DNA from: an uncultured Chloroflexia bacterium
GTDB taxonomy: Bacteria; Chloroflexota; Limnocylindria; Limnocylindrales; CSP1-4
DNA length: 64,000 bases
Assembly: GCA_963779315.1 (NCBI GenBank)
Contig: CAVZXQ010000018.1
Span: 114,623 to 178,622, forward strand
Direction: 5' to 3'
Positions 1 to 64,000 of this stretch are shown here, piece by piece. Positions within the stretch are counted from its first letter, which is position 1. Each line of letters starts with the position of its first letter. The position numbers were made by a program, and so were the translations under genes. The notes under the pieces are model-generated. The model saw only the letters and a list, made by a program, of their open reading frames with translations. It was not told the origin of the DNA and did no database searches.

Positions 1-237
1 CGACAGAGACGCCTGTCGTTGGGACGCACCGGTTCTAGTGCCGGGAGGATACAACGACTCCGGGAAATCCGGCTGGCGGCGAGCCGAGCGGTCGGCCGCT
101 GCGACACCGTACCTGTCACAATGACCATCGACCATTCGGGGTGGCGAGCGAGGAGTCATGGGGGCGCCTCGCTCGCACGAACACTCCGATCGAACCGTCC
201 GGCATCGTGACCGACCAGGGAGGCCAGCCGCACCCGG

Positions 238-1204
238 ATGCTACGGATCATCCACACCGCCGATGTCCACCTGGGCGCCCGCCACGACGACCTGGGCGAG
301 CAGGCCTCAGCGCAACGGGAGCGGCAGTTCGCCGCGTTCTCGCGTGCTGTGGACCTGGCGCTCACCGAGACGGTGGATCTCTTCCTGATCTCCGGCGACC
401 TGTTCGATTCCAACGTCCAGCCGAGGCGATCGGTCGAGCGCGTGGCCGCCGAGCTGAGGCGCCTCGCGGACGCTCGGATCCGCACGGTCCTGATCCCGGG
501 TACCCACGACGTGTACGACCGGGCCTCGATCTATCGCGCCTACGACCTGCCGACGATGGCCGGCAGCACGCGCCCAGGACGACTACGTCACCGTCCTCGG
601 ACCGGATCTTCCGTTCGTGCACCTGCCCGCCTGCGATGTGATCGTCCACGGCCGCGTCTTCGCCACCAAGCGAGCGCCTCACAGCCCGCTCCGGGATCCG
701 ATCGCGGACGTGGAAGGGATCGAGGCCACCTGGCGCATCGGCATGATCCACGGCTCCATCTCGATCCCTGGCCGGACGGACCATGACGAGGTCGTCTTCA
801 CCACGGACGAGATCGCTGCATCCGGCCTGGATTACCTGGCCCTTGGCCACTGGCACTCGGCCCAGACGGGCAAGGCCGGCCCCGTCACCTACGCGTACGC
901 CGGCGCCCCGGAGGCCGTCGCCCTCGATCAGGATCGAGCCGGCAAGGTCCTGCTGGTCGAGTGCTCGGCAGATGCCGCCGCCCGCTCGGTCAAGGTGGAA
1001 GAGCGGATCGTCGGTGCCACCCGCTTCGAGAAGCTGGAGCTCGATGCCGGCGGCATCGTCAGCCAGCCGGCCCTCGTCGCGACGCTGGAGGCAAAGGCGG
1101 ACCCGAACCTCGTCCTCGACGTCCGGCTCGTCGGCGTCCGGCCGGACGAACTCGATCTTGACATGGACGAGGTCGAGGCCGCCCTCGTCCAGGGCGCTTC
1201 CTGA
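238..1204 (+). CDS. sbcD: DNA repair exonuclease SbcD (Mre11-like metallophosphoesterase). Apparent frame break near 560-620, with the two halves in ORFs 238..786 and 617..1204.
   Basis: The N-terminus MLRIIHTADVHLGARHDD...LISGDLFD is a calcineurin-like phosphoesterase motif. The C-terminal half carries GHWH. The gene lies upstream of sbcC. Confidence 0.75.
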
Positions 1205-1424
1205 AGGTCCGGGTTCGAGACGCGTCGCTGCCGGCGCTGACCGAAGGCCCCCTGCCCTCACCGGACACCATCGCCGGATCGTTCATCCGCGATGTCGAGG
1301 CCCGCATCGCCGGGTTGGGATCCGCGCCGGATCAGACGCCGGAGCAGGCGGCCGAGGCGGCCGAGCTTCGCGACGTCCTGCGCCTGGGCCGCCTGCTCCT
1401 CGCCGGGCACGAGGTATCGCTGTG

Positions 1425-3597
1425 AGGATCCGCCGGCTGCGTATCCGGAACCTGGGTCGCTACCGCGAGCTCGATATCGATCTGGCGCCTGGCCTGACGA
1501 TCGTCCGTGGACCGAACGAGGCCGGCAAGTCGACGATCGCGCGGGCCATCGAGTTGGCCATCACCCGGCGCGTGACCAGTGCCGCAGGGGACCTCGAGTC
1601 GCTCCGACCATGGGATGACACGGACGGCGCAGCGGCCGTCGTGACGCTCGACTTCGACCAGGACGAGGAGGACGGACCCAGGTCCGGCACGCTCGCCAAG
1701 ACCTTCGCCGGGGCCAAGGGCACAGTCGATCTCCGATACGACGGTAAGGCGATCTCGGACCCGGTCCTCGCCGACCAGGTCCTCGCCGAGCTCACGGGGA
1801 TCCCGACCGAAGGGTTCTTCCGCTCGACGGGATCGATCCGCCACATGGAGCTGGCGGGGCTCGCGCGCGACGAAGCGGCGTTGCGCGATCGCCTCCAGGA
1901 ATCGATCAGCGGCGCGGACCGAGGCACGAGCCATGCGCGCCGGAAGCTTGTCAAGGCGCTCCACGACCTGACGACGAAGGGCGACAAGAACCCCGGTCGC
2001 CTCAAGGTCGCCGAAGCGGCGATCGCGCAGGCCGCCGCCGGACTGGCCCAGGGCGAGATGGCGCTGGCGCAGCTCGAACGCGATCGCGACAGCCTGTCGG
2101 CCGCCCGCGAGCGGCGCGCCGATGCGGAGGCCGCGTTGCTGGAACGTCGTGGCCTGCTCGAGAAGGCTCGCCAGGCCGAGCGCCTGATCGCGGATCGCGA
2201 CGCCGTCAGAGAGCGTTACGACCGATATCGCCAGGCCGTCGAGGTCAGCGGCGGAGATCGGGCAGCTGGCGGCGAGTCATCCGTCACCGAACCCCCTGCC
2301 GGTCCTTCGCCAGGTCGTGGATCGACTGCGCGTGGGCGACGCACGACTGCGCGAACTTCGAGCTCTGCTGTCCGAGGAGGTGGAGGTCCAGTTCGACGTC
2401 GCCCCGGAGCCGTCCTGGCAGCCGCTCTCGAGGTGGTCCATCCCACTCGTCATCGTCGGCCTGGTCGTCGCCGGGCTCGGCTTCGCCGGCGAGGCTGCCG
2501 GGTTCCTGGACCTCGGGCAGCTGCCCATGATCGTCGGCCTGGTCATCGCGGGGATCGGTCTCGTGCTGGCCGCCGTGGCGTTCTGGTTGCGGCGCGGCTC
2601 GAAGATGGAGACCCAGCTTCGCGACGTCGAGATCGACCGCCGGTTGCGTGGGCGTTCCGACCTGGAGGAGGAGCTCCTTGCCCTCGAGGCGGATACCAAG
2701 CGTCAGCTGGAGTCGCTGGACCTGGAGGATCTGCCCGCCGCAGAGCAGTTGCTCGCCCTCGAGGAAGTCCATGTCCAGTCGATCGACCGACTGTCTGCCC
2801 AGCTCGAAGGGCTGGTCGGCAAGGAGCCGCCGGACGCGCTCCCGGGCTTGCGCGATAGCGCAGCCCTCGACATCGAACAGAAGACGAGCGCGCTCGAGGC
2901 ACTCGGCCCGGTCGCCAAGGAGCCGCGAGCGCGCGAGCGGCTCGAGGTCGAGGTCAAGGGCCAGGAGCACTCGCTGGAGGCGGCCCGTGATGACGAGGCG
3001 AACGCGCGCGCTCGCGTCGAGACGAATGCCGTCGATGCCGAGCAGGTAGCCGCCCAGGCCGAACGACTGGCCGTCTGGCGAGAACAGATGGCAGCGCTCG
3101 AGCGACGCCACCGGGTGTACGCGGCGACACTCGCGGCCATCGACGATGCCGAGCGGGCGACCATGAAGACCGTCACCCGCTATCTCGAGAAGCACATGGT
3201 GGGGGACCTGGCGACCGTCACCGACGGCCGCTATCGACGCGTCCAGGTGGATGACCGCACGCTGGACATCGAGGTGATGGCGCCCGAGAAGGGCGACTGG
3301 GTCAAGGTCAGCGCCCTGAGCCAGGGCACCCTCGACCTCGTCTACCTGACGGCTCGCCTGGGTCTTGTCCGCCTCGTCACCGGCGATCGGCGCCCGCCGC
3401 TCCTGATGGACGATCCGTTCGTCAGCCTGGACGACGATCGTGCCCACCGGGCCCTCGAACTGCTCAAGTCCGTCGCGAACGACTTCCAGGTCATCTACCT
3501 GACCACGTCGGACCGGTATGACGCCGCGGCCGACGCCGTCGTTGAGCTGCCAGGCCCGACCGCCAGGGACGATGCGCCGGCGGAGCCGAGCGCCTGA
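1425..3597 (+). CDS. sbcC: SbcC/Rad50-like AAA ATPase; frame break near 2290-2300.
   Basis: The N-terminus VRIRRLRIRNLGRYRELDIDLAPGLTIVRGPNEAGKSTIARAI is a Walker A motif. It is followed by a long coiled-coil region. The C-terminus ...LLMDDPFVSLDDDR... carries the signature and D-loop and lies in ORF 2317..3597. Confidence 0.75.
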
Positions 3598-3629
3598 TCG
3601 ACATCCTGTCCGGCGCGACCGGCGCCGTC

Positions 3630-4458
3630 GTGTTCGGGCTGATCTCGGCGGCCGCCTGGGGGACCGGTGACTTCGGTGGTGGACTCGCCAGCCGACGGGC
3701 CCCGGTCTTCGGCGTCGTCCTGATCTCCCAGTTCATCGGTATGGCGATGGCCTTCGGCCTGGCCGTCGTTCGCGCCGAGGGTCTTCCACCCGTCACGGAC
3801 CTGGGTTGGAGTGTGGCCGGCGGGATCGCCGGCGGGATCGGCATCGCCAGCCTGTATCGCGCCCTGTCCATCGGTCGGATGGCCGTCGTCGCCCCGGTCA
3901 CGGCCGTGCTGGCCGCCTCCATCCCGGTCGTGGTCGGGTTCGTCCTCGACGGCCTGCCGGACCCCGTCGTGCTGGTCGGGATGGGACTGGCCATCGTCGC
4001 CGTGGTCCTCGTGTCGCGGATCGAGGACGGCTCCGGCGGTCGATCGCGCGGGCTGGGCCTGGCGCATCGTGGCGGGCGTCGGGTTCGGGTTGTTCGGCGT
4101 CTGCATCGGCCAGCTGAGTGCGGGTCATGTCTTCGGCCCGTTGGCCCTGGTCCGAGCGACCGAGGCGGTCATGATCGGCGGCCTCGTGTTGGTGACTCGC
4201 TCGCCGTGGCGGCCACCTCGCGACCTGGTCCTGGCGATCTGCGGCGTCGGCGTGATGGACATGGTCGGCAACGGTGCCTACATCCTGGCCGTCCAGGCCG
4301 GCTCGCTCGCGGTCGCGGCCGTCCTCTCGTCGCTGTACCCGGTCACGACGGTGATCCTGGCGACGATCTTCCTGCGCGAGCGGGTGACCCGTGTCCACGC
4401 CTTCGGGATCGGCCTGGCGGCGATCGCGGTGGTGCTGATCGCGGCGGGGTCCGCGTAG
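3630..4458 (+). CDS. EamA/DMT family transporter; frame break near 4040.
   Basis: Polytopic membrane protein with two halves of 4-5 TM helices each. The C-terminal part is in ORF 3811..4458. Confidence 0.6.
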
Positions 4459-4467
4459 ACTCCTCGC

Positions 4468-4791
4468 ATGACCGATCCGACGCCGCCGACAGGTGCCCCG
4501 CTGACCAGCCCGACCCTCGAGACCGTCTGGCTCGTCGAGGCGACCTACGCGCCCGACGGCGCCGAGACGCGCGTGCCGTTCCGCGCCGAGCACGTGGCCC
4601 GGGCGGCCGCGCTCAAGGCGGCCGGCACGTACGTGGAGGTCGGCGCGTTCCTGGACGTATCGAGCTCGATCATCATCGTCCGTGCCGCGACCGAGGCCGA
4701 GGCGCTCGACGTGGTTCGAGGCGACGTCTACATGGCCAACGGCATCTGGGTGGAACTCCGGGCGAGGCCGTTCGGGCGGGTCGCCGACTGA
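4468..4791 (+). CDS. YciI-like small protein.
   Basis: A 107-aa ORF, LETVWLVEATYAPDGAETRVPFRAEHVARAAALKAAGTYVEVGAF, resembling the YciI/Dabb fold family. Confidence 0.55.
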   Translation: MTDPTPPTGAPLTSPTLETVWLVEATYAPDGAETRVPFRAEHVARAAALKAAGTYVEVGAFLDVSSSIIIVRAATEAEALDVVRGDVYMANGIWVELRARPFGRVAD

Positions 4792-4925
4792 GTCCGCGAA
4801 GCGTCCGGCGCCCGCCATGCGGCCCTCGCTCCCGGTCCCATCCAGCCCTTGACATCGGGGTGCCGGCGCCCAGCATGGAGGTCGGATCGCCGGTCGTCGC
4901 CGCAGACGTGTCCGGAAGGAGCGAC

Positions 4926-5141
4926 ATGAGCAAGACCAAGCCCCGGCAAGCGGAGCACAACGCCGGCGCGTTCCTCAGCCCGGTCGGGACCATCCCCGCG
5001 CCGATGAGCACGCTCAGCGACGAGTATCGAGACGAGCCGGCCGAGCCCCAGGACTCCGATCGCGTGCCCGAGCCCGAGCCGCCCGGCCTCGTCCGTCGGA
5101 TCATCGAGCGGCTGGAGCACCGATCGGAACCCGGCCACTGA
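4926..5141 (+). CDS. Hypothetical small acidic protein.
   Basis: ATG-initiated 71-aa ORF in an otherwise empty region; no recognisable domain. Confidence 0.2.
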   Translation: MSKTKPRQAEHNAGAFLSPVGTIPAPMSTLSDEYRDEPAEPQDSDRVPEPEPPGLVRRIIERLEHRSEPGH

Positions 5142-5178
5142 GATCCGGGCACGGCCATCCGGCGCCGTGGGAGCGCCG

Positions 5179-5700
5179 TCAGCTCGGCGGCAGCCGCCGG
5201 ATCTCCAGCGCATCGACCTCGGCGGGGTCGCGCACGATCACGACCTGCTCGAACCCTTCGCCGTGCAAGGGCCGCATCGTCCACGATCCGACGGACCTGG
5301 CCAAGGTGGCGACGAACGACAGTCCTCTGGCACGACCCGGTCGCGGCCGTGCGGCGTTGCGCGCCAGGACGATGCCGGGCGCCAGGTCGAGCACGATCGC
5401 GGTCGATGGGACTCCGGCGGCCGCGGCCCGGGTCACGACCGTCGCGCCGGGCGTCGCGCGGTGAGGTTGGTGGCATCCACGACGCTCAGGCGACCCGACG
5501 CGAAGCCGCCGATCGAGTGCCAGGTGGAGCGCGCGGAAGGCCGCCCGGGTGACGGACTGGTCTGCGGCGTCGCCTGCGATAGCGGCGCGAAACGCATCTG
5601 ACGACAGCATCTCGTCGCGTTCGAAGTGGCGAGCGGCGAACGTGGACTTGCCCGACCCGGCGGCTCCGACGAGCACCACGAGCGATGGATCCGGGAGCAT
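5179..5700 (-). CDS. P-loop NTPase or kinase (AAA_33/polynucleotide-kinase-like); probable internal frame break.
   Basis: The N-terminus VVLVGAAGSGKSTFAARHF is a Walker A motif. The middle of the ORF is low-complexity junk and the C-terminus is plausible again. Confidence 0.45.
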   Translation of the reverse strand: MLPDPSLVVLVGAAGSGKSTFAARHFERDEMLSSDAFRAAIAGDAADQSVTRAAFRALHLALDRRLRVGSPERRGCHQPHRATPGATVVTRAAAAGVPSTAIVLDLAPGIVLARNAARPRPGRARGLSFVATLARSVGSWTMRPLHGEGFEQVVIVRDPAEVDALEIRRLPPS

Positions 5701-5792
5701 CGACGACGGCCACGGCCGGATGATGCACCCACCGAGCGGCGCCCGGAGCGCGGGACACGTCCGGGCCGGCGCCTGGAAACGAAGAAGGGTCG

Positions 5793-7230
5793 ATGAGGCA
5801 GACCACCGCCGTCATCTGGTTCCGCCGGGACCTGCGACTCCACGATCACCCCGCCCTGACGTCGGCCATCGAGGGCCACGACCGGGTCGTGCCGCTGTTC
5901 GTGCTGGATCCGCGACTCCTCGAAGGTCGCTTCGCCAGCCCGGTGCGGACCTGGTTCATGCTGGAGTCGTTGCGGGAGCTGAGTACATCCCTGGCGGCGC
6001 TCGGTGCGCCGCTGGTGATCCGGACCGGCGATCCCGCCGATGAGGTGGCCGCGGTCTGCGCGATCGACCGGCGCGCGGGACGTCTACGTCTCGCGCGACC
6101 ACGCGCCCTATGGGCGGGCGCGGGATACCCGGGTCGTCGAACGGCTCGCGGCGGCGGGCGTGGCGTTCCACCCGAAGCGGGGCGTGCTCATCCACGAACC
6201 GGAGGAAGTGGCGACCGGTCAGGGCCGCCCGTTCTCGGTCTACTCGCCGTTCCGTCGCGCCTGGGAGCGACTCGAGCGGCGAGCGGTCCTCGCCCGCCCG
6301 TCCGGCCTGGCGGGTCATGAACTCGATGCCGGGCGTCGTGCCGTCCCTCGGCGAGCTTGGTCTCGAGGTACCGCCGCCTTCGACCGTGCGTTGCTCCCCG
6401 CGCCGGGCGAGTCGGCCGCCCGGCGGCGGCTCGAGCGACTGGCTGGAGCGTGGCGTCGATGGCTACGCGTCGTCACGCGACCGGCTCGACCTCGAGGACG
6501 GGACGTCACGACTGTCGGCGGACCTGCACTTCGGTCTCCTGTCGCCCAACGAGATCGCGGAGCGGGCGCTTGGCCCGGGTGATGGGCGGCGTGTCTTCGT
6601 GAACGAGCTCGTCTGGCGCGAGTTCTATGCGCACGTCCTGTTCCATCGGCCGTCGGTCCGCGAGCGATCGTTCCGTCCGGAGTTCGACGGGATCGCGTGG
6701 TCCCGGGACGAAGGCGCGATCCATGCGTGGCAGACCGGCCGGACCGGGTACCCGATCGTGGACGCGGCGATGCGCCAGCTCGCGGCAACGGGTTGGATGC
6801 ACAACCGGGCCCGGATGATCGTCGCCACCTTCCTGACCAAGGATCTGCTGGTGGACTGGCGGGTCGGCGAGGCGCACTTCATGCGGCACCTGGTCGATGG
6901 CGACATCGCCAGCAACAACGGCGGTTGGCAATGGTCGGCGTCGACGGGGACGGACCCGCAGCCGTACTTCCGGATCTTCAGCCCGGTCGCGCAGGGGCGT
7001 CGCCACGACCCGGATGGTGCGATACGTCCGACGCTGGGTGCCGGAATTGGCTCCCGTTCCGACGCGCTGGATCCATGCGCCCTGGGAGATGCCGCCCGAG
7101 GTGGCCGCTGCCGCCGGCGTTCGGATCGGCACCGACTACCCGGAGCGCATCGTGGACCACGGGATGGCCAGGCTCCAGGCGCTCGAGGCCTACCGGAGCG
7201 TCCGGCCGAATCGCGCTCGCCCGGAGACTG
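5793..7230 (+). CDS. phr: Deoxyribodipyrimidine photolyase; at least three frame breaks.
   Basis: The N-terminus VIWFRRDLRLHDHPAL and the FAD-binding C-terminal motifs WREFY, TGYPIVDAAMRQL..TGWMHNRARMIVA.FL.KDL..DW and NNGGWQW are all present. The pieces lie in ORFs 5793, 6040, 6110 and 6897. Confidence 0.8.
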
Positions 7231-7753
7231 AGACGCACCTCCGCTACCTCCGACTGTCCACAATCCGTCCACACCCGCCGCGAAGCTCGGGGATAACTTC
7301 ACCGGCTCCGGATGCAACTTCGTGGATAAGGCCGTTGTGGCCGACCCACCCCGGGACGTACATTTCGTCTTGCCCGAAGGGGCAGTGCGAACCAACCAGA
7401 CCGCATCGGGGAGCGATCCTCGGAACGGTCCCGGGAACCGGGTCTTTCAGCCGCAAGGCTGGGGGGCGAGGGACCCGGCGACGATCAGGGACTGCGACTT
7501 GTCGAAGCCCCCGAACCCGTCGAACGGTCGGGTCCTACAGTTCCTTCGGGCGCTTTCGTGTGCGCCGCGCGTTCGCGTGTCCAGCTCGCGCGGCGCTCCG
7601 AAGCGGCGCTCTGCCTGAGCCACGAGTCCGCGAGTCGGCGGATCCTCGAGTCCGCGAGCGGCGCATCGGTTAGGCTCCGCCCGTGCATTCCCGCTTCCGT
7701 CAAGACCCGCCCAGGACTGGCGAGTCCTCGTCGCGGTCTTCTGGGCCGTTGCG

Positions 7754-8960
7754 ATGGTGGAGGGCCTCGGCGTCGCCCAGATCTTCGCCTTCGTGCCGAT
7801 CTACCTGCGCGAGATGGGCGTTTCGGAGGCTGATCGGCTTGCTTTCGTGGGCCTGTTCACTGCCCTGATCTTCGTCGTGGGGGCGCCTCTCGTCCCGCTC
7901 TGGGGCGTGTGGGCCGACAAGTACAGTCGCAAGGCGGTCATCGTGCGCAGCGCCCTGGTGGAGGCAGTCGTCTTCGCGGTGGCGGCGCTCGCACGCGAAC
8001 CGTGGCAGCTGGCCGTAGCGATGCTGCTCATCGGGTTCCAGCTGGGCAACACCGGGGTCATGCTCGCAGGGATCCGCGATGTCGCGCCGCTGGCTCGCCT
8101 GGGCGTCACCATCGCGATCTTCGGCGCGGCAAGTCCGATCGGTTTCGCCATCGGGCCGGCCCTCGGCGGTGTGTTCGTCGACGGATTCGGCTGGAGCCTC
8201 TCCGCAGTCTTCGGCCTCTCGGCGCGCTGTCCGTCGGGACGGCGCTGCTGGTGACGTTCGGGTCCCGCGAAGTCCGGCCGGAGGTCGTCCCGCGAGGGTT
8301 CGGTCATCTCACTGGCGTTCGGGGCCGTCCGCGGCGTCCTGTCCGACCGGGTCGTCCGTCGGATCTTCGCCATCTTCGGGCTGGCCTTCCTCGCGACGCA
8401 GATGACGCGTCCGTACATCCCCGTCCTCGTCGAGGAGATCGTCGGGGTCGGGCCCGGTCTGGCATCCGCGATCGCCCTCGTTGCGGGACTGGCAGCGTTC
8501 GTCGGGGCTCTGATCTCGCCGATGGGCGGCGCGCTCGGGCGACCGGTCGGCTTCCGGCCCGGTCCTGATCGCGGCGCTCGTGGGCGGTGCGATCGCGCTG
8601 CTCGCCATGTCCGCTGGCGGACGGGGTCCCGATCCTGGCCATGGCCGCGGTCGCTCCTCGGGATGTCCACCGCGGCGGCGTCCGCGATGATCTTCGGCTG
8701 CTGGCGAAGAGCGTGCGCTGCCGAGCGGAGGTCGGCCACCCTCAACCTCGTCTACCTGCCGCTGTACGCAGCGGGCATCCTGGGGCCGGCGGCGGCGGGG
8801 TGGTCGTCACCGCGGGCGGCCTGTCGGCGCTGTTCGTGGCCGGTGCGGCCGTATTCCTGTTCGGGGCGTGGTCGATCGTCGTGATGGGTCGCCGCCAGAC
8901 GGCGGAGGCGGGCTCGCCGGTCAGCGAGGTGAGCGCAGGGCGGACGGGACCGACGGACGA
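7754..8960 (+). CDS. MFS transporter; frame breaks.
   Basis: Twelve-TM-like hydrophobic protein in ORFs 7754..8254 and 8402..8884 plus connecting frames. The loop motif ADKYSRK is present. Confidence 0.55.
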
Positions 8961-8999
8961 CCGTCAGGCCGCCACGTCCATCAGCGGAGGTCGCGGCTC

Positions 9000-9885
9000 G
9001 CGAAGTGTCGGCAGCTCCGGACTCCGCCTGGGCGTCCTGCTCGCGCAGGACGATGACCGCGAGGAGCATGCTCAGGCCGCCGTACCAGAGGGCCGGCAGC
9101 GCCAGCATCCCGGCGACCGGCACCGTCCAGCGACGGTTCGGTCTTCGCCCCCCAGACCACGACGGCGACCGCGAACGGGAGGCGCACGATGAACGGGATC
9201 GGGATCGCGGCCCACGTGCCGTCACGACCCGCGATCCGGATGAGGACCTGGATCCACTCGACCCAGGCGCCCGGCATGATCACGAAGGAGGCGGCGATGA
9301 TCGCGGCCGTCGCTCCGAGGGCGATCGACAGCTGGCGCCACTCGCCACGGACGACGAACCACAACAGGCCGATACCGGGCGTGACCTTGGTCAGGATCAC
9401 GAACGCCCAGCGCCGCGGGATAGCGGAAGCCGATGACCATCGCGGCGGCGAGCAGCAGCGAGATGTTGCCGCCGGACAGCTCGACGATCGCCAGGAGCGC
9501 GCCAAGCGCGAACAGGCGCGGTCCCGTCAGGAACCGGACCGCCAGGAGCATGATCGCCGTCCAGACGCCCATGAACACCCCCCACGGCAGGGCAGCCAGC
9601 GGCGACAACAGCTGCAGGAACGCGGGCGAGTAGACGTAGGCGCCGGGCTTGGTCCAATCCGAGTGGAGGTAGGGCGCGTGGAGATGGTTGGCCCAGTAGG
9701 AGATGGCTTCCATGCCGGTCCCCCACGGTCGCCCGATCGGCTGGGCGAGCAGGACGATCATGAGCCAGACCCCGAAGGCCACGATCAATCCCGTGATCTC
9801 GGCATTCGGCAGGCGCGACGCGACCGCCGCCGGCAAGGCGGTTCGATCGCGAGGGATGGTGAGCTGGGTGGGCAGTTCAGTCATG
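9000..9885 (-). CDS. Integral membrane protein, DUF2029/GT87-like; frame break.
   Basis: Polytopic membrane ORFs 9222..9974 and 8981..9505 on the minus strand. Confidence 0.4.
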
Positions 9886-10018
9886 TTCCCGACGGATGTG
9901 TGGCGACCGCGAGGGTCGAGCCCGGCCACGGTGCTGATGGGCAACGTACGTGTGCATGGGTGACTGTACGTCATCAGCGGCCAGACGGCGTTCGGTCAGC
10001 GTGACGTAGGATGGCGCC

Positions 10019-11022
10019 GTGCCGAACATCGCCCTGCCTCGCCCGCTTCCGCGCCCGCGTGGTCGTCGCCCGACGTCCCCGGATGAGGTGATGCCCGACG
10101 CGATCGCGTCGCCGGACATCCTCGAGGCGGCGGGGCTGCGCTGGATCCACATCGAATCACCTCGGTCGGCGGATCGGGATTGGCTGGAGGACCAGTTCGA
10201 CTTCCACCCGCTGGACTACGAGGACGTGTACTCCCGCAACCAGCGACCCAAGCTCGACCAGTACGACGATTACGTCTTCATCGTGTTGCACTTCCCCCTC
10301 TTCGACAAGGAGAGCGCGCCGCGTCCTGACGGCGGAGATGGACCTCTTCATGGGCCCGGATTACCTGATCACCCTGCCCAATGTGCCGCTCCCGCCGCTG
10401 ACCGCGATGTTCGAGCGCTACCGTGAGAAGGAAGAGTTGCGCGAGGACACCTTCTCGAAGGGATCGGGCTACCTGCTCTACAAGATCGTGGACACGTCGC
10501 GTCGACGCGTCATTCCCGATGTTGCGCAAGATGGGGCTGAAGCTCGAGCGGATCGAAGACGACATGTTCGAGGGCCGCTCGTCCGAGATCGTCCGCGACA
10601 TCTCCGAGGTCAAGCAGGAGATCATCAACTTCCGCAAGATCGTCCGCCCGCAGCGAGCGGTGTTGCGCGACCTCGAGCGGACGAAGCAGCGCTATCTCCA
10701 GGAAGAGCTGGAGATCTACTTCGATGACATCTCCGACGCAGCCGAGCGGATCTGGGACACCCTCGAGAACTACAAGGAAGTCGTCGAAGGGCTCGAGTCC
10801 ACCAATGAGGCGGTCCTGTCACATCGCCTGAATGACTCGTTCAGGATCCTGACCGCGGCCAGCGTCGTGCTCCTGCCACTGACCCTGATCGCGAGCATCT
10901 TCGGCATGAACGTCCCGGTGCCGGGCGAGGGCCAGCCGTACGCGTTCCTCGGGATCATGTTCATGATGGGCGTGCTGCTGGTGGCGCTGGTGGCCTACTT
11001 CCGGCGGCGCGGCTGGCTGTAG
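10019..11022 (+). CDS. corA: Magnesium/cobalt transporter CorA; two frame breaks.
   Basis: C-terminal LTLIASIFGMNVP (the GMN motif) followed by two TM helices. The N-terminal cytoplasmic domain lies in ORFs 10019 and 10338. Confidence 0.75.
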
Positions 11023-11090
11023 CGGCGCGGCCGCGACCAGGCTATCCAGGCCCGCCGCCGTCCGGGCGTCCCGAGGCCTGCCGCTGCTCG

Positions 11091-12200
11091 TCAGGCCGGC
11101 AGGTCGCGCTCGCCGGGTCCGACGTAGTTGACGTCCGGGCGGATCAACCGGTTGTCGGCGGCCTGCTCCAGGACGTGGGCGGTCCAGCCCGCGTGGCGGG
11201 ACAGCGAGAACGCCGCGGGGAACAGGTCCGGCGTGAGGCCGACACCCATCAGGACGGGCGCGGCGTAGAACTCGACGTTCGTCTTGAGTGGACGGTCCGG
11301 ATGCGTCTCGGCCAGGACGCGCAGCGATACGTCCTCGACATCGATCGCGAGCTGGAGCCAATCGGGTTTGGTCGGCATCGCCTCGGCGACCTTGCGCAGG
11401 GCCGCGGCCCGCGGATCGTAGGCGCGATAGACGCGATGACCGAAGCCCATCAGCCGCTCGCCGTTGGCCAGGGCCTCGCGGACCCACGCCTCGGCATGGT
11501 CGGCAGAGCCGACGCGACTCAGCTGGTCCACGACCTCGGATGGCGCGCCACCGTGGAGCGGCCCCTTCATCGTGCCGATCGCCGCGGCGACGGCCGACGC
11601 GATGTCCGAACGGGTGGACGTGACGACGCGGGCGGTGAACGTCGAGGCGTTGAAGCCGTGCTCCGAGCCGACGATGAAGTACGCATCCAGCGCGCGCGCC
11701 GTGGCGGCATCCGGCCGCTCGCCCTTGAGCTGGTAGAGGAAGCCTTCGACGAGATCGAGCGAAGGATCCGGCTCGATCGGCTCGAGCCCGTCGCGCAACC
11801 GGGCGAACGCCGCCAGCGCGGAGGGCGAGAACGAGGTGATCGCGCGGGCCTGCTCGGCGGTCGGCGGCCACGGCAGGTCCTGGGTGGCGCCCCAGGCCGA
11901 CACAGCCGTTCGAAGCGCATCCATGGGCTTGGTCGATGTCGGCAGGGCACGCAGGATGGCCATGACCGGCGCGGGGATCGGCGCGGTCGGCAGCCGATGG
12001 GCCGGGTCCCACTCACCCGTCCAGAGCAGGTTCGCGACAGCCGGGTACGTGCCGCGATCGACGAGGTCGCCGATCCGATAGCCGCGGTACAGGAGGCGTC
12101 CATGCTCTCCGTCGACGTAGCCGAGGGTGGTCTCGCCGGCGATGACACCCTCGAGTCCAGGTGAATACGGGCGGGGTTCGGGCATCGGCCAGTCGGTCAT
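11091..12200 (-). CDS. Citrate synthase or 2-methylcitrate synthase family; intact, 369 aa.
   Basis: Carries GFGHRVY and other catalytic-site motifs and is of full length. Confidence 0.85.
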   Translation of the reverse strand: MTDWPMPEPRPYSPGLEGVIAGETTLGYVDGEHGRLLYRGYRIGDLVDRGTYPAVANLLWTGEWDPAHRLPTAPIPAPVMAILRALPTSTKPMDALRTAVSAWGATQDLPWPPTAEQARAITSFSPSALAAFARLRDGLEPIEPDPSLDLVEGFLYQLKGERPDAATARALDAYFIVGSEHGFNASTFTARVVTSTRSDIASAVAAAIGTMKGPLHGGAPSEVVDQLSRVGSADHAEAWVREALANGERLMGFGHRVYRAYDPRAAALRKVAEAMPTKPDWLQLAIDVEDVSLRVLAETHPDRPLKTNVEFYAAPVLMGVGLTPDLFPAAFSLSRHAGWTAHVLEQAADNRLIRPDVNYVGPGERDLPA

Positions 12201-12285
12201 CGGTCAAGGGTAGTCGGCTCGACGATGGCACGCAGCCCGGCCTCGGGCGGCGGCGGCCGCCGGCCCACGGCCCCAGGCCGGCGAG

Positions 12286-13067
12286 TCAGTCCAGGAAACG
12301 CCGGATCGCCTCGGCGAACGCGTCCGGGTGCGTGTGGTGGGCGGCGTGGCGGGCTCCATCGATCTCGACCACGCGACCGTGCTCCAGGCGCCCGTCGAGC
12401 GCGTTCGTCGCCGCATGGAAGACCGGGAGGCTGTCGGAGCCCAGGATCTGGAGCACGGGCTGTCGGACGTTGCCGAGGACGTCGAGCGAGGCGGCCCGGA
12501 CTTCCTCTGCCTCGAGCTCGCGCAGGATCGTGCCGGCCGCGGCCGCCCGCACCGGCCAGATCGGGTTCGCCCGGTACGAGGCCAGGTCCGCGGCGGACAT
12601 CCCGACGATCTCGGTGAAGAACGTCGCGAGCGCGCCATCCGGATCGCCTGCCGCCAGCATCGCGCGCAGGCGGTCCTCGATGCCCGGCGGGTGGTAGCTG
12701 GCGCCCGGTGGGGATGGGGCGCCCTCGTAGCAGACGACCCGGGCGATCGAGTCGGTGAGCAGGGCGGCGCCGAGCGCCAGTCCGCCCACCGTACGAGTGG
12801 CCGACGAGGTCGATCGGGCGCGCCACGTGCGGCCGCCAGGGCGTCGGCGACGGCGGCCACGTCCTCGAACTCGCGCTCGATGGAGTAGGGGAGCGTGTCG
12901 CCGGACGCTCCGCGGCCGCGACGGTCGATGGCGTAGATGTCGTAGGCATCGGCGAGGCGCGGGCCGATCGCCCGGAAGGTCGAGTGATCGGCGGTCGTCC
13001 CGTGGACGAGGAGGAGCGGCGGCCCGTCCGCAGAGCCGCTCCGGAAGGTCGCGATCGCGGGTGCCAT
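12286..13067 (-). CDS. Alpha/beta hydrolase; frame break.
   Basis: N-terminal LLLVHGTTADHSTF and the nucleophile elbow GHSYGG are present. Confidence 0.6.
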
Positions 13068-13185
13068 CGGGGGACGTGACCTCGAGGCGCGGCTCGGTCA
13101 CCGCGGCAGGTGGACCGCGGCCGCCTCGTCGAGGATCCACGTGGCGTGGCCGCGACGGGCGAGCTGGGCGGGCCAGCGGCGCGGC

Positions 13186-13877
13186 TCATGCGTCGGGCCA
13201 AGGATGTCGGCGAGGACGTCGGCCTTCGCCTTCGCCTGTGACGACGACGAGGACAGCCCGGGCTGCGCCGATGATCTCCGGGTGCATCGTCACGCGCTCC
13301 ACGTGCGGCTCGATGTGGGTCGGCGCCGGGATCGCCATCGCCCACTCGTCGGCATCGAAGGCGGCCGAGCCCGGGAAGACGGACAACAGGTGGCCGTCGC
13401 CGCCGACGCCGAGGAAGACCAGGTCGAGGATCGGCCAGCCGCCGGGGCTCGACGGGCCGACGGACGCGAGCTCCTCGGCCAGGGCCGCGGCACACCAGGC
13501 GGCATCGTGGCCACCATCGATCGACTCCCCACAGCGGAACGGGTGGAGATGCTCGGCCGGATGGGCAGGCCGGTCCCGTCCGCGAGCAGGATGTCGTCCA
13601 CCGCCTTGACGTTGGACAGCGGGTCGTCGCGCGGAACGTAGCGGTCGTCGCCCCACCAGACGTGGACGGCGTCCCAATCGACGAGATCGCGACGATCGGG
13701 ACCGCGCAGCTCCCGGTAGACGGCAGCCGGGGTGGAGCCGCCGGTCGTCGCCCAGTGGGCGACCCCTCGTGCGTCGATCGCGGCCGCGAGGCTGCGCACG
13801 ATGTGGTCCGCGGCGAGTCCGGCGACGGACGCGGCGCCCGCCACGACGATCTCCGGCTCGCCCGTCGCCGGGGTCAT
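13186..13877 (-). CDS. pgl: 6-phosphogluconolactonase; frame break.
   Basis: Motifs HWATTGGSTP and LGVGGDGH are present. It is the terminal gene of the zwf-opcA-pgl operon. Confidence 0.7.
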
Positions 13878-15135
13878 CCGCGGCTGCCTCGCGGTCCGGC
13901 CAGGGCCGCGGCGGCCTGGAGTGCCCCGGCGGCGACGGGATCCCGCCGTCCTCCCTCGATCGCCTGGGCGAGCAGGTCCACCTCGGTCAGGCGCGGCGCC
14001 CGGAAGCTGCGCTCGAGTGCCTCGACGCCGTCCTGCCAGACACGCACATGGACCGATCCGGCCTCTGCGGTGACATCGGCACGCAGCTCCGAGCCGCGCC
14101 GGTCGGCGAGGAGTTCGACGCGCAAGGTCGTGCCGGCGGGCGTCGGCGAGAGGACAGGCCGTGACGAGGACCGACACCTCGGCACGACCGTCCGACAGGA
14201 TCGCCGCCTGGCCGCGCCCGGCTGTCTGGACGGCTCCGGTCGAGCGGACCGGGCCCGCCCGCGCGGGACTTCGCCGGGCCGGTGATCGACGCGAGTGGCT
14301 TGACGACGTGGAGGCCCAATCGCGAGGCGAGCCAGGCGACGTGGTAGACCGGCTTGACCAGGTTGGTGAACCCGGCCGCGCCCGTCTCGTCGTGCGTGCC
14401 GTAGGTGACCGCGATCCGCCGCAGGTAGCGGAGGTACGGCAGGAACTCCGGATCGTCGAAGATCGAGGCGATCGCCTCGCGCCAGCGCGACTGGCGGACG
14501 AGCGCGAAGTCGCTGACGGCCAGGCGTCCGGTCGCCGCCAGGCCCGCGAGTTCGCGGATGCGATCGAGCCCGTCGCCGTTCCACGTGGAGCCGTCCACCA
14601 CGAGCCGGTCGGCCGCGGCGAGCATGTCGTTCGTCGCGGCCAGACCGAGCGGTGGCTCGTCCGGCCACCAGATGGTGACCGGGAGGTCGTGGATCAGCAG
14701 CGGCGTCGACGATCGCCGCCACGTGACGGCCGGCCTCGCCGCCGGCGGTGATGTGGATCATCTCCGCGCAGGTCTCGGGCGACCCTTCGCGCGGCAGCAC
14801 GCAGTGGGCCTCCACCCGGGCGTCCAGCCACGACGGGCCGTCCGGGTCCGCGGAGCCGACGATCATCGTCCGTGACGGATGCCGCCCGGTCAGGGCCTGG
14901 ATCGTGGCGGCGCAATGCTCGGCGAGCTCGGGCCGCCGGGCGATGACCACCAGGTTCATCACGCTGGAGCGTGCGGAAACGTGCCGGCCGGGCTCGCCGT
15001 CCACCTCGGCGGTCAGGTCCTGGCCGGACCAGATCCTGGCCAGCTCGTGCTCGATCTCCGCGATGCTGTGGGCGCGGGCCGACCAGCGCAGGACCGGCTC
15101 GCCGATCTCGAGTGGCGACGCCGTGGCCATCGGGA
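13874..15135 (-). CDS. opcA: Glucose-6-phosphate dehydrogenase assembly protein OpcA; frame break.
   Basis: Lies immediately downstream of zwf. The sequence has OpcA-like features (...RIWSGQD..., SVMNLVV...). Confidence 0.7.
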
Positions 15136-15140
15136 CGCGT

Positions 15141-16724
15141 CTAGAACCGGCGCCAGCGCCGGCCGTCGCGGGCGAGCAGCTCATCCGAGGCGGCCGGGCC
15201 CCACGTCCCGGCGTCGTAGTCGGGGAAGACCGGTGGCGGGGCAGCTGCCCACGACTCCACGATCGGATCGACGATGCCCCAGGCTTCCTCGACCTCGTCC
15301 GCCCGCGTGAACAGCGACGCATCGCCCTGGAGCGCGTCCAGGATCAATGTCTCGTAGGCATCGGGCGAATCCACGTTGAAGGCGGAGCCATAGGTGAAGT
15401 CCATCGTCACCGACCGGACATCCAGTCCGAGCCCTGGGACCTTGGCCCCGAAGCGCAGCATGATCCCCTCGTCCGGCTGGATCCGGATCGCCAGCAGGTT
15501 GGCATCGGGCTCGACGCCCTCGTCCTTGAACAGGCGGTGCGGGACCTCGCGGTACTGGATCGCGATCTCGGTGGCGCGCTTGGGCAGCCGCTTGCCGGTG
15601 CGGACGTAGAACGGCACCCCGGACCAGCGCCAATCGTCGATGGTCAGCTTGGCCGCGACGAAGGTCTCGGTCTCCGACTCGGGGTCCACCTCCGCTTCCT
15701 GTCGGTAGCCCGGGACCTGGGTGGCGGCCACCCAGCCCGGCCCGTACTGCCCGCGGACGACGTCGCCGGCCTTGCCGTCTACCGGCAGCGCTCGAGATCG
15801 CGCGCAGGACCTTGACCTTCTCGTCGCGCAACGCATTCGCCTCGAAGGTGGCCGGCGGCTCCATCGCGATCAGGCTGACGAGCTGGAGCAGGTGGTTCTG
15901 CAGGACGTCGCGGGACGCGCCGGTCTGCTCGTAGAACGAGCCGCGACTCTCGATGCCGATCGACTCCGCCACGGTGATCTGGACATGGTCCACGTAGCGT
16001 CAATTCCAGAGCGGCTCGAAGATCCCGTTCCCGAACCGGAAGACCAGCAGGTTCCGGACGGTCTCCTTGCCCAGGTAATGGTCGATGCGATAGACCTGCG
16101 ACTCGCGGAAGACCTTGCCGACCTCGCGATTGAGACGCTTGGCCGACTCGAGGTCATGGCCGAACGGTTTCTCGATGACGATCCGGCGCCAACCGCTGTC
16201 GCTTCGCTCGTGGTCGAGTCCCACCCGCCCGAGCCCGGCGATGATCCCGGCGAACTGCGACGGCTGGATGGCGAGGTAGAACAGGTGGTTGCCGCGCGTC
16301 CGGTGCTCGGGATCGACGGCTGCCAGGCGGGCGGCGAGCCCTTCGAAGCCGCCCGGGTCGTGGAAGTCCAGGTGGTGATACAGGACCCGCTCGGCGAACG
16401 TGGCCCAGGCTGCCTCGTCGAGCGGCAGGGCCCGACTGTTCGTCTCGACGGCGGTGCGCATCTCCGCCCGGAACGAGTCGTCATCGAATGGACGCCGGCC
16501 CACTGCCAGGAGCGACGAACTCGTGCGGCAGTAGGTTCGTCCGCCAGAGCTGGTAGATCGCCGGGATCACCTTTCGATGAGCGAGATCGCCGGTCGCTCC
16601 GAACAGCACGACCACCGCTGGGTCCGGCACCCGTTCCAGCCGCAGGCCCTGGCGCAGGACGTTCTCGGCAGGCTTCGACGCGCGAGGGACGACGGGTCTG
16701 CCGGGCCAGCCGCTGGTCCTTCAT
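15141..16724 (-). CDS. zwf: Glucose-6-phosphate 1-dehydrogenase; several frame breaks.
   Basis: Motifs [30 protein letters not shown] and EKPFG are present, and the C-terminal domain is in ORF 15141..15836. Confidence 0.8.
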
Positions 16725-16848
16725 CGTCAGCGGGACATCGCGCGGCCTGGGTGCCGCCGGTGCTGCGGGGGCTGGCGCCGCCGGCGGGTTCGTCGCCGGC
16801 CGCGGGCTTCGTCCGCCGGGGGCTTCGGCGCCCGCGTTCCTGCCATGC

Positions 16849-17750
16849 CTACTCCGTCTTGACCGCGTGGCCGCCGAACTCGTTGCGCAGCGCGGCGAGC
16901 ACCTTGGCGCCGTACGAGTCGTCCTGGCGAGACCGGAAGCGGGTCAGCAGCGAGAGCGTGATGACCGGAGCCGGAACGTCGTGGTCGATCGCCTCCTGGA
17001 CGGTCCAGCGACCTTCCCCGGAGTCCGCCACGAAGCCCTTGAGGTGCTCCAGGTCCGGGCCGTTCGCCCGGAACGCCCGCCCGGCCAGCTCCAGCAGCCA
17101 GGAACGGACCACGGAACCCTGCATCCACAGCTCGGAGATCGCCGCCGAGGTCCAGGTCGTAGTCGCTGGCGTGCATGATCTCGAAGCCTTCGGCATACGC
17201 CTGCATCAGGCCATATTCGATGCCGTTGTGGACCATCTTCACGTAGTGCCCGGAACCCGGCCCGCCGATGTGGAGGTAGCCGTCCACCGGGGCGAGGGAG
17301 GTGAAGATGGGCTCGAGCGGCGTGACCGCCTCGGCATCGCCGCCGACCATCATGCAGTAGCCGACCTGGAGGCCCCAGATCCCGCCGGATGTCCCGGCGT
17401 CCACGTAGTCGGATGCCCTTCGCCGCAAGATCCCCGTGGCGGCGGACGTCGTCGTGGAAGTTGGTGTTGCCGCCGTCGATGATCGTGTCGCCGGGCTCCA
17501 GGTGCTCCAGCAGGTCCGCGATCTGCGCCTCGGTGGCGTCGCCGGCCGGGACCATCACCCAGACCGCGCGGGGCTTCTCGAGCGCCGCGACCAGCTCCGC
17601 GATCGAGTAGGTCGGCGTGGCTCCCTCGCCCGCGATCTCGGTGGTCTTCTCCGGCGTTCGGTTGTAGACGACCACCTCGTGGCCGTCCTGGAGCAGGCGG
17701 CGGACCATGTTGGCCCCCATCCGGCCGAGCCCGATGAACCCGATGCGCAT
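16849..17750 (-). CDS. gnd: 6-phosphogluconate dehydrogenase, short decarboxylating form; frame breaks.
   Basis: The N-terminus [15 protein letters not shown] is a Rossmann fold, and the C-terminal domain matches [10 protein letters not shown]...HNGIEYG. Confidence 0.75.
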
Positions 17751-17754
17751 CTTG

Positions 17755-19545
17755 TCAGGCCTCCGTGATCGTTTCGGTGTCGAGGGCGGCGGCAAGAGCC
17801 CGCTCGAGGTGCGCCAGGCCGGTCGCGAGGTCATGGCCAAGGTGGACCCGAAGGATCGGCAGGTCGTGCGACTCGATGGCCGCGAAGTCGCCCGCCGCCT
17901 GGGCGTCGATGAGTTGCCCGAAGGTGTACGGCCAGCCCGGGATCTCACGGTCCACCGGGTGATGCGCAGTCAGCTGGAGGAACCAGCCGATCGGTGCGCC
18001 GCCCTTGTGCAGCTGGCCCGTGGAATGCAGGAAGCGCGGCCCGTAGCCGGCCGTCGTGGCCAGGCCGGTCCGGTCGCGCAACAGGGCCCGGATCCGGGCC
18101 ATGGCCGCATCCGCCTCGGCCGACGGGGCGATGAACGCCTGGAGGCAGAGGTAGCCGTCCGTTCCGTCGGCGAGCCAGGTGACGCGCCAGTTCGCCGACC
18201 ACGTCGCCGGGGCCGGCCGTCAGGCGCAGGGCCGCGTCACCGTACAGGGCGAGTCCGTCGGCGTCCGCGATCGGGTCGGGGGCGGCGCTGTCCTCGGCCC
18301 CACCCTCCTCATGGCGAGCGAGGACCGATCGCGTGAGCTGCTTGGCCTCTTCCACGTTGGGCTGGTCGAATGGGTCGATGCCCAGGACGGCCCCGGCGAT
18401 GGCCGTGGCGACCTCCCAGCGGACGAACTCGGCGCCGAGGTCGATGGGGTCGTTGACGGTGATCCGGATGACCGGATGACCGGCCGTCGGCGAGCGCCGT
18501 CGCGAGGGCGCCACGCCCAGCCGACGCGCCATCCACCAGCGCGATCCGGACGAAGGCCCGATCGGACCCGTAGGACGTCACCTCACCGAGCGGTTCGCAG
18601 GTCCACCGGGACGATCCCGATCCCGCGCTTGCCGGTGCTCTCCGCGATGAGCTGCTCCAGCCAGCCGCCGAAGGTGGCGAGCTCGTCATCGATCAGGAAC
18701 GTCAGCTTGTCGCGTCCGGCCTGCGCGAGCGTGCCGATGGCGAGTCCGAGCGAGACACCGGGGTTCGCCGACGGGTCCGGCTGCCGGCAGGCACCGAGCA
18801 TCGTGGTCGCGGACGCCAGCAGCGCGTCCAGGTCCAGGCCGATCAGCGAGGCCGGGATCAGGCCCACGTAGGTCAGCGCGGAGTACCGGCCGCCGACATC
18901 GGGCGGATTCAGGAAGACCTCGCGGAAGTCATCGGAGTGGGCGAGCGCCTCGACGCTCCTGCCCGGATCCGTGACGGCGACGATCAGTGCGCCGCCGTTG
19001 TCGTAGGAGTGGTGGTGCTTCCGGGCGTCCATGGCGGCTTCGGCCCGCGTCCAGGTATCGGCGAGGAAGGCATTCGGCTCGGTCGTGGTGCCGGACTTGG
19101 ACGACACGATCGTGAGGGTCGTGAGCGGGTCGAGGTCGTCCATCGTCGCCGACACGTAGGCGGGGTCCGTCGAGTCCAGGATCCGCATCGCGGGGTACCC
19201 GTCCTGCGACCCGAACGTCCGATGCAGGACATCCGGCGCGAGGCTGCTGCCGCCCATCCCGGCCACGATGACGTTGTCGAACCCGGCGGCCACGATCCCG
19301 TCGCCGAATCCCTCAAGGGCCGCGATCCTGTCCGTGAAGTGCTCCGGGGCGTCAAGCCAGCCGAGACGGTCCACGATGGCGGCCTGGACCACTGGATCGG
19401 TCGACCACAGGCTGGCGTCCCGGTCGAAGAGACGGTTCGCCCAGGACTCGTCGCGCGCTCGATCGCACGCCGCATCGAAGGCCGCCTGGCCATCGCCCAG
19501 CGCGAATCGAGGCGGTGAGACGGCAGTCGTGGACGGGTCGGTCAT
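17755..19545 (-). CDS. pgi: Glucose-6-phosphate isomerase; frame breaks.
   Basis: SIS-domain motifs GMGGSSLAPDV and GGRYSALTYVGLIP are present. The C-terminus is in ORF 17755..18102. Confidence 0.75.
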
Positions 19546-19642
19546 CGTGGCCTCCGAAGGTTGGGCGGACAGCCGTCATGGTACGCCGGGTCACCTTCCC
19601 GGTGAGACTCGCTGCTCGTTGGCTACGCCGGCTCGACCCCGC

Positions 19643-20092
19643 TCAGCCTCGAGGCGGAGGACTTTCCCGAGGCGTCGACGGTGGCGCGGCTCGTCGCTGA
19701 AGGTCGCGCTGAAGGAAGGCGATCGCACATTCGTAGGCGGGTTCGGGGCCGATGACCCGGGAGCCCAGGGTCAGGACGTTCATGTCGTCGTGCTCGACCC
19801 CCTGGTGGGCGGAGTAGGTGTCGTGGCAGACCGCGGAGCGGATCCCGGCCATCTTGTTGGCCGCCACGGACGCGCCGACCCCGGAGCCGCAGACGAGGAT
19901 GCCCCGGTCCGCCTCGCCGGCCTGGATCGCTCGTCCGAGCCGCTCGGCGAAGTCCGGGTAGTCGTCCGTCGGGTCCGATCCGTCACCGCCCAGGTCGATC
20001 AGGGCGTGGCCAAGGTCGGCGGCGGCAAGGCGCGCCAGCAGGTCAGCCTTCAGGGCGGCCCCGGCATGATCGGCGGCGAAGGCGATGCGCAT
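19643..20092 (-). CDS. rpiB: Ribose-5-phosphate isomerase B.
   Basis: The motifs [25 protein letters not shown] and VLTLGSRV are typical of RpiB/LacAB. Confidence 0.85.
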
Positions 20093-20215
20093 CCGGTCAA
20101 TCCTATCGGGTCAGCGGGGCGGCGGGTCAGCTGGGCGGGCCCTGCCGGGCGGCGGGCACGCTGGAGATCCGTGCGCCCGGAGGACCGGGGTCCTGCAACA
20201 CCCGATCGCGCGATG

Positions 20216-20233
20216 GTTCCGGGTAAGCGGAAC
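20216..20233. promoter_or_regulatory. Operator-like palindrome GTTCCG-N6-CGGAAC, site 1.
   Basis: gttccgggtaagcggaac lies in the divergent rpiB/HTH-regulator intergenic region. Confidence 0.4.
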
Positions 20234-20318
20234 GATCCCAGCGACGTGGCCGCATCGCATCGGACCCAGGGCGATCGCCATCGCCGCGGTCCACGCTGCC
20301 CGAACGCATCGCGAGATA

Positions 20319-20336
20319 GTTCCGCCCAAGCGGAAC
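20319..20336. promoter_or_regulatory. Operator-like palindrome GTTCCG-N6-CGGAAC, site 2.
   Basis: gttccgcccaagcggaac. Related copies occur at 20482-20503 and 20955-20973. Confidence 0.4.
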
Positions 20337-20478
20337 CAACCGCCCGACCATACGGGGCGTGCCGTAGTGTGGACGTCCCTCCAGCTTGCGGCACATGAGT
20401 CGCGTCCTGGGGTCGATGTCCGTTCGCAACCGTGTTGATCGCCAGGTAAGCGCGCGGCGCCATCCTCTGCAGATCGAC

Positions 20479-20806
20479 ATGCCCAAGCGAAACGGTTCCG
20501 GGATCGAGCTGCTGGCGGATCCGACGAGGCGTCGGATCATCGCCGAGCTGGCGTTGTGCCCACGTCGACCCTCGTCGCTGTCTGCGATCCTGGGCCTCAG
20601 CCGGCCGGCGACGACACGCCAGCTCCATCTCCTGCGCGATGCGGCATCTCATCCAGGCTCGCCGGTCGACGCTCGACGGGCGCGTCGTCATCTACGGCAT
20701 CGAGCCGCGTGCCCACGGACCGATCACGGCCTGGCTTGCAGGAACGCAGGTCGGTCGGCCCATCGCGCTCAGGCTCGAGGAGGATGGCGCGCTCAGTCGT
20801 CTCTGA
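20479..20806 (+). CDS. Winged-helix HTH regulator, ArsR-like; frame break near 20640.
   Basis: Contains IELLADPTRRRIIAELA...LSAILGLSRPATTRQLHLLRDAG. The C-terminus ...RVVIYGIEP... is in a shifted frame. Confidence 0.5.
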
Positions 20807-20825
20807 ACGGCGGGTGCCGTCGGCG

Positions 20826-20920
20826 ACCGTCGCCCCGTTGAACCGCGTCCCCCGTTGAACCGCGTATCCCCGGTGACCACGCGTGCCCCGGTGAACCACG
20901 CGTGCCCCGGTGACCCCCGC
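20826..20920. repeat. Five imperfect tandem repeats of about 18 bp, cccc(g)gtgaaccacgcgtg.
   Basis: Read directly in the convergent intergenic region between the regulator and tkt. Confidence 0.5.
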
Positions 20921-21049
20921 GCGCGACCCAACCCGGAAGGGCCATCCGATCGATCGTTTCGCTTGATCGGAACGACCTGGGAATCGCCGCGCAGCGAGGG
21001 CAGTCCTCCCGAGCGGAGGGATGGTCGCGCCGCTACGCTGCCGCTCAAT

Positions 21050-23102
21050 CCGCCGTGGACCCCGCCCAGCGTCGGGATCCGGCCGCGAAGCCCGTCGCGC
21101 ACGACCCGTCGAGCGACCTCGGTCACCCGTTCCGACGTGAAGCCGAACCGCTCGAGGATCGTCCCCGCCGGGGCCGACGCGCCGAACTGATCGAGCCCGA
21201 TGATCGCCCCCTCGTCGCCGACCCAGCGCTCCCAGCCCATCGAGACGCCCATCTCGATGCTCACGCGGCGGCGAACCGACGGCGGCAGGACCGTATCCCG
21301 GTACGCCTGGTCCTGGGCCTCGAACGCCTCCCAGCACGGGAGCGACACGACCCGCGTCGGGATGCCCTCGGCCTCCAGCGTCTCGGCGGCGGCGAACGCC
21401 AGCTGGAGCTCGGAGCCGGTCGCCAGCATGATCAGCTGGGGCGTCCCACCGTCCGCTTCGCGGAGGACGTAGCCGCCCCGCGCGACGCCGTCGCGCGCTC
21501 CCGTGTCCGTGCCCGGCAAGGTCGGCAGCTTCTGGCGGGTCAGGGCCAGCGCCACCGGTCCACCCGATCGCTCCACGGCCAGCGCCCAGGCCGCGGCGGT
21601 CTCGTTGGCATCGCCCGGCCGGACGAACCAGAGGTTCGGGATCGCCCGCAGCGCCGCGTAGTGCTCGACTGGCTGGTGCGTCGGGCCGTCCTCGCCAAGC
21701 CCGACCGAGTCGTGCGTCCAGACATAGACCGCGTGCAGCCCGGACAGCGCGGCGAGTCCGCACGGACCCGCGCATGTAGTCGCTGAAGGTCAGGAACGTC
21801 GCGACGTACGGGATGAATCCGCCGTGATAGGCAAGACCGTTGGCGATCCCGCCCATCGCATGCTCGCGAACCCCGAAGCGCAGGTTCCGCCCGGACGCCT
21901 CGGCGCTGAAGTCATCGGCTCCCTTGACGTCGGTCAGGTTGGACTCGGACAGGTCCGCGGCCCCACCGAACAGTTCGGGCACCCGGGTGGCGAGGGACTG
22001 GATGGCGTCCTGGCTCGCGTTCCGCGTCGCGACTTCCGACCCGGTCTCGTACTCCGTGAGGTCCGCGTCCCAGCCCGCCGCCAGCTCCCCGGCCATGCGC
22101 CGGCGGAATTCGGCAGCCAGGGCCGGGCTCGACGCCGCATAGGCCGTGAACCGGGTCTCCCACTCGGCGACCAGCGCGTCACCGGCCGGGATCGCGGCAC
22201 GGAACAGCGCTCCGGCCTCGTCCGGCACGTAGAACGACCGATCCGGATCCCAGCCGTAGGCCTCCTTGGTCGAGGCGGACCTCGTCCGCACCGAGCGGCG
22301 CCCCGTGCGCCTTCTGGGAATCCTGCTTGTTCGGGCTGCCGAAGCCGATGTGCGTCCGGACGGCGATGAGGCTCGGTCGCTCGTCGGCTCGCGCCGCCTC
22401 GATGGCCGCCGTGATGGCCTCGACGTCATTGCCGTCTGCGACGCGCTGGGTGTGCCAGCCGTAGGCATCGAAACGGGCCGGCACGTCCTCCGACCAGGCC
22501 ATCTTCGTCGGCCCGTCCAGCTGGATCAGGTTGTCGTCGTACAGGACCACGAGCTTCCCGAGCCGCAGATGGCCGGCCAGGCTGGCCGCCTCTGACGCGA
22601 TCCCTTCCTGGAGGTCGCCGTCCGAGGCGATGACGTAGGTCCGGTGATCCACGATCGTGCCGTCCGGTCCGTCCTGGTTGAACTCGGCCGCGAGGCGCCG
22701 CTCCGCGATGGCCATCCCGACGGCATTCGTGAAGCCCTGGCCGAGTGGTCCCGTCGTCGCCTCCACGCCGGGCGTGACGCGGTATTCGGGATGCCCGGGC
22801 GTGATGCTGCCCCATTGGCGGAACGACTGGAGGTCCTCCATCGAGACGTCGTAGCCCGTGAGGTGGAGCAGCGAGTACAGCAGCATGCTGGCGTGGCCGG
22901 CGCTGAGCACGAACCGGTCGCGATCCGGCCAGTCCGGGTGCGTCGGCGCGTGTCGCAGGAACCGTGTCCAGACCGCGTAGGCCATCGGGGCGGCGCCCAT
23001 GGGGGCTCCCGGATGCCCGGAGTTCGCCTTCTGGACACCGTCGATCGAAAGCGTGCGGATGGTGTCGATGGCGAGTCGGTCGAGATCGGGCGGGGCAGTC
23101 AT
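21050..23102 (-). CDS. tkt: Transketolase; frame breaks.
   Basis: The N-terminal TPP-binding motifs (GHPG..., GPLGQG, DGDLQEG) are present, together with middle and C-terminal domains in ORFs 20597..22468 and 20692..21576. Confidence 0.8.
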
Positions 23103-23185
23103 CGGTGGGCGCTCCGGAGGGCAGGGGAGGATGCCCGCCATTGTAGGTCGCAGACGTGACCGTCCGGACCGGTATGCTCGCCACA

Positions 23186-24183
23186 TGCCGGCGATCAGAC
23201 CGCCCCGCCCTCACCGACCACGCCGTCCCGGTCGCCCCGGACGTGGCCGTTCCTCGGCCGCCGGAGCCCCGCGGATCGTGGTCCTTGGCGACCTCGTCCA
23301 GGATGTCGTCCTTGCTCCGGCCGAACCGATCGCCATCGGCACGGACGTGCCGGGCCGTGTCTCGATCGTCCAGGGTGGCTCGGCGGCGACGACGGCGCGC
23401 TGGCTGGCTCGCCTGGGTGCCCGCAGCAGCATGATCGCCGCGGTCGGCCGGGATGGCGCCGGCCGGGCCCTGGTCGCGACCATGGAGGCGGACCGGGTCA
23501 CGATGCGGGTCGTCCGTGTCGTCGGCGCCCGGACGGGTCGCATCGGCGTCCTCGTCGCGCCCGGCGGAGAACGCAGCTTCGTCACCGACCGTGGCGCGGC
23601 GCTGCTGTTGGCCCCCGGCGACCTCAAGGCGGCCTGGTTCACCGAGGCGGACCTGCTCCACCTGACCGTCTACTCGCTGCTGGGTGAACCGCTCCACGAA
23701 TCGGGCCTTCGAGCGATCGAACTCGCGCGAGCCGCCGGGGCGCTCGTCAGCCTGGACCTCGCGTCGATCGGCCCGCTGCTCGCCGGTGGACGACGGGCCG
23801 CCCGCGACCTGATCGCCGGGATCGCACCGGACGTCCTGTTCACGACCGCCGTCGAGGCCGACGCGCTGCTGGCCGGCCAGGCCGTCACCGGCCTGCTCGA
23901 GTACGCGGCAGTCGCCGTGGTCAAGCGCGGATCGAAGGGCGCCACGGTCCTGGCCCGCACCGATGCCGAGCCCGTCCGATTCGAGGTCGCCACGGCCCGC
24001 CTGGCCGCGACCGACACGACCGGCGCCGGCGATGCCTTCGATGCCGGGTTCCTGGCGGCGTGGCTCGGCTCTCGCGCGAGTGGCCGCTCGTTGCCGGCCT
24101 CGCTCCAGCGGGCCGCCCTGGCCGGCCATCGCGCCGCCGGTCGTCAACTGTCGACGCCGCGCGCCGAGCTGGTGCTGGGCTGA
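23186..24183 (+). CDS. PfkB-family carbohydrate kinase.
   Basis: C-terminal [14 protein letters not shown] is the PfkB anion-hole motif. The gene is divergent from tkt. Confidence 0.7.
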
Positions 24184-24228
24184 GCGCCTTTCAGGATCCC
24201 TTCAGGAAGATCGGCTAGAACCGGTACC

Positions 24229-24910
24229 GTGCACCTCCTCGTCGTCGAAGACGATCCTCGCCTCGGCCGTCTGCTCACCCGCATGCTGACCGCGGATCAC
24301 CACGTCGTGGACCTGGCGACGGACGGCCTCGAGGCCGTGGACCTGCTCGAGGCGAACCCCCGGTTCGAGGCGGTCATCCTCGACGTCGGGCCTCCCGGGC
24401 ATCGATGGGTTCGAAGTCGCTCGCCGTGTTCGCACGACCGGTTCGACCGTCCCGATCCTGATGCTCACCGCGCGCGACAGCCTGACCGACCGGGTCGACG
24501 GTCTCGACGCCGGAGCCGACGACTACCTGGTCAAGCCGTTCGCCTACGAGGAGCTCGTGGCACGGCTGCGGGCCATCCTCCGTCGCGTCGCGGGCTCGAC
24601 GGCCGAGCCTGGCCACCACCTCGTGGTCGGCCCGATCTCGCTCGACGAGTCACGGCGTTCGGTCACCGTGGACGGCGAGGCCGTGGACCTGTCGCCGCGC
24701 GAGTTCGCCCTGCTCGAATGCCTTCTGCGCCACCCCGGACACGCGCTGTCGCGGGACCAGCTGCTGGACATGGCCTGGCCCTTCGGTGTGGCGGTCACGC
24801 CCAACACCGTCGACGCGTTCGTGACGTTCCTGCGCCGCAAGCTCGGGCCGGTCGGCGCCGCCCGGATCCAGACCGTCCGCGGGGTGGGCTATCGGATGGT
24901 CGACGCATGA
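24229..24910 (+). CDS. OmpR-family response regulator; frame break near 24390.
   Basis: Contains the receiver domain MHLLVVEDDPRLGRLL...ILD and a winged-helix C-terminus ...TVRGVGYRMV. Confidence 0.75.
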
Positions 24911-26206
24911 CCCACGACGACGCCCTCCTCCGACGCGTTCGCCTGCGGCTCCTGGCCTGGAGTGGCGGGACCACGCTCGTCGTCCTGGTCACGCTCGGGG
25001 CGCTCCTCTACGCGGTGGCCGCGACATCCCTGGCGGCGGCCGGCGAGGATCAGTTGCGCGCCCGTGCGACCGACATGAAGACCGGACTTGCGTTCGCACG
25101 CCGCGCTTCCGATCGGCCCCATCGGCGCTGGCATCGTCGACGTCGGATCCGCACCTGGGATCGTGTTCGGTGGTCCGACATCCGGCACGATCGCGGTCGT
25201 CTGGGGTCCGGCGACGGGCGGTGGCATCGACGTCCCGGCGATCTCCATCGGCGCGGTGGCATTGCCGGAGGGAGTCGGGCTGGACCAGGCCAGATCCGGC
25301 ATCGAGACGGTCGCCACCACCGAACTGGACGGCACGCCGGTCCGGGTCCTGTCCACACCGGTCGCCCGTCCGGAGGGCACCTTCGTCATCCAGGTCGTCG
25401 GCGACCGGACCGCCGAGCTGCGCACCCTGACCATCCTGCTCGCCGTCCTGCTGGTCGGTGGGCTTGGTCGTACTGGCCGCGTCCCTCGCGGTCGGGTGGG
25501 TCTACGCCGATCGGGCGCTCGTGCCGATCCGCGACTCCATGCGTCGGCAGCGCGAGTTCGCGGCCGACGCGTCGCACGAACTTCGCACCCCGCTCACCAT
25601 CGTCCGCGGCTCCGTCGAGGACTTGCGCCGCAACGCCGACCAGCCGGTGTCCGAGGTCGGGAACGCGCTCGACGACATCGAATCGGAGGTCGACCGGATG
25701 CGCGCGCTCGTGGACGACCTGCTCCTCCTCGCCCGCACCGACTCCGGGGTCGTGGAGCTCGCGACGGAACCGATCGACCTGGCGGCGATCGCCCTCGATG
25801 CCGCCGACGGCCTTCACGCGGCCGCCGACCGGCGTGACGTCCGTATCGAGGTGGACGCCGAGCCGGTCCCGACGAGCGGTGACCCGGCGCGGCTTCGACA
25901 GCTCGTCACGATCCTCATCGACAACGCCATCCGGCACGCGCCGGCTACCTCGACCGTGCGGGTCGGCGTGACCGCGACGGGAGGCGCCGGTCACATCCGC
26001 GTGGAGGACGAGGTCCCGGCTTTCGGCCCGAGGACCTGCCGCACGTCTTCGACCGGTTCTGGCGGGCGCTGGATGCGCCATCAGGCGGGACCGGGCTGGG
26101 CCTGAGCATCGCCGCCTGGATCGCCGAGCGGCACGGCGGGTCCATCACGGCGGCGAACCGGCCGGATGGCGGCGCGCGGCTCGAGGTGGTCCTGCCGATC
26201 CGCTGA
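24907..26206 (+). CDS. Sensor histidine kinase; frame breaks.
   Basis: Has an N-terminal TM region. The H-box ADASHELRTPLT is present, and the ATPase domain ends ...GLGLSIAAWIAERHGGSITAANRPDGGARLEVVLP. Confidence 0.7.
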
Positions 26207-26282
26207 TGCGGATTTCATCCGCCTTTCAGGGTCGGCGCGTACAACTGGGTCATCAACGACACCCACTTGTGGAGACCGACTC

Positions 26283-26880
26283 GATGACCATCACACGCGT
26301 GCGCGCCGGCGCCGCCGGACTGCTCCTGATGACCGCCCTGGCCGCCTGCTGGCGGCTCCGCGTCGTCCGGGGTGGCGACCCTCAAGTCGCCGGGGACCGG
26401 CGCCGCGGGCGAGTCTCGCCGCTCCATCCGCGTCGCTCGACCCGGAGACGGCGCAGCTGGAGTTCGCGCGCTGCATGCGCGAGAACGGCGTCGACATGCC
26501 CGATCCGGTCGCCGGTGGAGGGCTCGGCGGAGGCGGGGCTGCCGTCCAGGTGGGTGGCGACGGCATCGATGCCGAAAAGATGCAGAAGGCCTTCGAGACC
26601 TGCGGGACGCTCCTCGGCGCGGGCGGTCCCGGAAACGGGATCGCGATCGATCCGGAGATGCAGGACAAGATGGTCGAGTTCGCCAAGTGCATGCGCGACA
26701 ACGGCGTGGACTTCCCCGATCCCGGGGCAGATGGTGGCGGCATGATCGCGATCGGGGGTCCGGGTGGGATCGATCCATCGTCCTCCGAGTTCCAGGCGGC
26801 CCAGGAGGCCTGCCAGTCCATCCTGGGCGACCTGGGCCCGACGGCTCAACGGCGGCCCCGGCGGCGGGACCCAGAGTGGT
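26283..26880 (+). CDS. Secreted lipoprotein with two tandem Cys-pair repeats; frame break in the signal region.
   Basis: The lipobox is LLLMTALAAC. The two repeats are ...EFARCMRENGVDMPDP... and ...EFAKCMRDNGVDFPDPG..., each ending C-x(2)-[IL]LG. Confidence 0.4.
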
Positions 26881-26899
26881 GGCGGCACGGTCACCGTCC

Positions 26900-28023
26900 C
26901 GGCTGCCCCGTGACGCGGCGATCGGTGGTCCGGGCCGGCGTCCTTGGCGTGATCCTCGTCGCTGCTGGCGTCACCGTCGGCGTCGTCACCGGGTCGTTGC
27001 CGCCGCGATGCATCGGCCGCGGACGGGTCGGTCGCCTCCGCGGCGCCGACCGCCGACCGGTACGACCGCCAACGGTGGCGAGTCGCACGATGACGGTCGG
27101 CGAGGACCTGGACGGAGTCCTCGGATACTGCGGGCGAGCGACGCGTCGTGAACAACCTGGCCGGGACGCTCACGAGCCTGCCGAAGATCGGGCCGGGTGC
27201 TCGCCCGCGGCGACCGCCTGTACGAGGTCGATGGGCGACGTCGCCCGATCCTGTTCTACGGTGCCCGCCCGGCGTGGCGAACGCTGGACGAGGACGCTGC
27301 CGACGGCCCCGACATCAAGCAGCTCGAGCAGAACCTCAAGGCGCTCGGCTACACCCGCAAGGGCGACAAGATCGATACGACGTGGGACGCCGACACGACC
27401 CGCGCCGTCAAGCGCTGGCAGAAGGCGACCGGCCAGACCGTCGACGGCATCGTCGAACTCGGCGAAGTCGTCTTCCTGCCCGGGCGCGATCCGGGTCACG
27501 GACCTCGCGGCGGAACTCGGTGCCGGCATCGGGCCCGGTACGCCGGTCCTGACCGGCACGACCGACGAACGTGTCGTGACCGTCGACCTGGCGGCGGACC
27601 GGACCGACATCGTGAAGGTCGGCGACGCCGTCACCATCGAGCTGGCCGACGGCTCGACGACGCCCGGCACGATCCGCGAGATCGGCACGGTCGCCGAAGG
27701 CGGGACCGACAGCTTCGGCAACGCCGTCCGACCCGACCGTGACGGTCACGATCGGCCTGGACGATCCGGCCGCCTCCGCTCGATACACCAACTCGCCGGT
27801 GACGGTGAAGATCGTGCGCGAGTCGCGAGCCGACGTCATGGCCGTGCCCGGTGGCCTCACTGCTGGCGGTCCTGGAGGGCGGCTATGCGGTGGAGGTCGT
27901 CGACGCCTCCGGAGCCACGCACCTGGTCGGTGTCGAGACGGGCATCTTCCAGGACGGCTGGGTGGAGGTCACCGCGCCGGGTGGTGAACTGTCGGTCGGC
28001 GATGAGATCGTGGTGCCGTCGTG
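26900..28023 (+). CDS. Efflux periplasmic adaptor (MacA/HlyD-like) with a peptidoglycan-binding domain; frame breaks.
   Basis: An N-terminal TM helix, a PG_binding_1-like segment ([47 protein letters not shown]) and a beta-barrel C-terminus ...GDEIVVPS, just upstream of the MacB-like ABC pair. Confidence 0.5.
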
Positions 28024-28707
28024 ACCGCGGTCGCGGAACTCCACGGGGTCGTGAAGCGATACCCGGGGGATCCGCCGGTCGAGGCCCTGCGAGGCGTGGA
28101 TCTCCACATCGAACAGGGTGAACTGCTTGGCATCGTCGGGCCGTCCGGTTCGGGCAAGTCCACGCTGCTTCACCTGCTGGGCACCCTGGACCGCCCGACA
28201 GAAGGGTCCGTCCGGATCGCCGGTCATGACATCGCGACGATGTCCGATCGCGACCTGTCCGCGCTCCGAGCCTGGCGGATCGGCTTCGTCTTCCAGTCGT
28301 TCTTCCTGCTCGGTGGGGAGAGCGCCATCGACAACGTCGCCGACGGGCTGCTGTACCGCGGCGTGCGGCCGAAGGAGCGACGGCGCGCCGCGGTGGCCGC
28401 GCTCGAACGGGTCGGCCTCGGGGATCGCCTCCGGCACCGGCCGGGGATGATGTCCGGCGGCGAGCGCCAGCGGGTCGCCATCGCTCGCGCGCTGGTGGGT
28501 CGTCCCGAGCTCGTCCTCGCCGACGAGCCCACCGGCAACCTGGACAGCGCCACCGGCGCCTCGATCCTGGCGCTGCTGCGGGAGCTCCACGAGGCGGACG
28601 GCACGACCATCTGCGTCATCACCCACGACCGCGACATCGCGGCGGGCCTGCCTCGAAGGATCGAGCTGCTTGACGGGCGCATCGAGCGCGCGGCGATCGC
28701 GGCATGA
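28021..28707 (+). CDS. ABC transporter ATP-binding protein (MacB/LolD-type).
   Basis: The Walker A motif [11 protein letters not shown], the signature [15 protein letters not shown] and the Walker B motif [12 protein letters not shown] are all present. Confidence 0.85.
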
Positions 28708-29944
28708 CGGCCGTGACCGCCCCCGCCGGCGACGCTGTCGACCGAGCCGGGCCCATCGCTGAGGTCGGGCCGGCTGGGTCCGGGCGACATCCTGCGGATC
28801 GCCTCGCGCGGCCTCCTGTCCCGTCGTCTGCGATCTGCGCTGACCGCGCTCGGCATCGCCATCGGGATCGCGGTCATGCTGGCCGTGCTCGGCATCGCCG
28901 AATCGAGTCGCGCGACCCTGCTCGCCGAACTCGACCGGATCGGATCGAACCTGCTCACCGTCACCGCGGGCCAGACGTTCCTGGGGGCGGACTCCGCCCT
29001 GCCGGACGAGGCGACCCGGATGATCGATCGGATCGGGCCGGTGGATTCGGCCACGGGCGTCTCCCAGACCACGGCCACGGTCCGTCGCACGGACCGGATC
29101 GACCCGCAGGAGACCGGCGGGATCGCCGTCCAGGCGACCGATCCGGGCCTGCTCGACGGCGTTGAGCGGGACGCTCGCCGCCGGCCGCTTCATCGATGAC
29201 GCGATCGGCGCCTACCCGGCGGTCGTGCTGGGTTCGGTGGCTGCCGAACGCCTCGGCATCGCCGACCTGGACGAACCGGTGATGGTCTGGATCGGCGATC
29301 GCTGGTGGCAGGTCGTCGGGATCATGGAGTCACTGCCGCTGGCGCCGGAACTGGATCGGTCGGCGTTGGTTGGGCGTGCCGCCGCCGAGTCGCTGCTGGA
29401 GGCGGACAGCGCCCCGTCCACCATCTACGTCCGCGCGGCCCCGGAACAGCTGGACGATGTCCGCTCCGTCCTCGCGGCTACGGCCGACCCGGAACACCCC
29501 GAAGCGGTCAACGTCAGCCGGCCATCGGACGCCATCGAGGCCAAGGCCGCCGCAGCTTCCGCGTTCACGACGCTCTTCCTCGGGCTCGCCGCCGTGGCCG
29601 TGCTCGTCGGGGCGCTGGGCATCGCCAACGTGATGCTGATGGCCGTCCTGGAGCGCCGCAACGAGATCGGTCTGCGCCGGGCCCTCGGCGCGACGCGCGG
29701 GCACATCGTCGGCCAGTTCCTGGCCGAGGCGATCCTCCTGGCCGGCCTCGGCGGGGTGGTGGGTGCGTTGCTCGGCTGTGCGGTCGCGGCCGCGTATGCG
29801 ACCAGCCAGGGCTGGCTCATCGCGTTGCCGGTCGCCGGGATCGTCGGGGGGGTCGTGGCGGCCACGCTCGTCGGGGCACTCGCGGGGTTCTACCCGGCGC
29901 TGCGGGCCGCGAACACGCCACCGACCGACGCGCTGCGCGCCTGA
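28704..29944 (+). CDS. ABC transporter permease, FtsX/MacB-type; frame breaks.
   Basis: TM1 is ...[16 protein letters not shown], followed by a periplasmic domain and a C-terminal four-TM FtsX domain ([26 protein letters not shown]). Confidence 0.75.
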
Positions 29945-29963
29945 GGTGGGCGCGGCTCCGCGC

Positions 29964-32092
29964 TCAGCCGCGCAGGTAGCGATCGAACCAGGCGAGCATC
30001 CGGGTCTGGCGGTCGATCCGCCGGTCCGGACGTCCCGCGTTGCCGTAGACGTGGGACTCGTTCGGGTAGAGGACGTATTCCACGGTCCGCTTCAGCTGGC
30101 GGAGCGCGATGAACAGCTGCTCGTTGTCGTGCGGCGGGCATTGCAGGTCCGCCTCTCCCTGCAGCATCAGCAGCGGGGTCCGGATCGTCGACACGTGGCG
30201 CAGGGGCGACTGGCGCCACAGGAGGTCCACGCCGGCAGGGCTCAGGGTATCGCCGAGCAGCGACGCGCGGTCGTACTCCGGCCCGGAGTCCGAGTTCGCC
30301 CAGTCCGAGACCTGGTTGGTCACGCCGTTCTCCGATACGGCCGCAACGAACCGGTCCGACGTCCCGACCAGCCAGTTGACCATGAATCCGCCGTACGACA
30401 GCCCAAGGACGCCGAGTCGGGTCGGGTCGGCGAGGCCAAGGGCGATGACGTGATCGAGGGCCGCGTGGACGTCGTCCGCATCCACGCCGCCCCAGTCGCC
30501 CAGCTGCGGTCGGATCCAGTCCCGGCCGTACGAAGCGGACCCCCGGATGTTCGGCAGGACCACCCGGTAGCCGGCGGCCACCAGCAGGATGACCTCGATG
30601 TGGGGGGCCGGCGCCCAGGCGCCGAGTGGACCGCCGTGGACGTCGACGACGGTGGGAAGAGGCCCGGAGCCGGCATCCGGCGGTGACGCGATCCAGGTCT
30701 CGATCGGTCCTCCGGGACCGGGTGCGTCCACGCGGGACATGACCGGCATCGGGTGGCGTCGCTGCCATGTGGAGCCGATCCTCGTCCGTATCCGGGGCGT
30801 TGCAGCCGGCGCCTCGGGAGCGGCGAGCGTGGACAGTTCCATCGCCCGGACCCCGTCCGTCCCGAGCCAGCTGATGGCGCCGGCCGCCGGGCCGTGGGTG
30901 GCCACCGCCAGGGAGTGGGTGGCGATGTCGCCGCCCACGAGGGTCTGGCGTGAGACCGGTCCGTCGATCCCGGCCGGGAGGCGGAAGGCCGTTGGATGTG
31001 ACCGGCCACGATCGGTGACCGTCGCGATGATCGTGTCCTGCGCCGGCCAGTAGGGTCCGGCCCGGCTCGAGACCATCCAGCCGGTGAGGTCCGTGTCCGC
31101 CCAGTGCCCGATGGGGCGGTCCAGGTCGGGGGTCAAGCGCGAGTGGTGGCCGGGCGTCGTGCCCGTCCGTCGGACCGACGATCAGTCCGGGGCTGAGGTC
31201 GTCGAGCGGCTCCGGCTCCAGCAGGCCGATCGCCACGATCCACCGTCCGTCCGGAGACCACGCCGGATGGTTCGCCCAGCCTGCGGGGGCGAGGACCTCG
31301 CGCGGTTCGTTGCCAGGATCGTCCTGGCGCGTCCACGTCGACCGCCCAGATCGTGGTCCGCGGGTGGAGGTCCGGGTCTGGACCGCGGGCCGAGGTGAAT
31401 GCCACGGTCCGCCCATCCGGACTCCAGGCGATGTCCGACACGCCCCAGTCGCCAGAGGTCACCTGGCGAGGCGTGGCGCCCGGGCGAGCCTCGACGACGA
31501 AGAGGTGCGACCAGCGATCGAGGTGCCCGATGCCATCCCAGCGCCAGTCCGTGCGGGTGATCCGCCGCGCGGTGGGCGAGGTGTCCTGATCCGTCAGCAC
31601 GTGGTGCCGACCCGCCGGCAGCACGTCGCCGACCAGGAAGCGCGGCGGGTCCACTTCGGCCGTGAACGCAAGACGCGTCCCGTCCGGCGACCAGGCCAAC
31701 TCGCTCGCGGACCCGAACGCACCCGCGCGGATCTCGTGGATCCGGCCGCCGGCCATCGGCATGAGGCAGACGCGGGGGATGGCCCATTCGTCGTCGGTCT
31801 GGTCACGGATGAACGCCACGTGCCTGGCGTCCGGGGAGATCCGGGGCCAGCCGTCGCGCACGCGGCCGCTCGTGAGCTGGTGCGGCGCGGCGCGCGAACC
31901 GGGCGCGGGCCGACCGCCACGCTGGCCGGGGCCGAGCGGCAGGCTGAACAGGTGGGTCTGGTAGCGATCACGCCGGATGATCCGTCTCGCGACCACCGCC
32001 ACGCTGCCATCCGCGGCCATGTCGTGCTCGTCCAGGACCACCTGGCGGCGGATGTCCGCCGGGGTCATGGGTCGTCGTTCGGTCACCGTCAC
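29964..32092 (-). CDS. S9-family serine peptidase (prolyl oligopeptidase/acylaminoacyl-peptidase type). It has an N-terminal PD40 propeller and a frame break near 31136.
   Basis: The propeller repeats are LAWSPDGTRLAFTA and IAWSPDGRTVAFTS. The C-terminal alpha/beta hydrolase has GLSYGGF with the nucleophile Ser. Confidence 0.75.
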
Positions 32093-32131
32093 AGCCTAGC
32101 GGTACCGGCGTCGATGGCGGCAGGGCGATGC

Positions 32132-32192
32132 GGCCCACGGGCCACCGTTCAGGGCTCACGCCGCGCGGCCCACGGGCCGCCGTTCAGGGGCC
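32132..32192. repeat. Direct repeat, two copies of cggcccacgggcc[ag]ccgttcaggg.
   Basis: Read directly from the sequence. Confidence 0.5.
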
Positions 32193-32230
32193 CCACCCAC
32201 GCCCAGGCCGCGTGCCCACAGGCCCAGACT

Positions 32231-32420
32231 TCGTGTGCACCACACGACCATTTGGACCACGATGGTCGTGCACCTTGGTCGTCGCGTGCATCGGGTGCAC
32301 CATCCGGCGAACCTGGACCCCATCCGTCGCCGTCCGGTGCACCGGATGCACCGACTGGACACGGAGATGGCCTTGCGTGTCCTAAATGGTCACCCGGTGC
32401 ACCAAGCGTCAACGGCCCGG
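32231..32420. repeat. GTGCAC-rich intergenic element, copy A; homologous copies at 42991-43205 and 55487-55640.
   Basis: Contains at least six GTGCAC(C) hexamers, the core ggtgcaccggatgcacc and the tail gcgtgtcctaaatggtcacc[ct]ggtgcacc. This tail is shared with copy B, and copy C has the related gtccgaaatgtgcgcctggtgcacc. Confidence 0.6.
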
Positions 32421-32421
32421 G

Positions 32422-32580
32422 GCGGCCGGCAGTCCGGCGGCCCGGCCCCGACGCCCCGGCGGCCGGCAGTCCGGCGGCCCGGCCCCGACGCCCCGGCGGC
32501 CGGCAGTCCGGCGGCCCGGCCCCGACGCCCGGCGGACCGGCCCCGGCCCCGACGCCCCGGCCCCGACGGCCCCGACGGCC
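32422..32580. repeat. Tandem repeat of a 37-bp unit, gcggccggcagtccggcggcccggccccgacgccccg, in three copies plus degenerate copies.
   Basis: Three exact or near-exact contiguous units lie at 32422-32532, followed by Pro/Gly-codon-like degenerate units. The block is bracketed by the short direct repeat gcgtcaacggccc. Confidence 0.7.
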
Positions 32581-32664
32581 CCGCTCGGCCCGCCCGTGCA
32601 CTGGCGTCAACGGCCCTCTCGACCGCCCGGCGACGGGCGCACGACAGGCGCGCTACGCTCACCC

Positions 32665-33661
32665 CATGACACCCGATCGACTCGTGATCGCGCCCGAGGT
32701 CGCCGGCGCCCTGCGTGACCGCGCCCCGGTCGTCGCCCTCGAATCCACGCTCATCAGCCACGGGCTGCCATACCCGCAGAACATCGAAGTGGCCAGCGCA
32801 TCCGAAGCGGCCGTCCGCGAGAGCGGCGCCGTCCCCGCGACCATTGCGATCCACGACGGACGCGTCCTGGTCGGGCTGGACGCGGCGGCGCTCGAAGCCC
32901 TCGCGACGGCACCGAAGGGGTCCGTCCGCAAGGCGGCGCGGCCAAGCTTCGCGATCGCCCTGGCCGAGGGTGGCTGGGCTGCAACGACCGTGTCGGCCAC
33001 GATGATCGCCGCCGAGGCGGCCGGCATCCGGGTCTTCGCCACGGGTGGGATCGGGGGCGTCCATCGCGGCGCGCTCGGGCGGTCGGCGCGAGCCGGCGGC
33101 CCCACCGCCGGCGGCTCCGGCGCCACTGGTGCAGATCGGCCGGCCACCCTCGACATCTCGTCCGACCTCCAGGAACTGGGGCGCACCGCCGTCGCCGTGG
33201 TCTGCGCCGGGCCGAAGGCCATCCTGGACGTCCCGGCCACGCTCGAGTACCTCGAAACGCACGGAGTCCCCGTGCTGGCCGTGGGTCAGGAGGACGTGCC
33301 GGGCTTCTATGCGCGATCGTCGGGGATCAAGGCGATGGCGTCCGTGCCGGACATCGGGGCCGCGGCGCGGTATGTCGCGCTCCACTTCTCGGCCGCCATC
33401 GGGGGTGGGGTCCTCGTCTGCACGCCGCCGCCGGAGGACGTGGCCATCCCGGAGGCGGAGGCGCGATCCGTCGTGGAGCAGGCCGTGCGCGAGGCCGACG
33501 AGGCCGGCATCGAAGGACCCGCGGTCACGCCGTGGCTGCTGCAACGGATCGCCGTCATGACCGACGGCCGATTCGTCAGGACCAACACCGCGCTGATCGT
33601 CAATGACGCCCGGGTCGCGGGCCGACTTGCCGCGAGCCTGGCGAGCCTCGCGGGCGCCTGA
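32665..33661 (+). CDS. psuG: Pseudouridine-5'-phosphate glycosidase (IndA/PsuG family); intact.
   Basis: Contains ALESTLISHGLPYPQN. The length of 332 aa is typical. Confidence 0.8.
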
Positions 33662-33666
33662 CGACG

Positions 33667-34482
33667 GTGGACCTCTACCTCATCAACCTCGGCGCGGTCG
33701 CGGCGTTGATGCTCACCCTGTGGGTGATCTCCGTCGCGATCCACGACGCCTCGATCGTGGATCCGTTCTGGGGCGTGGCGTTCGTGGTCATCGCCTGGAC
33801 CCAGTTCGCCACCTGGTTCTTCCTGTCCGGTCCGGCCTGCGATACCTCCCCGTGCCGCAGCTTCACGGACATCGGTGCGCTGCTGCCGGTCCTCGTGACG
33901 ATCTGGGGCCTGCGCCTGTCCATCCACCTTGGGCGGCGCAACCTAGGCAAGGGCGAGGACTTTCGCTACCAGGCGATGCGCCGGCGCTTCGGCCACCGGT
34001 TTCCCCTGATCAGCCTGTTCATCGTGTTCCTGCTGCAGGCCGGGCTGGCCTGGGTCGTCTCGCTGCCGGTCCAGGCCGGGATCCAGGGCTCTGCGGGCGC
34101 CTCGCTCGCCTCGCCGCTGGTCATCGCGGGCGTGGTCGGGTGGGCCATCGGCCTGGCGTTCGAGTCGGTCGGTGACTTCCAGCTCGCTCGTTTCAAGCGC
34201 GATCCGGCGAGCGAGGGGCAGGTGCTGGACAAGGGGCTGTGGCGCTACACCCGTCACCCCAACTACTTCGGCGACTTCCTGGTCTGGTGGGGGCTCTTCC
34301 TGATCGCGGCCGCCACCGGCGCGTGGTGGACGGTCATCGGGCCGGTGCTGATGTCCATCCTCCTGGTGCGCGTGTCCGGGGCCGGACTGCTCGAGAAGAC
34401 GATCGGTGAGCGACGACCCGGCTACGCCGAGTACGTCAGGCGCACCAGCGGCTTCATCCCGCGACCGCCGAAAGCGTCCTGA
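33667..34482 (+). CDS. DUF1295 or steroid-5-alpha-reductase-like membrane protein.
   Basis: Polytopic protein with YTRHPNYFGDFLVWWG near the C-terminus. Confidence 0.6.
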   Translation: MDLYLINLGAVAALMLTLWVISVAIHDASIVDPFWGVAFVVIAWTQFATWFFLSGPACDTSPCRSFTDIGALLPVLVTIWGLRLSIHLGRRNLGKGEDFRYQAMRRRFGHRFPLISLFIVFLLQAGLAWVVSLPVQAGIQGSAGASLASPLVIAGVVGWAIGLAFESVGDFQLARFKRDPASEGQVLDKGLWRYTRHPNYFGDFLVWWGLFLIAAATGAWWTVIGPVLMSILLVRVSGAGLLEKTIGERRPGYAEYVRRTSGFIPRPPKAS

Positions 34483-34487
34483 AGCGC

Positions 34488-35531
34488 ATGACCGCCCCAT
34501 CCGGACCGCCGGCCATCGACGCACGCGGCCTGCGTCGCACCTACGACGTCAAGCCGACCCGTGTCGTCGCGCTCGACGGCGTGGACCTGGAGGTGCCGCC
34601 GGGCGAGTTCTTCGGCCTGCTCGGGCCGAACGGCGCCGGCAAGACCACGCTCATCAAGATCCTCACGACGCTGCTGCTGCCATCCGAAGGGACCGCGCGC
34701 ATCTTCGGCTTCGATGTCGTCGAGGACGTCAAGCGGATCCGGCGGATCATGAACATGGTCGCCGGAGGCGAGCAGTCCGGCTACGGCATCCTCACCGTCC
34801 GCGAGCAGCTCTGGATGTTCAGCCAGTTCTACGGCCTGACCAGGGCGGACGGCTGGCGCCGGGTGGACGAACTGATCGAAGCCGTGGGCATGGGGCCGGA
34901 GCGGCTCCAGCGGGTCTCGACCCTGTCCACCGGCCAGCGTCAGAAGATGAACTTCGCGCGTGGGCTGCTCAACGATCCGTGGATCCTGTTCCTCGACGAA
35001 CCGACCCTGGGCCTCGACGTGGCGGCCGCGAGAGGCGTCCGTGAGCTGGTCACGGCCTGGAAGGCCGCCGTCCCGGGTCGAACGGTCCTGCTCACGACGC
35101 ACTACATGGCCGAGGCGGACGACCTGTGCGAGCGGATCGCCATCGTCGATCACGGCCGGATCCTGGCGATCGGGTCGCCGACCGAGCTCAAGAAGCGCGT
35201 CCAGCGCGAATCGATCTTCCGCGTCGAGCTGGACCATCTCGACGGAGGACCGGCCACCCTGGCGGCACTCCCCGGGGTCGTGTCGGCGGCGCCGGCGGCG
35301 GACGAAGGCGGCCCGAGGGACCGCCAGTCCGTGACCCTCAACCTCATCCTGGAGGAGGACGGCGCGCTGGGTGGCGTCGTCGTGGCGCTCAGCCGGCTGG
35401 GCTCGCACATCCTCGCGCTGCGCAAGTCGGAGCCGTCGCTGGAGGACGTGTTCGTGGAACTCGTCGGGCGCGGCTTCGCCGATGAGGATGGCCCTCCCGC
35501 CGCCTCCGATCCGCCAGCCGACGTGGCCTGA
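34488..35531 (+). CDS. ABC transporter ATP-binding protein, DrrA/ABC-2 type.
   Basis: GPNGAGKTT, LSTGQRQKMNFARGLL and ILFLDEPTLGLD are present. Confidence 0.85.
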   Translation: MTAPSGPPAIDARGLRRTYDVKPTRVVALDGVDLEVPPGEFFGLLGPNGAGKTTLIKILTTLLLPSEGTARIFGFDVVEDVKRIRRIMNMVAGGEQSGYGILTVREQLWMFSQFYGLTRADGWRRVDELIEAVGMGPERLQRVSTLSTGQRQKMNFARGLLNDPWILFLDEPTLGLDVAAARGVRELVTAWKAAVPGRTVLLTTHYMAEADDLCERIAIVDHGRILAIGSPTELKKRVQRESIFRVELDHLDGGPATLAALPGVVSAAPAADEGGPRDRQSVTLNLILEEDGALGGVVVALSRLGSHILALRKSEPSLEDVFVELVGRGFADEDGPPAASDPPADVA

Positions 35532-35533
35532 CC

Positions 35534-36412
35534 GTGTCCGTCTACGAGTTCCACCACTCGGACAGCCCGCAGGAGGCCGCCGAGTGGAGCCGTCGCCAGA
35601 TCCTGATGACGGACCTGCGGGCGGTGCGTGGGCGAGCCTACCCGCGGATCCACGGCATGCTGCGTGAGCCGTCGTGGGTCTTCTTCGAGATCCTGCTGCC
35701 GTTCCTCGCGACGTCGGCGTTCGTCTTCGTCTATCGCGCGCTCCAGGCACCGCCGCAGTACGTGGGGTTCGTGGTGCTGGGGGGCGCCATGACGGCGTTC
35801 TGGCTGAGCGTGGTCTGGATGATGGCCAGCCAGCTGTACTGGGAGAAGTCGCAGGGCAACCTCGAGCTGTACTTCGCCGCGCCGATGGGGTTCATGGCGA
35901 TCCTGTTCGGGATGGCCCTGGGCGGGATCGTCATGACGTCGATGCGTGCGGCCATGGTCCTGGTCGTGGCGACCGTCGTCTACGGCGTCACCTTCGAGGT
36001 CGACCAGTGGTTCCTGCTGCTGCTGGTCTTCGGACTCACGCTCGCGGCCCTGTATGGCCTCGGGATGATCCTCGCCAGCCTGTACCTGGTCTGGGGCCGG
36101 GAGGCCTTCCAGATGAACCAGTTGCTGGTCGAGCCGGTCTACTTCGTGTCCGGTCTGAACTTCCCGGTGATGAGCCTGGGACTCGTCGGCGCCCTCGCGA
36201 TCGCCACGATCCCGCTGGCGGTCGGCCTCGATGCCATGCGCCAGCTGGCGTTCGTCGGTTCGCCGTTCCCGGTCGGCACGCCATCGGTCGAGGTGGAGAT
36301 CGTGATCCTCATCGCCATGTCGATCGGGTTCGTCCTGGCGGCACGGGTGATGCTGGCCGCGCTGGAGCGTCGGGCTCGCCGTGACGGCCGCCTGTCGATC
36401 CGATGGCAATGA
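35534..36412 (+). CDS. ABC-2 family permease.
   Basis: Six-TM protein that follows the ATPase. It overlaps the next gene by 10 bp. Confidence 0.7.
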   Translation: MSVYEFHHSDSPQEAAEWSRRQILMTDLRAVRGRAYPRIHGMLREPSWVFFEILLPFLATSAFVFVYRALQAPPQYVGFVVLGGAMTAFWLSVVWMMASQLYWEKSQGNLELYFAAPMGFMAILFGMALGGIVMTSMRAAMVLVVATVVYGVTFEVDQWFLLLLVFGLTLAALYGLGMILASLYLVWGREAFQMNQLLVEPVYFVSGLNFPVMSLGLVGALAIATIPLAVGLDAMRQLAFVGSPFPVGTPSVEVEIVILIAMSIGFVLAARVMLAALERRARRDGRLSIRWQ

Positions 36413-37395
36413 CGGCCTCGACCGGGGCTCCGGCCGCCACGCCCGCGGTCCCGCCCGGCGCCGGACTGGGCTCCCCGGAGTGGGGAGGCTTCGACCCGTC
36501 GCGGACCGAGGACCGCGGCTCCGGAGAGACGTGGCGCGGCTTCCGCGCCGCGGTCAGCCTCGGCTGGCAGATGGAGGCGAACTGGACCGATCCGTTCCTG
36601 TTCTTCGTCTACTCGGTCGCCAAGCCCGTCTCGGCGGCGCTGATCCTCGTCGTCATGCTCCAGATCATCAGTGGCGGGAACGACCCGGAGTATCGAAGCT
36701 TCGTCGTGGTCGGGTCCGCGCTCTGGTCCCTGGTCATGGCCGGCATCGCGGGCCTGGCGTGGTCCGTCCTCGATGACCGCGAGCGGTTCCGGATGCTCAA
36801 GTACACGTACGTCAGCCCGGCCGACTTCCTGCTCCACCTGCTTGGCCGGGGCGTCGCGCGGATCGCCGTCGGTGCGATGGGCGCGATCATCACCATCGCC
36901 ATCGGGATCGTCATCCTCGGGGTGCCGTTCGATCCGGCCGCCGTGGACTGGGTCGGACTGGTTGTCGTCATGATGCTGGGGCTGGCGGCCATCTTGGCCA
37001 TCGGCGTCATGCTCGCCGCGGTCTGCCTGCAGACGCGCCAGGAATCGTGGTCCTACCCTGACGCCGTCGCCGGGGCCCTCTTCCTCGTCTCCGGGGCCGT
37101 CTTCCCGTTGGCCGTGCTGCCGCTCGCCGTTCAGGCCATCGGGTTGGTCAACCCCCTGGCGTGGTGGATCGAGGGGGTTCGATCGACGATGTTCCCAGGC
37201 AGCATCTCGTCGATCGGGGGACCCGGAAGCCTGTGGACGGACCTGACGGGCTCGGCCGCTCCGGACGTGACGACGACCATCCTCGTATTGCTGGTGACGG
37301 GGTCGCTGGTTACACTCGCAGCATCGAGCATCTTCCGGATCAGCGAACGCCGCGCACGGGATCGCGGGTTGCTGGACCGGACCACTGGATCCTGA
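36403..37395 (+). CDS. ABC-2 family permease, second subunit.
   Basis: Polytopic membrane protein in the same operon. Confidence 0.7.
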   Translation: MAMTASTGAPAATPAVPPGAGLGSPEWGGFDPSRTEDRGSGETWRGFRAAVSLGWQMEANWTDPFLFFVYSVAKPVSAALILVVMLQIISGGNDPEYRSFVVVGSALWSLVMAGIAGLAWSVLDDRERFRMLKYTYVSPADFLLHLLGRGVARIAVGAMGAIITIAIGIVILGVPFDPAAVDWVGLVVVMMLGLAAILAIGVMLAAVCLQTRQESWSYPDAVAGALFLVSGAVFPLAVLPLAVQAIGLVNPLAWWIEGVRSTMFPGSISSIGGPGSLWTDLTGSAAPDVTTTILVLLVTGSLVTLAASSIFRISERRARDRGLLDRTTGS

Positions 37396-37414
37396 CCCAG
37401 GAGGACCGGACCGC

Positions 37415-37933
37415 ATGCGGATCTACGAAGGCAGTCCGCGCCAGGACTTCGAGGAGGTGTTTCGATCCATCGGAGCGTTCCTCGACCAGCGCGCCATGAA
37501 GGACGTCCTGCTCATGGAGGCCCCGGACGGCTTCATCGTGCAGGGCCTGGTGACGGCCGGTGGCGCATCGGGTGCGTGGTCGGAATCGATGGGGACGCAG
37601 ACGAAGGAGACCCTGACCTTCCTTGACGACGACATCGCGCGGTTCATGGAAGAGGCCGCGGCGCGGCGCGGTCAGGAGCCGCCGCCCCCGATCCACGAGG
37701 CCGGCTACTACGAGACGGCGTTCCGGGTGCTCGGTCGCTTCATCGACGAGCAGAAGCCACAGGACGTCTTCTTCTTCGAGCAGGGCGGCGCATTCGTCGT
37801 CCGGCTGCTGATGTCAGGCGCAGCAGGCAGCCACCACGAGCTGTCCGAATTCACCAAGGACGACATCGACCAACTCGTGGCGCAGGGCCCCGCCCTTCGC
37901 TACGTCGAACCCACGAAGGAGGCCACTCCATGA
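37415..37933 (+). CDS. Hypothetical protein, 172 aa.
   Basis: Intact ORF in an operonic position; no recognisable domain. Confidence 0.4.
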   Translation: MRIYEGSPRQDFEEVFRSIGAFLDQRAMKDVLLMEAPDGFIVQGLVTAGGASGAWSESMGTQTKETLTFLDDDIARFMEEAAARRGQEPPPPIHEAGYYETAFRVLGRFIDEQKPQDVFFFEQGGAFVVRLLMSGAAGSHHELSEFTKDDIDQLVAQGPALRYVEPTKEATP

Positions 37934-38085
37934 AGGCACTCAAGACCGTCGCCGTCGCCCTCGGGATCACCCTGGGCGCCCTCATCGTCATCCCGCTCGC
38001 CGTCCTGGCCGGACTGTTCGTCTGGCTCAAGGTCACCGAGGAAGATGACGAGGAGATCCTCGAGCTGGACCGCGAAGGCGTCTGA
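37930..38085 (+). CDS. Small single-TM protein.
   Basis: Reads MKALKTVAVALGITLGALIVIPLAVLAGLFVWL followed by an acidic tail. Confidence 0.3.
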   Translation: MKALKTVAVALGITLGALIVIPLAVLAGLFVWLKVTEEDDEEILELDREGV

Positions 38086-38216
38086 GCGAACCGGTCAAGC
38101 CGCGCGCATCTGAGACGCCCGCCGGATCGACGGCGGGCGTCGCGCTGTCCGGACCCGTCCGCTCGGCGTCGTCGCAGGCCGAGCGGCGGACCGCGGAACT
38201 GGCCGCCCTCGGCGTC

Positions 38217-39116
38217 ATGGCGCTGTGGGCCGGCAACTTCATCGTGGTCAAGGGTGCGGTGGCGGTCCTGCCGCCCGTCGGGTTCACGTTCCTGCGCTAC
38301 ATCGTGGCGTCGGTCACGGTCCTGCTCCTGTTGCGCTGGCGGGACGGGGACATCTCGCTCCCGCGCAGCGATGCGCTGCGGATCGGGATCCTCGGGGTCG
38401 TCGGATTCGGGTTCTACCAGGTCTTCTGGTCGACCGGCCTCCAGTCGATCTCGGCCGGTGACTCGGCCCTGCTCATCGCGACGACCCCGGTCTGGACGGC
38501 CGTCCTTGCCGCCGCGACCGGAGCGGACACCCTGTCGCCGACGCGCCTCGCGGGTGCCATCCTGTCGTTCCTCGGGGTCGCGGTGGTCATCGGATCCGGC
38601 CCGGGGTTCGACCTGGGCACATCGCTGATCGGGGACGTGCTGACCTTGGTCGCGGCGCTGTGCTGGGCCATCTACACGGCGTTCGGCGCGAATGTCCTGC
38701 GTCGCCACTCGCCGCTCAAGACGACGACCTGGGCGATCGTGGCCGGGACGCTGTTCCTGGCCCCGATCGGGACCGCCCAACTGATCAGCTCGGCGGAGTC
38801 GGGGAGCATCGCCGCCGGCCTGGCGGCCGGGGCGGCGCTGGCCGTCATCCTCGCGATCGTGTACTCGGGAACGCTTGCGGCGGGGACGGCGAACGTCGTG
38901 ATCTTCCATGCCATCAAGCTCGTCGGCCCGACGCGGATCACCGCCCTCCAGTCGCTCGTCCCGGCGATGGCGGTGGTACTGGCGGCGATCTTCCTCGGCG
39001 AGCCGATCCGTCCCGGGCAGGTGGTCGGCGGCGTGATCATCGTGGCCGGCGTCGCCATCCTCCGCCGTGGGACACTACCGGGGATGGGACGCATGCGATC
39101 GCGGAGCACCGGGTGA
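38217..39116 (+). CDS. EamA/DMT family transporter.
   Basis: Two EamA halves totalling ten TM helices. Confidence 0.75.
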   Translation: MALWAGNFIVVKGAVAVLPPVGFTFLRYIVASVTVLLLLRWRDGDISLPRSDALRIGILGVVGFGFYQVFWSTGLQSISAGDSALLIATTPVWTAVLAAATGADTLSPTRLAGAILSFLGVAVVIGSGPGFDLGTSLIGDVLTLVAALCWAIYTAFGANVLRRHSPLKTTTWAIVAGTLFLAPIGTAQLISSAESGSIAAGLAAGAALAVILAIVYSGTLAAGTANVVIFHAIKLVGPTRITALQSLVPAMAVVLAAIFLGEPIRPGQVVGGVIIVAGVAILRRGTLPGMGRMRSRSTG

Positions 39117-39944
39117 GCGCAGTCGAAGGGCCGGACGGCGCCGCGCCGCCCATCCCGCCGCTGCGACCCGGCCAGCCGCCGATCGCCATCCTGGTCGACT
39201 ACGACGGCACGATCGCCCTGACCGACGTGTCGGACACGGTCATGGCCGAGCACGTCCCGGGCGTCTGGGAGGCGGAGGCGGCCGCCTATGACGCCGGGCC
39301 TGATGGGCTCGCGCCGGCTGATGACCTGGGAGATGGCCCAGGTGGACGCGGATCCGGCGGCATTGCTGGCGACCGCAGCCGCCCAGCCGCATGACCCGGG
39401 CTTCGTGCCGTTCGTGCGCCGGGCGCAGGCCGCGGGGATCCCGGTCGAGGTCGTGTCGGACGGGTTCGGGTTCTTCATCCGGCCTGCGCTGGAGGCGCTC
39501 GGGGTGGGGGAGTTGCCGGTCATCACGGCCCGCACCACGTTCTCGGGCCGGGGGGCGTCGATCGCGTTCCCCAACGGGCACCCGTCGTGCCACGTCTGCG
39601 GCACCTGCAAGCGCAACCGGGTCCTGGCCCACCAGGCGGCGGGCCGGACCGTGGTGTTCATCGGCGATGGCGAATCGGACCGCTATGCCGCCGGGTACAG
39701 CGACGTGGTGTTCGCGAAGCACTCCCTGGTCAACATCTGCCTGGAGGCGGGCTGGTCCTTCCAGCGCTGGACCGGGTTCGCGGAGATCGACTCGTGGCTG
39801 GCGACGACGATCCGGGCCTGGCGGGAAGGCGAAGGGACGTTACCGGGGCCGGCTGCGCGCCCGATGTTCTGTGGTCCCGAGGTCTGGGGCAAGGACCTGG
39901 TCGACCCGCCCGACGGGTACTGGCCGCCCCGGCAGACCCGCTAG
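39114..39944 (+). CDS. HAD-superfamily phosphatase; frame break near 39290.
   Basis: Motif I is ILVDYDGTI, and a later motif is VFIGDGESD. Confidence 0.55.
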
Positions 39945-39956
39945 ACTCGGGGCGCG

Positions 39957-41403
39957 ATGGAACCCTGGGAACTGACAGCTGTCGAACTGTCGAAGGCCCT
40001 GCAGCACCGGGAGATCTCGGCGGTCGAGGCCCTGCATTCGGTCCTCTCACGCGCCGAGGCCGTCGGTGAGGCCGTGAACCCCTTCTCGGTCGATCTCTAC
40101 GAGCGAGCCCTGCATGCGGCCTACGCGGCGGACGCTCGCCTTGGGCGGGGTTCGGGCGGACCGCTGGCCGGTCTTCCGATCAGCGCCAAGGACTCGCAGT
40201 GGCTGGCCGGCGTCGAGAGTGCTCACGGGTCCCTCTCGATGCGCGGCTTCGTGCCGGACAAGACGGCCGTGGTCCTGGAGCGCCTGGAACAGGCCGGGGC
40301 CGTGATCTTCGCCAAGACCGCGGTGCCCGAGTTCTGCTACACGGGCATCACCGAATCGCCCATCAACGGCCGGACGTGCAATCCGTGGGACCTCGCCCGG
40401 ACGCCGGGTGGGTCGTCGGGCGGCGCCGGCGCGGCGGTCGCGGCGGGCATCGGCCCCATCTCGATGGGCGGCGACGGCGGCGGGTCCATCCGGATCCCGT
40501 CCGCGTTCTGCGGCATCGTCGGGTTCAAGCCGACGTTCGGCGCGGTGGCCCGCGAGCCATCGGCCGAGGCCTGGAAGACGCTGGTCTCCGTCGGTCCGAT
40601 GGCCCGGACCGTCGCGGACGTCCGTCTCGTCATGCCGTACATCACCGGCGCGGACCCACGCGACCTGTACTCGATCGACGTCCCGCTCATCGGGCAGCCG
40701 GCGCCGGACCCGCACGGGCTCGTCGTCGTGGCGTCGGAGGACCTCGGGATCGCGCTCGTCGACGACGACGTCCGATCGGCCTTCCGCATCTCCCTGGCGG
40801 CCCTTCGTTCCGCGGGGGTGACCGTCGTGGAGGACACGCCGGGCCTGCCCTCGTCGGTCGAGACGTGGGCGGCGATCGCGGGCTACGAGGCGTATCTCGC
40901 CGAGCATCATGTCCTGCGCGACACGCCGGAGATCCTCACCCACCAGGCGCGCGGCTTCATCGAGTTCGGCGAGTGGCTCGGCGAGGAGAAGTACAACGAG
41001 GCGCTCGAGTACCGCAAGGACATCCACGCCGCCTACCTCGCGATGTTCGAGCGGACGGGCGCGCACGTGCTGCTGACGCCGACGCTTGGGCCTCGAAGCC
41101 TTCGCGCACGGCTCCACCTACCCGATGGAAGTGGGCGGCCAGCCGATGGACCCGGTCTGGCGCGACTGGGCGCCGATGCTCTACGACGCCAACCTGTGCG
41201 GCTTCCCGGCCGTGGCGCTGCCGATCGGCCTCGGCGACGACGGACTGCCGGTCTCGATGCAGGTGCTGGGCCTCAACCGCACGGACGGGCTGACGCTCGC
41301 CACGGCCGAGACCATCGAAGGTGTCCTGGGCCGGTCCAGCCGACCGCCCGAGCCATTCCGCGATCGGCCCATCAGCGAAGATGCGGTGATCCAGGCGGCC
41401 TAG
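39957..41403 (+). CDS. Amidase-signature enzyme; frame break near 41085.
   Basis: The AS-family catalytic core GGSSGGAGAAVAAG...GGDGGGSIRIPSAFCG is present. Confidence 0.8.
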
Positions 41404-41432
41404 GACCCAGGCGGGGCAGCGGGAGGACACTC

Positions 41433-42893
41433 ATGGCGCGATCGCGACGCACCCTCCGCGGGATCTCGGAGATCCGCGCCTACCTGCGGACCAACCGGCG
41501 GCCCATCTACTTCATCTCGCCGACGCCGTTCAACCTGCTGGGCATCGATCGCTGGGTCCGCAACTTCTTCTTCGTCAACTGGTACGACAGCTTCGATGGG
41601 ACCCATCCGCGGGTGTTCGTGCCGCATTCGCGGCCGTACCACGAGTGGACGTCCATGGAGGAGATCACCAACGAGCTCCTTCGCCACCCGGAGGTGGAGG
41701 CGTTCATGCGGACCAAGGCGAAGCGCGGGCTGGCGGCGTTCGTCATGTTCGACGAGGAGAGCGAGGCGCTGGCGCGCCAGGTCGGGCTGCGCGTCATCCA
41801 CCCGAAGGCGTCGCTGCGGCGGTTCATCGATTCGAAGACCAACACCGTCCGGCTGGGCAACGAGGCGGGCGTGCCGTCCGTCCCGAACGTGCTCGCGAGC
41901 GTGGGTTCGTGGCGGGAGCTGCAGCGGGTCGCGCACCGGGCGCGGCTGGGCGACGACCTCGTCATCCAATCGCCCTATGGCGATTCCGGGCGGACCACCT
42001 ACTTCATCGCGAGCGAGGACGACTGGGCCACGTACGGCGAGGAGATCGCCGAGGCGCCCGAGGTCAAGGTCATGCGCCGGATCCGCAACCGGGCCTTCGC
42101 GGTCGAGGCCTGCATCACGCGCCACGGGACGATCGTGGGACCGGTGATGACGGACCTGACCGGGTTCAAGTCACTGACCCCGTACAAGGGCGGCTGGTGC
42201 GGCAACGACCTGTGGCCCGGAGCGCTGCTGCCCGAGCAGCAGGTGGCCGCCCGCAAGATGATCCAGCGCCTGGGCGATCGCCTGGCCGCCGAGGGCTATC
42301 GCGGCTTCCTCGAGATCGACATCCTGCTGGACCTGGACACCGAGCGAGGTCTATCTCGGGGAGATCAACCCGCGGGTGTCCGGCGCCAGCTCGCTGACCA
42401 ACGTGACCGCCGGCGCCTACGCGGACCTGCCGCTGTTCTGCTTCCACATCCTGGAGTACCTCAACGTCGACTACGAGATCGACGTCGACGACATCAACGA
42501 CCGCTGGGCGGAGGCCTCGACCATCGACATGTGGAGCCAGCTGATCATCAAGGAGCCGCACGACCGGGTGGAGCGGCTGGTGTCCGCGCCGCGGACCGGG
42601 ATCTGGCGGTTCGAGCCGGACGGGTCCATCCGCTTCGGGCGGTGGGGGAACGACTGGCATTCCATCCTGGACGGCAGCGAGGCCTTCTTCCTGCGGGTCC
42701 TGGCCCCCGGCGACTACCGCTACAAGGGCGCGGACCTGGGCACGCTCGTGACGCGCTCGCGGATGCAGACGGACAAGCTGAACCTGACCAAGCGCTGCAA
42801 GCAGTGGGTCGCCGGCATCCACGAGCAGTACGTGGGCATCCCCGTCGGGAACGAGCCGGAGATCTTCATCCCGCCGCCGTTCAAGGGCTGAGG
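41433..42893 (+). CDS. ATP-grasp domain protein, PGM1-like ligase; frame break near 42350.
   Basis: Contains ...GYRGFLEIDILLD... and LGEINPRVSG, with a long pre-ATP-grasp N-terminus. Confidence 0.55.
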
Positions 42894-42990
42894 CCGTCGG
42901 GCGGGGGGCGGAGTGGGTGCCGCGCCGCCCCCGCCGCGCCGCCCCTGCGCCGCGCGCGTGCCGCCCCCGCCGCGTGGGGCGCCCGTCGAC

Positions 42991-43205
42991 CGGATGTGCA
43001 TCTCGTGACCATTTACGCCAAGCAGACCCGCATGGTTGTCCGAATGGTGCACGCAATGCACCGACCGTCCAACGAGAGGCGTCATCTTGTCCGCGCGGTG
43101 CATCCGGTGCACCGCGCGGCCAGGGAGTCGAGTCTGCGTGTCCTAAATGGTCACCTTGTGCACGCCCCGACCATCGCCGCGACCAAGTCAGCGCACCGGA
43201 CCCAG
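42991..43205. repeat. GTGCAC-rich intergenic element, copy B.
   Basis: Contains ggtgcatccggtgcacc and gcgtgtcctaaatggtcaccttgtgcac, upstream of sigma gene 1. Confidence 0.6.
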
Positions 43206-43244
43206 CGCAGCAGACCCAGTGCTGGCCCCGCCCGGCCCAGGCCC

Positions 43245-43291
43245 ACACCACGTGGGACACTTCGCCCCTCCCGTGACATCTATGGGGCATG
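43245..43291 (+). promoter_or_regulatory. Promoter block of sigma gene 1, duplicated at 48066-48101.
   Basis: gggacacttcgcccctcccgtgacatctatggggcatgg is near-identical in front of sigma genes 1 and 2, and the related motif catctgtggggcatg sits before sigma gene 3. The block abuts the ATG, so the transcript is probably leaderless. Confidence 0.45.
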
Positions 43292-43835
43292 GTGGCTGAA
43301 CTGACGACAGTGCGAGGCATCGCGGCATCGACCGTGGCGGACGCCGCGGCCGGCGACGCGGATGCGCTCGCCCGGATCGTGGGTGCCCATCACGACGACA
43401 TGGCGCGCATCTGCTACGTCATCTGCGGCGACCAGGACATGGCCCAGGATGCCGTCCAGGCCGCCTGGCCCGTCGCCTGGCGCAAGCTCGGCTCGCTGCG
43501 GGACCCGGAACGGCTGCGACCCTGGCTGATGGCCGTCGCCGCGAACGAGGTCCGCCAGGTCATGCGCCGCCAGCGCCGGCACCAGGTCGTCGAGATCGAG
43601 GTCGCCGACATCGGGTCCTCGCACGGTGACCCGGCCGCCAGCTCCGCCCTGACCGATCTTGCCGTGGCCCTTCGGCGGCTGACTCCCAGAGGACCGCACC
43701 CTGCTCGCCCTGCGCCACGTTGCGGGCTTCGATGCGACCGAGATCGGTCGCGAACTCGGGATGTCGCCATCGGGCGTCCGCTCCCGCCTCGCTCGCCTGC
43801 TCGAGCGCCTCCGAACGGAGCTGGCAGATGTCTGA
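43289..43835 (+). CDS. ECF/sigma-70 family sigma factor 1; frame break near 43685.
   Basis: Contains region 2 (...AVQAAWPVAWRKLGSLRDPERLRPWLMAVAANE) and region 4 (LLALRHVAGFDATEIGRELGMSPSGVRSRLARLLERL). Confidence 0.75.
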
Positions 43836-45370
43836 CTCGACCTTCGAGACCCTGCTTACCGGGCAGCTCCGCGAATACGCCGAAGCCGGCGTCCGACCGA
43901 TCGACCGCTACGCGATCGCCGAGGCGATCATCTCCCACTCGGTGGCCGCCGGCACGCAGCAGCGCGGCTCGGCGCTGGCGAGCCCTCTGGCGATCAGCGG
44001 TCGACCAGCCGAACGCCGCTCGTCGCCGCGCTCCTGCTCGTCGGCCTGCTCATCGCGCTGATGGGGGTCATGCTGCTGCCGGGCGCGCGACCGCTGTTCC
44101 CGGCCGTCGTCGAGCCCGACGGCCTCCGCGACGACCGGTCCTGTGGGCGTACCAGCCGAGGGGCCGCCGATCGCGTCTCCCGCCGAATTCCCATCGGCGT
44201 CGTCCGAACCGGTGCCCGGCCAGGGTGTCATGACCCGGGTCGCGGACATGACGGAGGGTCGGATCGAGCCGGTGATGGTGACGCTGACGGATGGCCGCGT
44301 CCTGATCGTCGGTGGCTTGTCGATCGATGGCGTCCCCGACGCGCCCGCCGAGATCTTCGATCCGTCGACCGGGCGGTTCGTCACCGTCACCACGCCCGAT
44401 TCGGTGATCGGCGACGGCTCCGGCTCCGGCGTGCTCCTTCGGGATGGCCGGGTCCTTGTCGTCCTGTACAGCGGCAACCACCTCGCCTCGTCGATCCACG
44501 TCTTCGATCCGCAAGCGATGACGTGGACCCGAGTCACCGCGAAGGGTTTCGAGGGCAACGAGCTCGATGGCAGCGGCCCGATCCGACGGTATCCGACGCT
44601 GACCCTGCTCCGTGACGGTCGCGTGCTGCTGTCCGGCGGCGAAGTGAACTCCCCCGGCGGGGGAACTGGGACCGTTGTGGATACAGCGGAGATCTTCGAT
44701 CCGGTGACGGGGACACTTTCGCCGACCGGGTCGATGACGAAGCCGCGCACGGGTCACTCGACCACCCTCCTGCCGGACGGTCGCGTGCTGGTGGCAGGCG
44801 GAAGGGGTCTATGCGACACGATACGGGACAGTCTCAGGTTCTGCGATCTTCCAGACCTCCAGGACGCGGAGATCTACGATCCGGCGACCGGGACCTCCAT
44901 GCCGACCGGCCCGATGTCGGGCGTAGCGCGGCGTGACCGAGGGCATGCTGCTGCCAGACGGCCGGGTCCTCGTCCTGTCGATCTCGTTAGCTTCTAGGTC
45001 GGACGGGACCGACGGCCCCGGTCTGGCCGAGATCTATGACCCAGCGAGCGGAACGTTCGCGGCCGCGGCGTCCACTCCACACGGGGCCCGGACGGCAACG
45101 CTCCTTCCGGATGGTCGAGTCTTCCTGACCGCCCCGTGGGAAGAGCTGCCGGCCACGAACGACCAAACCGGTCCATTCACGATCTGGTCCGGGATCTACG
45201 ACCCGGCGACCGGTTTGACGCAGGATGGACCCGCTCCTCCGGCCGGGCGGCAGCAGCCGGCCCTCCTCGCCGACGGACGCATCCTGCTCGTCGGGGGTGA
45301 GGTGAACAGGCGACCGTTGGACGGCCCGCCGGACTCGGCTCCGTGGGCGGAGCTCTACGAATGGCGCTGA
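43828..45370 (+). CDS. Membrane anti-sigma-like protein with an extracytoplasmic Kelch-type beta-propeller; frame breaks.
   Basis: The start overlaps the sigma stop (ATGTCTGA). The N-terminus MSDSTFETLLTGQLREYAEAGVRPIDRYAIAEAI is followed by a TM helix (LVAALLLVGLLIALMGVML) and repeated ...DGRVL[VL]xGG...[IV][FY]DPxTG[TR]F... Kelch-like blades. Confidence 0.6.
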
Positions 45371-45491
45371 TCGCCCGGCTCAACCACGACTTCGGCGCGA
45401 CGCAGGAGATCACATCAGTGACGGCGTGGCGGCCAGCAGCCCACGCCTCAGGCCCACGCCTCAGCCCACCCAGGCTGCAAGGAGATCCGGT

Positions 45492-46634
45492 ATGAACGTC
45501 ACTCGACTCGCCGCTCCGCACCAGGTCCTGCTCGTCGTCGTGGCGGTCGTCCTCGGCGCGTGCAGCCCCGCGGCCGCACCCCCGTCAGGCGCGGTCTCGC
45601 CCAGCCCATCTCCGGCCGCGATCGCCTCCAGCGCATCGACTGCGTCGCCCGCCGCGACGCCGCCTCCCGCGAGCCCAGCGCCCATCGCCGTCAAGGACGG
45701 CGTGCCGTGGATCGTCTATCAATGGGACCCGGAGCGTGGACAAGGTCTCTACCTCATGCGTCCGGACGGAAGCGACGCCCGCGAGATCTCGACGAACCTG
45801 ATGGGGGAGGCCGGCAACCCGGACTGGTCACCCGATGGGAAGAAGATCGCCTTCGAATTGATGGTCAGAGACAACGTCTTTGAGATCTGGACGGTGAACG
45901 CTGACGGCACCGATCCACAGCGGCTCCTCGCCTGCGAAGCCGCCCCATGCGTCCAGGTTGGCGTCCCGGCCTGGTCGCCCGACGGCAAGCAGCTGGCCTT
46001 TGGGCGACTGGTCAACCCCACCGGGAACTACCAGGACGACCGAGTCACGATCGAAACAATGGACCTGGCGACCCGCGCGTCTCGCGTGATCGCGGTCGCG
46101 CCCGCCGCGGACGCTGAGTACGCCGACTACGTCAACGCGCGGTGGTCGCCCGACGGCAAGCAGGTCGTCTTCCAGATAAACACCTACGCAACGCCCCCGA
46201 CGAACGAGAGCCTGCTCGGCAGCTCCATCGCGGTCGTCAACACGGACGGGAGCGAGGTCAACAGTCCGCGGATCCTGACCGACGCGGCGATATTCGGCTC
46301 GTATCCCGATTGGAGCCCCGACGGCAAGCACATCGTCTTCAACACGAACAACCTGCTCTCCTTCCAGACCACGACGAAGGCATCGAACCTGTACACGATC
46401 CGCCCCGACGCGAGCGGATTGACCCAGGTCACTCACTACGGGGACAACGACGCCCGGGCGACCCAGCCGAGCTGGACACCGGATGGCAGGCAGATCATCT
46501 TCACCGATGTCCTGTTCAACCCGGCAAACCCGTACGGCGACCGGCACGCTGCGTTCATCGACCCGGATGGCTCGGATCTCACGGTCCTCGACGGTCCCTT
46601 CGCAACGCACCCGCGCCTGCGCCCGACACCCTAG
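45492..46634 (+). CDS. PD40/TolB-like beta-propeller lipoprotein with a C-terminal HPRLRPTP tail; intact.
   Basis: The lipobox is VVLGAC, followed by a Pro/Ala/Ser linker and the motif PIAVKDGVPWIVYQW. Repeats of WSPDGKxIAF follow, and the C-terminus is ...FATHPRLRPTP. Confidence 0.75.
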   Translation: MNVTRLAAPHQVLLVVVAVVLGACSPAAAPPSGAVSPSPSPAAIASSASTASPAATPPPASPAPIAVKDGVPWIVYQWDPERGQGLYLMRPDGSDAREISTNLMGEAGNPDWSPDGKKIAFELMVRDNVFEIWTVNADGTDPQRLLACEAAPCVQVGVPAWSPDGKQLAFGRLVNPTGNYQDDRVTIETMDLATRASRVIAVAPAADAEYADYVNARWSPDGKQVVFQINTYATPPTNESLLGSSIAVVNTDGSEVNSPRILTDAAIFGSYPDWSPDGKHIVFNTNNLLSFQTTTKASNLYTIRPDASGLTQVTHYGDNDARATQPSWTPDGRQIIFTDVLFNPANPYGDRHAAFIDPDGSDLTVLDGPFATHPRLRPTP

Positions 46635-46668
46635 TTGTAGTTCCCGGGGTTTGTGAGACACGGTGCCG

Positions 46669-47440
46669 GGCTCAGACTGGCATCAACTCGGCGAGCCATC
46701 CCTGCAGGTGATCGAGTGCCGGCACGCGCTCGAAGCCGCGAGCCGTGAACGGGGTGCCATCGAAGCGCTCGGCCGGGGTGTGCCAGTCCAGTTCGCCGTG
46801 CAGTCGGTCGTAGTTGTAGTAGGCCGCGAAGTGGGTGAGCCCATCGGACGCGGCGTCGAGCGTCCGGAAGATCTGGCGGTCGAGCAGCTCCGACTGGAGG
46901 ATCCCCCAGAAGCGCTCGATCTTGCCATTCGTCCAGGGCGAGTTCACCTGGGTCCGGATGTGCCGGATGTGGAGCTCCTCGAGGGTCTTGCCGAAGAGGG
47001 TCAGGACGCCTGGCATCCAGACGACGAACGGGCGTGCCGTTGTCGCTCATCAGCTCGAGTGGCGTGCCGCACAGCTCGACGCAGTCGTCGAGCCAGGCGA
47101 GGATCGGTGCGGCCCGCGGCTGGGCCAGGACGCGCAGCCCGATGAGGAAGCGCGAGTGGTCGTCGACGAGGCCGACGATCCAGACCTTCTCGTACTCGCG
47201 GACCGAGCGGCGCAGGAAGAACGGTCCCTTGATGTCGATGTGCCAGAGCTCGTTGGGCCGCACGCGCTCGTAGGCCGGACCACGGGCACGGCGGGTCGAG
47301 GGCCGGGCCGTCCCGAACTCGGCGAGCAGGCCGTCGACCGCGTGGTGATCGAGCGGGCAGGTGCTCGACCTGGCCAGGATGGCTGAAACGTCCTCGGTGT
47401 AGCTCGCCACGCCGCCCCTCGATCCTGGCATGCGTCGATC
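46669..47440 (-). mobile_element. IS481/IS3-like rve (DDE) transposase remnant; frameshifted and probably N-truncated.
   Basis: The segments ELWHIDIKGPFF, VGLVDDHSRF, LMSDNG and NSPWTNGKIERFWGILQSELLD are present, split between ORFs 46631..47476 and 46672..47016. Confidence 0.65.
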
Positions 47441-47719
47441 ACCTGCCCCCAGCCTGACGCGCGCATTCGTCCGCATCGAACCAACCCAGCGAGGAAGTCA
47501 CGAGCAGGTCAGGCCCGAGGGTCCTCGCGATGCTCGCAGGGGCGCTCATCGCGCTCAAGGCATGGCTGTCTCGTCGATCGACGCGGTGGTTCGTCGGAGC
47601 CCGAGCTCGACGACGAGGTAGGTTGGTCGGGGCGAGAGGCATTGCCCCGCGACCACCGACCTTCCGATCACGATGCGGCTCGCCGAGCCTCCAGAGCCCT
47701 TCGACTGGCTGCGGAGCGC

Positions 47720-47977
47720 ATGACGCGACGGCGCCTCCACCCCGCCGAGCGCGCCACCGATCGTGAGGTCGGCGTGGTCACAGCCGTGCTCGTGACCGGG
47801 TCGGAGAAGGCGGCCGCCCACCGCCTCGGCCTGTCGCACTCGACCGTGAAGCACCACCTGGCGAACGCGAGGTCGAAGGTCGGGGCCGACACGACGGCGC
47901 AGCTAGCGTGGATCCTGGGGCCTCGGCTGCCGGAGCCCGAGGGCATGGCCGAAGCGGATGAGCAGCGGTCTGCTTGA
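47720..47977 (+). CDS. Small LuxR/GerE-type HTH protein.
   Basis: TDREVGVVTAVLVTGSEKAAAHRLGLSHSTVKHHLANARSKVGADTTAQLAWIL matches the LuxR C-terminal HTH. Confidence 0.5.
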   Translation: MTRRRLHPAERATDREVGVVTAVLVTGSEKAAAHRLGLSHSTVKHHLANARSKVGADTTAQLAWILGPRLPEPEGMAEADEQRSA

Positions 47978-48098
47978 CGCGGTCGTGGATGGCCCGCAGG
48001 CGTTGATGGTCCGGCACTGATCCCGCCCGCGACGCCCGATGTCGCGCTCCGCAAGGAGGCTGTGGGACACTTCGCCCTTCCCGTGACATCTATGGGGC

Positions 48099-48645
48099 AT
48101 GGTGGGTGAACTGACGATCCCAGGCGGCATCGCCGCATCGACCGTGGCGGATGCCGCGGCCGGTGATGCGGATGCGCTCGCGCGGATCGTGGGCGCCCAC
48201 CACGACGACATGGCCCGCATCTGCTACGTCATCTGCGGCGATCAGGACATGGCCCAGGACGCGGTCCAGGCCGCCTGGCCGATCGCCTGGCGCAAGCTCG
48301 GCTCCCTGCGCGACCCGGAGACGGCTCCGGCCGTGGCTCATGGCCATCGCCGCCAACGAGGTCAAGCAGGTCATGCGCCGGCAGCAACGTCATGGGGTGG
48401 TCGAGATCGAGGTCGCCGATATCGGCTCGTCGCACGGCGATCCGGCGGCCCGATCCGCCCTGACCGATCTGGCCGTCGCGCTGCGCCGACTCTCGCCCGA
48501 AGACCGAACCCTGCTCGCCCTGCGCCACGTCGCCGGCTTCGATGCGACCGAGATCGGTCGCGAACTCGGGATGTCGCCGTCAGGCGTGCGTTCCCGCCTG
48601 GCTCGCTTGCTCGAGCGTCTCCGATCGGAGCTCTCCGATGACTGA
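48099..48645 (+). CDS. ECF/sigma-70 family sigma factor 2, a paralog of sigma 1; frame break near 48320.
   Basis: Near-identical to sigma 1 at the protein level and carries the same upstream block. Confidence 0.75.
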
Positions 48646-49942
48646 CATGACCTTCGAATCCCTGCTGAGCGGACAGCTCCGCGAGTACGCCCAGGCCGGC
48701 GTCCGACCGATCGACCGATACGCGATCGCCGAGGGGACGATAGAGGCGGGACGGCCGAGGGTTCGCTGGAGCCGGTCGTTCGTCCGGACGCGCCGAACGC
48801 TCACGCTCGTCCTGGTCGGGCTGCTGATCATGGCCCTCGCGGCGAGCGGTGCCCTGGTAGCAAGCCGGTTGCTCAAGCCCCATGCCGCATACCAGGGGAT
48901 CCTGGCCTCCGTCGGCCCGACCTATGGCGAGATGCCGTGGGACTTCGCCTCCGCCGCATTGGCTGACGGGACGTTCGCCATCCTCGCAGGCGATGGACGG
49001 ACCGTGCTGATCTGGGATCCCGAGTCCGGCCAGACACGTCCAGCCGGGACGCTGGCGATCATGCGCGGCCAAGCCGGCTATCTACAGAGGCCGTCGATGA
49101 TCGAACTCGAAGACGGGACGATCTTCCTGACGGGGGATGCCTCGGGGACCGACGATCCGATGACGTGGGAGCGATTTGACCCGAGTACAGGTCGATCCGT
49201 GGCCACCGGCGTGTTCGACTCGACACACGCCAGGTTCGATTCGTCCCTGGTCAGACTGTCCAACGGAAAGGTCCTGATCGTGGGCGGTCAGGGGCAGTCC
49301 TTTTCGCCGGGGGACGCCAGGGCGAGCCTTTGGGATCCAACGACGAACGCCCTTCGACCGATCGAGTCCATGGACGCAGGCCGACGACGGCCATGCCTGA
49401 CGACCCTTCTGGATGGTCGCGTGCTCGTCGTCGGCGGTACGCCGGAAGCCCGCAGTGCCGAACTCTATGACCCGGCGACCGAGACGTTCGAGCGCACCGG
49501 GCTCGCGCTTGCGGGTTACGGCAGGGCTGCCACGCGGCTCGAGGATGGACGCGTGCTCGTCCTTGGCGCAGCGCTCACCAGCGGGCTCGTGGACCTGGCT
49601 GAAGGACACGACGCCTCGACGGTGATCTACGACCCAACGACCGGCGAGTTCGCGCAAGGTCCGACCCTACCCCGCGCAGGGGACCTCGTCGCCGCGCTGC
49701 CGTCAGGCCAGATCCTGGTCGTCGGAGGGTGGACGTACGAGGGCCGCCCCGATTCAAACCCGTGGGCCGGACTTCTCGACCTCGCGACCGGCGCGACCAC
49801 ACAGATCGCCACTCCTGATCGGATCGCGTTCGACATCCACCTCCTGCCGGATGGAGCGCCCGTCCTGGCAGGCGGCGTGTCGCCCTTCGAACAGTTGGTC
49901 ACACCAGTCGAGATGACCTGGGGTCAGGTCCTCCGCCAGTAG
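48638..49942 (+). CDS. Anti-sigma-like membrane protein with a Kelch-type propeller; intact, 434 aa.
   Basis: The N-terminus MTDMTFESLLSGQLREYAQAGVRPIDRYAIAEG is followed by the TM helix LTLVLVGLLIMALAASGALVA and five or six DGRVLVVGG...YDPxT blades. The start overlaps the sigma stop. Confidence 0.7.
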   Translation: MTDMTFESLLSGQLREYAQAGVRPIDRYAIAEGTIEAGRPRVRWSRSFVRTRRTLTLVLVGLLIMALAASGALVASRLLKPHAAYQGILASVGPTYGEMPWDFASAALADGTFAILAGDGRTVLIWDPESGQTRPAGTLAIMRGQAGYLQRPSMIELEDGTIFLTGDASGTDDPMTWERFDPSTGRSVATGVFDSTHARFDSSLVRLSNGKVLIVGGQGQSFSPGDARASLWDPTTNALRPIESMDAGRRRPCLTTLLDGRVLVVGGTPEARSAELYDPATETFERTGLALAGYGRAATRLEDGRVLVLGAALTSGLVDLAEGHDASTVIYDPTTGEFAQGPTLPRAGDLVAALPSGQILVVGGWTYEGRPDSNPWAGLLDLATGATTQIATPDRIAFDIHLLPDGAPVLAGGVSPFEQLVTPVEMTWGQVLRQ

Positions 49943-49975
49943 GATCCGCCCGAATGAGTCACTGAGGAGTCCCGA

Positions 49976-51091
49976 ATGCGTCCCATTCGCATCATCGCCC
50001 GTGGCACCGCCGTGCTCATCCTTGCGACACTCGCGGGATGCAGCGCGAGCGGACAGACAGCGCCCCCATCGTCTCCTGGGTCGATCGCGACGCCCGCGGG
50101 CTCGGCGATCGGTGCGTCTCCCACCGGGCGGGCCCCGACCAGCCCATCGCCAAACGCGAGCGTCGGCGACGCAGCCGGGTCGATCGTCTACCTGGGTCCG
50201 GTCGATGGTGGTGCGGGCATCCGGATCGTCGGAACCGACGGTACCGGCGACCACTGGCTGTTCCCGGACGTCAAGATCCCGAAGGACGGGTGGCAGGCGC
50301 ACGCGGACTGGAGCCCGGACGGGACACGACTTGCGTTCGCCTCGGATGATCCGGCGGACCCGCCCGGGGCTGAGATCACCCGGGACCTCTGGGTGGGCGA
50401 CGCCGACGGAGCCAACGCGCGGCGCGTCTTCGACTGCGTGTCACCCTGCCTTGAGGCGGAAGAACCCGCCTGGTCTTCGGACGGGCGCATGCTCGCGTTC
50501 GTGACCTGGGGGCCGCAGCCCGCGAGCCTGGCCGTGCTGGACCTCGCCACCGGTACGATCTCCCTCATCCTGACCGTCGATCACGACCCCGATGCGTTCC
50601 GCCGCCCACGATGGTCGCAGGACGGACACCGGATCGTCCTCGAGCACCAGACCTGGACCGGTGGGGAGGACGACCAGATCGCGGACTCGGTCATCGGGAT
50701 CGTCGACCTGGATTCGGCGTCGCCCCGATTCACCCCGATCACGGAACCTGCCATGTGGGCCACCTACCCCGACTGGCACCCGACCGAGGACCGCATCGTG
50801 TTCTCGACGCGACCGTGGAGCGAGCTCGGCGATGGACCGTCGAACCTCTACACCATCCGCCCGGATGGATCGGGGATGACCGCCCTGACCGACTTCGTCA
50901 GTGGCCAGAGCCGCACCGTCCAGCCGCACTGGACCCCCAACGGCAAGCAGATCATCTTCACCAAAGTGGAGGGGACGGGCTTCGGCAACCCCACGATGGC
51001 AGTCATCGACGCCGACGGCACGGGGCTCCGCTCGGCGACCGGCGATGCCTGGCTCTTCGGCACGCACCCGCGCCTTCGCCCGACACCCTGA
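49976..51091 (+). CDS. PD40/TolB-like lipoprotein with a ...FGTHPRLRPTP tail; intact.
   Basis: The lipobox is LATLAGC. Propeller repeats such as HADWSPDGTRLAF and RWSQDGHRIV are present. Confidence 0.75.
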   Translation: MRPIRIIARGTAVLILATLAGCSASGQTAPPSSPGSIATPAGSAIGASPTGRAPTSPSPNASVGDAAGSIVYLGPVDGGAGIRIVGTDGTGDHWLFPDVKIPKDGWQAHADWSPDGTRLAFASDDPADPPGAEITRDLWVGDADGANARRVFDCVSPCLEAEEPAWSSDGRMLAFVTWGPQPASLAVLDLATGTISLILTVDHDPDAFRRPRWSQDGHRIVLEHQTWTGGEDDQIADSVIGIVDLDSASPRFTPITEPAMWATYPDWHPTEDRIVFSTRPWSELGDGPSNLYTIRPDGSGMTALTDFVSGQSRTVQPHWTPNGKQIIFTKVEGTGFGNPTMAVIDADGTGLRSATGDAWLFGTHPRLRPTP

Positions 51092-51197
51092 ACGCCCGCG
51101 CACGACGCCCTGACCCCAGCGGTCCCACCGCCGAGATCTTCCGATGACTAGCTGACGTCGGGCACAGCTCATCGCCCGCCTATCCGAGGAGTCCTAC

Positions 51198-52320
51198 ATG
51201 CGTCCCGCTCGCCGCATCGCCCTAGGCACCACCTTGCTCATCGCCGCGACCCTCACGGGATGCAGCGCGAGCGGATCCACGGCGCCCCCCGTGACGCGTG
51301 CGCCCAGCGCCACGCCCGTTCCGGTCGCGTCGGCCGCGCCCAGCACACCGGCCGGTGCCATGCCGTCGTCATCGAGCGTGGGCGACGCGGCCGGATCGAT
51401 CGTCTACCTCGCTCAGATCTCCCAGGACGGGGCGAACGGCATCCGGATCGTCGGAACCGACGGCACGGCGACCACTGGCTGTTCCCGGACGTCAAGCTCC
51501 CGAAGGACGGGTGGCAGGTGCACCCGGACTGGAGCCCGGACGGCACGCGACTCGCGTTCGCGGCGGACGATCCGGTGGTCGCGCCCGGCGCCGAGTTCAC
51601 CCGCGACCTCTGGGTGGGCGACGCCGACGGACGAGTGCGCGGCGCGTCTTCGACTGCGTGGCGCCCTGCTTCGTTGCGGACGACCCCGCCTGGTCACCGG
51701 ACGGGCGGACGCTCGCGTTCGTCACGTGGGGAGGGCCGAATCCGGCCACCCTGTCCCTGCTCGACCTCGAGGCCGGGTCGGTCACCACGATCGTGTCCGA
51801 GCAGGGTCCCACTCCCAACGGGTTCCTGTGGCCGCGCTGGTCGCCGGATGGCCGCCGGATCGTGCTCGAGTACCAGACCTGGACCGGCGGGGCGGACGAC
51901 CAGATCGTGGACTCGGTCATCGGCATCGTGGACCTGGACGCGAAGACGCCGGCGTTCATGCCACTCACGACGCCCGAGATGTGGGCAACCTACCCCGACT
52001 GGCACCCGACCGGCGACCTGATCGTCTTCTCCACGCGCCCGTGGCGCGAGCTCGACGATGGACCGTCGAACCTGTACACGATCACGCCGGATGGGGCGGG
52101 CCTGGCAGCCCTCACCGACTTCGGCCCCGGCGAGACCCGCGCCGTCCAGCCGACCTGGCTCCCGGATGGCTCCGGGGTCATCTTCACCGCCGTCGAACCG
52201 TTCGGTGCCGCCGATTCGACGATGATGGCCGTCATCGACGCCGACGGCACGGGGTTCGGCCCGGCGACCGGCGATGCCGGGCTCTTCGGCACGCACCCGC
52301 GCCTTCGCCCGACACCCTGA
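51198..52320 (+). CDS. PD40/TolB-like lipoprotein with a ...FGTHPRLRPTP tail. It is a tandem paralog of 49976..51091 and has two frame breaks.
   Basis: Collinear with the upstream copy, and the 3' end together with the downstream sequence is near-identical. Confidence 0.7.
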
Positions 52321-52395
52321 ACGGCGTCCACACCACAGGGTGACGCGAACATCGTCGGGCGCGCGATGCGCCACCCGGAGTGAATCACTTGACCC

Positions 52396-52971
52396 ATGCC
52401 CGAGCATCTGTGGGGCATGACGTCGATGACGGGCAACCTGGACGACACACTCGCGAGGGCGATCCCGCTCGCCGCGAGCGGTGACCAGGCCGCGTTCGCC
52501 CGGATCGTGCAGGCCCATCACGGGGACATGACCCGGGTCTGCTACGTCATCTGCGGGGACCTGGACCTCGCCGACGAAGCCGTCCAGTCCGCCTGGCCCA
52601 TCGTCTGGAAGAAGCTCGGGACGCTCAAGGACCCGGAACGGCTTCGGCCGTGGCTGGTGTCTGTGGCGGCCAACGAGGCGCGGCAGATCCTGCGCAGCCG
52701 CCGACGCCGGACCGTCGTGGAGCTGTCCGTCTCGCCCGGGGCGGAGCACGCCCAGGCAGCCTCTGATCCCGCCGGGCGCACCGCCGACCTGGATCTCGCC
52801 AACGCCCTTGCCAAGCTGGATCCGGACGATCGAGCGCTGCTCGCGCTGCGCTACGTCGCCGGCTTCGACTCCACCGAACTCGCCCGCGCGACCGGACGGT
52901 CCGCATCGGGCACCCGGGCACGCCTCGCGCGGCTGCTCGATCGCCTCCGAACGGAGCTCCGCGATGACTGA
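52396..52971 (+). CDS. ECF/sigma-70 family sigma factor 3; the likely start is at 52420.
   Basis: ARIVQAHHGDMTRVCYVICGDLDLADEAVQSAWPIVWKKLGTLKDPERLRPW is paralogous to sigmas 1 and 2. Confidence 0.75.
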   Translation: MPEHLWGMTSMTGNLDDTLARAIPLAASGDQAAFARIVQAHHGDMTRVCYVICGDLDLADEAVQSAWPIVWKKLGTLKDPERLRPWLVSVAANEARQILRSRRRRTVVELSVSPGAEHAQAASDPAGRTADLDLANALAKLDPDDRALLALRYVAGFDSTELARATGRSASGTRARLARLLDRLRTELRDD

Positions 52972-54222
52972 CCGAACCCCCTTCGAAGCTCGCCTGGAGG
53001 CCCGCCTCCTCGCGCACGCGGCGCACGCGGACCGTCCGGTCGATGGGGCGGCGATCGCCGCGCAGCGTGGCCGCCCGCGCGGGTGGCACGCGGCGGATGC
53101 GGAACGTGGCCACGACTCGGGCTGGCCGGTGGCCGGTTGGTCGGACCGGCATTCGTGTGGCTGGCACTCGTGGCGCTCCTCCTCGCGCTGGTCGGTGCCA
53201 GCCTGCTCGCCGGCGGCCGACCGGTGGTCCCGGCGCTGGTACAGGCCACCGCCACACCCTCGCCCACAGCGGGCCCGCCTTCGCCCACGCCGATCGCGAT
53301 CCTGCCAGGCGAGCCGTGGATCGTGTACCCGTCGCCGAGCGACAGTCCGACAGGTGGCGGCCTGATCCTCGTCCGCGAGGATGGCACGGACCGACACGAG
53401 ATCCTGAGCCAGCCCGATTCGCGACGCGACCATCCCGATTGGTCGCGCGACGGTGCGCAGCTCGCCTTCGAGGATTGGCACCGGGACGCTACGGCCCCCG
53501 GACTCGACCAGATCGACATCTGGATCTCCGATGCCGATGGCGGCAACCCCAGGCAGGTGACCCGATGCGAGTCACCGTGCCTGCAGCGCTCCTGGCCCGC
53601 CTGGTCACCGGATGGGACCCAGCTCGCGCTCGTCCGATACGACCGGCTCGCCGACCCGCTATGGGGCCCAAGCGCGATCGAGATCCTTGACCTCGCGACC
53701 GGCGACATCCGCGTCGTCTCCGAGACGAAGGACGGCGTCACCGCCTACTACACGCCACGCTGGTCGCCGGACGGGTCGCAGATCGTCTTCGCCATCGAGA
53801 CCTACTCGGACGCCACCGAAACCAAGACGATCTCGAGCTCCCTGGCGATCGTCAACGCGGATGGTTCGAGCGGCGCCGATCCCCGGATCCTCACCACCCC
53901 GGGCCTGCTCGTCCGAAACCCGGATTGGCACCCGCTGGACGACCGGATCGTGTTCGAGGCGAGCCCCGTAAAGCCGGGTTCCACGACGACGGATCTGTAC
54001 GTCATCGGCGCCGACGGTTCGAGTCTCAACAACCTCACGAACTCTGGGAGCGGCGGCACGGGTGCGGAGACTCCCACCTGGACCCACGACGGCCTCCGGA
54101 TCGCCTACAGCCAGCAGATCGGTTCTGAAAAGACGGCCGCCTTCATGAGTGCTGATGGCTCGAATGCGAAACAGGTCAGCCCTGACCTTGCTGCGGCGCC
54201 TCGATTGAGACCGACGCCATAG
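52964..54222 (+). CDS. Anti-sigma-like N-terminus fused to a PD40/TolB-like propeller with a ...AAPRLRPTP tail; frame break near 53080.
   Basis: The N-terminus MTDRTPFEARLEARLLAHA...DGAAIAAQ is followed by the TM helix FVWLALVALLLALVGASLLA, a Pro-rich linker and the motif ILPGEPWIVYPS. The repeat WSPDGTQLA follows, and the start overlaps the sigma stop. Confidence 0.65.
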
Positions 54223-54287
54223 ACCACCCGCCTGCGTAGCCGCGCCCGACCGACCAAACCCACCCCACCATCCACAGGAGATCTGCC

Positions 54288-55413
54288 ATGACCTTCGTTC
54301 GACGCGCCCCGAATCACGTGCTGCTCGCCCTCGTCGTCATCGGTCGTCCTCGGCGCCTGCAGTCCCGCCGCCGCGGCCCCATCCAGTGCTGTCGGGCCGA
54401 GCCCATCTCCGGTCGCCGTTGCCTCCAGCGCGCCGACGGCGTCCCCAGTCGCAACGGCATCACCCACGGCGAAGCCGACGCCGATCACGGTCAAGGACGG
54501 CGAGGAGTGGATCGTGTACTGCTGGTATGTCGACCAAAAGCAGGACAGAGACCTGATCCTCGCCCGCGCCGATGGGACCGATGCCCACGCAATAGCCACG
54601 GACGTTCCGGGTGGAGGCTGCTTGGCGTCCTGGTCACCGGACGGCAGCCAGATCGCGTTCGTGAAACGGAATGAGGCCCACCCGCTCGGAGCGATCTGGA
54701 CCGTTCGAGCTGATGGTTCCGGCGCTGCGATGCTGACCGATGGGGGTGGGGCGTGCCCGGGCGGCATCTTCCACCCCAACTGGTCGCCCGACGGCTCGAG
54801 GTTGGCCGTCGTCTGCTATCCGGACACGGACCCGGGTGGAGGGTCGGTCGCCACGTACGACCTCGCGACCAGGAAGGTGACACGTCTCAACACGGTGACC
54901 TGGCCCGATCACCTGGACAACGCGCCGAGCTGGTCTCCGGACGGGAAGTCGCTCGCATTCGCCATCCTGCACTGGGATCCCACCGACAAGTTCCTCGATG
55001 GATCGTTGGTCGCGACGATCTCGGTTGACGGTGGCAAGGAGCGCCGTCTCACGACGTACGACACCTTTATGTCGGCGCCGGACTGGAGCCCGGACGGGTC
55101 CCAGATCGTCATGAGCGACTACGACCTCGGCAACATGCACACGTCGACCCACCCGTCGAACCTGTACCTGATCAAGCCGGATGGGACGGGGTTGCACCAA
55201 TTCACCCACTCTGCCGTCGATCCCACGATGCGGATCGCCGCACCGCATTGGACGTCGGACGGCAGCCGGATCGTCGTCGCGATCGGTTCGCCCCCGCCGG
55301 GACCGACACCGTCAACGATGTCCAGCTCGCTTTCCATGCCACGGACCTGGCGGGCGGGCTCTTCTCGCCGACGATCCACGGGTCGGGACCGGACCTGCGG
55401 CCCACGCCCTAGC
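54288..55413 (+). CDS. PD40/TolB-like lipoprotein with a ...GPDLRPTP tail; frame breaks near 54340 and 55290.
   Basis: Contains PITVKDGEEWIVYCWY and APSWSPDGKSLAF. It is a paralog of 59013..60084. Confidence 0.65.
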
Positions 55414-55486
55414 GTCGGCCCCCGGCCCCGCGCCACCCGCGGCCCGCCGTCAATGGTCCTCCCGGCGTCAGGCCCCCGTCCGTGGC

Positions 55487-55640
55487 CGGATGTGCACCCA
55501 TGCCGATGGCCACGAGCCGTCCGGTGCATCCGCACGCACCTTGTCGGCCAACGAGAGTCCCACTGGTCCGAAATGTGCGCCTGGTGCACCAACCGGCCGA
55601 CAAGGCCCGCGTGCTTGTCCCAAATGAGTCATGGGGCGCA
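55487..55640. repeat. GTGCAC-rich intergenic element, copy C.
   Basis: Contains ccggatgtgcac, cggtgcatccgcacgcacc and gtccgaaatgtgcgcctggtgcaccaacc, upstream of sigma gene 4. Confidence 0.55.
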
Positions 55641-55785
55641 CACGGGGATCCTGGGCCTGCGGCCCACGCCGCAGGTTCATCTCGTGGCCCGGCGCTGCGC
55701 GGCGAGAAGATGGAACGATGTGGCGGCGATCTCGCCTCATAGTCTCGACAGCGGCCATACGGTCGCCACAGACTGGGTCGGCGAT

Positions 55786-56338
55786 GCAGCGAGATCTCGT
55801 CCTTCGCGCAAGCACTGGTGACCACGACGCGTTCGCGTCGCTGGCGACCGATGCGTACGGCCGGCTCCATCGCACCGCCCGGCTGATCCTCCGGCGCGAG
55901 GACCTGGCGTCGGACGCGGTCCAGGAGGCGCTCACCTCGGCCTGGCTCCACATCCGGGCCGTGCGCGATCCGGACCGCTTCGATGCCTGGCTCAACCGGC
56001 TCGTCGTCCGCGCCTGCCACACGGAGCTGCGACGGGCGAAGCGCGGGCCGATCGAGATCCACGTCGACACGATCGAGGCGCCCGGGGTCGACGACTCCGC
56101 CGGCGACCTGGCGGACCGCGACCAGCTCGAACGCGGCTTCCGGCGCCTGTCGGCCGAGCATCGCGCGGTCCTCGTCGTCCACCACTACCTGGGGCTGCCC
56201 GACGCGGAGGCCGCCACGGTCCTCGACGTCCCGATGGGCACCTACAAGTCCCGCCTCAATCGCGCCCACCTCTCGCTGCGCGCGGCCCTCGAGGCCGATG
56301 CGCGCGTCGCCGGGATCGGCAAGGAGTCCGTCGCATGA
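55786..56338 (+). CDS. ECF sigma factor 4, RpoE-like.
   Basis: Region 2 is DAVQEALTSAWLHIRAVRDPDRFDAWLNRLVVRA, and region 4 is VLVVHHYLGLPDAEAATVLDVPMGTYKSRLNRA. Confidence 0.8.
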
Positions 56339-57663
56339 CCGCCCAGAACGACCTCGACCGGGCGCTTGGCGCGTGGTTCGACGGCGATGCCGTAGCGCGC
56401 CGCCGCCCGAACCGCTGGCCCGAGTCATCGAGTCGACCCGGACCATCCGACCGCGCCCGGCGCTCACCGCCCGCGTCGGCAGCCACTGGGTCGGGGCTGG
56501 ACCGACGAGTGGACGCCCGGGCCGGCCTCGCCAGCCTTCGGCCCGCCATGGTCATCGCGCTCGTCGCGCTCCTCGCCCTGGCCCTCGTCGGAGCCGCCGT
56601 GCTGGTCGGCAGTCGGCTGGTGGCTCCAAGGACACCCCAACACACCTACCTCAACGAGTTCACGTCCGCGCCGGACCTGTCGATGCCGATGGCGTACCCG
56701 ACACTCGTGCCCCTTCTGGACGGCCGCGTTCTGGTCATCGGCGATGACGGCGACGGCGGCGGCACGGGCACCAGGGCGCTGGTCTACGACCCGGCCACCG
56801 GCGTCTCGGCGTCGACTGGCCCACTCGTGTCCGGTGAATCGCTTGGGGTGGAGTCGGCGGTGCGGTTGAAGGACGGAAGAGTCCTGATCATCGGGAACGC
56901 TGGCGCTCAGGTCCTCGAGGACGCAACCCAGGTCTTCGATCCGAGCACCTTCGGCTTCACGCCGGTTGGTCCGATGATCACCCCCCGCAGCGGGGCCGCG
57001 GTCGCGCTGCTTCCTGATGGACACGTGCTGATCGCCGGTGGGATGCCGTGGGGCCAGGATGCCGCGACGAACTCGGCCGAGCTCTTCGATCCGAACACGT
57101 CGACGTTCTCGCCGACGGGATCGCTCGGCACAACGAGAGCGTACGCCGCTGCGGCGAGCCTGCCGGACGGCCGCGTCTTCGTGTCGCCTGGCGAAAGCCG
57201 CAAGACCGCCGAGGTCTATGACCCGACCACAGGAACGTTCAGCGGCGCCGGCACGACGTTGGACTACGGCTCCAGCAACGTCGCGATCGCGCAATCCCGA
57301 TGGCCGGGTCGTCGTCTTCAAGACCACGGGCCTGGGGGGAAAGGGGATCGTCGAAGTCTGGGACCCGACATCGCTCACGTTCTCGCAGCGCGGCCCTCTG
57401 GCGGGTCGACCCGCCAGCGCGACCCTCTTGGACGACGGGCGGATCCTGCTTACCGGCGGGTACGGTGGGAGTTCGCGTATCTACGATCCGGCCACCGGCG
57501 GGACCCCCTTGACCGATGCGACAGGGGCCTGGGGACCCAGGGCGACGCGGCTCGCCGACGGGCGAGTGCTGATCGTGGGCGGCCTGCTCGACGGACGCAT
57601 CCGGCCAGAAGGTGGTGGGACCCAGGCGCCCGGCGTCTCGACGGTCGAGATCTTCCAGTGAGG
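56335..57663 (+). CDS. Anti-sigma-like membrane protein with a Kelch-type propeller; frame breaks.
   Basis: The N-terminus MTAQNDLDRALGAWFDGD is followed by the TM helix MVIALVALLALALVGAAVLV and LLDGRVLVIGD.../LPDGHVLIAGG.../LADGRVLIVGG blades. The start overlaps the sigma stop. Confidence 0.6.
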
Positions 57664-57810
57664 AAGCACCCGTCGTCCGCCGCGAAGTCGCGTCGGCCGG
57701 GCGGGCGGCCGGTGGATCCGATCACGAGCCGATCCGCAGGCCCAAGACCTCGGTCTGGCATGAAGCCCCCGACCTATGCGCGTCAGCGCCCAACGCCGTG
57801 ACCGGAGGAC

Positions 57811-58980
57811 ATGATGTTCCCAGCCCTTAGGCTCGCCACCCTGCTCGCAGTCGCCCTGCTCGGGTCGGCCGCGTGCGCGGCGGGCACCGTCTCATCCGGT
57901 CCATCCGCATCTTCCGCTCCGGCTTCGACCTCGACCGCCGCCGACCCCGACGGTCGCCGCGTCCCCGAACGCGACCCCTGTCCCGAGCCCCACCCCGTTC
58001 GCCATCAAGGATGGCGAGCCGTGGATCGTCTACGAGTGGGTCCAGGACTGCGGCGGTGACAGTTGCGACGAGCGGTGTCTACCTGGTCCGGCCCGACGGC
58101 CGCGATAGGCATCTGCTCCTCACGACTCCGGCGGGCCACCCGGACTGGTCGCCGGACGGCAAGCGTCTCGCCGTCGACCAGCCACCGGACGGCGCCTGGC
58201 GAGATCTGGACCATGAACGCGGACGGTACTGACCACGAGCAGCTCATCGCCTGTTCGGGGGCGCCCTGCACGAGCTTGGGCTTGCCCGGCCTGGTCGCCC
58301 GATGGCAAGCACCTGGCCTTCGTGCGCAATCTCAAGCCGAACGCACCTGGATACGAGGACTCCCAGGCGGCGATCGAGGTCCTCGACCTGGCGACCGGCG
58401 CCACCCGCGTCGTCGCCATGTCTCCCGTCGCGGTCACCGAGTCCGTCCAGTACATGGATCCGCGCTGGTCCGCCGGACGGCACGCAGATCGTCTTCACGG
58501 TGATGCGCTACCCGATGCCACCTACCGACGAGAACATCCTGGGCAGCTCGATCGCGGTCGTGAAGGCTGACGGCTCCGAGGCCGATGCACCCCGGATCCT
58601 GACCGATCCCGCGATGTTCGCGAACCTATCCGGACTGGAGCCCCGACGGCGAGCGCATCGTCTTCAATACCTACCCGCTCGGCTCCTTCCAGGAAACGAC
58701 GAAGGCGACGAACCTGTACACGATCCGGCCCGACGGGACCGGGCTGACCCAGGTCACGCACTTCGGCGAGAACGACACGCGGGCGACCCAGCCGACCTGG
58801 ACGCCCGACGGCAAGCAGATCATCTTCACGCAGATCGCGCGAAACCCGAGCAACTCCTGGGGTGAGCGTCAGATCGCCCTCATCGATGCGGACGGCTCGA
58901 ATCTGGCCTTGATCCCCGTGCCCGGCACCGCCGACGACCACTGGTATGGGACGCACGCGCGGATGCGCCCGACGCCCTGA
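57811..58980 (+). CDS. PD40/TolB-like lipoprotein with a ...GTHARMRPTP tail; several frame breaks.
   Basis: The lipobox is LLGSAAC, followed by FAIKDGEPWIVYEW and HPDWSPDGKRLA. It is a paralog of 45492..46634. Confidence 0.6.
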
Positions 58981-59012
58981 CCCAGCCAGCCAACCAAGAC
59001 AGAGGTGTCTCC

Positions 59013-60084
59013 ATGCGTGTGCTCACGATCGTCCTGCTTGCGATCCTGCTGTCGGCGTGTGCTGGGGCGTCGCCCAGTGCCGTGACCGCTCCCTCGCCAT
59101 CGGTCGCCGCGATCGCCAGTACGCCTCCGACCGCCAGCCCCGCGCCACAGCCGACCCCGCTCGCCGTCCTCGATGGCGAGCCATGGATCGCCTATAGCTG
59201 GCCGCGTCCGACGGACGGTCAATTCGCGATCTTCCTCATGCGTCCGGACGGGTCCGATGCCCACGAGATCGCCGCCGACGTCCCGGGCGAGCACAAGGCG
59301 CCTGCTTGGTCGCCCGACGGCAAGAAGCTGGCGTTCGTGGTCCAGGACGGCGATCACCCGGATGGGTCGATCTGGACCGCGAATGCCGACGGTTCAGGCG
59401 CGGCGTTGTTGTCGGCCGGTGGGACCGAATGCCCGGTCGGCCTGTTCCATCCGGCGTGGTCCGCAGACGGAACGAAGCTCGCCGTCGTCTGCTATCCCGG
59501 AGATGATCGGGAGGCCGTCGCCATCCTGGATCTTGCGACCGGCTCCCTGACGCGCCTCGCCACATTCGAGGCCCCGGATCATCTGGACAACGCTCCGACT
59601 TGGTCGCCGGACGGGCGAACCATCGCCTTCGACATCCTCCATTGGGACCCGACCGGCCAGTTCATCGATGGATCCGTCGTCGCGACGATACCCGTCGCGG
59701 GCGGGGAGATCCATCGGCTCACGGCCCCCGCGGCATTCATGTCCCATCCGGACTGGAGCCCGGACGGCAGCGAGTTGGTCATGAACTCCTACGACCTGGG
59801 CAACATCCCTTCGACCGCGAAGCCGTCGAACCTGTACGCGATCAAACCGGATGGGTCGGGTCTACGCCAGCTCACCCACTCATCGAAGGACGGCTCGATG
59901 CGGATCGGACAGCCGAACTGGGACCCGGACGGCATCGCGGATCGTGGTTTCCATCCTGACCTCGACCGGCCCGGACTTCACGTTCGCCGACGTGAAGCTC
60001 GCGTTCGTCGACGCTGCCGGCGGCGAGCCTGTGCTCATCTCCCAGGCAGACGGGAAGTATCCGGACCTGCGCCCGACGCCCTGA
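59013..60084 (+). CDS. PD40/TolB-like lipoprotein with a ...KYPDLRPTP tail; frame break near 59940.
   Basis: The lipobox is LLSAC, followed by LAVLDGEPWIAYSW and APAWSPDGKKLAF. Confidence 0.7.
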
Positions 60085-60201
60085 CCGCTATCCCCCGCTA
60101 GTCAGCGAGCGCGCCACGGCCGAAGATGGAACCTTTCCTGGCTCTCCTCACCACATATCCCGTGAAGTGGCCGGATCGGGCGCAGCGGTCAGGGAGTCGA
60201 G

Positions 60202-60759
60202 ATGCAGGCAGAGCTCGTGGCACGGGCGCAGCAGGGTGATCGAGAAGCGTTCTCGACGCTTGCCGCCGGCGCGAGTGCCCGTCTGTACGCCACGGCCCGG
60301 CTGATCCTGACCCAGCCCGACCGGGCCGAGGACGCCGTCCAGGACGCGCTCGTCGAGGCCTGGCGTGACATTCGCGGCCTGCGGGACCCTGACCGACTGG
60401 ACGCGTGGCTCCACCGGCTGCTGGTTCGTGCCTGCCACCGCCACCTCCGGCGCGACTACCGGCGGCGGGTCCGGGAGATCTCCGTGCCGGAGATCGACGC
60501 AGGCGAGGTCGCTGACAGCGCACGGGCCTTTGCAGACCGCGACGAGATGGATCACGCCTTTCGTCGCCTGACCGACGACCAGCGCACCATCCTGGCGCTG
60601 GTCTACTACGCCGACCTCCCACTTGCCGATGTCGCCATCGCCTTGGGCATCCCGATCGGCACGGCGAAATCCCGTCTCAATCGCGCGATGGCTGCCTTGC
60701 GGGCCGCACTCGCCGCCGACGAACGTACCTCCGCGATAGTGAACGGACAGCCAGCATGA
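60202..60759 (+). CDS. ECF sigma factor 5, RpoE-like.
   Basis: Region 2 is DAVQDALVEAWRDIRGLRDPDRLDAWLHRLLVRA, and region 4 is ILALVYYADLPLADVAIALGIPIGTAKSRLNRA. Confidence 0.8.
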   Translation: MQAELVARAQQGDREAFSTLAAGASARLYATARLILTQPDRAEDAVQDALVEAWRDIRGLRDPDRLDAWLHRLLVRACHRHLRRDYRRRVREISVPEIDAGEVADSARAFADRDEMDHAFRRLTDDQRTILALVYYADLPLADVAIALGIPIGTAKSRLNRAMAALRAALAADERTSAIVNGQPA

Positions 60760-61705
60760 ACGCCCGACGATGATCTCGATCCCCAGTTCGACGACCTTGG
60801 ACCCCGGCTGATGGCCTGGATGAGTGCGACGGCCAAGAGGCCCGATGCCGCCGCGCTGGTAGGTGGCGCTGTGCGTCGGACCGAGTCGGTCGGTCAACGG
60901 CCAAGGCTGTTGGCTCGGACCGGGCTTGGCCGGAGCCGACGACCCTGGATCGTGCTCGGTCTTGCAGCGGCGCTGGCTCTGCCGGCCAGCTGGCTTGCAG
61001 CGGGAGCGCCGCTCCCGACCCAGACTGTGCCCAGCGTCGCGCTCCAGACTCCAGGTCCGACGTCTCTCTCAGCTCCTGCGAGCCCCGCGGTCGCGGGGCC
61101 CAAGACACTGGAGACGGACTTCATCGACCGCCCCTTCGAGTACTTGATCCCGGCCGGAAGCGCGACCCGTCGGCTCGACAGCGGTGGAGTCCGCGAGTTG
61201 GTCGAATGGGTGGACGGTCCGGACGTGGCGCTCGGTCCGTCTCCGGCTCCGGAGGATCTGAATCCCTGGGTGCATGCCTCAGCCCGGGAACGTACGGAAC
61301 CTACGGGGCGTCATCCTGGGCTCAGCCGAGGAAGCCTGGGGCCACGGAGCTGCGGGGCGGTTCATGCTCAAGACGGCGCCGGCCGAGCTCCTCGCCGACC
61401 TTCGTGACAACACGGGTGTGCACATGGGCACCATCGAGGAGACGGTGCTCGATGGACGGCCGGCCTGGACAGCGATGCTGTCAGGCGTTGGCGGGTACGA
61501 CATCCACGTGACCGGGCGCATGAAAGGCCTGAGCGGGGACTTCGTGATCCTGACCATCCCTTCACGTCTCACCGTGACCGAAGTCGACGGCACCACCGTC
61601 TTCATCCTGACCTGGGCGCGCACGGCCGCCGACCTCGACGCGTGGCTCCCGGTCGCCGACGAACTCGTCGCCTCGATCCACTTCCTCCCGGCGGAACAGC
61701 CATGA
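60756..61705 (+). CDS. Anti-sigma-like membrane protein with an uncharacterised extracytoplasmic C-terminal domain; frame breaks.
   Basis: The start overlaps the sigma 5 stop. A TM helix (WIVLGLAAALALPASWLAAGA) is present, and the C-terminal domain is in ORF 61274..61705. Confidence 0.5.
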
Positions 61706-61731
61706 GGAGCATCCCGGGAGCGGGACCCTTC

Positions 61732-62318
61732 TTAGTCCCAGCGGTCCCAGCGGGCGAAGTCCTCGAACGGCACCCAGCCGCGCTTGAGGCTGGGTGACCG
61801 GACGTCCGGCAGTGGCTTGCCGACCGGCATGACCCCGATCGGGACGAACTCGTCCGGGATGCCGAGGTAGGCGCGCAGCGGCTCGATCTCCGGTCCGACG
61901 AAGCCGCAGCCGAGGCCCTCGTTCACGGCGGCCAGCATGATGTTCTGCATCGTCGCGCCGATGTCGACCCACCAGTAGGGGACCGGCCAGTCGATCTCCG
62001 CGCCGTCGTCATCGACCTTGTCCGCCTCCTGGTAGCGGCGGTGGTAGATCGCCTCGCTGACGCACGGGATGAACTGGGCGGCGCACTCGCTGATCCACGG
62101 CCCGAAGTCCGCCTCGTACGCCTCCTCGCCGCAGATCCGGGCGACCTCGCGACGGCCGCCGGGTCCGTCACGACGATCAGCCGCTGGCCCTGGCTGAAGC
62201 CGGCCGACGGCGTGCGCTGGGCGAGCCGGGCGATGCGCTCGATGACCTCGCGGTCGACGCCGCCTTCCTCGAACCGGCGCACCGCGCGGCGCTTCATGAC
62301 GACGTCGGTGAACTCCAT
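61732..62318 (-). CDS. Nitroreductase-family protein; frame break.
   Basis: The N-terminus MEFTDVVMKRRAVRRFEEGGVD is present, and the C-terminal portion is in ORF 61732..62769. Confidence 0.6.
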
Positions 62319-62336
62319 CGGATCTCCTCTCAGGCG

Positions 62337-62706
62337 GTGAGCACGTCCGTCCCGTAGGCCAGGAAGGCGGTATCGCGGCTGACCACGATCGCGCCGACGC
62401 GATCCGCCTGCGCGACGAGCATCCGGTCGAAGGGATCGCGGTGGTGCGCCGGCAGCGAACCAGCTCGCTCGGCGTCTCGGCCGGTGATCGGAAGGACATC
62501 GAAGCCGGCCTCGTCGATGGCCGCGACCAGGCCGACGGGCGCCGACAGCTTGCCCAGCGCACGCTTGATCTCGATCTCCCAGATGCTCGCGGCAGAGACC
62601 AGGACGTCGTTCGTGGGATCCGCGATGGCCGAGCGGGCGGCGGGTCGAGCGTCGGGTCATCGGCGAGCCACCAGAGGACGGCGTGCGCGTCGAGCAGCAG
62701 GATCAC
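62337..62706 (-). CDS. vapC: PIN-domain toxin VapC; frame break.
   Basis: Contains (V)ILLLDAHAVLWWLADDP...VLVSAASIWEIEIKRALGKL...RDPFDRMLVAQA. The GTG start overlaps the antitoxin stop. Confidence 0.65.
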
Positions 62707-62941
62707 GACTCGAAGGCGTCCAGGAGCGATGTCGTCCGTCTGGTCGAAGTCCGCGTGCGATGCGGACACGACCGCGCCACTGGCCGGGCACGCGCGGGCT
62801 CGTCCGGGCCCGGAAGGGGATCAGGCGGGCGACCGGCCGCCCGGCGCGCGCGATGACGACCTCTTCCCCGGTCTCGACGCGCTCGATGAGCCGCGAGAGG
62901 TGCGTCTTAGCCTCGTGGATGTTCACGGTCGGTTCGGCCAT
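62693..62941 (-). CDS. Phd/YefM-family antitoxin; frame break.
   Basis: MAEPTVNIHEAKTHLSRLIERVETGEEVVIARAGRPVARLIP is present, and the C-terminus ...DAFES overlaps vapC. Confidence 0.65.
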
Positions 62942-63068
62942 GCTCGCGAGCCTACGAGGTTAGTCCAGGTTAGTCAACTCGGCCGAGATGGAACCTGGAG
63001 GTGGCCCACACACCCCGTACTCCACAAGGCTGGCCGATCGGTCCGCCCGACAGCTCGCGTGGAGGCGT

Positions 63069-64000
63069 CATGTCCCGATACCAGCGCCGTGGCGGCGATC
63101 GTCTGCCTCGTGGTCGTCGCCGCCTGCAGCGCAGGGGCGGCCGCGGTCGCACCATCGACGGCTGTTCCGACGGTTTCGCCCTCGGCGAGCGCGCCGTCTC
63201 CATCGGCCGCGCCGTCAACGATGGCCGCGACGCCCTCTGCGGATCCTGTCCTCCCCGTCATCACCGACGCGGACCCACGGATCCTCTACACCACGCACCG
63301 CCCAGACGCGGATGTCGGGGTCTACCTGATGCGGTTGGATGGGACCGATGCCGTGCAGCTGGCGACCGACGTTCACGGCAGCCTCAAGCACCCGGACTGG
63401 TCGCCCGATGGCCAGCACGTCGTCTTCATCGACGAAACGACCGAGAAGATGTGGATCGCAAACCTGGACGGCACACCCTCCACATCGATCACCGCCTGCG
63501 ACGTCCCCGGCTGCGACTACCCGGCCTGGTCGCCGGATGGGTCGAAGCTCGCCTTCAGCCGCGCTGAGTTCGGCGCCGGTCGTCGGACCATCGGCCGTCG
63601 GGATCCACGTTCTGGATCTGGCGTCCGGGGATGTGTCGACCGTCATTCGCCTCGAGCGTCCGCTGCTCGCCGACGTCCCGCGCTGGTCGCCGGACGGTAG
63701 CCGGATCGTGTTCGGTGTGGACCGAATGGACGACGCCGCGACCGAGACAGGGTCGGCCATCGCGGTCGTCGCGGCGACCGGCGGCGAACCACGCTACCTC
63801 ACGGACTTCGCGAAGTTCGCCTACTACCCGGACTGGAACCGCGTGACAGACGAGATCGTATTCTCGACCGAGGGGCTGTTCTTCAGGGGTGAGCCAGATC
63901 CTGGCGACACGTGGAACCTCTACGCCGTCAGGCCGGACGGGAAGGGGCTGCGCCAGATCACGGACGTACCGGCGGGCCAGCGGCTTTGGAACCCGACCTG
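63069..64000 (+). CDS. PD40/TolB-like lipoprotein; 3' end beyond the window and frame breaks present.
   Basis: The lipobox is CLVVVAAC, followed by a Pro/Ala/Ser linker. Propeller repeats HPDWSPDGQHVVF, YPAWSPDGSKLAF and VPRWSPDGSRIVF are present. Confidence 0.6.

Follow-up and report, generated by a model that had tools for sequence, protein, structure and literature searches.

Three GTGCAC-rich intergenic stretches, two of them directly upstream of ECF sigma factor genes, are found in a 64,000-nucleotide piece of DNA from an uncultured Chloroflexia bacterium (hereafter the window, 70% G+C), raising the question of whether such DNA controls the genes beside it or belongs to a repeat that has entered there. 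The first-pass annotation had offered both answers, proposing either binding arrays for a regulator or a small non-autonomous repeat family. The stretches, at the places where they had been reported, are real copies of one non-coding repeat family of about 170 bp, and the second answer has turned out to be the better supported, given that the copies have inverted-repeat ends, are non-coding, occupy varied intergenic settings and are missing in relatives. Our preferred reading, to which we assign a probability of roughly 0.55, is that they represent a small, old, non-autonomous, MITE- or ERIC-like family of non-coding, imperfectly palindromic intergenic repeats of ~170 bp.

Membership in a common family was established by composition and by homology. 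Across the window the hexamer GTGCAC is not enriched (15 occurrences against 19 expected), with 10 of the 15 lying inside the ~0.5 kb that the three stretches make up. The octamer GGTGCACC occurs six times against 1.95 expected, a count reached in none of 100 shuffles, and five of the six octamers fall within the three stretches. A three-way alignment of the copies, designated A, B and C, revealed blocks of identity, and the profile derived from it matched only these three places in 64 kb, each of them on the reverse strand as well. Because scanning the window with a profile made from its own sequences is circular, the search was repeated with single-sequence nhmmer and with a leave-one-out profile. 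A pattern search with the right-end box brought in one more member, copy D, present in two samples with one and the same sequence (JGI metagenome contigs L112 and L113), which matched the whole profile with E = 9e-23. The contig has no other DNA in common with the window, and tblastx of the copy D locus against the window returned compositional noise only. Single-sequence searches linked A with B at E = 1.7e-10, D with A at 1e-9 and D with B at 4e-10; a profile of A, B and D, with C left out, recovered C at 5e-8 and gave no match beyond the known copies in 195 kb comprising the window and related loci. The repeat family is real, with C as its most degenerate member; three copies lie in a 24-kb part of the window and the fourth on another contig.

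Each copy is built of four 17-bp dyad boxes (degenerate in C), and copy lengths were taken from the first box to the last, giving 170 bp for A and for B, 169 bp for D and 152 bp for C. Copy A (32234..32403, plus strand) has box starts 51, 51 and 51 bp apart: box L at 32234-32250 (TGTGCA-CCACA-CGACCA), P1 at 32285-32301 (CGTGCA-TCGGG-TGCACC), P2 at 32336-32352 (GGTGCA-CCGGA-TGCACC) and R at 32387-32403 (TGGTCA-CCCGG-TGCACC). The same 51, 51 and 51 bp separate the box starts of copy B (42995..43164, plus strand), where L lies at 42995-43011 (TGTGCA-TCTCG-TGACCA), P1 at 43046-43062 (GGTGCA-CGCAA-TGCACC), P2 at 43097-43113 (GGTGCA-TCCGG-TGCACC) and R at 43148-43164 (TGGTCA-CCTTG-TGCACG). In the degenerate copy C (55491..55642, plus strand) a 19-bp deletion after the first half-site has cost box L its right half, P1 (55523-55540) carries a 1-nt insertion, P2 (55574-55590) reads TGTGCG-CCTGG-TGCACC and R (55626-55642) reads GAGTCA-TGGGG-CGCACA. 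The box starts of copy D are 51, 51 and 50 bp apart. These limits shorten the spans given in the first-pass annotation, which had carried B to 43205 instead of 43164 and had taken the string gtccgaaatgtgcgcctggtgcacc for the tail of C; that string is C's third box, and what truly corresponds in C to the tail of A and B is GCTTGTCCCAAATGAGTCATGGGGCGCAC (55612-55640). Between A and B the tails differ at two positions, not at the single one reported.

The plan of the family combines two inner boxes of the form GGTGCA-N5-TGCACC with two hybrid outer boxes, the left being TGTGCA-N5-TGACCATTT and the right its inverse. The left box, TGTGCA-N5-TGACCA, is followed by TTT, and the right end reads AAA-TGGTCA-N5-TGCAC. 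The sequence (T)GTCC-N4 precedes each of boxes 2 to 4, and the element can alternatively be parsed as three direct 51-bp units with one inverted unit at the left end; repeat finding also detects repetition within the element, offset by 51 bp. Every element can be matched to its own reverse strand, and its two ends are inverted repeats of each other, with a complementarity that in copy B stretches to about 35 nt. For the end motif GTGCA-N5-TGACCATTT, 0.04 occurrences are expected in the window and four are present, at both ends of A and of B; it stands at both ends of copy D as well. Allowing up to two mismatches, the box pattern has no other occurrence in the 64-kb window, and boxes never occur singly there. 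The elements are lower in G+C (60-65%) than the window (70%) and have no coding capacity: none of six long element-crossing open reading frames that were looked up is on record as a called gene or found in the protein collection, the translated copies are only 38% identical to one another, and the indels between copies are of 1 and 19 nt.

The gene context of the three copies agrees with that first described. The left half of the window is given to housekeeping genes (transketolase, glucose-6-phosphate dehydrogenase, citrate synthase, photolyase). Copy A separates the divergent S9/PD40 peptidase gene, on the minus strand, from psuG and is ~140 bp away from the start codon of the peptidase. Copy B, flanked by a 485-aa gene adjoining an amidase gene and by ECF sigma gene 1 (ATG at 43289), ends 125 bp upstream of the latter, and copy C, flanked by a PD40 gene and by sigma gene 4 (on record at 55784-56338), ends 141 bp upstream of that sigma gene. 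The sigma paralogues at 48099 (sigma 2) and 52396 (sigma 3) have no copy upstream. Copy D falls within the 308 bp that separate the two stop codons of a convergent pair, an amidohydrolase gene (minus) and a malate synthase gene (plus), so that divergent, co-directional and convergent settings are all represented.

The right part of the window, 43247-64000, is itself repetitive and consists of a module in which an ECF sigma gene is followed by Kelch and PD40 beta-propeller genes, with sigma genes at four places (43289, 48099, 52396, 55784) and no fewer than eight PD40 genes in all; 43252-43927 and 48062-48737 are 88-91% identical. Module number varies among relatives, and on L114 a HAD hydrolase gene runs straight into sigma 4. 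Between 46.6 and 48.0 kb lie a degenerate rve-family transposase (46631-47476, minus) and a LuxR-type helix-turn-helix ORF (47642-47977). The rve remnant is the only transposase remnant in the window, and the end motif flanks neither it nor the LuxR-type ORF. The syntenic locus L111 lacks a 4.8-kb segment, 43247-48061, that begins exactly where the insertion carrying copy B has its right edge. The segment holds the duplicated sigma 1, one Kelch and one PD40 gene, the rve transposase and the LuxR-type ORF.

The comparison with relatives drew on syntenic loci with 84-86% DNA identity to the window in flanking DNA (L110, L111), on more distant ones (L001-L003) and on nine contigs with ten sigma-4-type genes (L114-L122, L122 having two), whose looked-up proteins belong to the 90%-identity cluster of the window's sigma 4. 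The element is absent from L001-L003, L110 and L111, and no copy lies upstream of the ten sigma-4 orthologues of L114-L122 or of that of L111. Synteny breakpoints placed all three copies inside window-specific segments, the flanking genes being the same in close relatives. The segment holding A (32087..32647) measures 561 bp against 73 bp in L110 and includes a 37-bp tandem repeat. That holding B (42892..43246) runs from the stop codon of the 485-aa amidase-neighbor gene to the conserved sigma upstream region and measures 355 bp against 19 bp in L111. That holding C (55414..55648) runs from the PD40 gene stop codon to sequence again alignable with L111 and measures ~235 bp against essentially nothing there. 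Flanking genes being ~85% identical, the intergenic DNA of the relatives does not align base by base, and we infer insertion from segment length and absence of the element rather than from a clean empty site, loss in the relatives being possible. Each insertion also carries G+C-rich, partly tandem-repeated DNA outside the conserved element. The 37-bp repeat beside A (32421-32541) is G+C-rich and comprises 3.3 units at 97% identity; upstream of A (32130-32195) the sequence gcggcccacgggccRccgttcagggg is duplicated, and upstream of B (42919-42976) there are G+C-rich repeats of 14-17 bp.

The regions just upstream of sigma 1/2 and of sigma 4, downstream of the elements, are kept in the relatives. 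For sigma 4 this region (55706..55783, plus strand), ~80 bp with a TGGAAC motif and present in all orthologues, aligns to L111 from 13045 onwards and to L114 at about 3925-4000. It is likely to be the native sigma 4 promoter region, independent of copy C, and may plausibly be a self-regulated promoter of the ECF type. Since the native upstream regions persist downstream of the elements, the elements are additions and not ancestral control regions. Synteny thus indicates that this genome received the elements at three intergenic sites, and that they do not belong to the regulatory DNA which the flanking genes had ancestrally. For annotation the message is a negative one: the elements should not be read as native control regions of sigma factor genes.

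The four copies have diverged unevenly. Overall pairwise identity among A to D is only 55-62%; the 48 half-site columns are 85% identical, against 49% for the 5-nt box centers and 50% for the DNA between boxes, with ~27% expected from base composition. A, B and D are separated by ~70 substitutions per pair, yet by at most one 1-bp indel, and their boxes stay in register. Of 28 dyad pairs 18 never vary, and the sole double changes are those of box 3 in copy D, where GGTGCA/TGCACC has become TGGTCA/TGACCA, the other half-site type, as found in the end boxes. As the half-sites are conserved, the center is free and the swap occurs only between permitted half-sites, recognition by a dimeric protein fits better than base pairing alone, and the pattern points to sequence-specific recognition, an interpretation drawn from four aligned sequences.

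These features suggest a model for the element. Its unit is 27 nt long, (T)GTCC-N4-GGTGCA-N5-TGCAC, and is repeated four times with a 51-bp period; the leftmost unit is inverted, which creates the terminal inverted repeats GTGCA-N5-TGACCATTT. The half-sites, GTGCA or GGTCA (GKKCA), are putative recognition sites of a dimeric DNA-binding protein, four dimers of which would line one face of the DNA, with ~five helical turns from each to the next. That protein would most likely be the transposase or recombinase that propagates the element, or else a host factor; a propagating protein is the most economical candidate, and a host regulator is also conceivable. An inserted copy could affect its neighbors through a strongly folding transcript or through protein bound upstream of the sigma promoters, and any such effect would be a by-product of insertion rather than the element's reason to exist.

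The closest parallel is with prokaryotic MITEs such as the Correia elements of Neisseria (PMC10969869), which are likewise below 500 bp, non-coding, intergenic and bounded by terminal inverted repeats, lower in G+C than their genome and predicted to give strongly folding transcripts, present in one genome and absent at the same positions in relatives, and able to land just upstream of genes. The copies studied here share the features by which MITEs are recognized, being shorter than 500 bp and non-coding, with terminal inverted repeats and several dispersed members that are absent at the same sites in relatives. They differ from MITEs in that their interior, far from being filler, has two more conserved dyad boxes that keep a strict 51-bp register with the end boxes, and in that four diverged copies are known, with neither a target-site duplication nor a same-ended parent insertion sequence: a search for flanking k-mers up to 40 bp from each end gave none that was consistent, and no autonomous element with the same ends was found in the window, nor any further profile match in the 195 kb of window and related loci. 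The flanking direct repeats of MITEs fade in old copies (PMC10969869), and a missing target-site duplication is therefore weak evidence against membership; this gap and that of a parent element together leave membership in the strict sense unproven. Further points count against the preferred reading, besides the intergenic DNA that does not align with that of relatives and the extra DNA in each insertion. The four known copies are old (~40% diverged) and give no evidence of recent transposition, and three of the four may lie upstream of beta-propeller operons, as a regulatory model predicts.

Other families of small repeats resemble the element in part. The ERIC or IRU sequences of enterobacteria, imperfect palindromes of 127 bp, are also intergenic and palindromic over the whole element, have spread in an unexplained way and have no associated transposase; they have no sequence similarity to it, belong to another phylum and are highly conserved over their whole length, where the element is conserved only in its half-sites. 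REP and BIME sequences with their RAYT transposases share with it the clustering of short dyad units, in both orientations, in intergenic DNA. REPs typically have a GTAGG prefix, with a conserved 5' GTAG tetranucleotide beside a palindrome of 20-40 nt. The boxes of the element are preceded by GTCC-N4, not by GTAG, and no RAYT gene was seen. BrickBuilt, a MITE of Porphyromonas gingivalis, is made of 23-nt units that follow one another directly and vary in number; in the element the units are always four, of 51 bp, with a dyad box in each. BrickBuilt, described as a minisatellite inside a MITE (PMC4596501), resembles the element in its small size, its inverted-repeat ends and its internal tandem repeat. 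Should the MITE- or ERIC-like reading be right, the copies would add to the small repeats a new family, from an uncultured soil bacterium of high G+C, a setting from which few have been described. The four dyad boxes, kept at an exact 51-bp period through ~40% divergence, would make good bait for the binding protein, whether transposase, recombinase or nucleoid factor.

Of the alternatives, the one that holds up best, though we regard it as unlikely, is an operator array, in which a dimeric transcription factor bound to four phased boxes upstream of ECF sigma/beta-propeller operons would repress or activate them by wrapping or looping the DNA. Its targets would be the S9-PD40 peptidase or psuG for A, sigma 1 for B and sigma 4 for C. 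Conserved half-sites with free central spacers, the box period of exactly 51 bp, the distances of B and C from the sigma start codons and the position of A in a divergent promoter region close to the peptidase start codon are all what such an array would show. The array is, however, absent at every orthologous promoter examined, including those on contigs whose sigma 4 protein is at least 90% identical, and from the sigma paralogues at 48099 and 52396, and the sigma genes retain their own conserved upstream region downstream of the element. Single boxes are found nowhere else in the window, and no candidate regulator is tied to the boxes; this includes the LuxR-like ORF and the ArsR-like protein named in the first-pass annotation, neither of which anything connects with them. 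Copy D, lying between the 3' ends of two genes, cannot be a promoter operator. Of the original proposal of regulator-binding arrays, half-site conservation and exact phasing thus speak for the binding and absence from the orthologous promoters against conserved cis-elements of the sigma genes, and a conserved operator for these genes is not supported by the loci compared.

A variant that joins mobility with regulation, and which we hold to be improbable, would make the element a portable, helically phased cassette of four protein-binding sites, on which a putative dimeric protein would assemble over ~170 bp of wrapped DNA. In moving between intergenic regions the cassette would bring new genes, here the ECF sigma/beta-propeller operons, under the control of that protein. 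The element would then be a mobile cis-regulatory module and not a mere selfish repeat.

Another idea, very improbable in our view, is that the element acts as a structured RNA, transcribed either within a 5' or 3' untranslated region or in the form of a small RNA, and serving as a stabilizer, a processing site or a terminator without a U-tract. Relative to shuffled controls, the predicted fold of copy A has z = -5.9 and that of copy B z = -5.9 on the plus and -5.5 on the minus strand. Pairing of the L with the R end is possible in every copy, and complementarity holds at 94% of dyad positions. Yet both strands fold equally well, the fold is weak for C (z = -2.7) and D (z = -2.0), and most pairs are invariant rather than covarying. 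In the end pairing the GTGTCC side is kept and its partner varies without compensating changes, and the copies share no common position relative to genes. Rfam 15 gave no match at the gathering score across the whole window, permissive scans of the A and B regions gave chance-level matches only (E = 0.15 and 0.58), and a consensus promoter and terminator scan around B detected nothing, a terminator tail included. The strongly folding transcript is likely, from these predicted structures, to be a consequence of symmetry rather than a selected feature.

Less probable still is a site for site-specific recombination, at which recombinase dimers would occupy phased sub-sites as in a Tn3-type res site or an att site with accessory arms, and which might act in the duplication and rearrangement of the sigma/PD40 module. 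A Tn3-type res site adjoins a serine resolvase gene; the proteins scanned around the copies include no resolvase, and no resolvase or integrase gene stands beside any of them, the Pfam-examined genes there being housekeeping, transporter, Kelch, PD40 and sigma genes plus the one rve remnant. Tn3-family res sites (PMC9943657, PMC2602789) do resemble the element in having several dimer-binding dyad sites with conserved outer motifs and free centers, and with a phasing that matters for the complex formed on them. A res site has three dimer-binding sites in 114 bp (PMC2602789), the element four in 170 bp. The element's dyad sites at ~five helical turns each follow TGTCC, the motifs of the Tn3 resolvase DNA-binding domain begin TGTCTGATA and TGTACCTTA (PMC9943657), and the window-specific 4.8-kb segment with its duplicated sigma gene starts just where the B insertion ends on its right. 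The motif likeness is limited to TGTCY, however; a broader resemblance to the resolvase binding motif, considered at first, was reduced to these letters on comparison with a published Tn3 site III sequence, and the sites of A, C and D show no associated rearrangement. Finally, chance likeness of G+C-rich, low-complexity intergenic DNA, suggested by the G+C-rich simple tandem repeats of the surrounding insertions, has a negligible probability and is already refuted by pairwise and leave-one-out E-values of 1e-8 to 1e-10, by four end motifs where 0.04 are expected, by an independent fourth copy with the same box order and length, and by a G+C content lower than that of the surroundings.

The repeat family was also sought in other collections. 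BLAST of copy B against plasmid and phage collections and two pattern scans of viral contigs gave no match, and a search of the published literature for the box sequence gave nothing relevant. A scan of GTDB genomes for two GTGCA-N5-TGCAC boxes 49-52 bp apart returned 106 loci, none of this family; as the pattern itself imposes palindrome and spacing, these loci say nothing about a universal motif. Considered as possible relatives, they resolved into unrelated tandem or REP-like arrays (Cohnella, Paenibacillus, Chloroflexaceae, Planctomycetota) and arrays of a 9-bp unit, GTGCACCNN (Acidimicrobiia, Streptomyces), unrelated by profile search. Avoidance of GTGCAC, an ApaLI-type recognition site, through restriction-modification was rejected as well: outside the elements a fourth-order Markov model predicts 4.2 occurrences of the hexamer and 5 are present, revealing no specific avoidance.

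Two kinds of array among the GTDB loci deserve description. Tandem arrays with units of ~50-53 bp, each containing a GGTGCAY-N3-RTGCACC hairpin, occur in Cohnella thailandensis, in a Planctomycetota MAG and in Chloroflexaceae and Chloroflexia MAGs (L013 2050-2350, L058 3870-4400, L063 2080-2330, L038 2810-3200, L047 7070-7220). In the REP-like arrays of Planctomycetota and Chloroflexaceae this same hairpin is preceded by GTAGG, as in REP elements and unlike the element, with which these arrays have only weak, partial profile similarity; the palindrome common to hairpin arrays and element may be coincidental, selected by the search pattern. The 9-bp GTGCACCNN arrays are intergenic (L080 5985-6080, L103 1975-2070, L049 3800-4102, L054 ~1150-1310, L036 1-250), and in an Acidimicrobiia MAG their units form two inverted blocks of four to five units each. 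They have the look of arrays to which a small, cooperative DNA-binding protein binds.

Many genes of the window are split by frameshifts, namely sigma 1 (43289-44233), which in this state is not on record as a gene, sigma 2 (48099-48641), the S9 peptidase (29964-32092), the amidase and its 485-aa neighbor (39957-42891), and transketolase and glucose-6-phosphate dehydrogenase (20597-23186, 15141-16503). With homologues intact elsewhere, these look like indel errors of a long-read assembly rather than pseudogenes.

Follow-up and report, generated by a model that had tools for sequence, protein, structure and literature searches.

Within the 64-kb stretch of DNA analysed here (the window), the segment from 43.2 to 64 kb contains five ECF sigma genes, each overlapping the gene of a downstream single-pass membrane partner, and seven stand-alone PD40 lipoprotein genes (lipoA, lipoB, lipoC, lipoE, lipoF, lipoG and lipoH) distributed among the sigma/partner pairs. 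We propose that this array probably represents five tandem, autoregulated ECF sigma/anti-sigma modules for cell-surface signalling, with an accessory lipoprotein. An earlier note on this DNA had suggested extracytoplasmic sensing units, and the translational coupling, the one TM span, the propellers, the lipoboxes and the ECF-type upstream motifs described below fit this suggestion. The DNA has a high GC content and most likely belongs to a long-read MAG of a soil-type bacterium, probably a member of the Chloroflexota. The presence of five ECF sigma genes inside 21 kb is clearly a true clustering, beyond chance, and the unit formed by sigma factor, propeller partner and PD40 lipoprotein is widespread and undescribed in the literature that we found.

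The five sigma genes that had been reported in about 21 kb are all borne out. Three of them, intact and on the plus strand (sigma3, 52417-52971; sigma4, 55784-56338; sigma5, 60202-60759), contain Sigma70_r2 and Sigma70_r4_2 by Pfam and score 64.8, 52.8 and 77.6 bits, respectively, against the NCBIfam sigma70-ECF model TIGR02937 (cutoff 42.9); sigma3 shares 94.6% identity with sigB of the related locus L081, and sigma4 90% with sigC of the related MAG L030. The other two, sigma1 (43289-43835, plus strand) and sigma2 (48099-48645, plus strand), each carry one inserted base, at about 43688 and 48321, and give a full-length match to a local sigma HMM spread over two frames; the intact 181-aa ECF sigma of L081 is 90-99% identical to both (91-96% for sigma1 and L081 sigA). 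Taking as ECF (group IV) sigma-70 factors those proteins with regions sigma2 and sigma4 only, a length of about 170-200 aa and a score exceeding the cutoff of the ECF superfamily model, we place the sigma factors of the array in this group. Regarding named subfamilies (SigE-Streptomyces, SigM, SigK, RpoE and others), no curated NCBIfam model reaches its cutoff, the best of them, TIGR02983 (SigE-Streptomyces), scoring 83-116 bits vs 141.55 and the other models remaining far below theirs. An ATGA junction had been claimed for all five genes; this is the case for sigma4 (56335) and sigma5 (60756), whereas the true frame of sigma1-3 terminates in ...DD* or ...DV* and generates an 8-nt overlap, ATG(A/T)CTGA, likewise in all relatives (ATGTCTGA between sigma1 and anti-sigma1). 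A sigma/partner overlap of either 8 or 4 nt is present in the window and in every relative inspected.

Each of the five partners shows exactly one strong hydrophobic span, in keeping with the single-pass topology proposed earlier, and the TM helix and the propellers are there after frame correction. The earlier assignment of three Kelch partners and one PD40 fusion is also confirmed, the fifth ectodomain having no family assignment. Kelch_6, Kelch_1, Kelch_2 and Kelch_4 score above the Pfam cutoffs in the partners of sigma1, sigma2 and sigma4. Anti-sigma1 (43828-45370, plus strand, three frameshifts) consists of the conserved head, one TM span (LVAALLLVGLLIALMGVML) and a Kelch propeller (Kelch_6, 7.9e-18). 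Anti-sigma2 (48638-49942, plus strand; 434 aa, exact protein P0001) is intact, overlaps sigma2 by 8 nt and comprises the head (residues 1-40), the TM span (about 49-79) and the propeller (88-433), identified by Pfam and by a structure model in which residues 88-433 form an all-beta domain whose best Foldseek matches are Kelch domains and galactose oxidase/GlxA; repeats above the Pfam cutoff are thus combined with a propeller fold, as defines a Kelch-repeat beta-propeller. Anti-sigma3 (52964-54222, plus strand, one frameshift near 53080-53110), detected by Pfam and HMM, has a class-A head, one TM span and a PD40 propeller ending in ...PRLRPTP. Anti-sigma4 (56335-57661, plus strand), detected in the same way, has a class-B head, one TM span and a Kelch propeller, with three frameshifts, two in the head, revealed by the L030 ortholog, and one at about 57289. 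Anti-sigma5 (60756-61705, plus strand, two frameshifts), defined by its ORF and hydrophobicity, has one TM span followed by an ectodomain of about 230 aa with zero matches in Pfam or NCBIfam, and it was rejected as a recognised propeller protein.

The cytoplasmic stretch that precedes the TM span measures about 45-55 residues, of which only about 40, the head, are conserved; the AlphaFold model has low confidence at residues 25-49. ZAS anti-sigma factors are characterized by an HxxxCxxC zinc motif, and class-I anti-sigma domains extend over about 80-90 residues. Pfam gave no match to zf-HC2, RskA or RseA_N in the partners, in line with the contrast to the usual ZAS or RseA-type domains drawn in the earlier note, and the head of anti-sigma2 has neither Cys nor His. 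With no Pfam match and a cytoplasmic part too short, membership of the ZAS/class-I type was rejected. Class-II (CnrY-like) anti-sigma factors, which are structurally defined and have no sequence model, wrap a short cytoplasmic peptide around regions sigma2 and sigma4 of the cognate ECF sigma, and the length and topology of the head are compatible with this type. Head and sigma are encoded by adjacent genes with start-stop overlap, and they are co-conserved in a class-matched manner. We found no account in the literature of Kelch or PD40 anti-sigma factors.

The third component of the modules is the PD40 lipoprotein. All the stand-alone genes are on the plus strand: lipoA (45492-46634, intact, lipobox LGAC, ending in ...THPRLRPTP), lipoB (49976-51091, 371 aa, intact, lipobox LAGC, supported by Pfam and a structure model), lipoC (51198-52320, with two 1-nt deletions relative to L030, at 51468 and 51630, and a core 96-99% identical to it), lipoE (54288-55412, two frameshifts, ending in ...PDLRPTP), lipoF (57811-58980, six +1 frameshifts), lipoG (59013-60084, one frameshift, lipobox LSAC) and lipoH (63070-64000, lipobox VAAC, at least two frameshifts, truncated where the window ends). 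Their interleaving with the sigma/partner pairs had been correctly described, but their number had been put at eight or nine: there are seven, and eight PD40 genes in total when anti-sigma3 is included. A lipobox-type Cys follows a hydrophobic, signal-like N-terminus in 7/7 of them (LGAC, LAGC, LTGC, LSAC, VAAC and SAAC; pattern applied, [LVI][ASTVI][GAS]C, read by motif after the hydrophobic N-terminus), and a lipobox-like motif occurs in about 53 of 120 homologues; in bacterial lipoproteins, the signal peptide that ends in the lipobox is processed by Lgt and LspA. The N-terminus would consist of a putative signal peptide and a disordered linker, with residues 1-61 disordered in the model.

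PD40 proteins of this kind are routinely annotated as 'Tol biopolymer transport system component'. TolB consists of an N-terminal alpha/beta domain and a six-bladed propeller, and it is encoded in a tol-pal gene context. Although the TolB beta-propeller is the closest in fold to that of the lipoproteins (TM-score normalised by query length of about 0.6), the latter appear to lack the N-terminal domain, the alignments extending over about 310 columns for TolB chains of roughly 400 residues, and they are putatively lipid-anchored and linked to sigma rather than to tol-pal genes, with sigma/anti-sigma in their context in 8/8 loci. An identity as TolB of the Tol-Pal system was rejected, as TIGR02800 gives 81-85 bits vs a cutoff of 343 and only the propeller aligns.

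Two types of promoter-like motifs precede the sigma genes. The class-A motif, CACTT-N14-CATCT, followed at sigma1 by TGGGGC and ATG, is found on the plus strand at 43258-43281 (sigma1, an exact match within a block kept in L030 and L081-L085), 48068-48091 (sigma2) and 52386-52409 (sigma3), the last two by motif scan. Exact matches are present only upstream of sigma1-3, and up to one mismatch yields six matches vs 0.96 expected in shuffled sequence. The class-B motif, ATGGAAC-N21-CATA, includes the classical ECF -35 element GGAAC, as seen at sigma4; scanning placed it, also on the plus strand, at 55710-55741 (sigma4) and 60126-60157 (sigma5) and, with one mismatch, at 62988-63019, some 50 nt upstream of the start of lipoH, these three matches comparing with 0.11 expected after shuffling. 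Both classes are kept in orthologous loci and exceed the shuffled expectation by far. Judged by its sequence, the class-A motif of sigma1 is a candidate for an autoregulatory promoter of the ECF type that gives a leaderless start. The motif scan detected neither class upstream of most lipoprotein genes, the expression of which from the sigma promoters would putatively proceed via co-transcription. For the earlier proposal that each sigma may drive the lipoprotein genes next to it, the class-B-like motif of lipoH is the sole direct pointer.

We infer that the head binds the sigma, and likewise in which direction regulation runs, what the lipoprotein does and what kind of signal is sensed. In this interpretation, the ECF sigma and its single-pass partner would be translated together, and the cytoplasmic head of about 40 residues, similar in length to a class-II, CnrY-like domain, would hold the sigma inactive at the membrane. 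The extracytoplasmic beta-propeller of the partner (Kelch or PD40, with one unassigned domain) would act as the sensor, while the PD40 lipoprotein, attached to the membrane's outer face via a long Pro/Ser/Ala linker, might work with it as an accessory or co-receptor, by analogy with RseB-RseA and LpqB-MtrB. A signal reaching the propellers would lead to sigma release, either by proteolysis or by a conformational change, and the free sigma would then transcribe its own operon from the conserved ECF-type promoter, which would be class A, abutting the ATG in a leaderless start, for sigma1-3, and class B, of the GGAAC type, for sigma4, sigma5 and probably lipoH.

The same triad was found in eight of the eight independent contigs inspected (contexts L030, L081, L082, L083/84, L085, L087/88, L089 and L090), usually in single copy. 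Its carriers are Chloroflexota-type and Actinomycetota MAGs, including one from the Nanopelagicales (Actinomycetota). Homologues elsewhere do lie beside sigma factors, with co-occurrence in all eight contexts, and the term 'lineage-specific' used earlier does not hold: the triad occurs in many metagenomic contigs, that Nanopelagicales MAG among them, and the head in at least 125 clusters. As L030 contains a syntenic array with three modules, the window stands out only by how often the module is iterated.

In all eight contexts the PD40 gene is placed directly 3' of the partner gene, and in two loci both genes overlap by 4 nt, which argues for joint function. This arrangement, maintained in Chloroflexota-type and Actinomycetota contigs, speaks against a rather unlikely alternative in which the sigma/anti-sigma pairs are real and the PD40 lipoproteins are surface proteins produced as the output of the response, and not parts of the sensor. 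Such an output would agree with the Shine-Dalgarno sites of conventional type found 5' of every lipoprotein gene, with the occurrence of two lipoprotein genes in several modules, which leaves the stoichiometry to the partner unfixed, with the location of lipoH alone behind a class-B-like motif, as expected of a regulon member, and with the very large size of the PD40 family, many members of which are generically annotated. However, PD40 can itself be the ectodomain of the partner, as in anti-sigma3, L081 and L090, and this ties it to sensing.

The head is conserved in 125 cluster representatives (clusters at 50% identity), being N-terminal in nearly all of them, and the domains that follow it are almost exclusively propellers (31 Kelch and 26 PD40 of 80 scanned representatives). 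Divergence or replacement is far faster in the ectodomains than in the genes on either side, and the collapse of nucleotide identity immediately 3' of the head indicates that sensor domains are swapped between close relatives, in a mosaic mode of evolution. Fast divergence is also typical of exposed proteins, and the head matches no known anti-sigma family; on these grounds, the partners might be taken as variable surface proteins (for instance adhesins, or phage-exposed receptors or decoys) that share the sigma operon and are not anti-sigmas, a very unlikely reading. Against it, the head is the sole partner segment as conserved as the sigma, and class-A sigmas are always accompanied by class-A heads and class-B sigmas by class-B heads (in the window, L030, L081 and L090), a co-variation hard to explain without a cytoplasmic interaction; in addition, the partner gene keeps its start-stop overlap with the sigma gene without exception.

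Returning to the signalling modules, we tentatively put forward, as a possibility that falls short of an even chance, that they belong to a widespread, undescribed class of ECF anti-sigma factors of Chloroflexota and Actinomycetota, with a minimal head (about 40 residues) for sigma binding, a propeller of the Kelch, PD40 or WD40-like type that recombination exchanges at a breakpoint right after the head, and an obligate, dedicated 'FGTHPRLRP' PD40 lipoprotein as co-receptor. If this were true, close species would keep near-identical sigma factors while rapidly changing what they sense. Likewise, if the head were a minimal anti-sigma domain, it would constitute a compact, portable sigma-inhibitor module and also a natural case of sensor swapping on a fixed signalling core, useful for studying the evolution of sensing specificity and for synthetic ECF switches.

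Among the alternative sigma factors of bacteria, the ECF type forms the largest family, and the sensor and signal of most groups are obscure. The three-gene unit has a recognizable signature (the short cytoplasmic head, the propeller ectodomain and a PD40 lipoprotein with a conserved closing strand) and ranges over poorly studied soil and freshwater phyla. In E. coli, RpoE-RseA-RseB (the sigma-E envelope stress system) is an autoregulated operon for an ECF sigma, a single-pass anti-sigma and an extracytoplasmic third protein that acts on the outer domain of the anti-sigma, a combination also proposed for the array modules. RseA, however, combines a class-I anti-sigma domain (about 90 residues) with a periplasmic domain that is not a propeller, and RseB is soluble and non-PD40, whereas the array partners present a propeller ectodomain and a short head without RseA_N match; moreover, the array host, unlike E. 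coli, is probably a monoderm. In the CnrH-CnrY-CnrX system of Cupriavidus, CnrY has a short cytoplasmic anti-sigma segment (tens of residues) and almost no ectodomain, and CnrX is a membrane-anchored, helical metal sensor. The array resembles it, by length and topology, in the equally short head, the single pass and the separate, putatively membrane-anchored extracytoplasmic protein, but differs in the 340-400-residue propeller of the partner and in having a PD40 lipoprotein as third protein. In the conserved MtrA-MtrB-LpqB operon of Actinobacteria, the lipoprotein LpqB interacts with and modulates the membrane sensor MtrB (PMC5845573); the likeness lies in an operon that joins regulator, membrane sensor and accessory lipoprotein, but MtrAB is a two-component histidine kinase/response regulator pair and not an ECF sigma/anti-sigma pair. 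ECF57-type sigma factors carry WD40-like C-terminal extensions (PMC8999054), and beta-propeller repeats are tied to ECF sigma regulation there as in the array, although in ECF57 they are fused to the sigma itself and in the array the propeller resides on a separate extracytoplasmic membrane partner, with a lipoprotein in addition.

Of the 18 array genes, 12 are disrupted by single-base frameshifts, about 24 in all, and only sigma3, sigma4, sigma5, anti-sigma2, lipoA and lipoB are intact. The earlier note gave these breaks too little weight, as they run through the whole window. They could suggest a decaying, non-functional locus with real frameshifts, composed mostly of pseudogenes derived from IS-promoted duplications, and the IS transposase inside the array, the six breaks in 1.1 kb of lipoF and the inserted bases of sigma1 and sigma2, which are not homopolymer extensions, point in that direction. 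We regard this as highly improbable. Similar breaks are spread over the full 64 kb, where they also affect an amidase and many other unrelated genes, their positions differ in the syntenic L030, and in-frame stops and large deletions have not accumulated. With the insertions removed, sigma1 and sigma2 differ from L030 by 42 synonymous vs 11 non-synonymous and by 15 vs 4 changes, respectively, a ratio like that of the intact sigma3 and a signature of purifying selection. A short-read contig has all genes intact, and the closest relative comes from a series of MAGs built only from Nanopore reads. On this sequence evidence, long-read assembly errors are the most likely cause of the frameshifts, and therefore the array genes are probably functional in the organism; lipoF may have been poorly assembled locally or may be a real pseudogene. 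At about one indel per kilobase, a long-read MAG can disguise an intact operon array as a pseudogene field.

The sigma, partner and lipoprotein genes are all on the plus strand, as had been proposed, but the run is interrupted by four other genes, three of them on the minus strand. These are a frameshifted IS-type transposase with an rve integrase core (46631-47500, minus strand; Pfam rve_3 4.4e-16, rve 1.9e-08), a small GerE/LuxR-type HTH gene of uncertain start (47650-47977, plus strand; GerE 5.7e-06), a nitroreductase (61732-62325, minus strand), with which the syntenic array ends in L030 and L081, and a PIN-domain (VapC-like) gene recognized by its domain match (62330-62720, minus strand). 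A GerE gene is also located 3' of the triad in locus L082.

Between 43.2 and 64 kb, the window carries five iterations of a triad, formed by an ECF sigma gene, an overlapping gene for a propeller-bearing membrane partner (anti-sigma1-5, named after a presumed role) and PD40 lipoprotein genes, an arrangement which is widespread, uncharacterised and furnished with interchangeable propeller sensors. The genes were mapped by running family HMMs against all stop-to-stop fragments, allowing consecutive HMM segments to lie in different frames, and were refined with orthologues; a strict GC3 ORF filter and a sliding frame plot were too noisy and were replaced by a Viterbi frame model together with the family HMMs. 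The array opens with sigma1 (43289-43835, one frame break), its Kelch partner anti-sigma1 (43828-45370, three) and lipoA (45492-46634, intact). It continues with sigma2 (48099-48645, one break), the intact Kelch partner anti-sigma2 (48638-49942), the intact lipoB (49976-51091) and lipoC (51198-52320, two breaks), followed by the intact sigma3 (52417-52971), the PD40 partner anti-sigma3 (52964-54222, one) and lipoE (54288-55412, two). Next come sigma4 (55784-56338, intact), the Kelch partner anti-sigma4 (56335-57661, three), lipoF (57811-58980, six) and lipoG (59013-60084, one), and finally sigma5 (60202-60759, intact), anti-sigma5 (60756-61705, two breaks, assigned to no family) and lipoH, which runs from 63070 to the window end with at least two breaks. 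Pfam and NCBIfam upheld the domain calls; every partner has a single strong hydrophobic span, and the N-termini of the PD40 proteins are all signal-like and close in a lipobox-type cysteine. The observation in the earlier note was partly confirmed as a whole: of the ATGA junctions that it placed at all five sigma genes, those of sigma4 and sigma5 stand, while sigma1-3 end in 8-nt overlaps of the form ATG(A/T)CTGA. Across the whole 64-kb window, no sigma or Kelch gene was found outside the array. A weak PD40-family match (31136-32095, minus strand, E = 1.3e-08) lies far upstream, with no sigma gene adjoining.

The many frame breaks might reflect gene decay or errors in the assembled consensus. 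Because the window has a GC content of about 70%, naive ORF lists are full of spurious frames, and recognisable sigma, Kelch and PD40 proteins hop between frames in stop-to-stop translations. Besides the breaks in 43-64 kb, a Viterbi model of codon-position GC finds about 30 places in 1-43 kb where the frame changes on the same strand with no stop codon, and frame breaking thus characterises the whole window rather than the array. In the amidase gene (39957-41403), for instance, the Pfam Amidase model is matched only over its positions 1-376 of 445, beyond which the coding signal moves to another frame. Intact counterparts are found in public data, namely, for anti-sigma2, an identical 434-aa protein from a 494-kb contig and the short-read metagenome scaffold L081, where a sigma / Kelch partner / PD40 / sigma / PD40 partner series has every gene intact and whose sigma proteins, 90-99% identical to sigma1-3, expose the exact break points. 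The breaks also fall differently in the related locus L030, in which the sigma2 ortholog is intact and that of sigma3 is broken, and both breaks of lipoC are single-base deletions relative to L030. Once the one inserted base is deleted, most differences of sigma1 and sigma2 from intact orthologues are synonymous (synonymous:non-synonymous 15:4, 42:11 and 46:12), as is also the case for the unbroken sigma3 (52:10). The MFD series, to which L030 belongs (MFD04651.bin.2.158), is Nanopore-only (PMC12313526). The spread over the whole window, the intact L081 genes, the different positions of the breaks in L030, the synonymous excess and the Nanopore-only origin of the series together make long-read consensus errors the most likely cause, rather than decay. 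A possible exception is lipoF, with six frameshifts within 1.1 kb, all +1 and far denser than in neighbouring genes; here the consensus may be poor locally, or the gene may be a true pseudogene. Frame switches occur at roughly one per kb throughout the window, with a cleaner stretch at 33.6-39 kb, and any gene-level reading of the window thus needs frame correction. An ORF of 1115 aa (39957-43304) is spurious, as it runs the amidase together with the next two genes downstream (41396-42343 and 42345-42888), neither of which has a Pfam match.

Full-length homologues of the Kelch partner, at about 35% identity, lie in the same gene order in every context retrieved (L082, L083/84 and L085), where the gene for a 181-aa ECF sigma shares 8 nt with that for the Kelch partner, which is followed by one for a PD40/Tricorn_N-like protein. 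The order is alike when the search starts from distant PD40 homologues, as in L087/88, which belongs to a Nanopelagicales MAG, L089, and L090, which holds two to three modules. Including L081 and L030, a GTDB representative labelled Chloroflexia with three modules, the triad order is found in 8/8 independent loci, and the earlier description of the array as lineage-specific was wrong. When GTDB loci are recovered by Kelch similarity alone, a sigma gene lies within about 2 kb upstream in only about eight of 80, these being mostly from Chloroflexi MAGs; the linkage is thus a feature of this partner family rather than of Kelch proteins at large. The PD40 family is itself large (2341 matches); its members usually bear the annotation 'Tol biopolymer transport system component', and its hallmark is an FGTHPRLRP motif at the C-terminus. 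In L090, two modules flank the gene for a 247-aa protein (7260-8003) whose sole match, to Sigma70_r4_2, is weak; it may represent a sigma-like gene that has degenerated or diverged.

Alignment of 19 full-length partners shows that the first 38 or so residues, the cytoplasmic head, are nearly invariant, with the remainder about 35% identical. The class-A head, found with sigma1-3, has the consensus M.D.TFE.LL.GQLR.YAEAGVRPIDRFAIAE.TIA.GR. A second type, DLDR.L..W...DA...PP...L..V......PRP, accompanies the sigma4-type sigmas of the window, L030 and L090; the domain joined to it is Kelch in the window and PD40 in L090. A profile of three class-A heads retrieved 125 cluster representatives at 50% identity in an exhaustive HMMER search, and in almost all of them the head occupies residues 1-40. 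Among 80 full-length carriers, the ectodomain is Kelch in 31 and PD40 in 26, and nearly all the other families matched are propellers too. In the comparison of the sigma2 module with its L030 counterpart, nucleotide identity is 93-100% in the sigma gene and 88-90% in the head, and past the head it drops, over the next 60-120 nt or so, to 65% and then to about 45-55%; sigma1 compared with sigma2 shows this step too, as does the comparison with L083. L030 is syntenic with the window from a flanking gene through the nitroreductase gene, at 77-92% nucleotide identity. Against a flank baseline of 84-87%, the sigmas in this block are 86-96% identical, and the anti-sigma3 and anti-sigma4 ectodomains and lipoE 60-75%. 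This mosaic indicates that sensor domains have been exchanged by recombination, that the sigma-head segment has been homogenised, or both. The lipoC core (51400-52150 against L030 about 11650-12400), with 96-99% nucleotide identity, points to a recent transfer or gene conversion.

The predicted structure of anti-sigma2 (mean pLDDT 75) begins with a helix at 6-19. The long helix at 49-79 is presumably the membrane span, and residues 88-433 form an all-beta domain whose nearest structures are Kelch domains and galactose oxidase/GlxA. In the lipoB model (pLDDT 85), a disordered linker of about 60 residues leads to a propeller (69-367) that is nearest to that of TolB; an identification of lipoB as TolB was rejected, given 81 bits and a cutoff of 343. 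The conserved THPRL segment is confidently modelled as the last propeller beta-strand. DegS senses a YxF C-terminal tail, and the C-terminal '...RPTP' was considered as a comparable free recognition or sorting tag; this reading was rejected on account of that strand and of the exact RPxP end being present in only 62/120 PD40 homologues, in which the FGTHPRLRP motif itself is conserved.

A block of about 40 nt, GTG(GG/AA)(A/T)CACTT-N14-CATCT(A/G)TGGGGC, precedes sigma1-3 and each of their orthologues, and its exact matches in the window are confined to these three sites (43245-43288, 48055-48098 and 52373-52416). It abuts the ATG directly, with no Shine-Dalgarno sequence, and we infer that it is an ECF-type promoter giving a leaderless transcript. 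Scans with Rfam and for tRNAs found nothing, and the conserved 40 nt are thus not a described RNA. The spacer is as strongly conserved among orthologues as the presumed -35 and -10, with TGGGGC always preceding the ATG; as this constraint exceeds what a promoter needs, the block may hold an extra regulatory site. The class-B motif, ATGGAAC-N21-CATA, has a classical ECF -35 and lies upstream of sigma4, sigma5, sigC of L030 and the first L090 sigma; some 50 nt before lipoH there is a copy with one mismatch. Ordinary Shine-Dalgarno sites precede the lipoprotein genes, which follow their upstream neighbours at short distances, an arrangement compatible with co-transcription. No canonical terminators were found, the scan for terminators and sigma-70 promoters being uninformative in 70% GC sequence.

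All together, the module anatomy fits an autoregulated ECF sigma/anti-sigma surface signalling system with a propeller sensor, in which the head would bind the sigma and the lipoprotein would play an accessory role. The interpretation in the earlier note holds in part: a sensing function is plausible, the lineage restriction apart. In function, the modules most resemble RpoE-RseA-RseB, CnrH-CnrY-CnrX, for its short anti-sigma segment, and MtrA-MtrB-LpqB, in which the accessory lipoprotein LpqB modulates the membrane sensor (PMC5845573). The partners fail the Pfam tests for the ZAS and class-I anti-sigma families, and none of the sigmas reaches a named-subfamily cutoff in NCBIfam. In the literature searched for Kelch, PD40, WD40 or propeller anti-sigmas, we found no report of Kelch or PD40 anti-sigma factors, and the only propeller repeats tied to ECF signalling were the WD40-like extensions fused to ECF57 sigmas (PMC8999054).

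A small GerE/LuxR-type HTH gene (47650-47977, plus strand) adjoins a module here and in the unrelated contig L082 (12761-13021), and may be a recurrent accessory regulator. The array is ended by the nitroreductase gene, likewise in L030 and L081, and in the window a PIN-domain (VapC-like) gene comes next (61732-62720 for the two, minus strand, frameshifted). Module 1, the amidase block and an IS-type rve transposase gene between modules 1 and 2 (46631-47500, minus strand, frameshifted) are all missing from the syntenic L030, which suggests an insertion or duplication at that spot.
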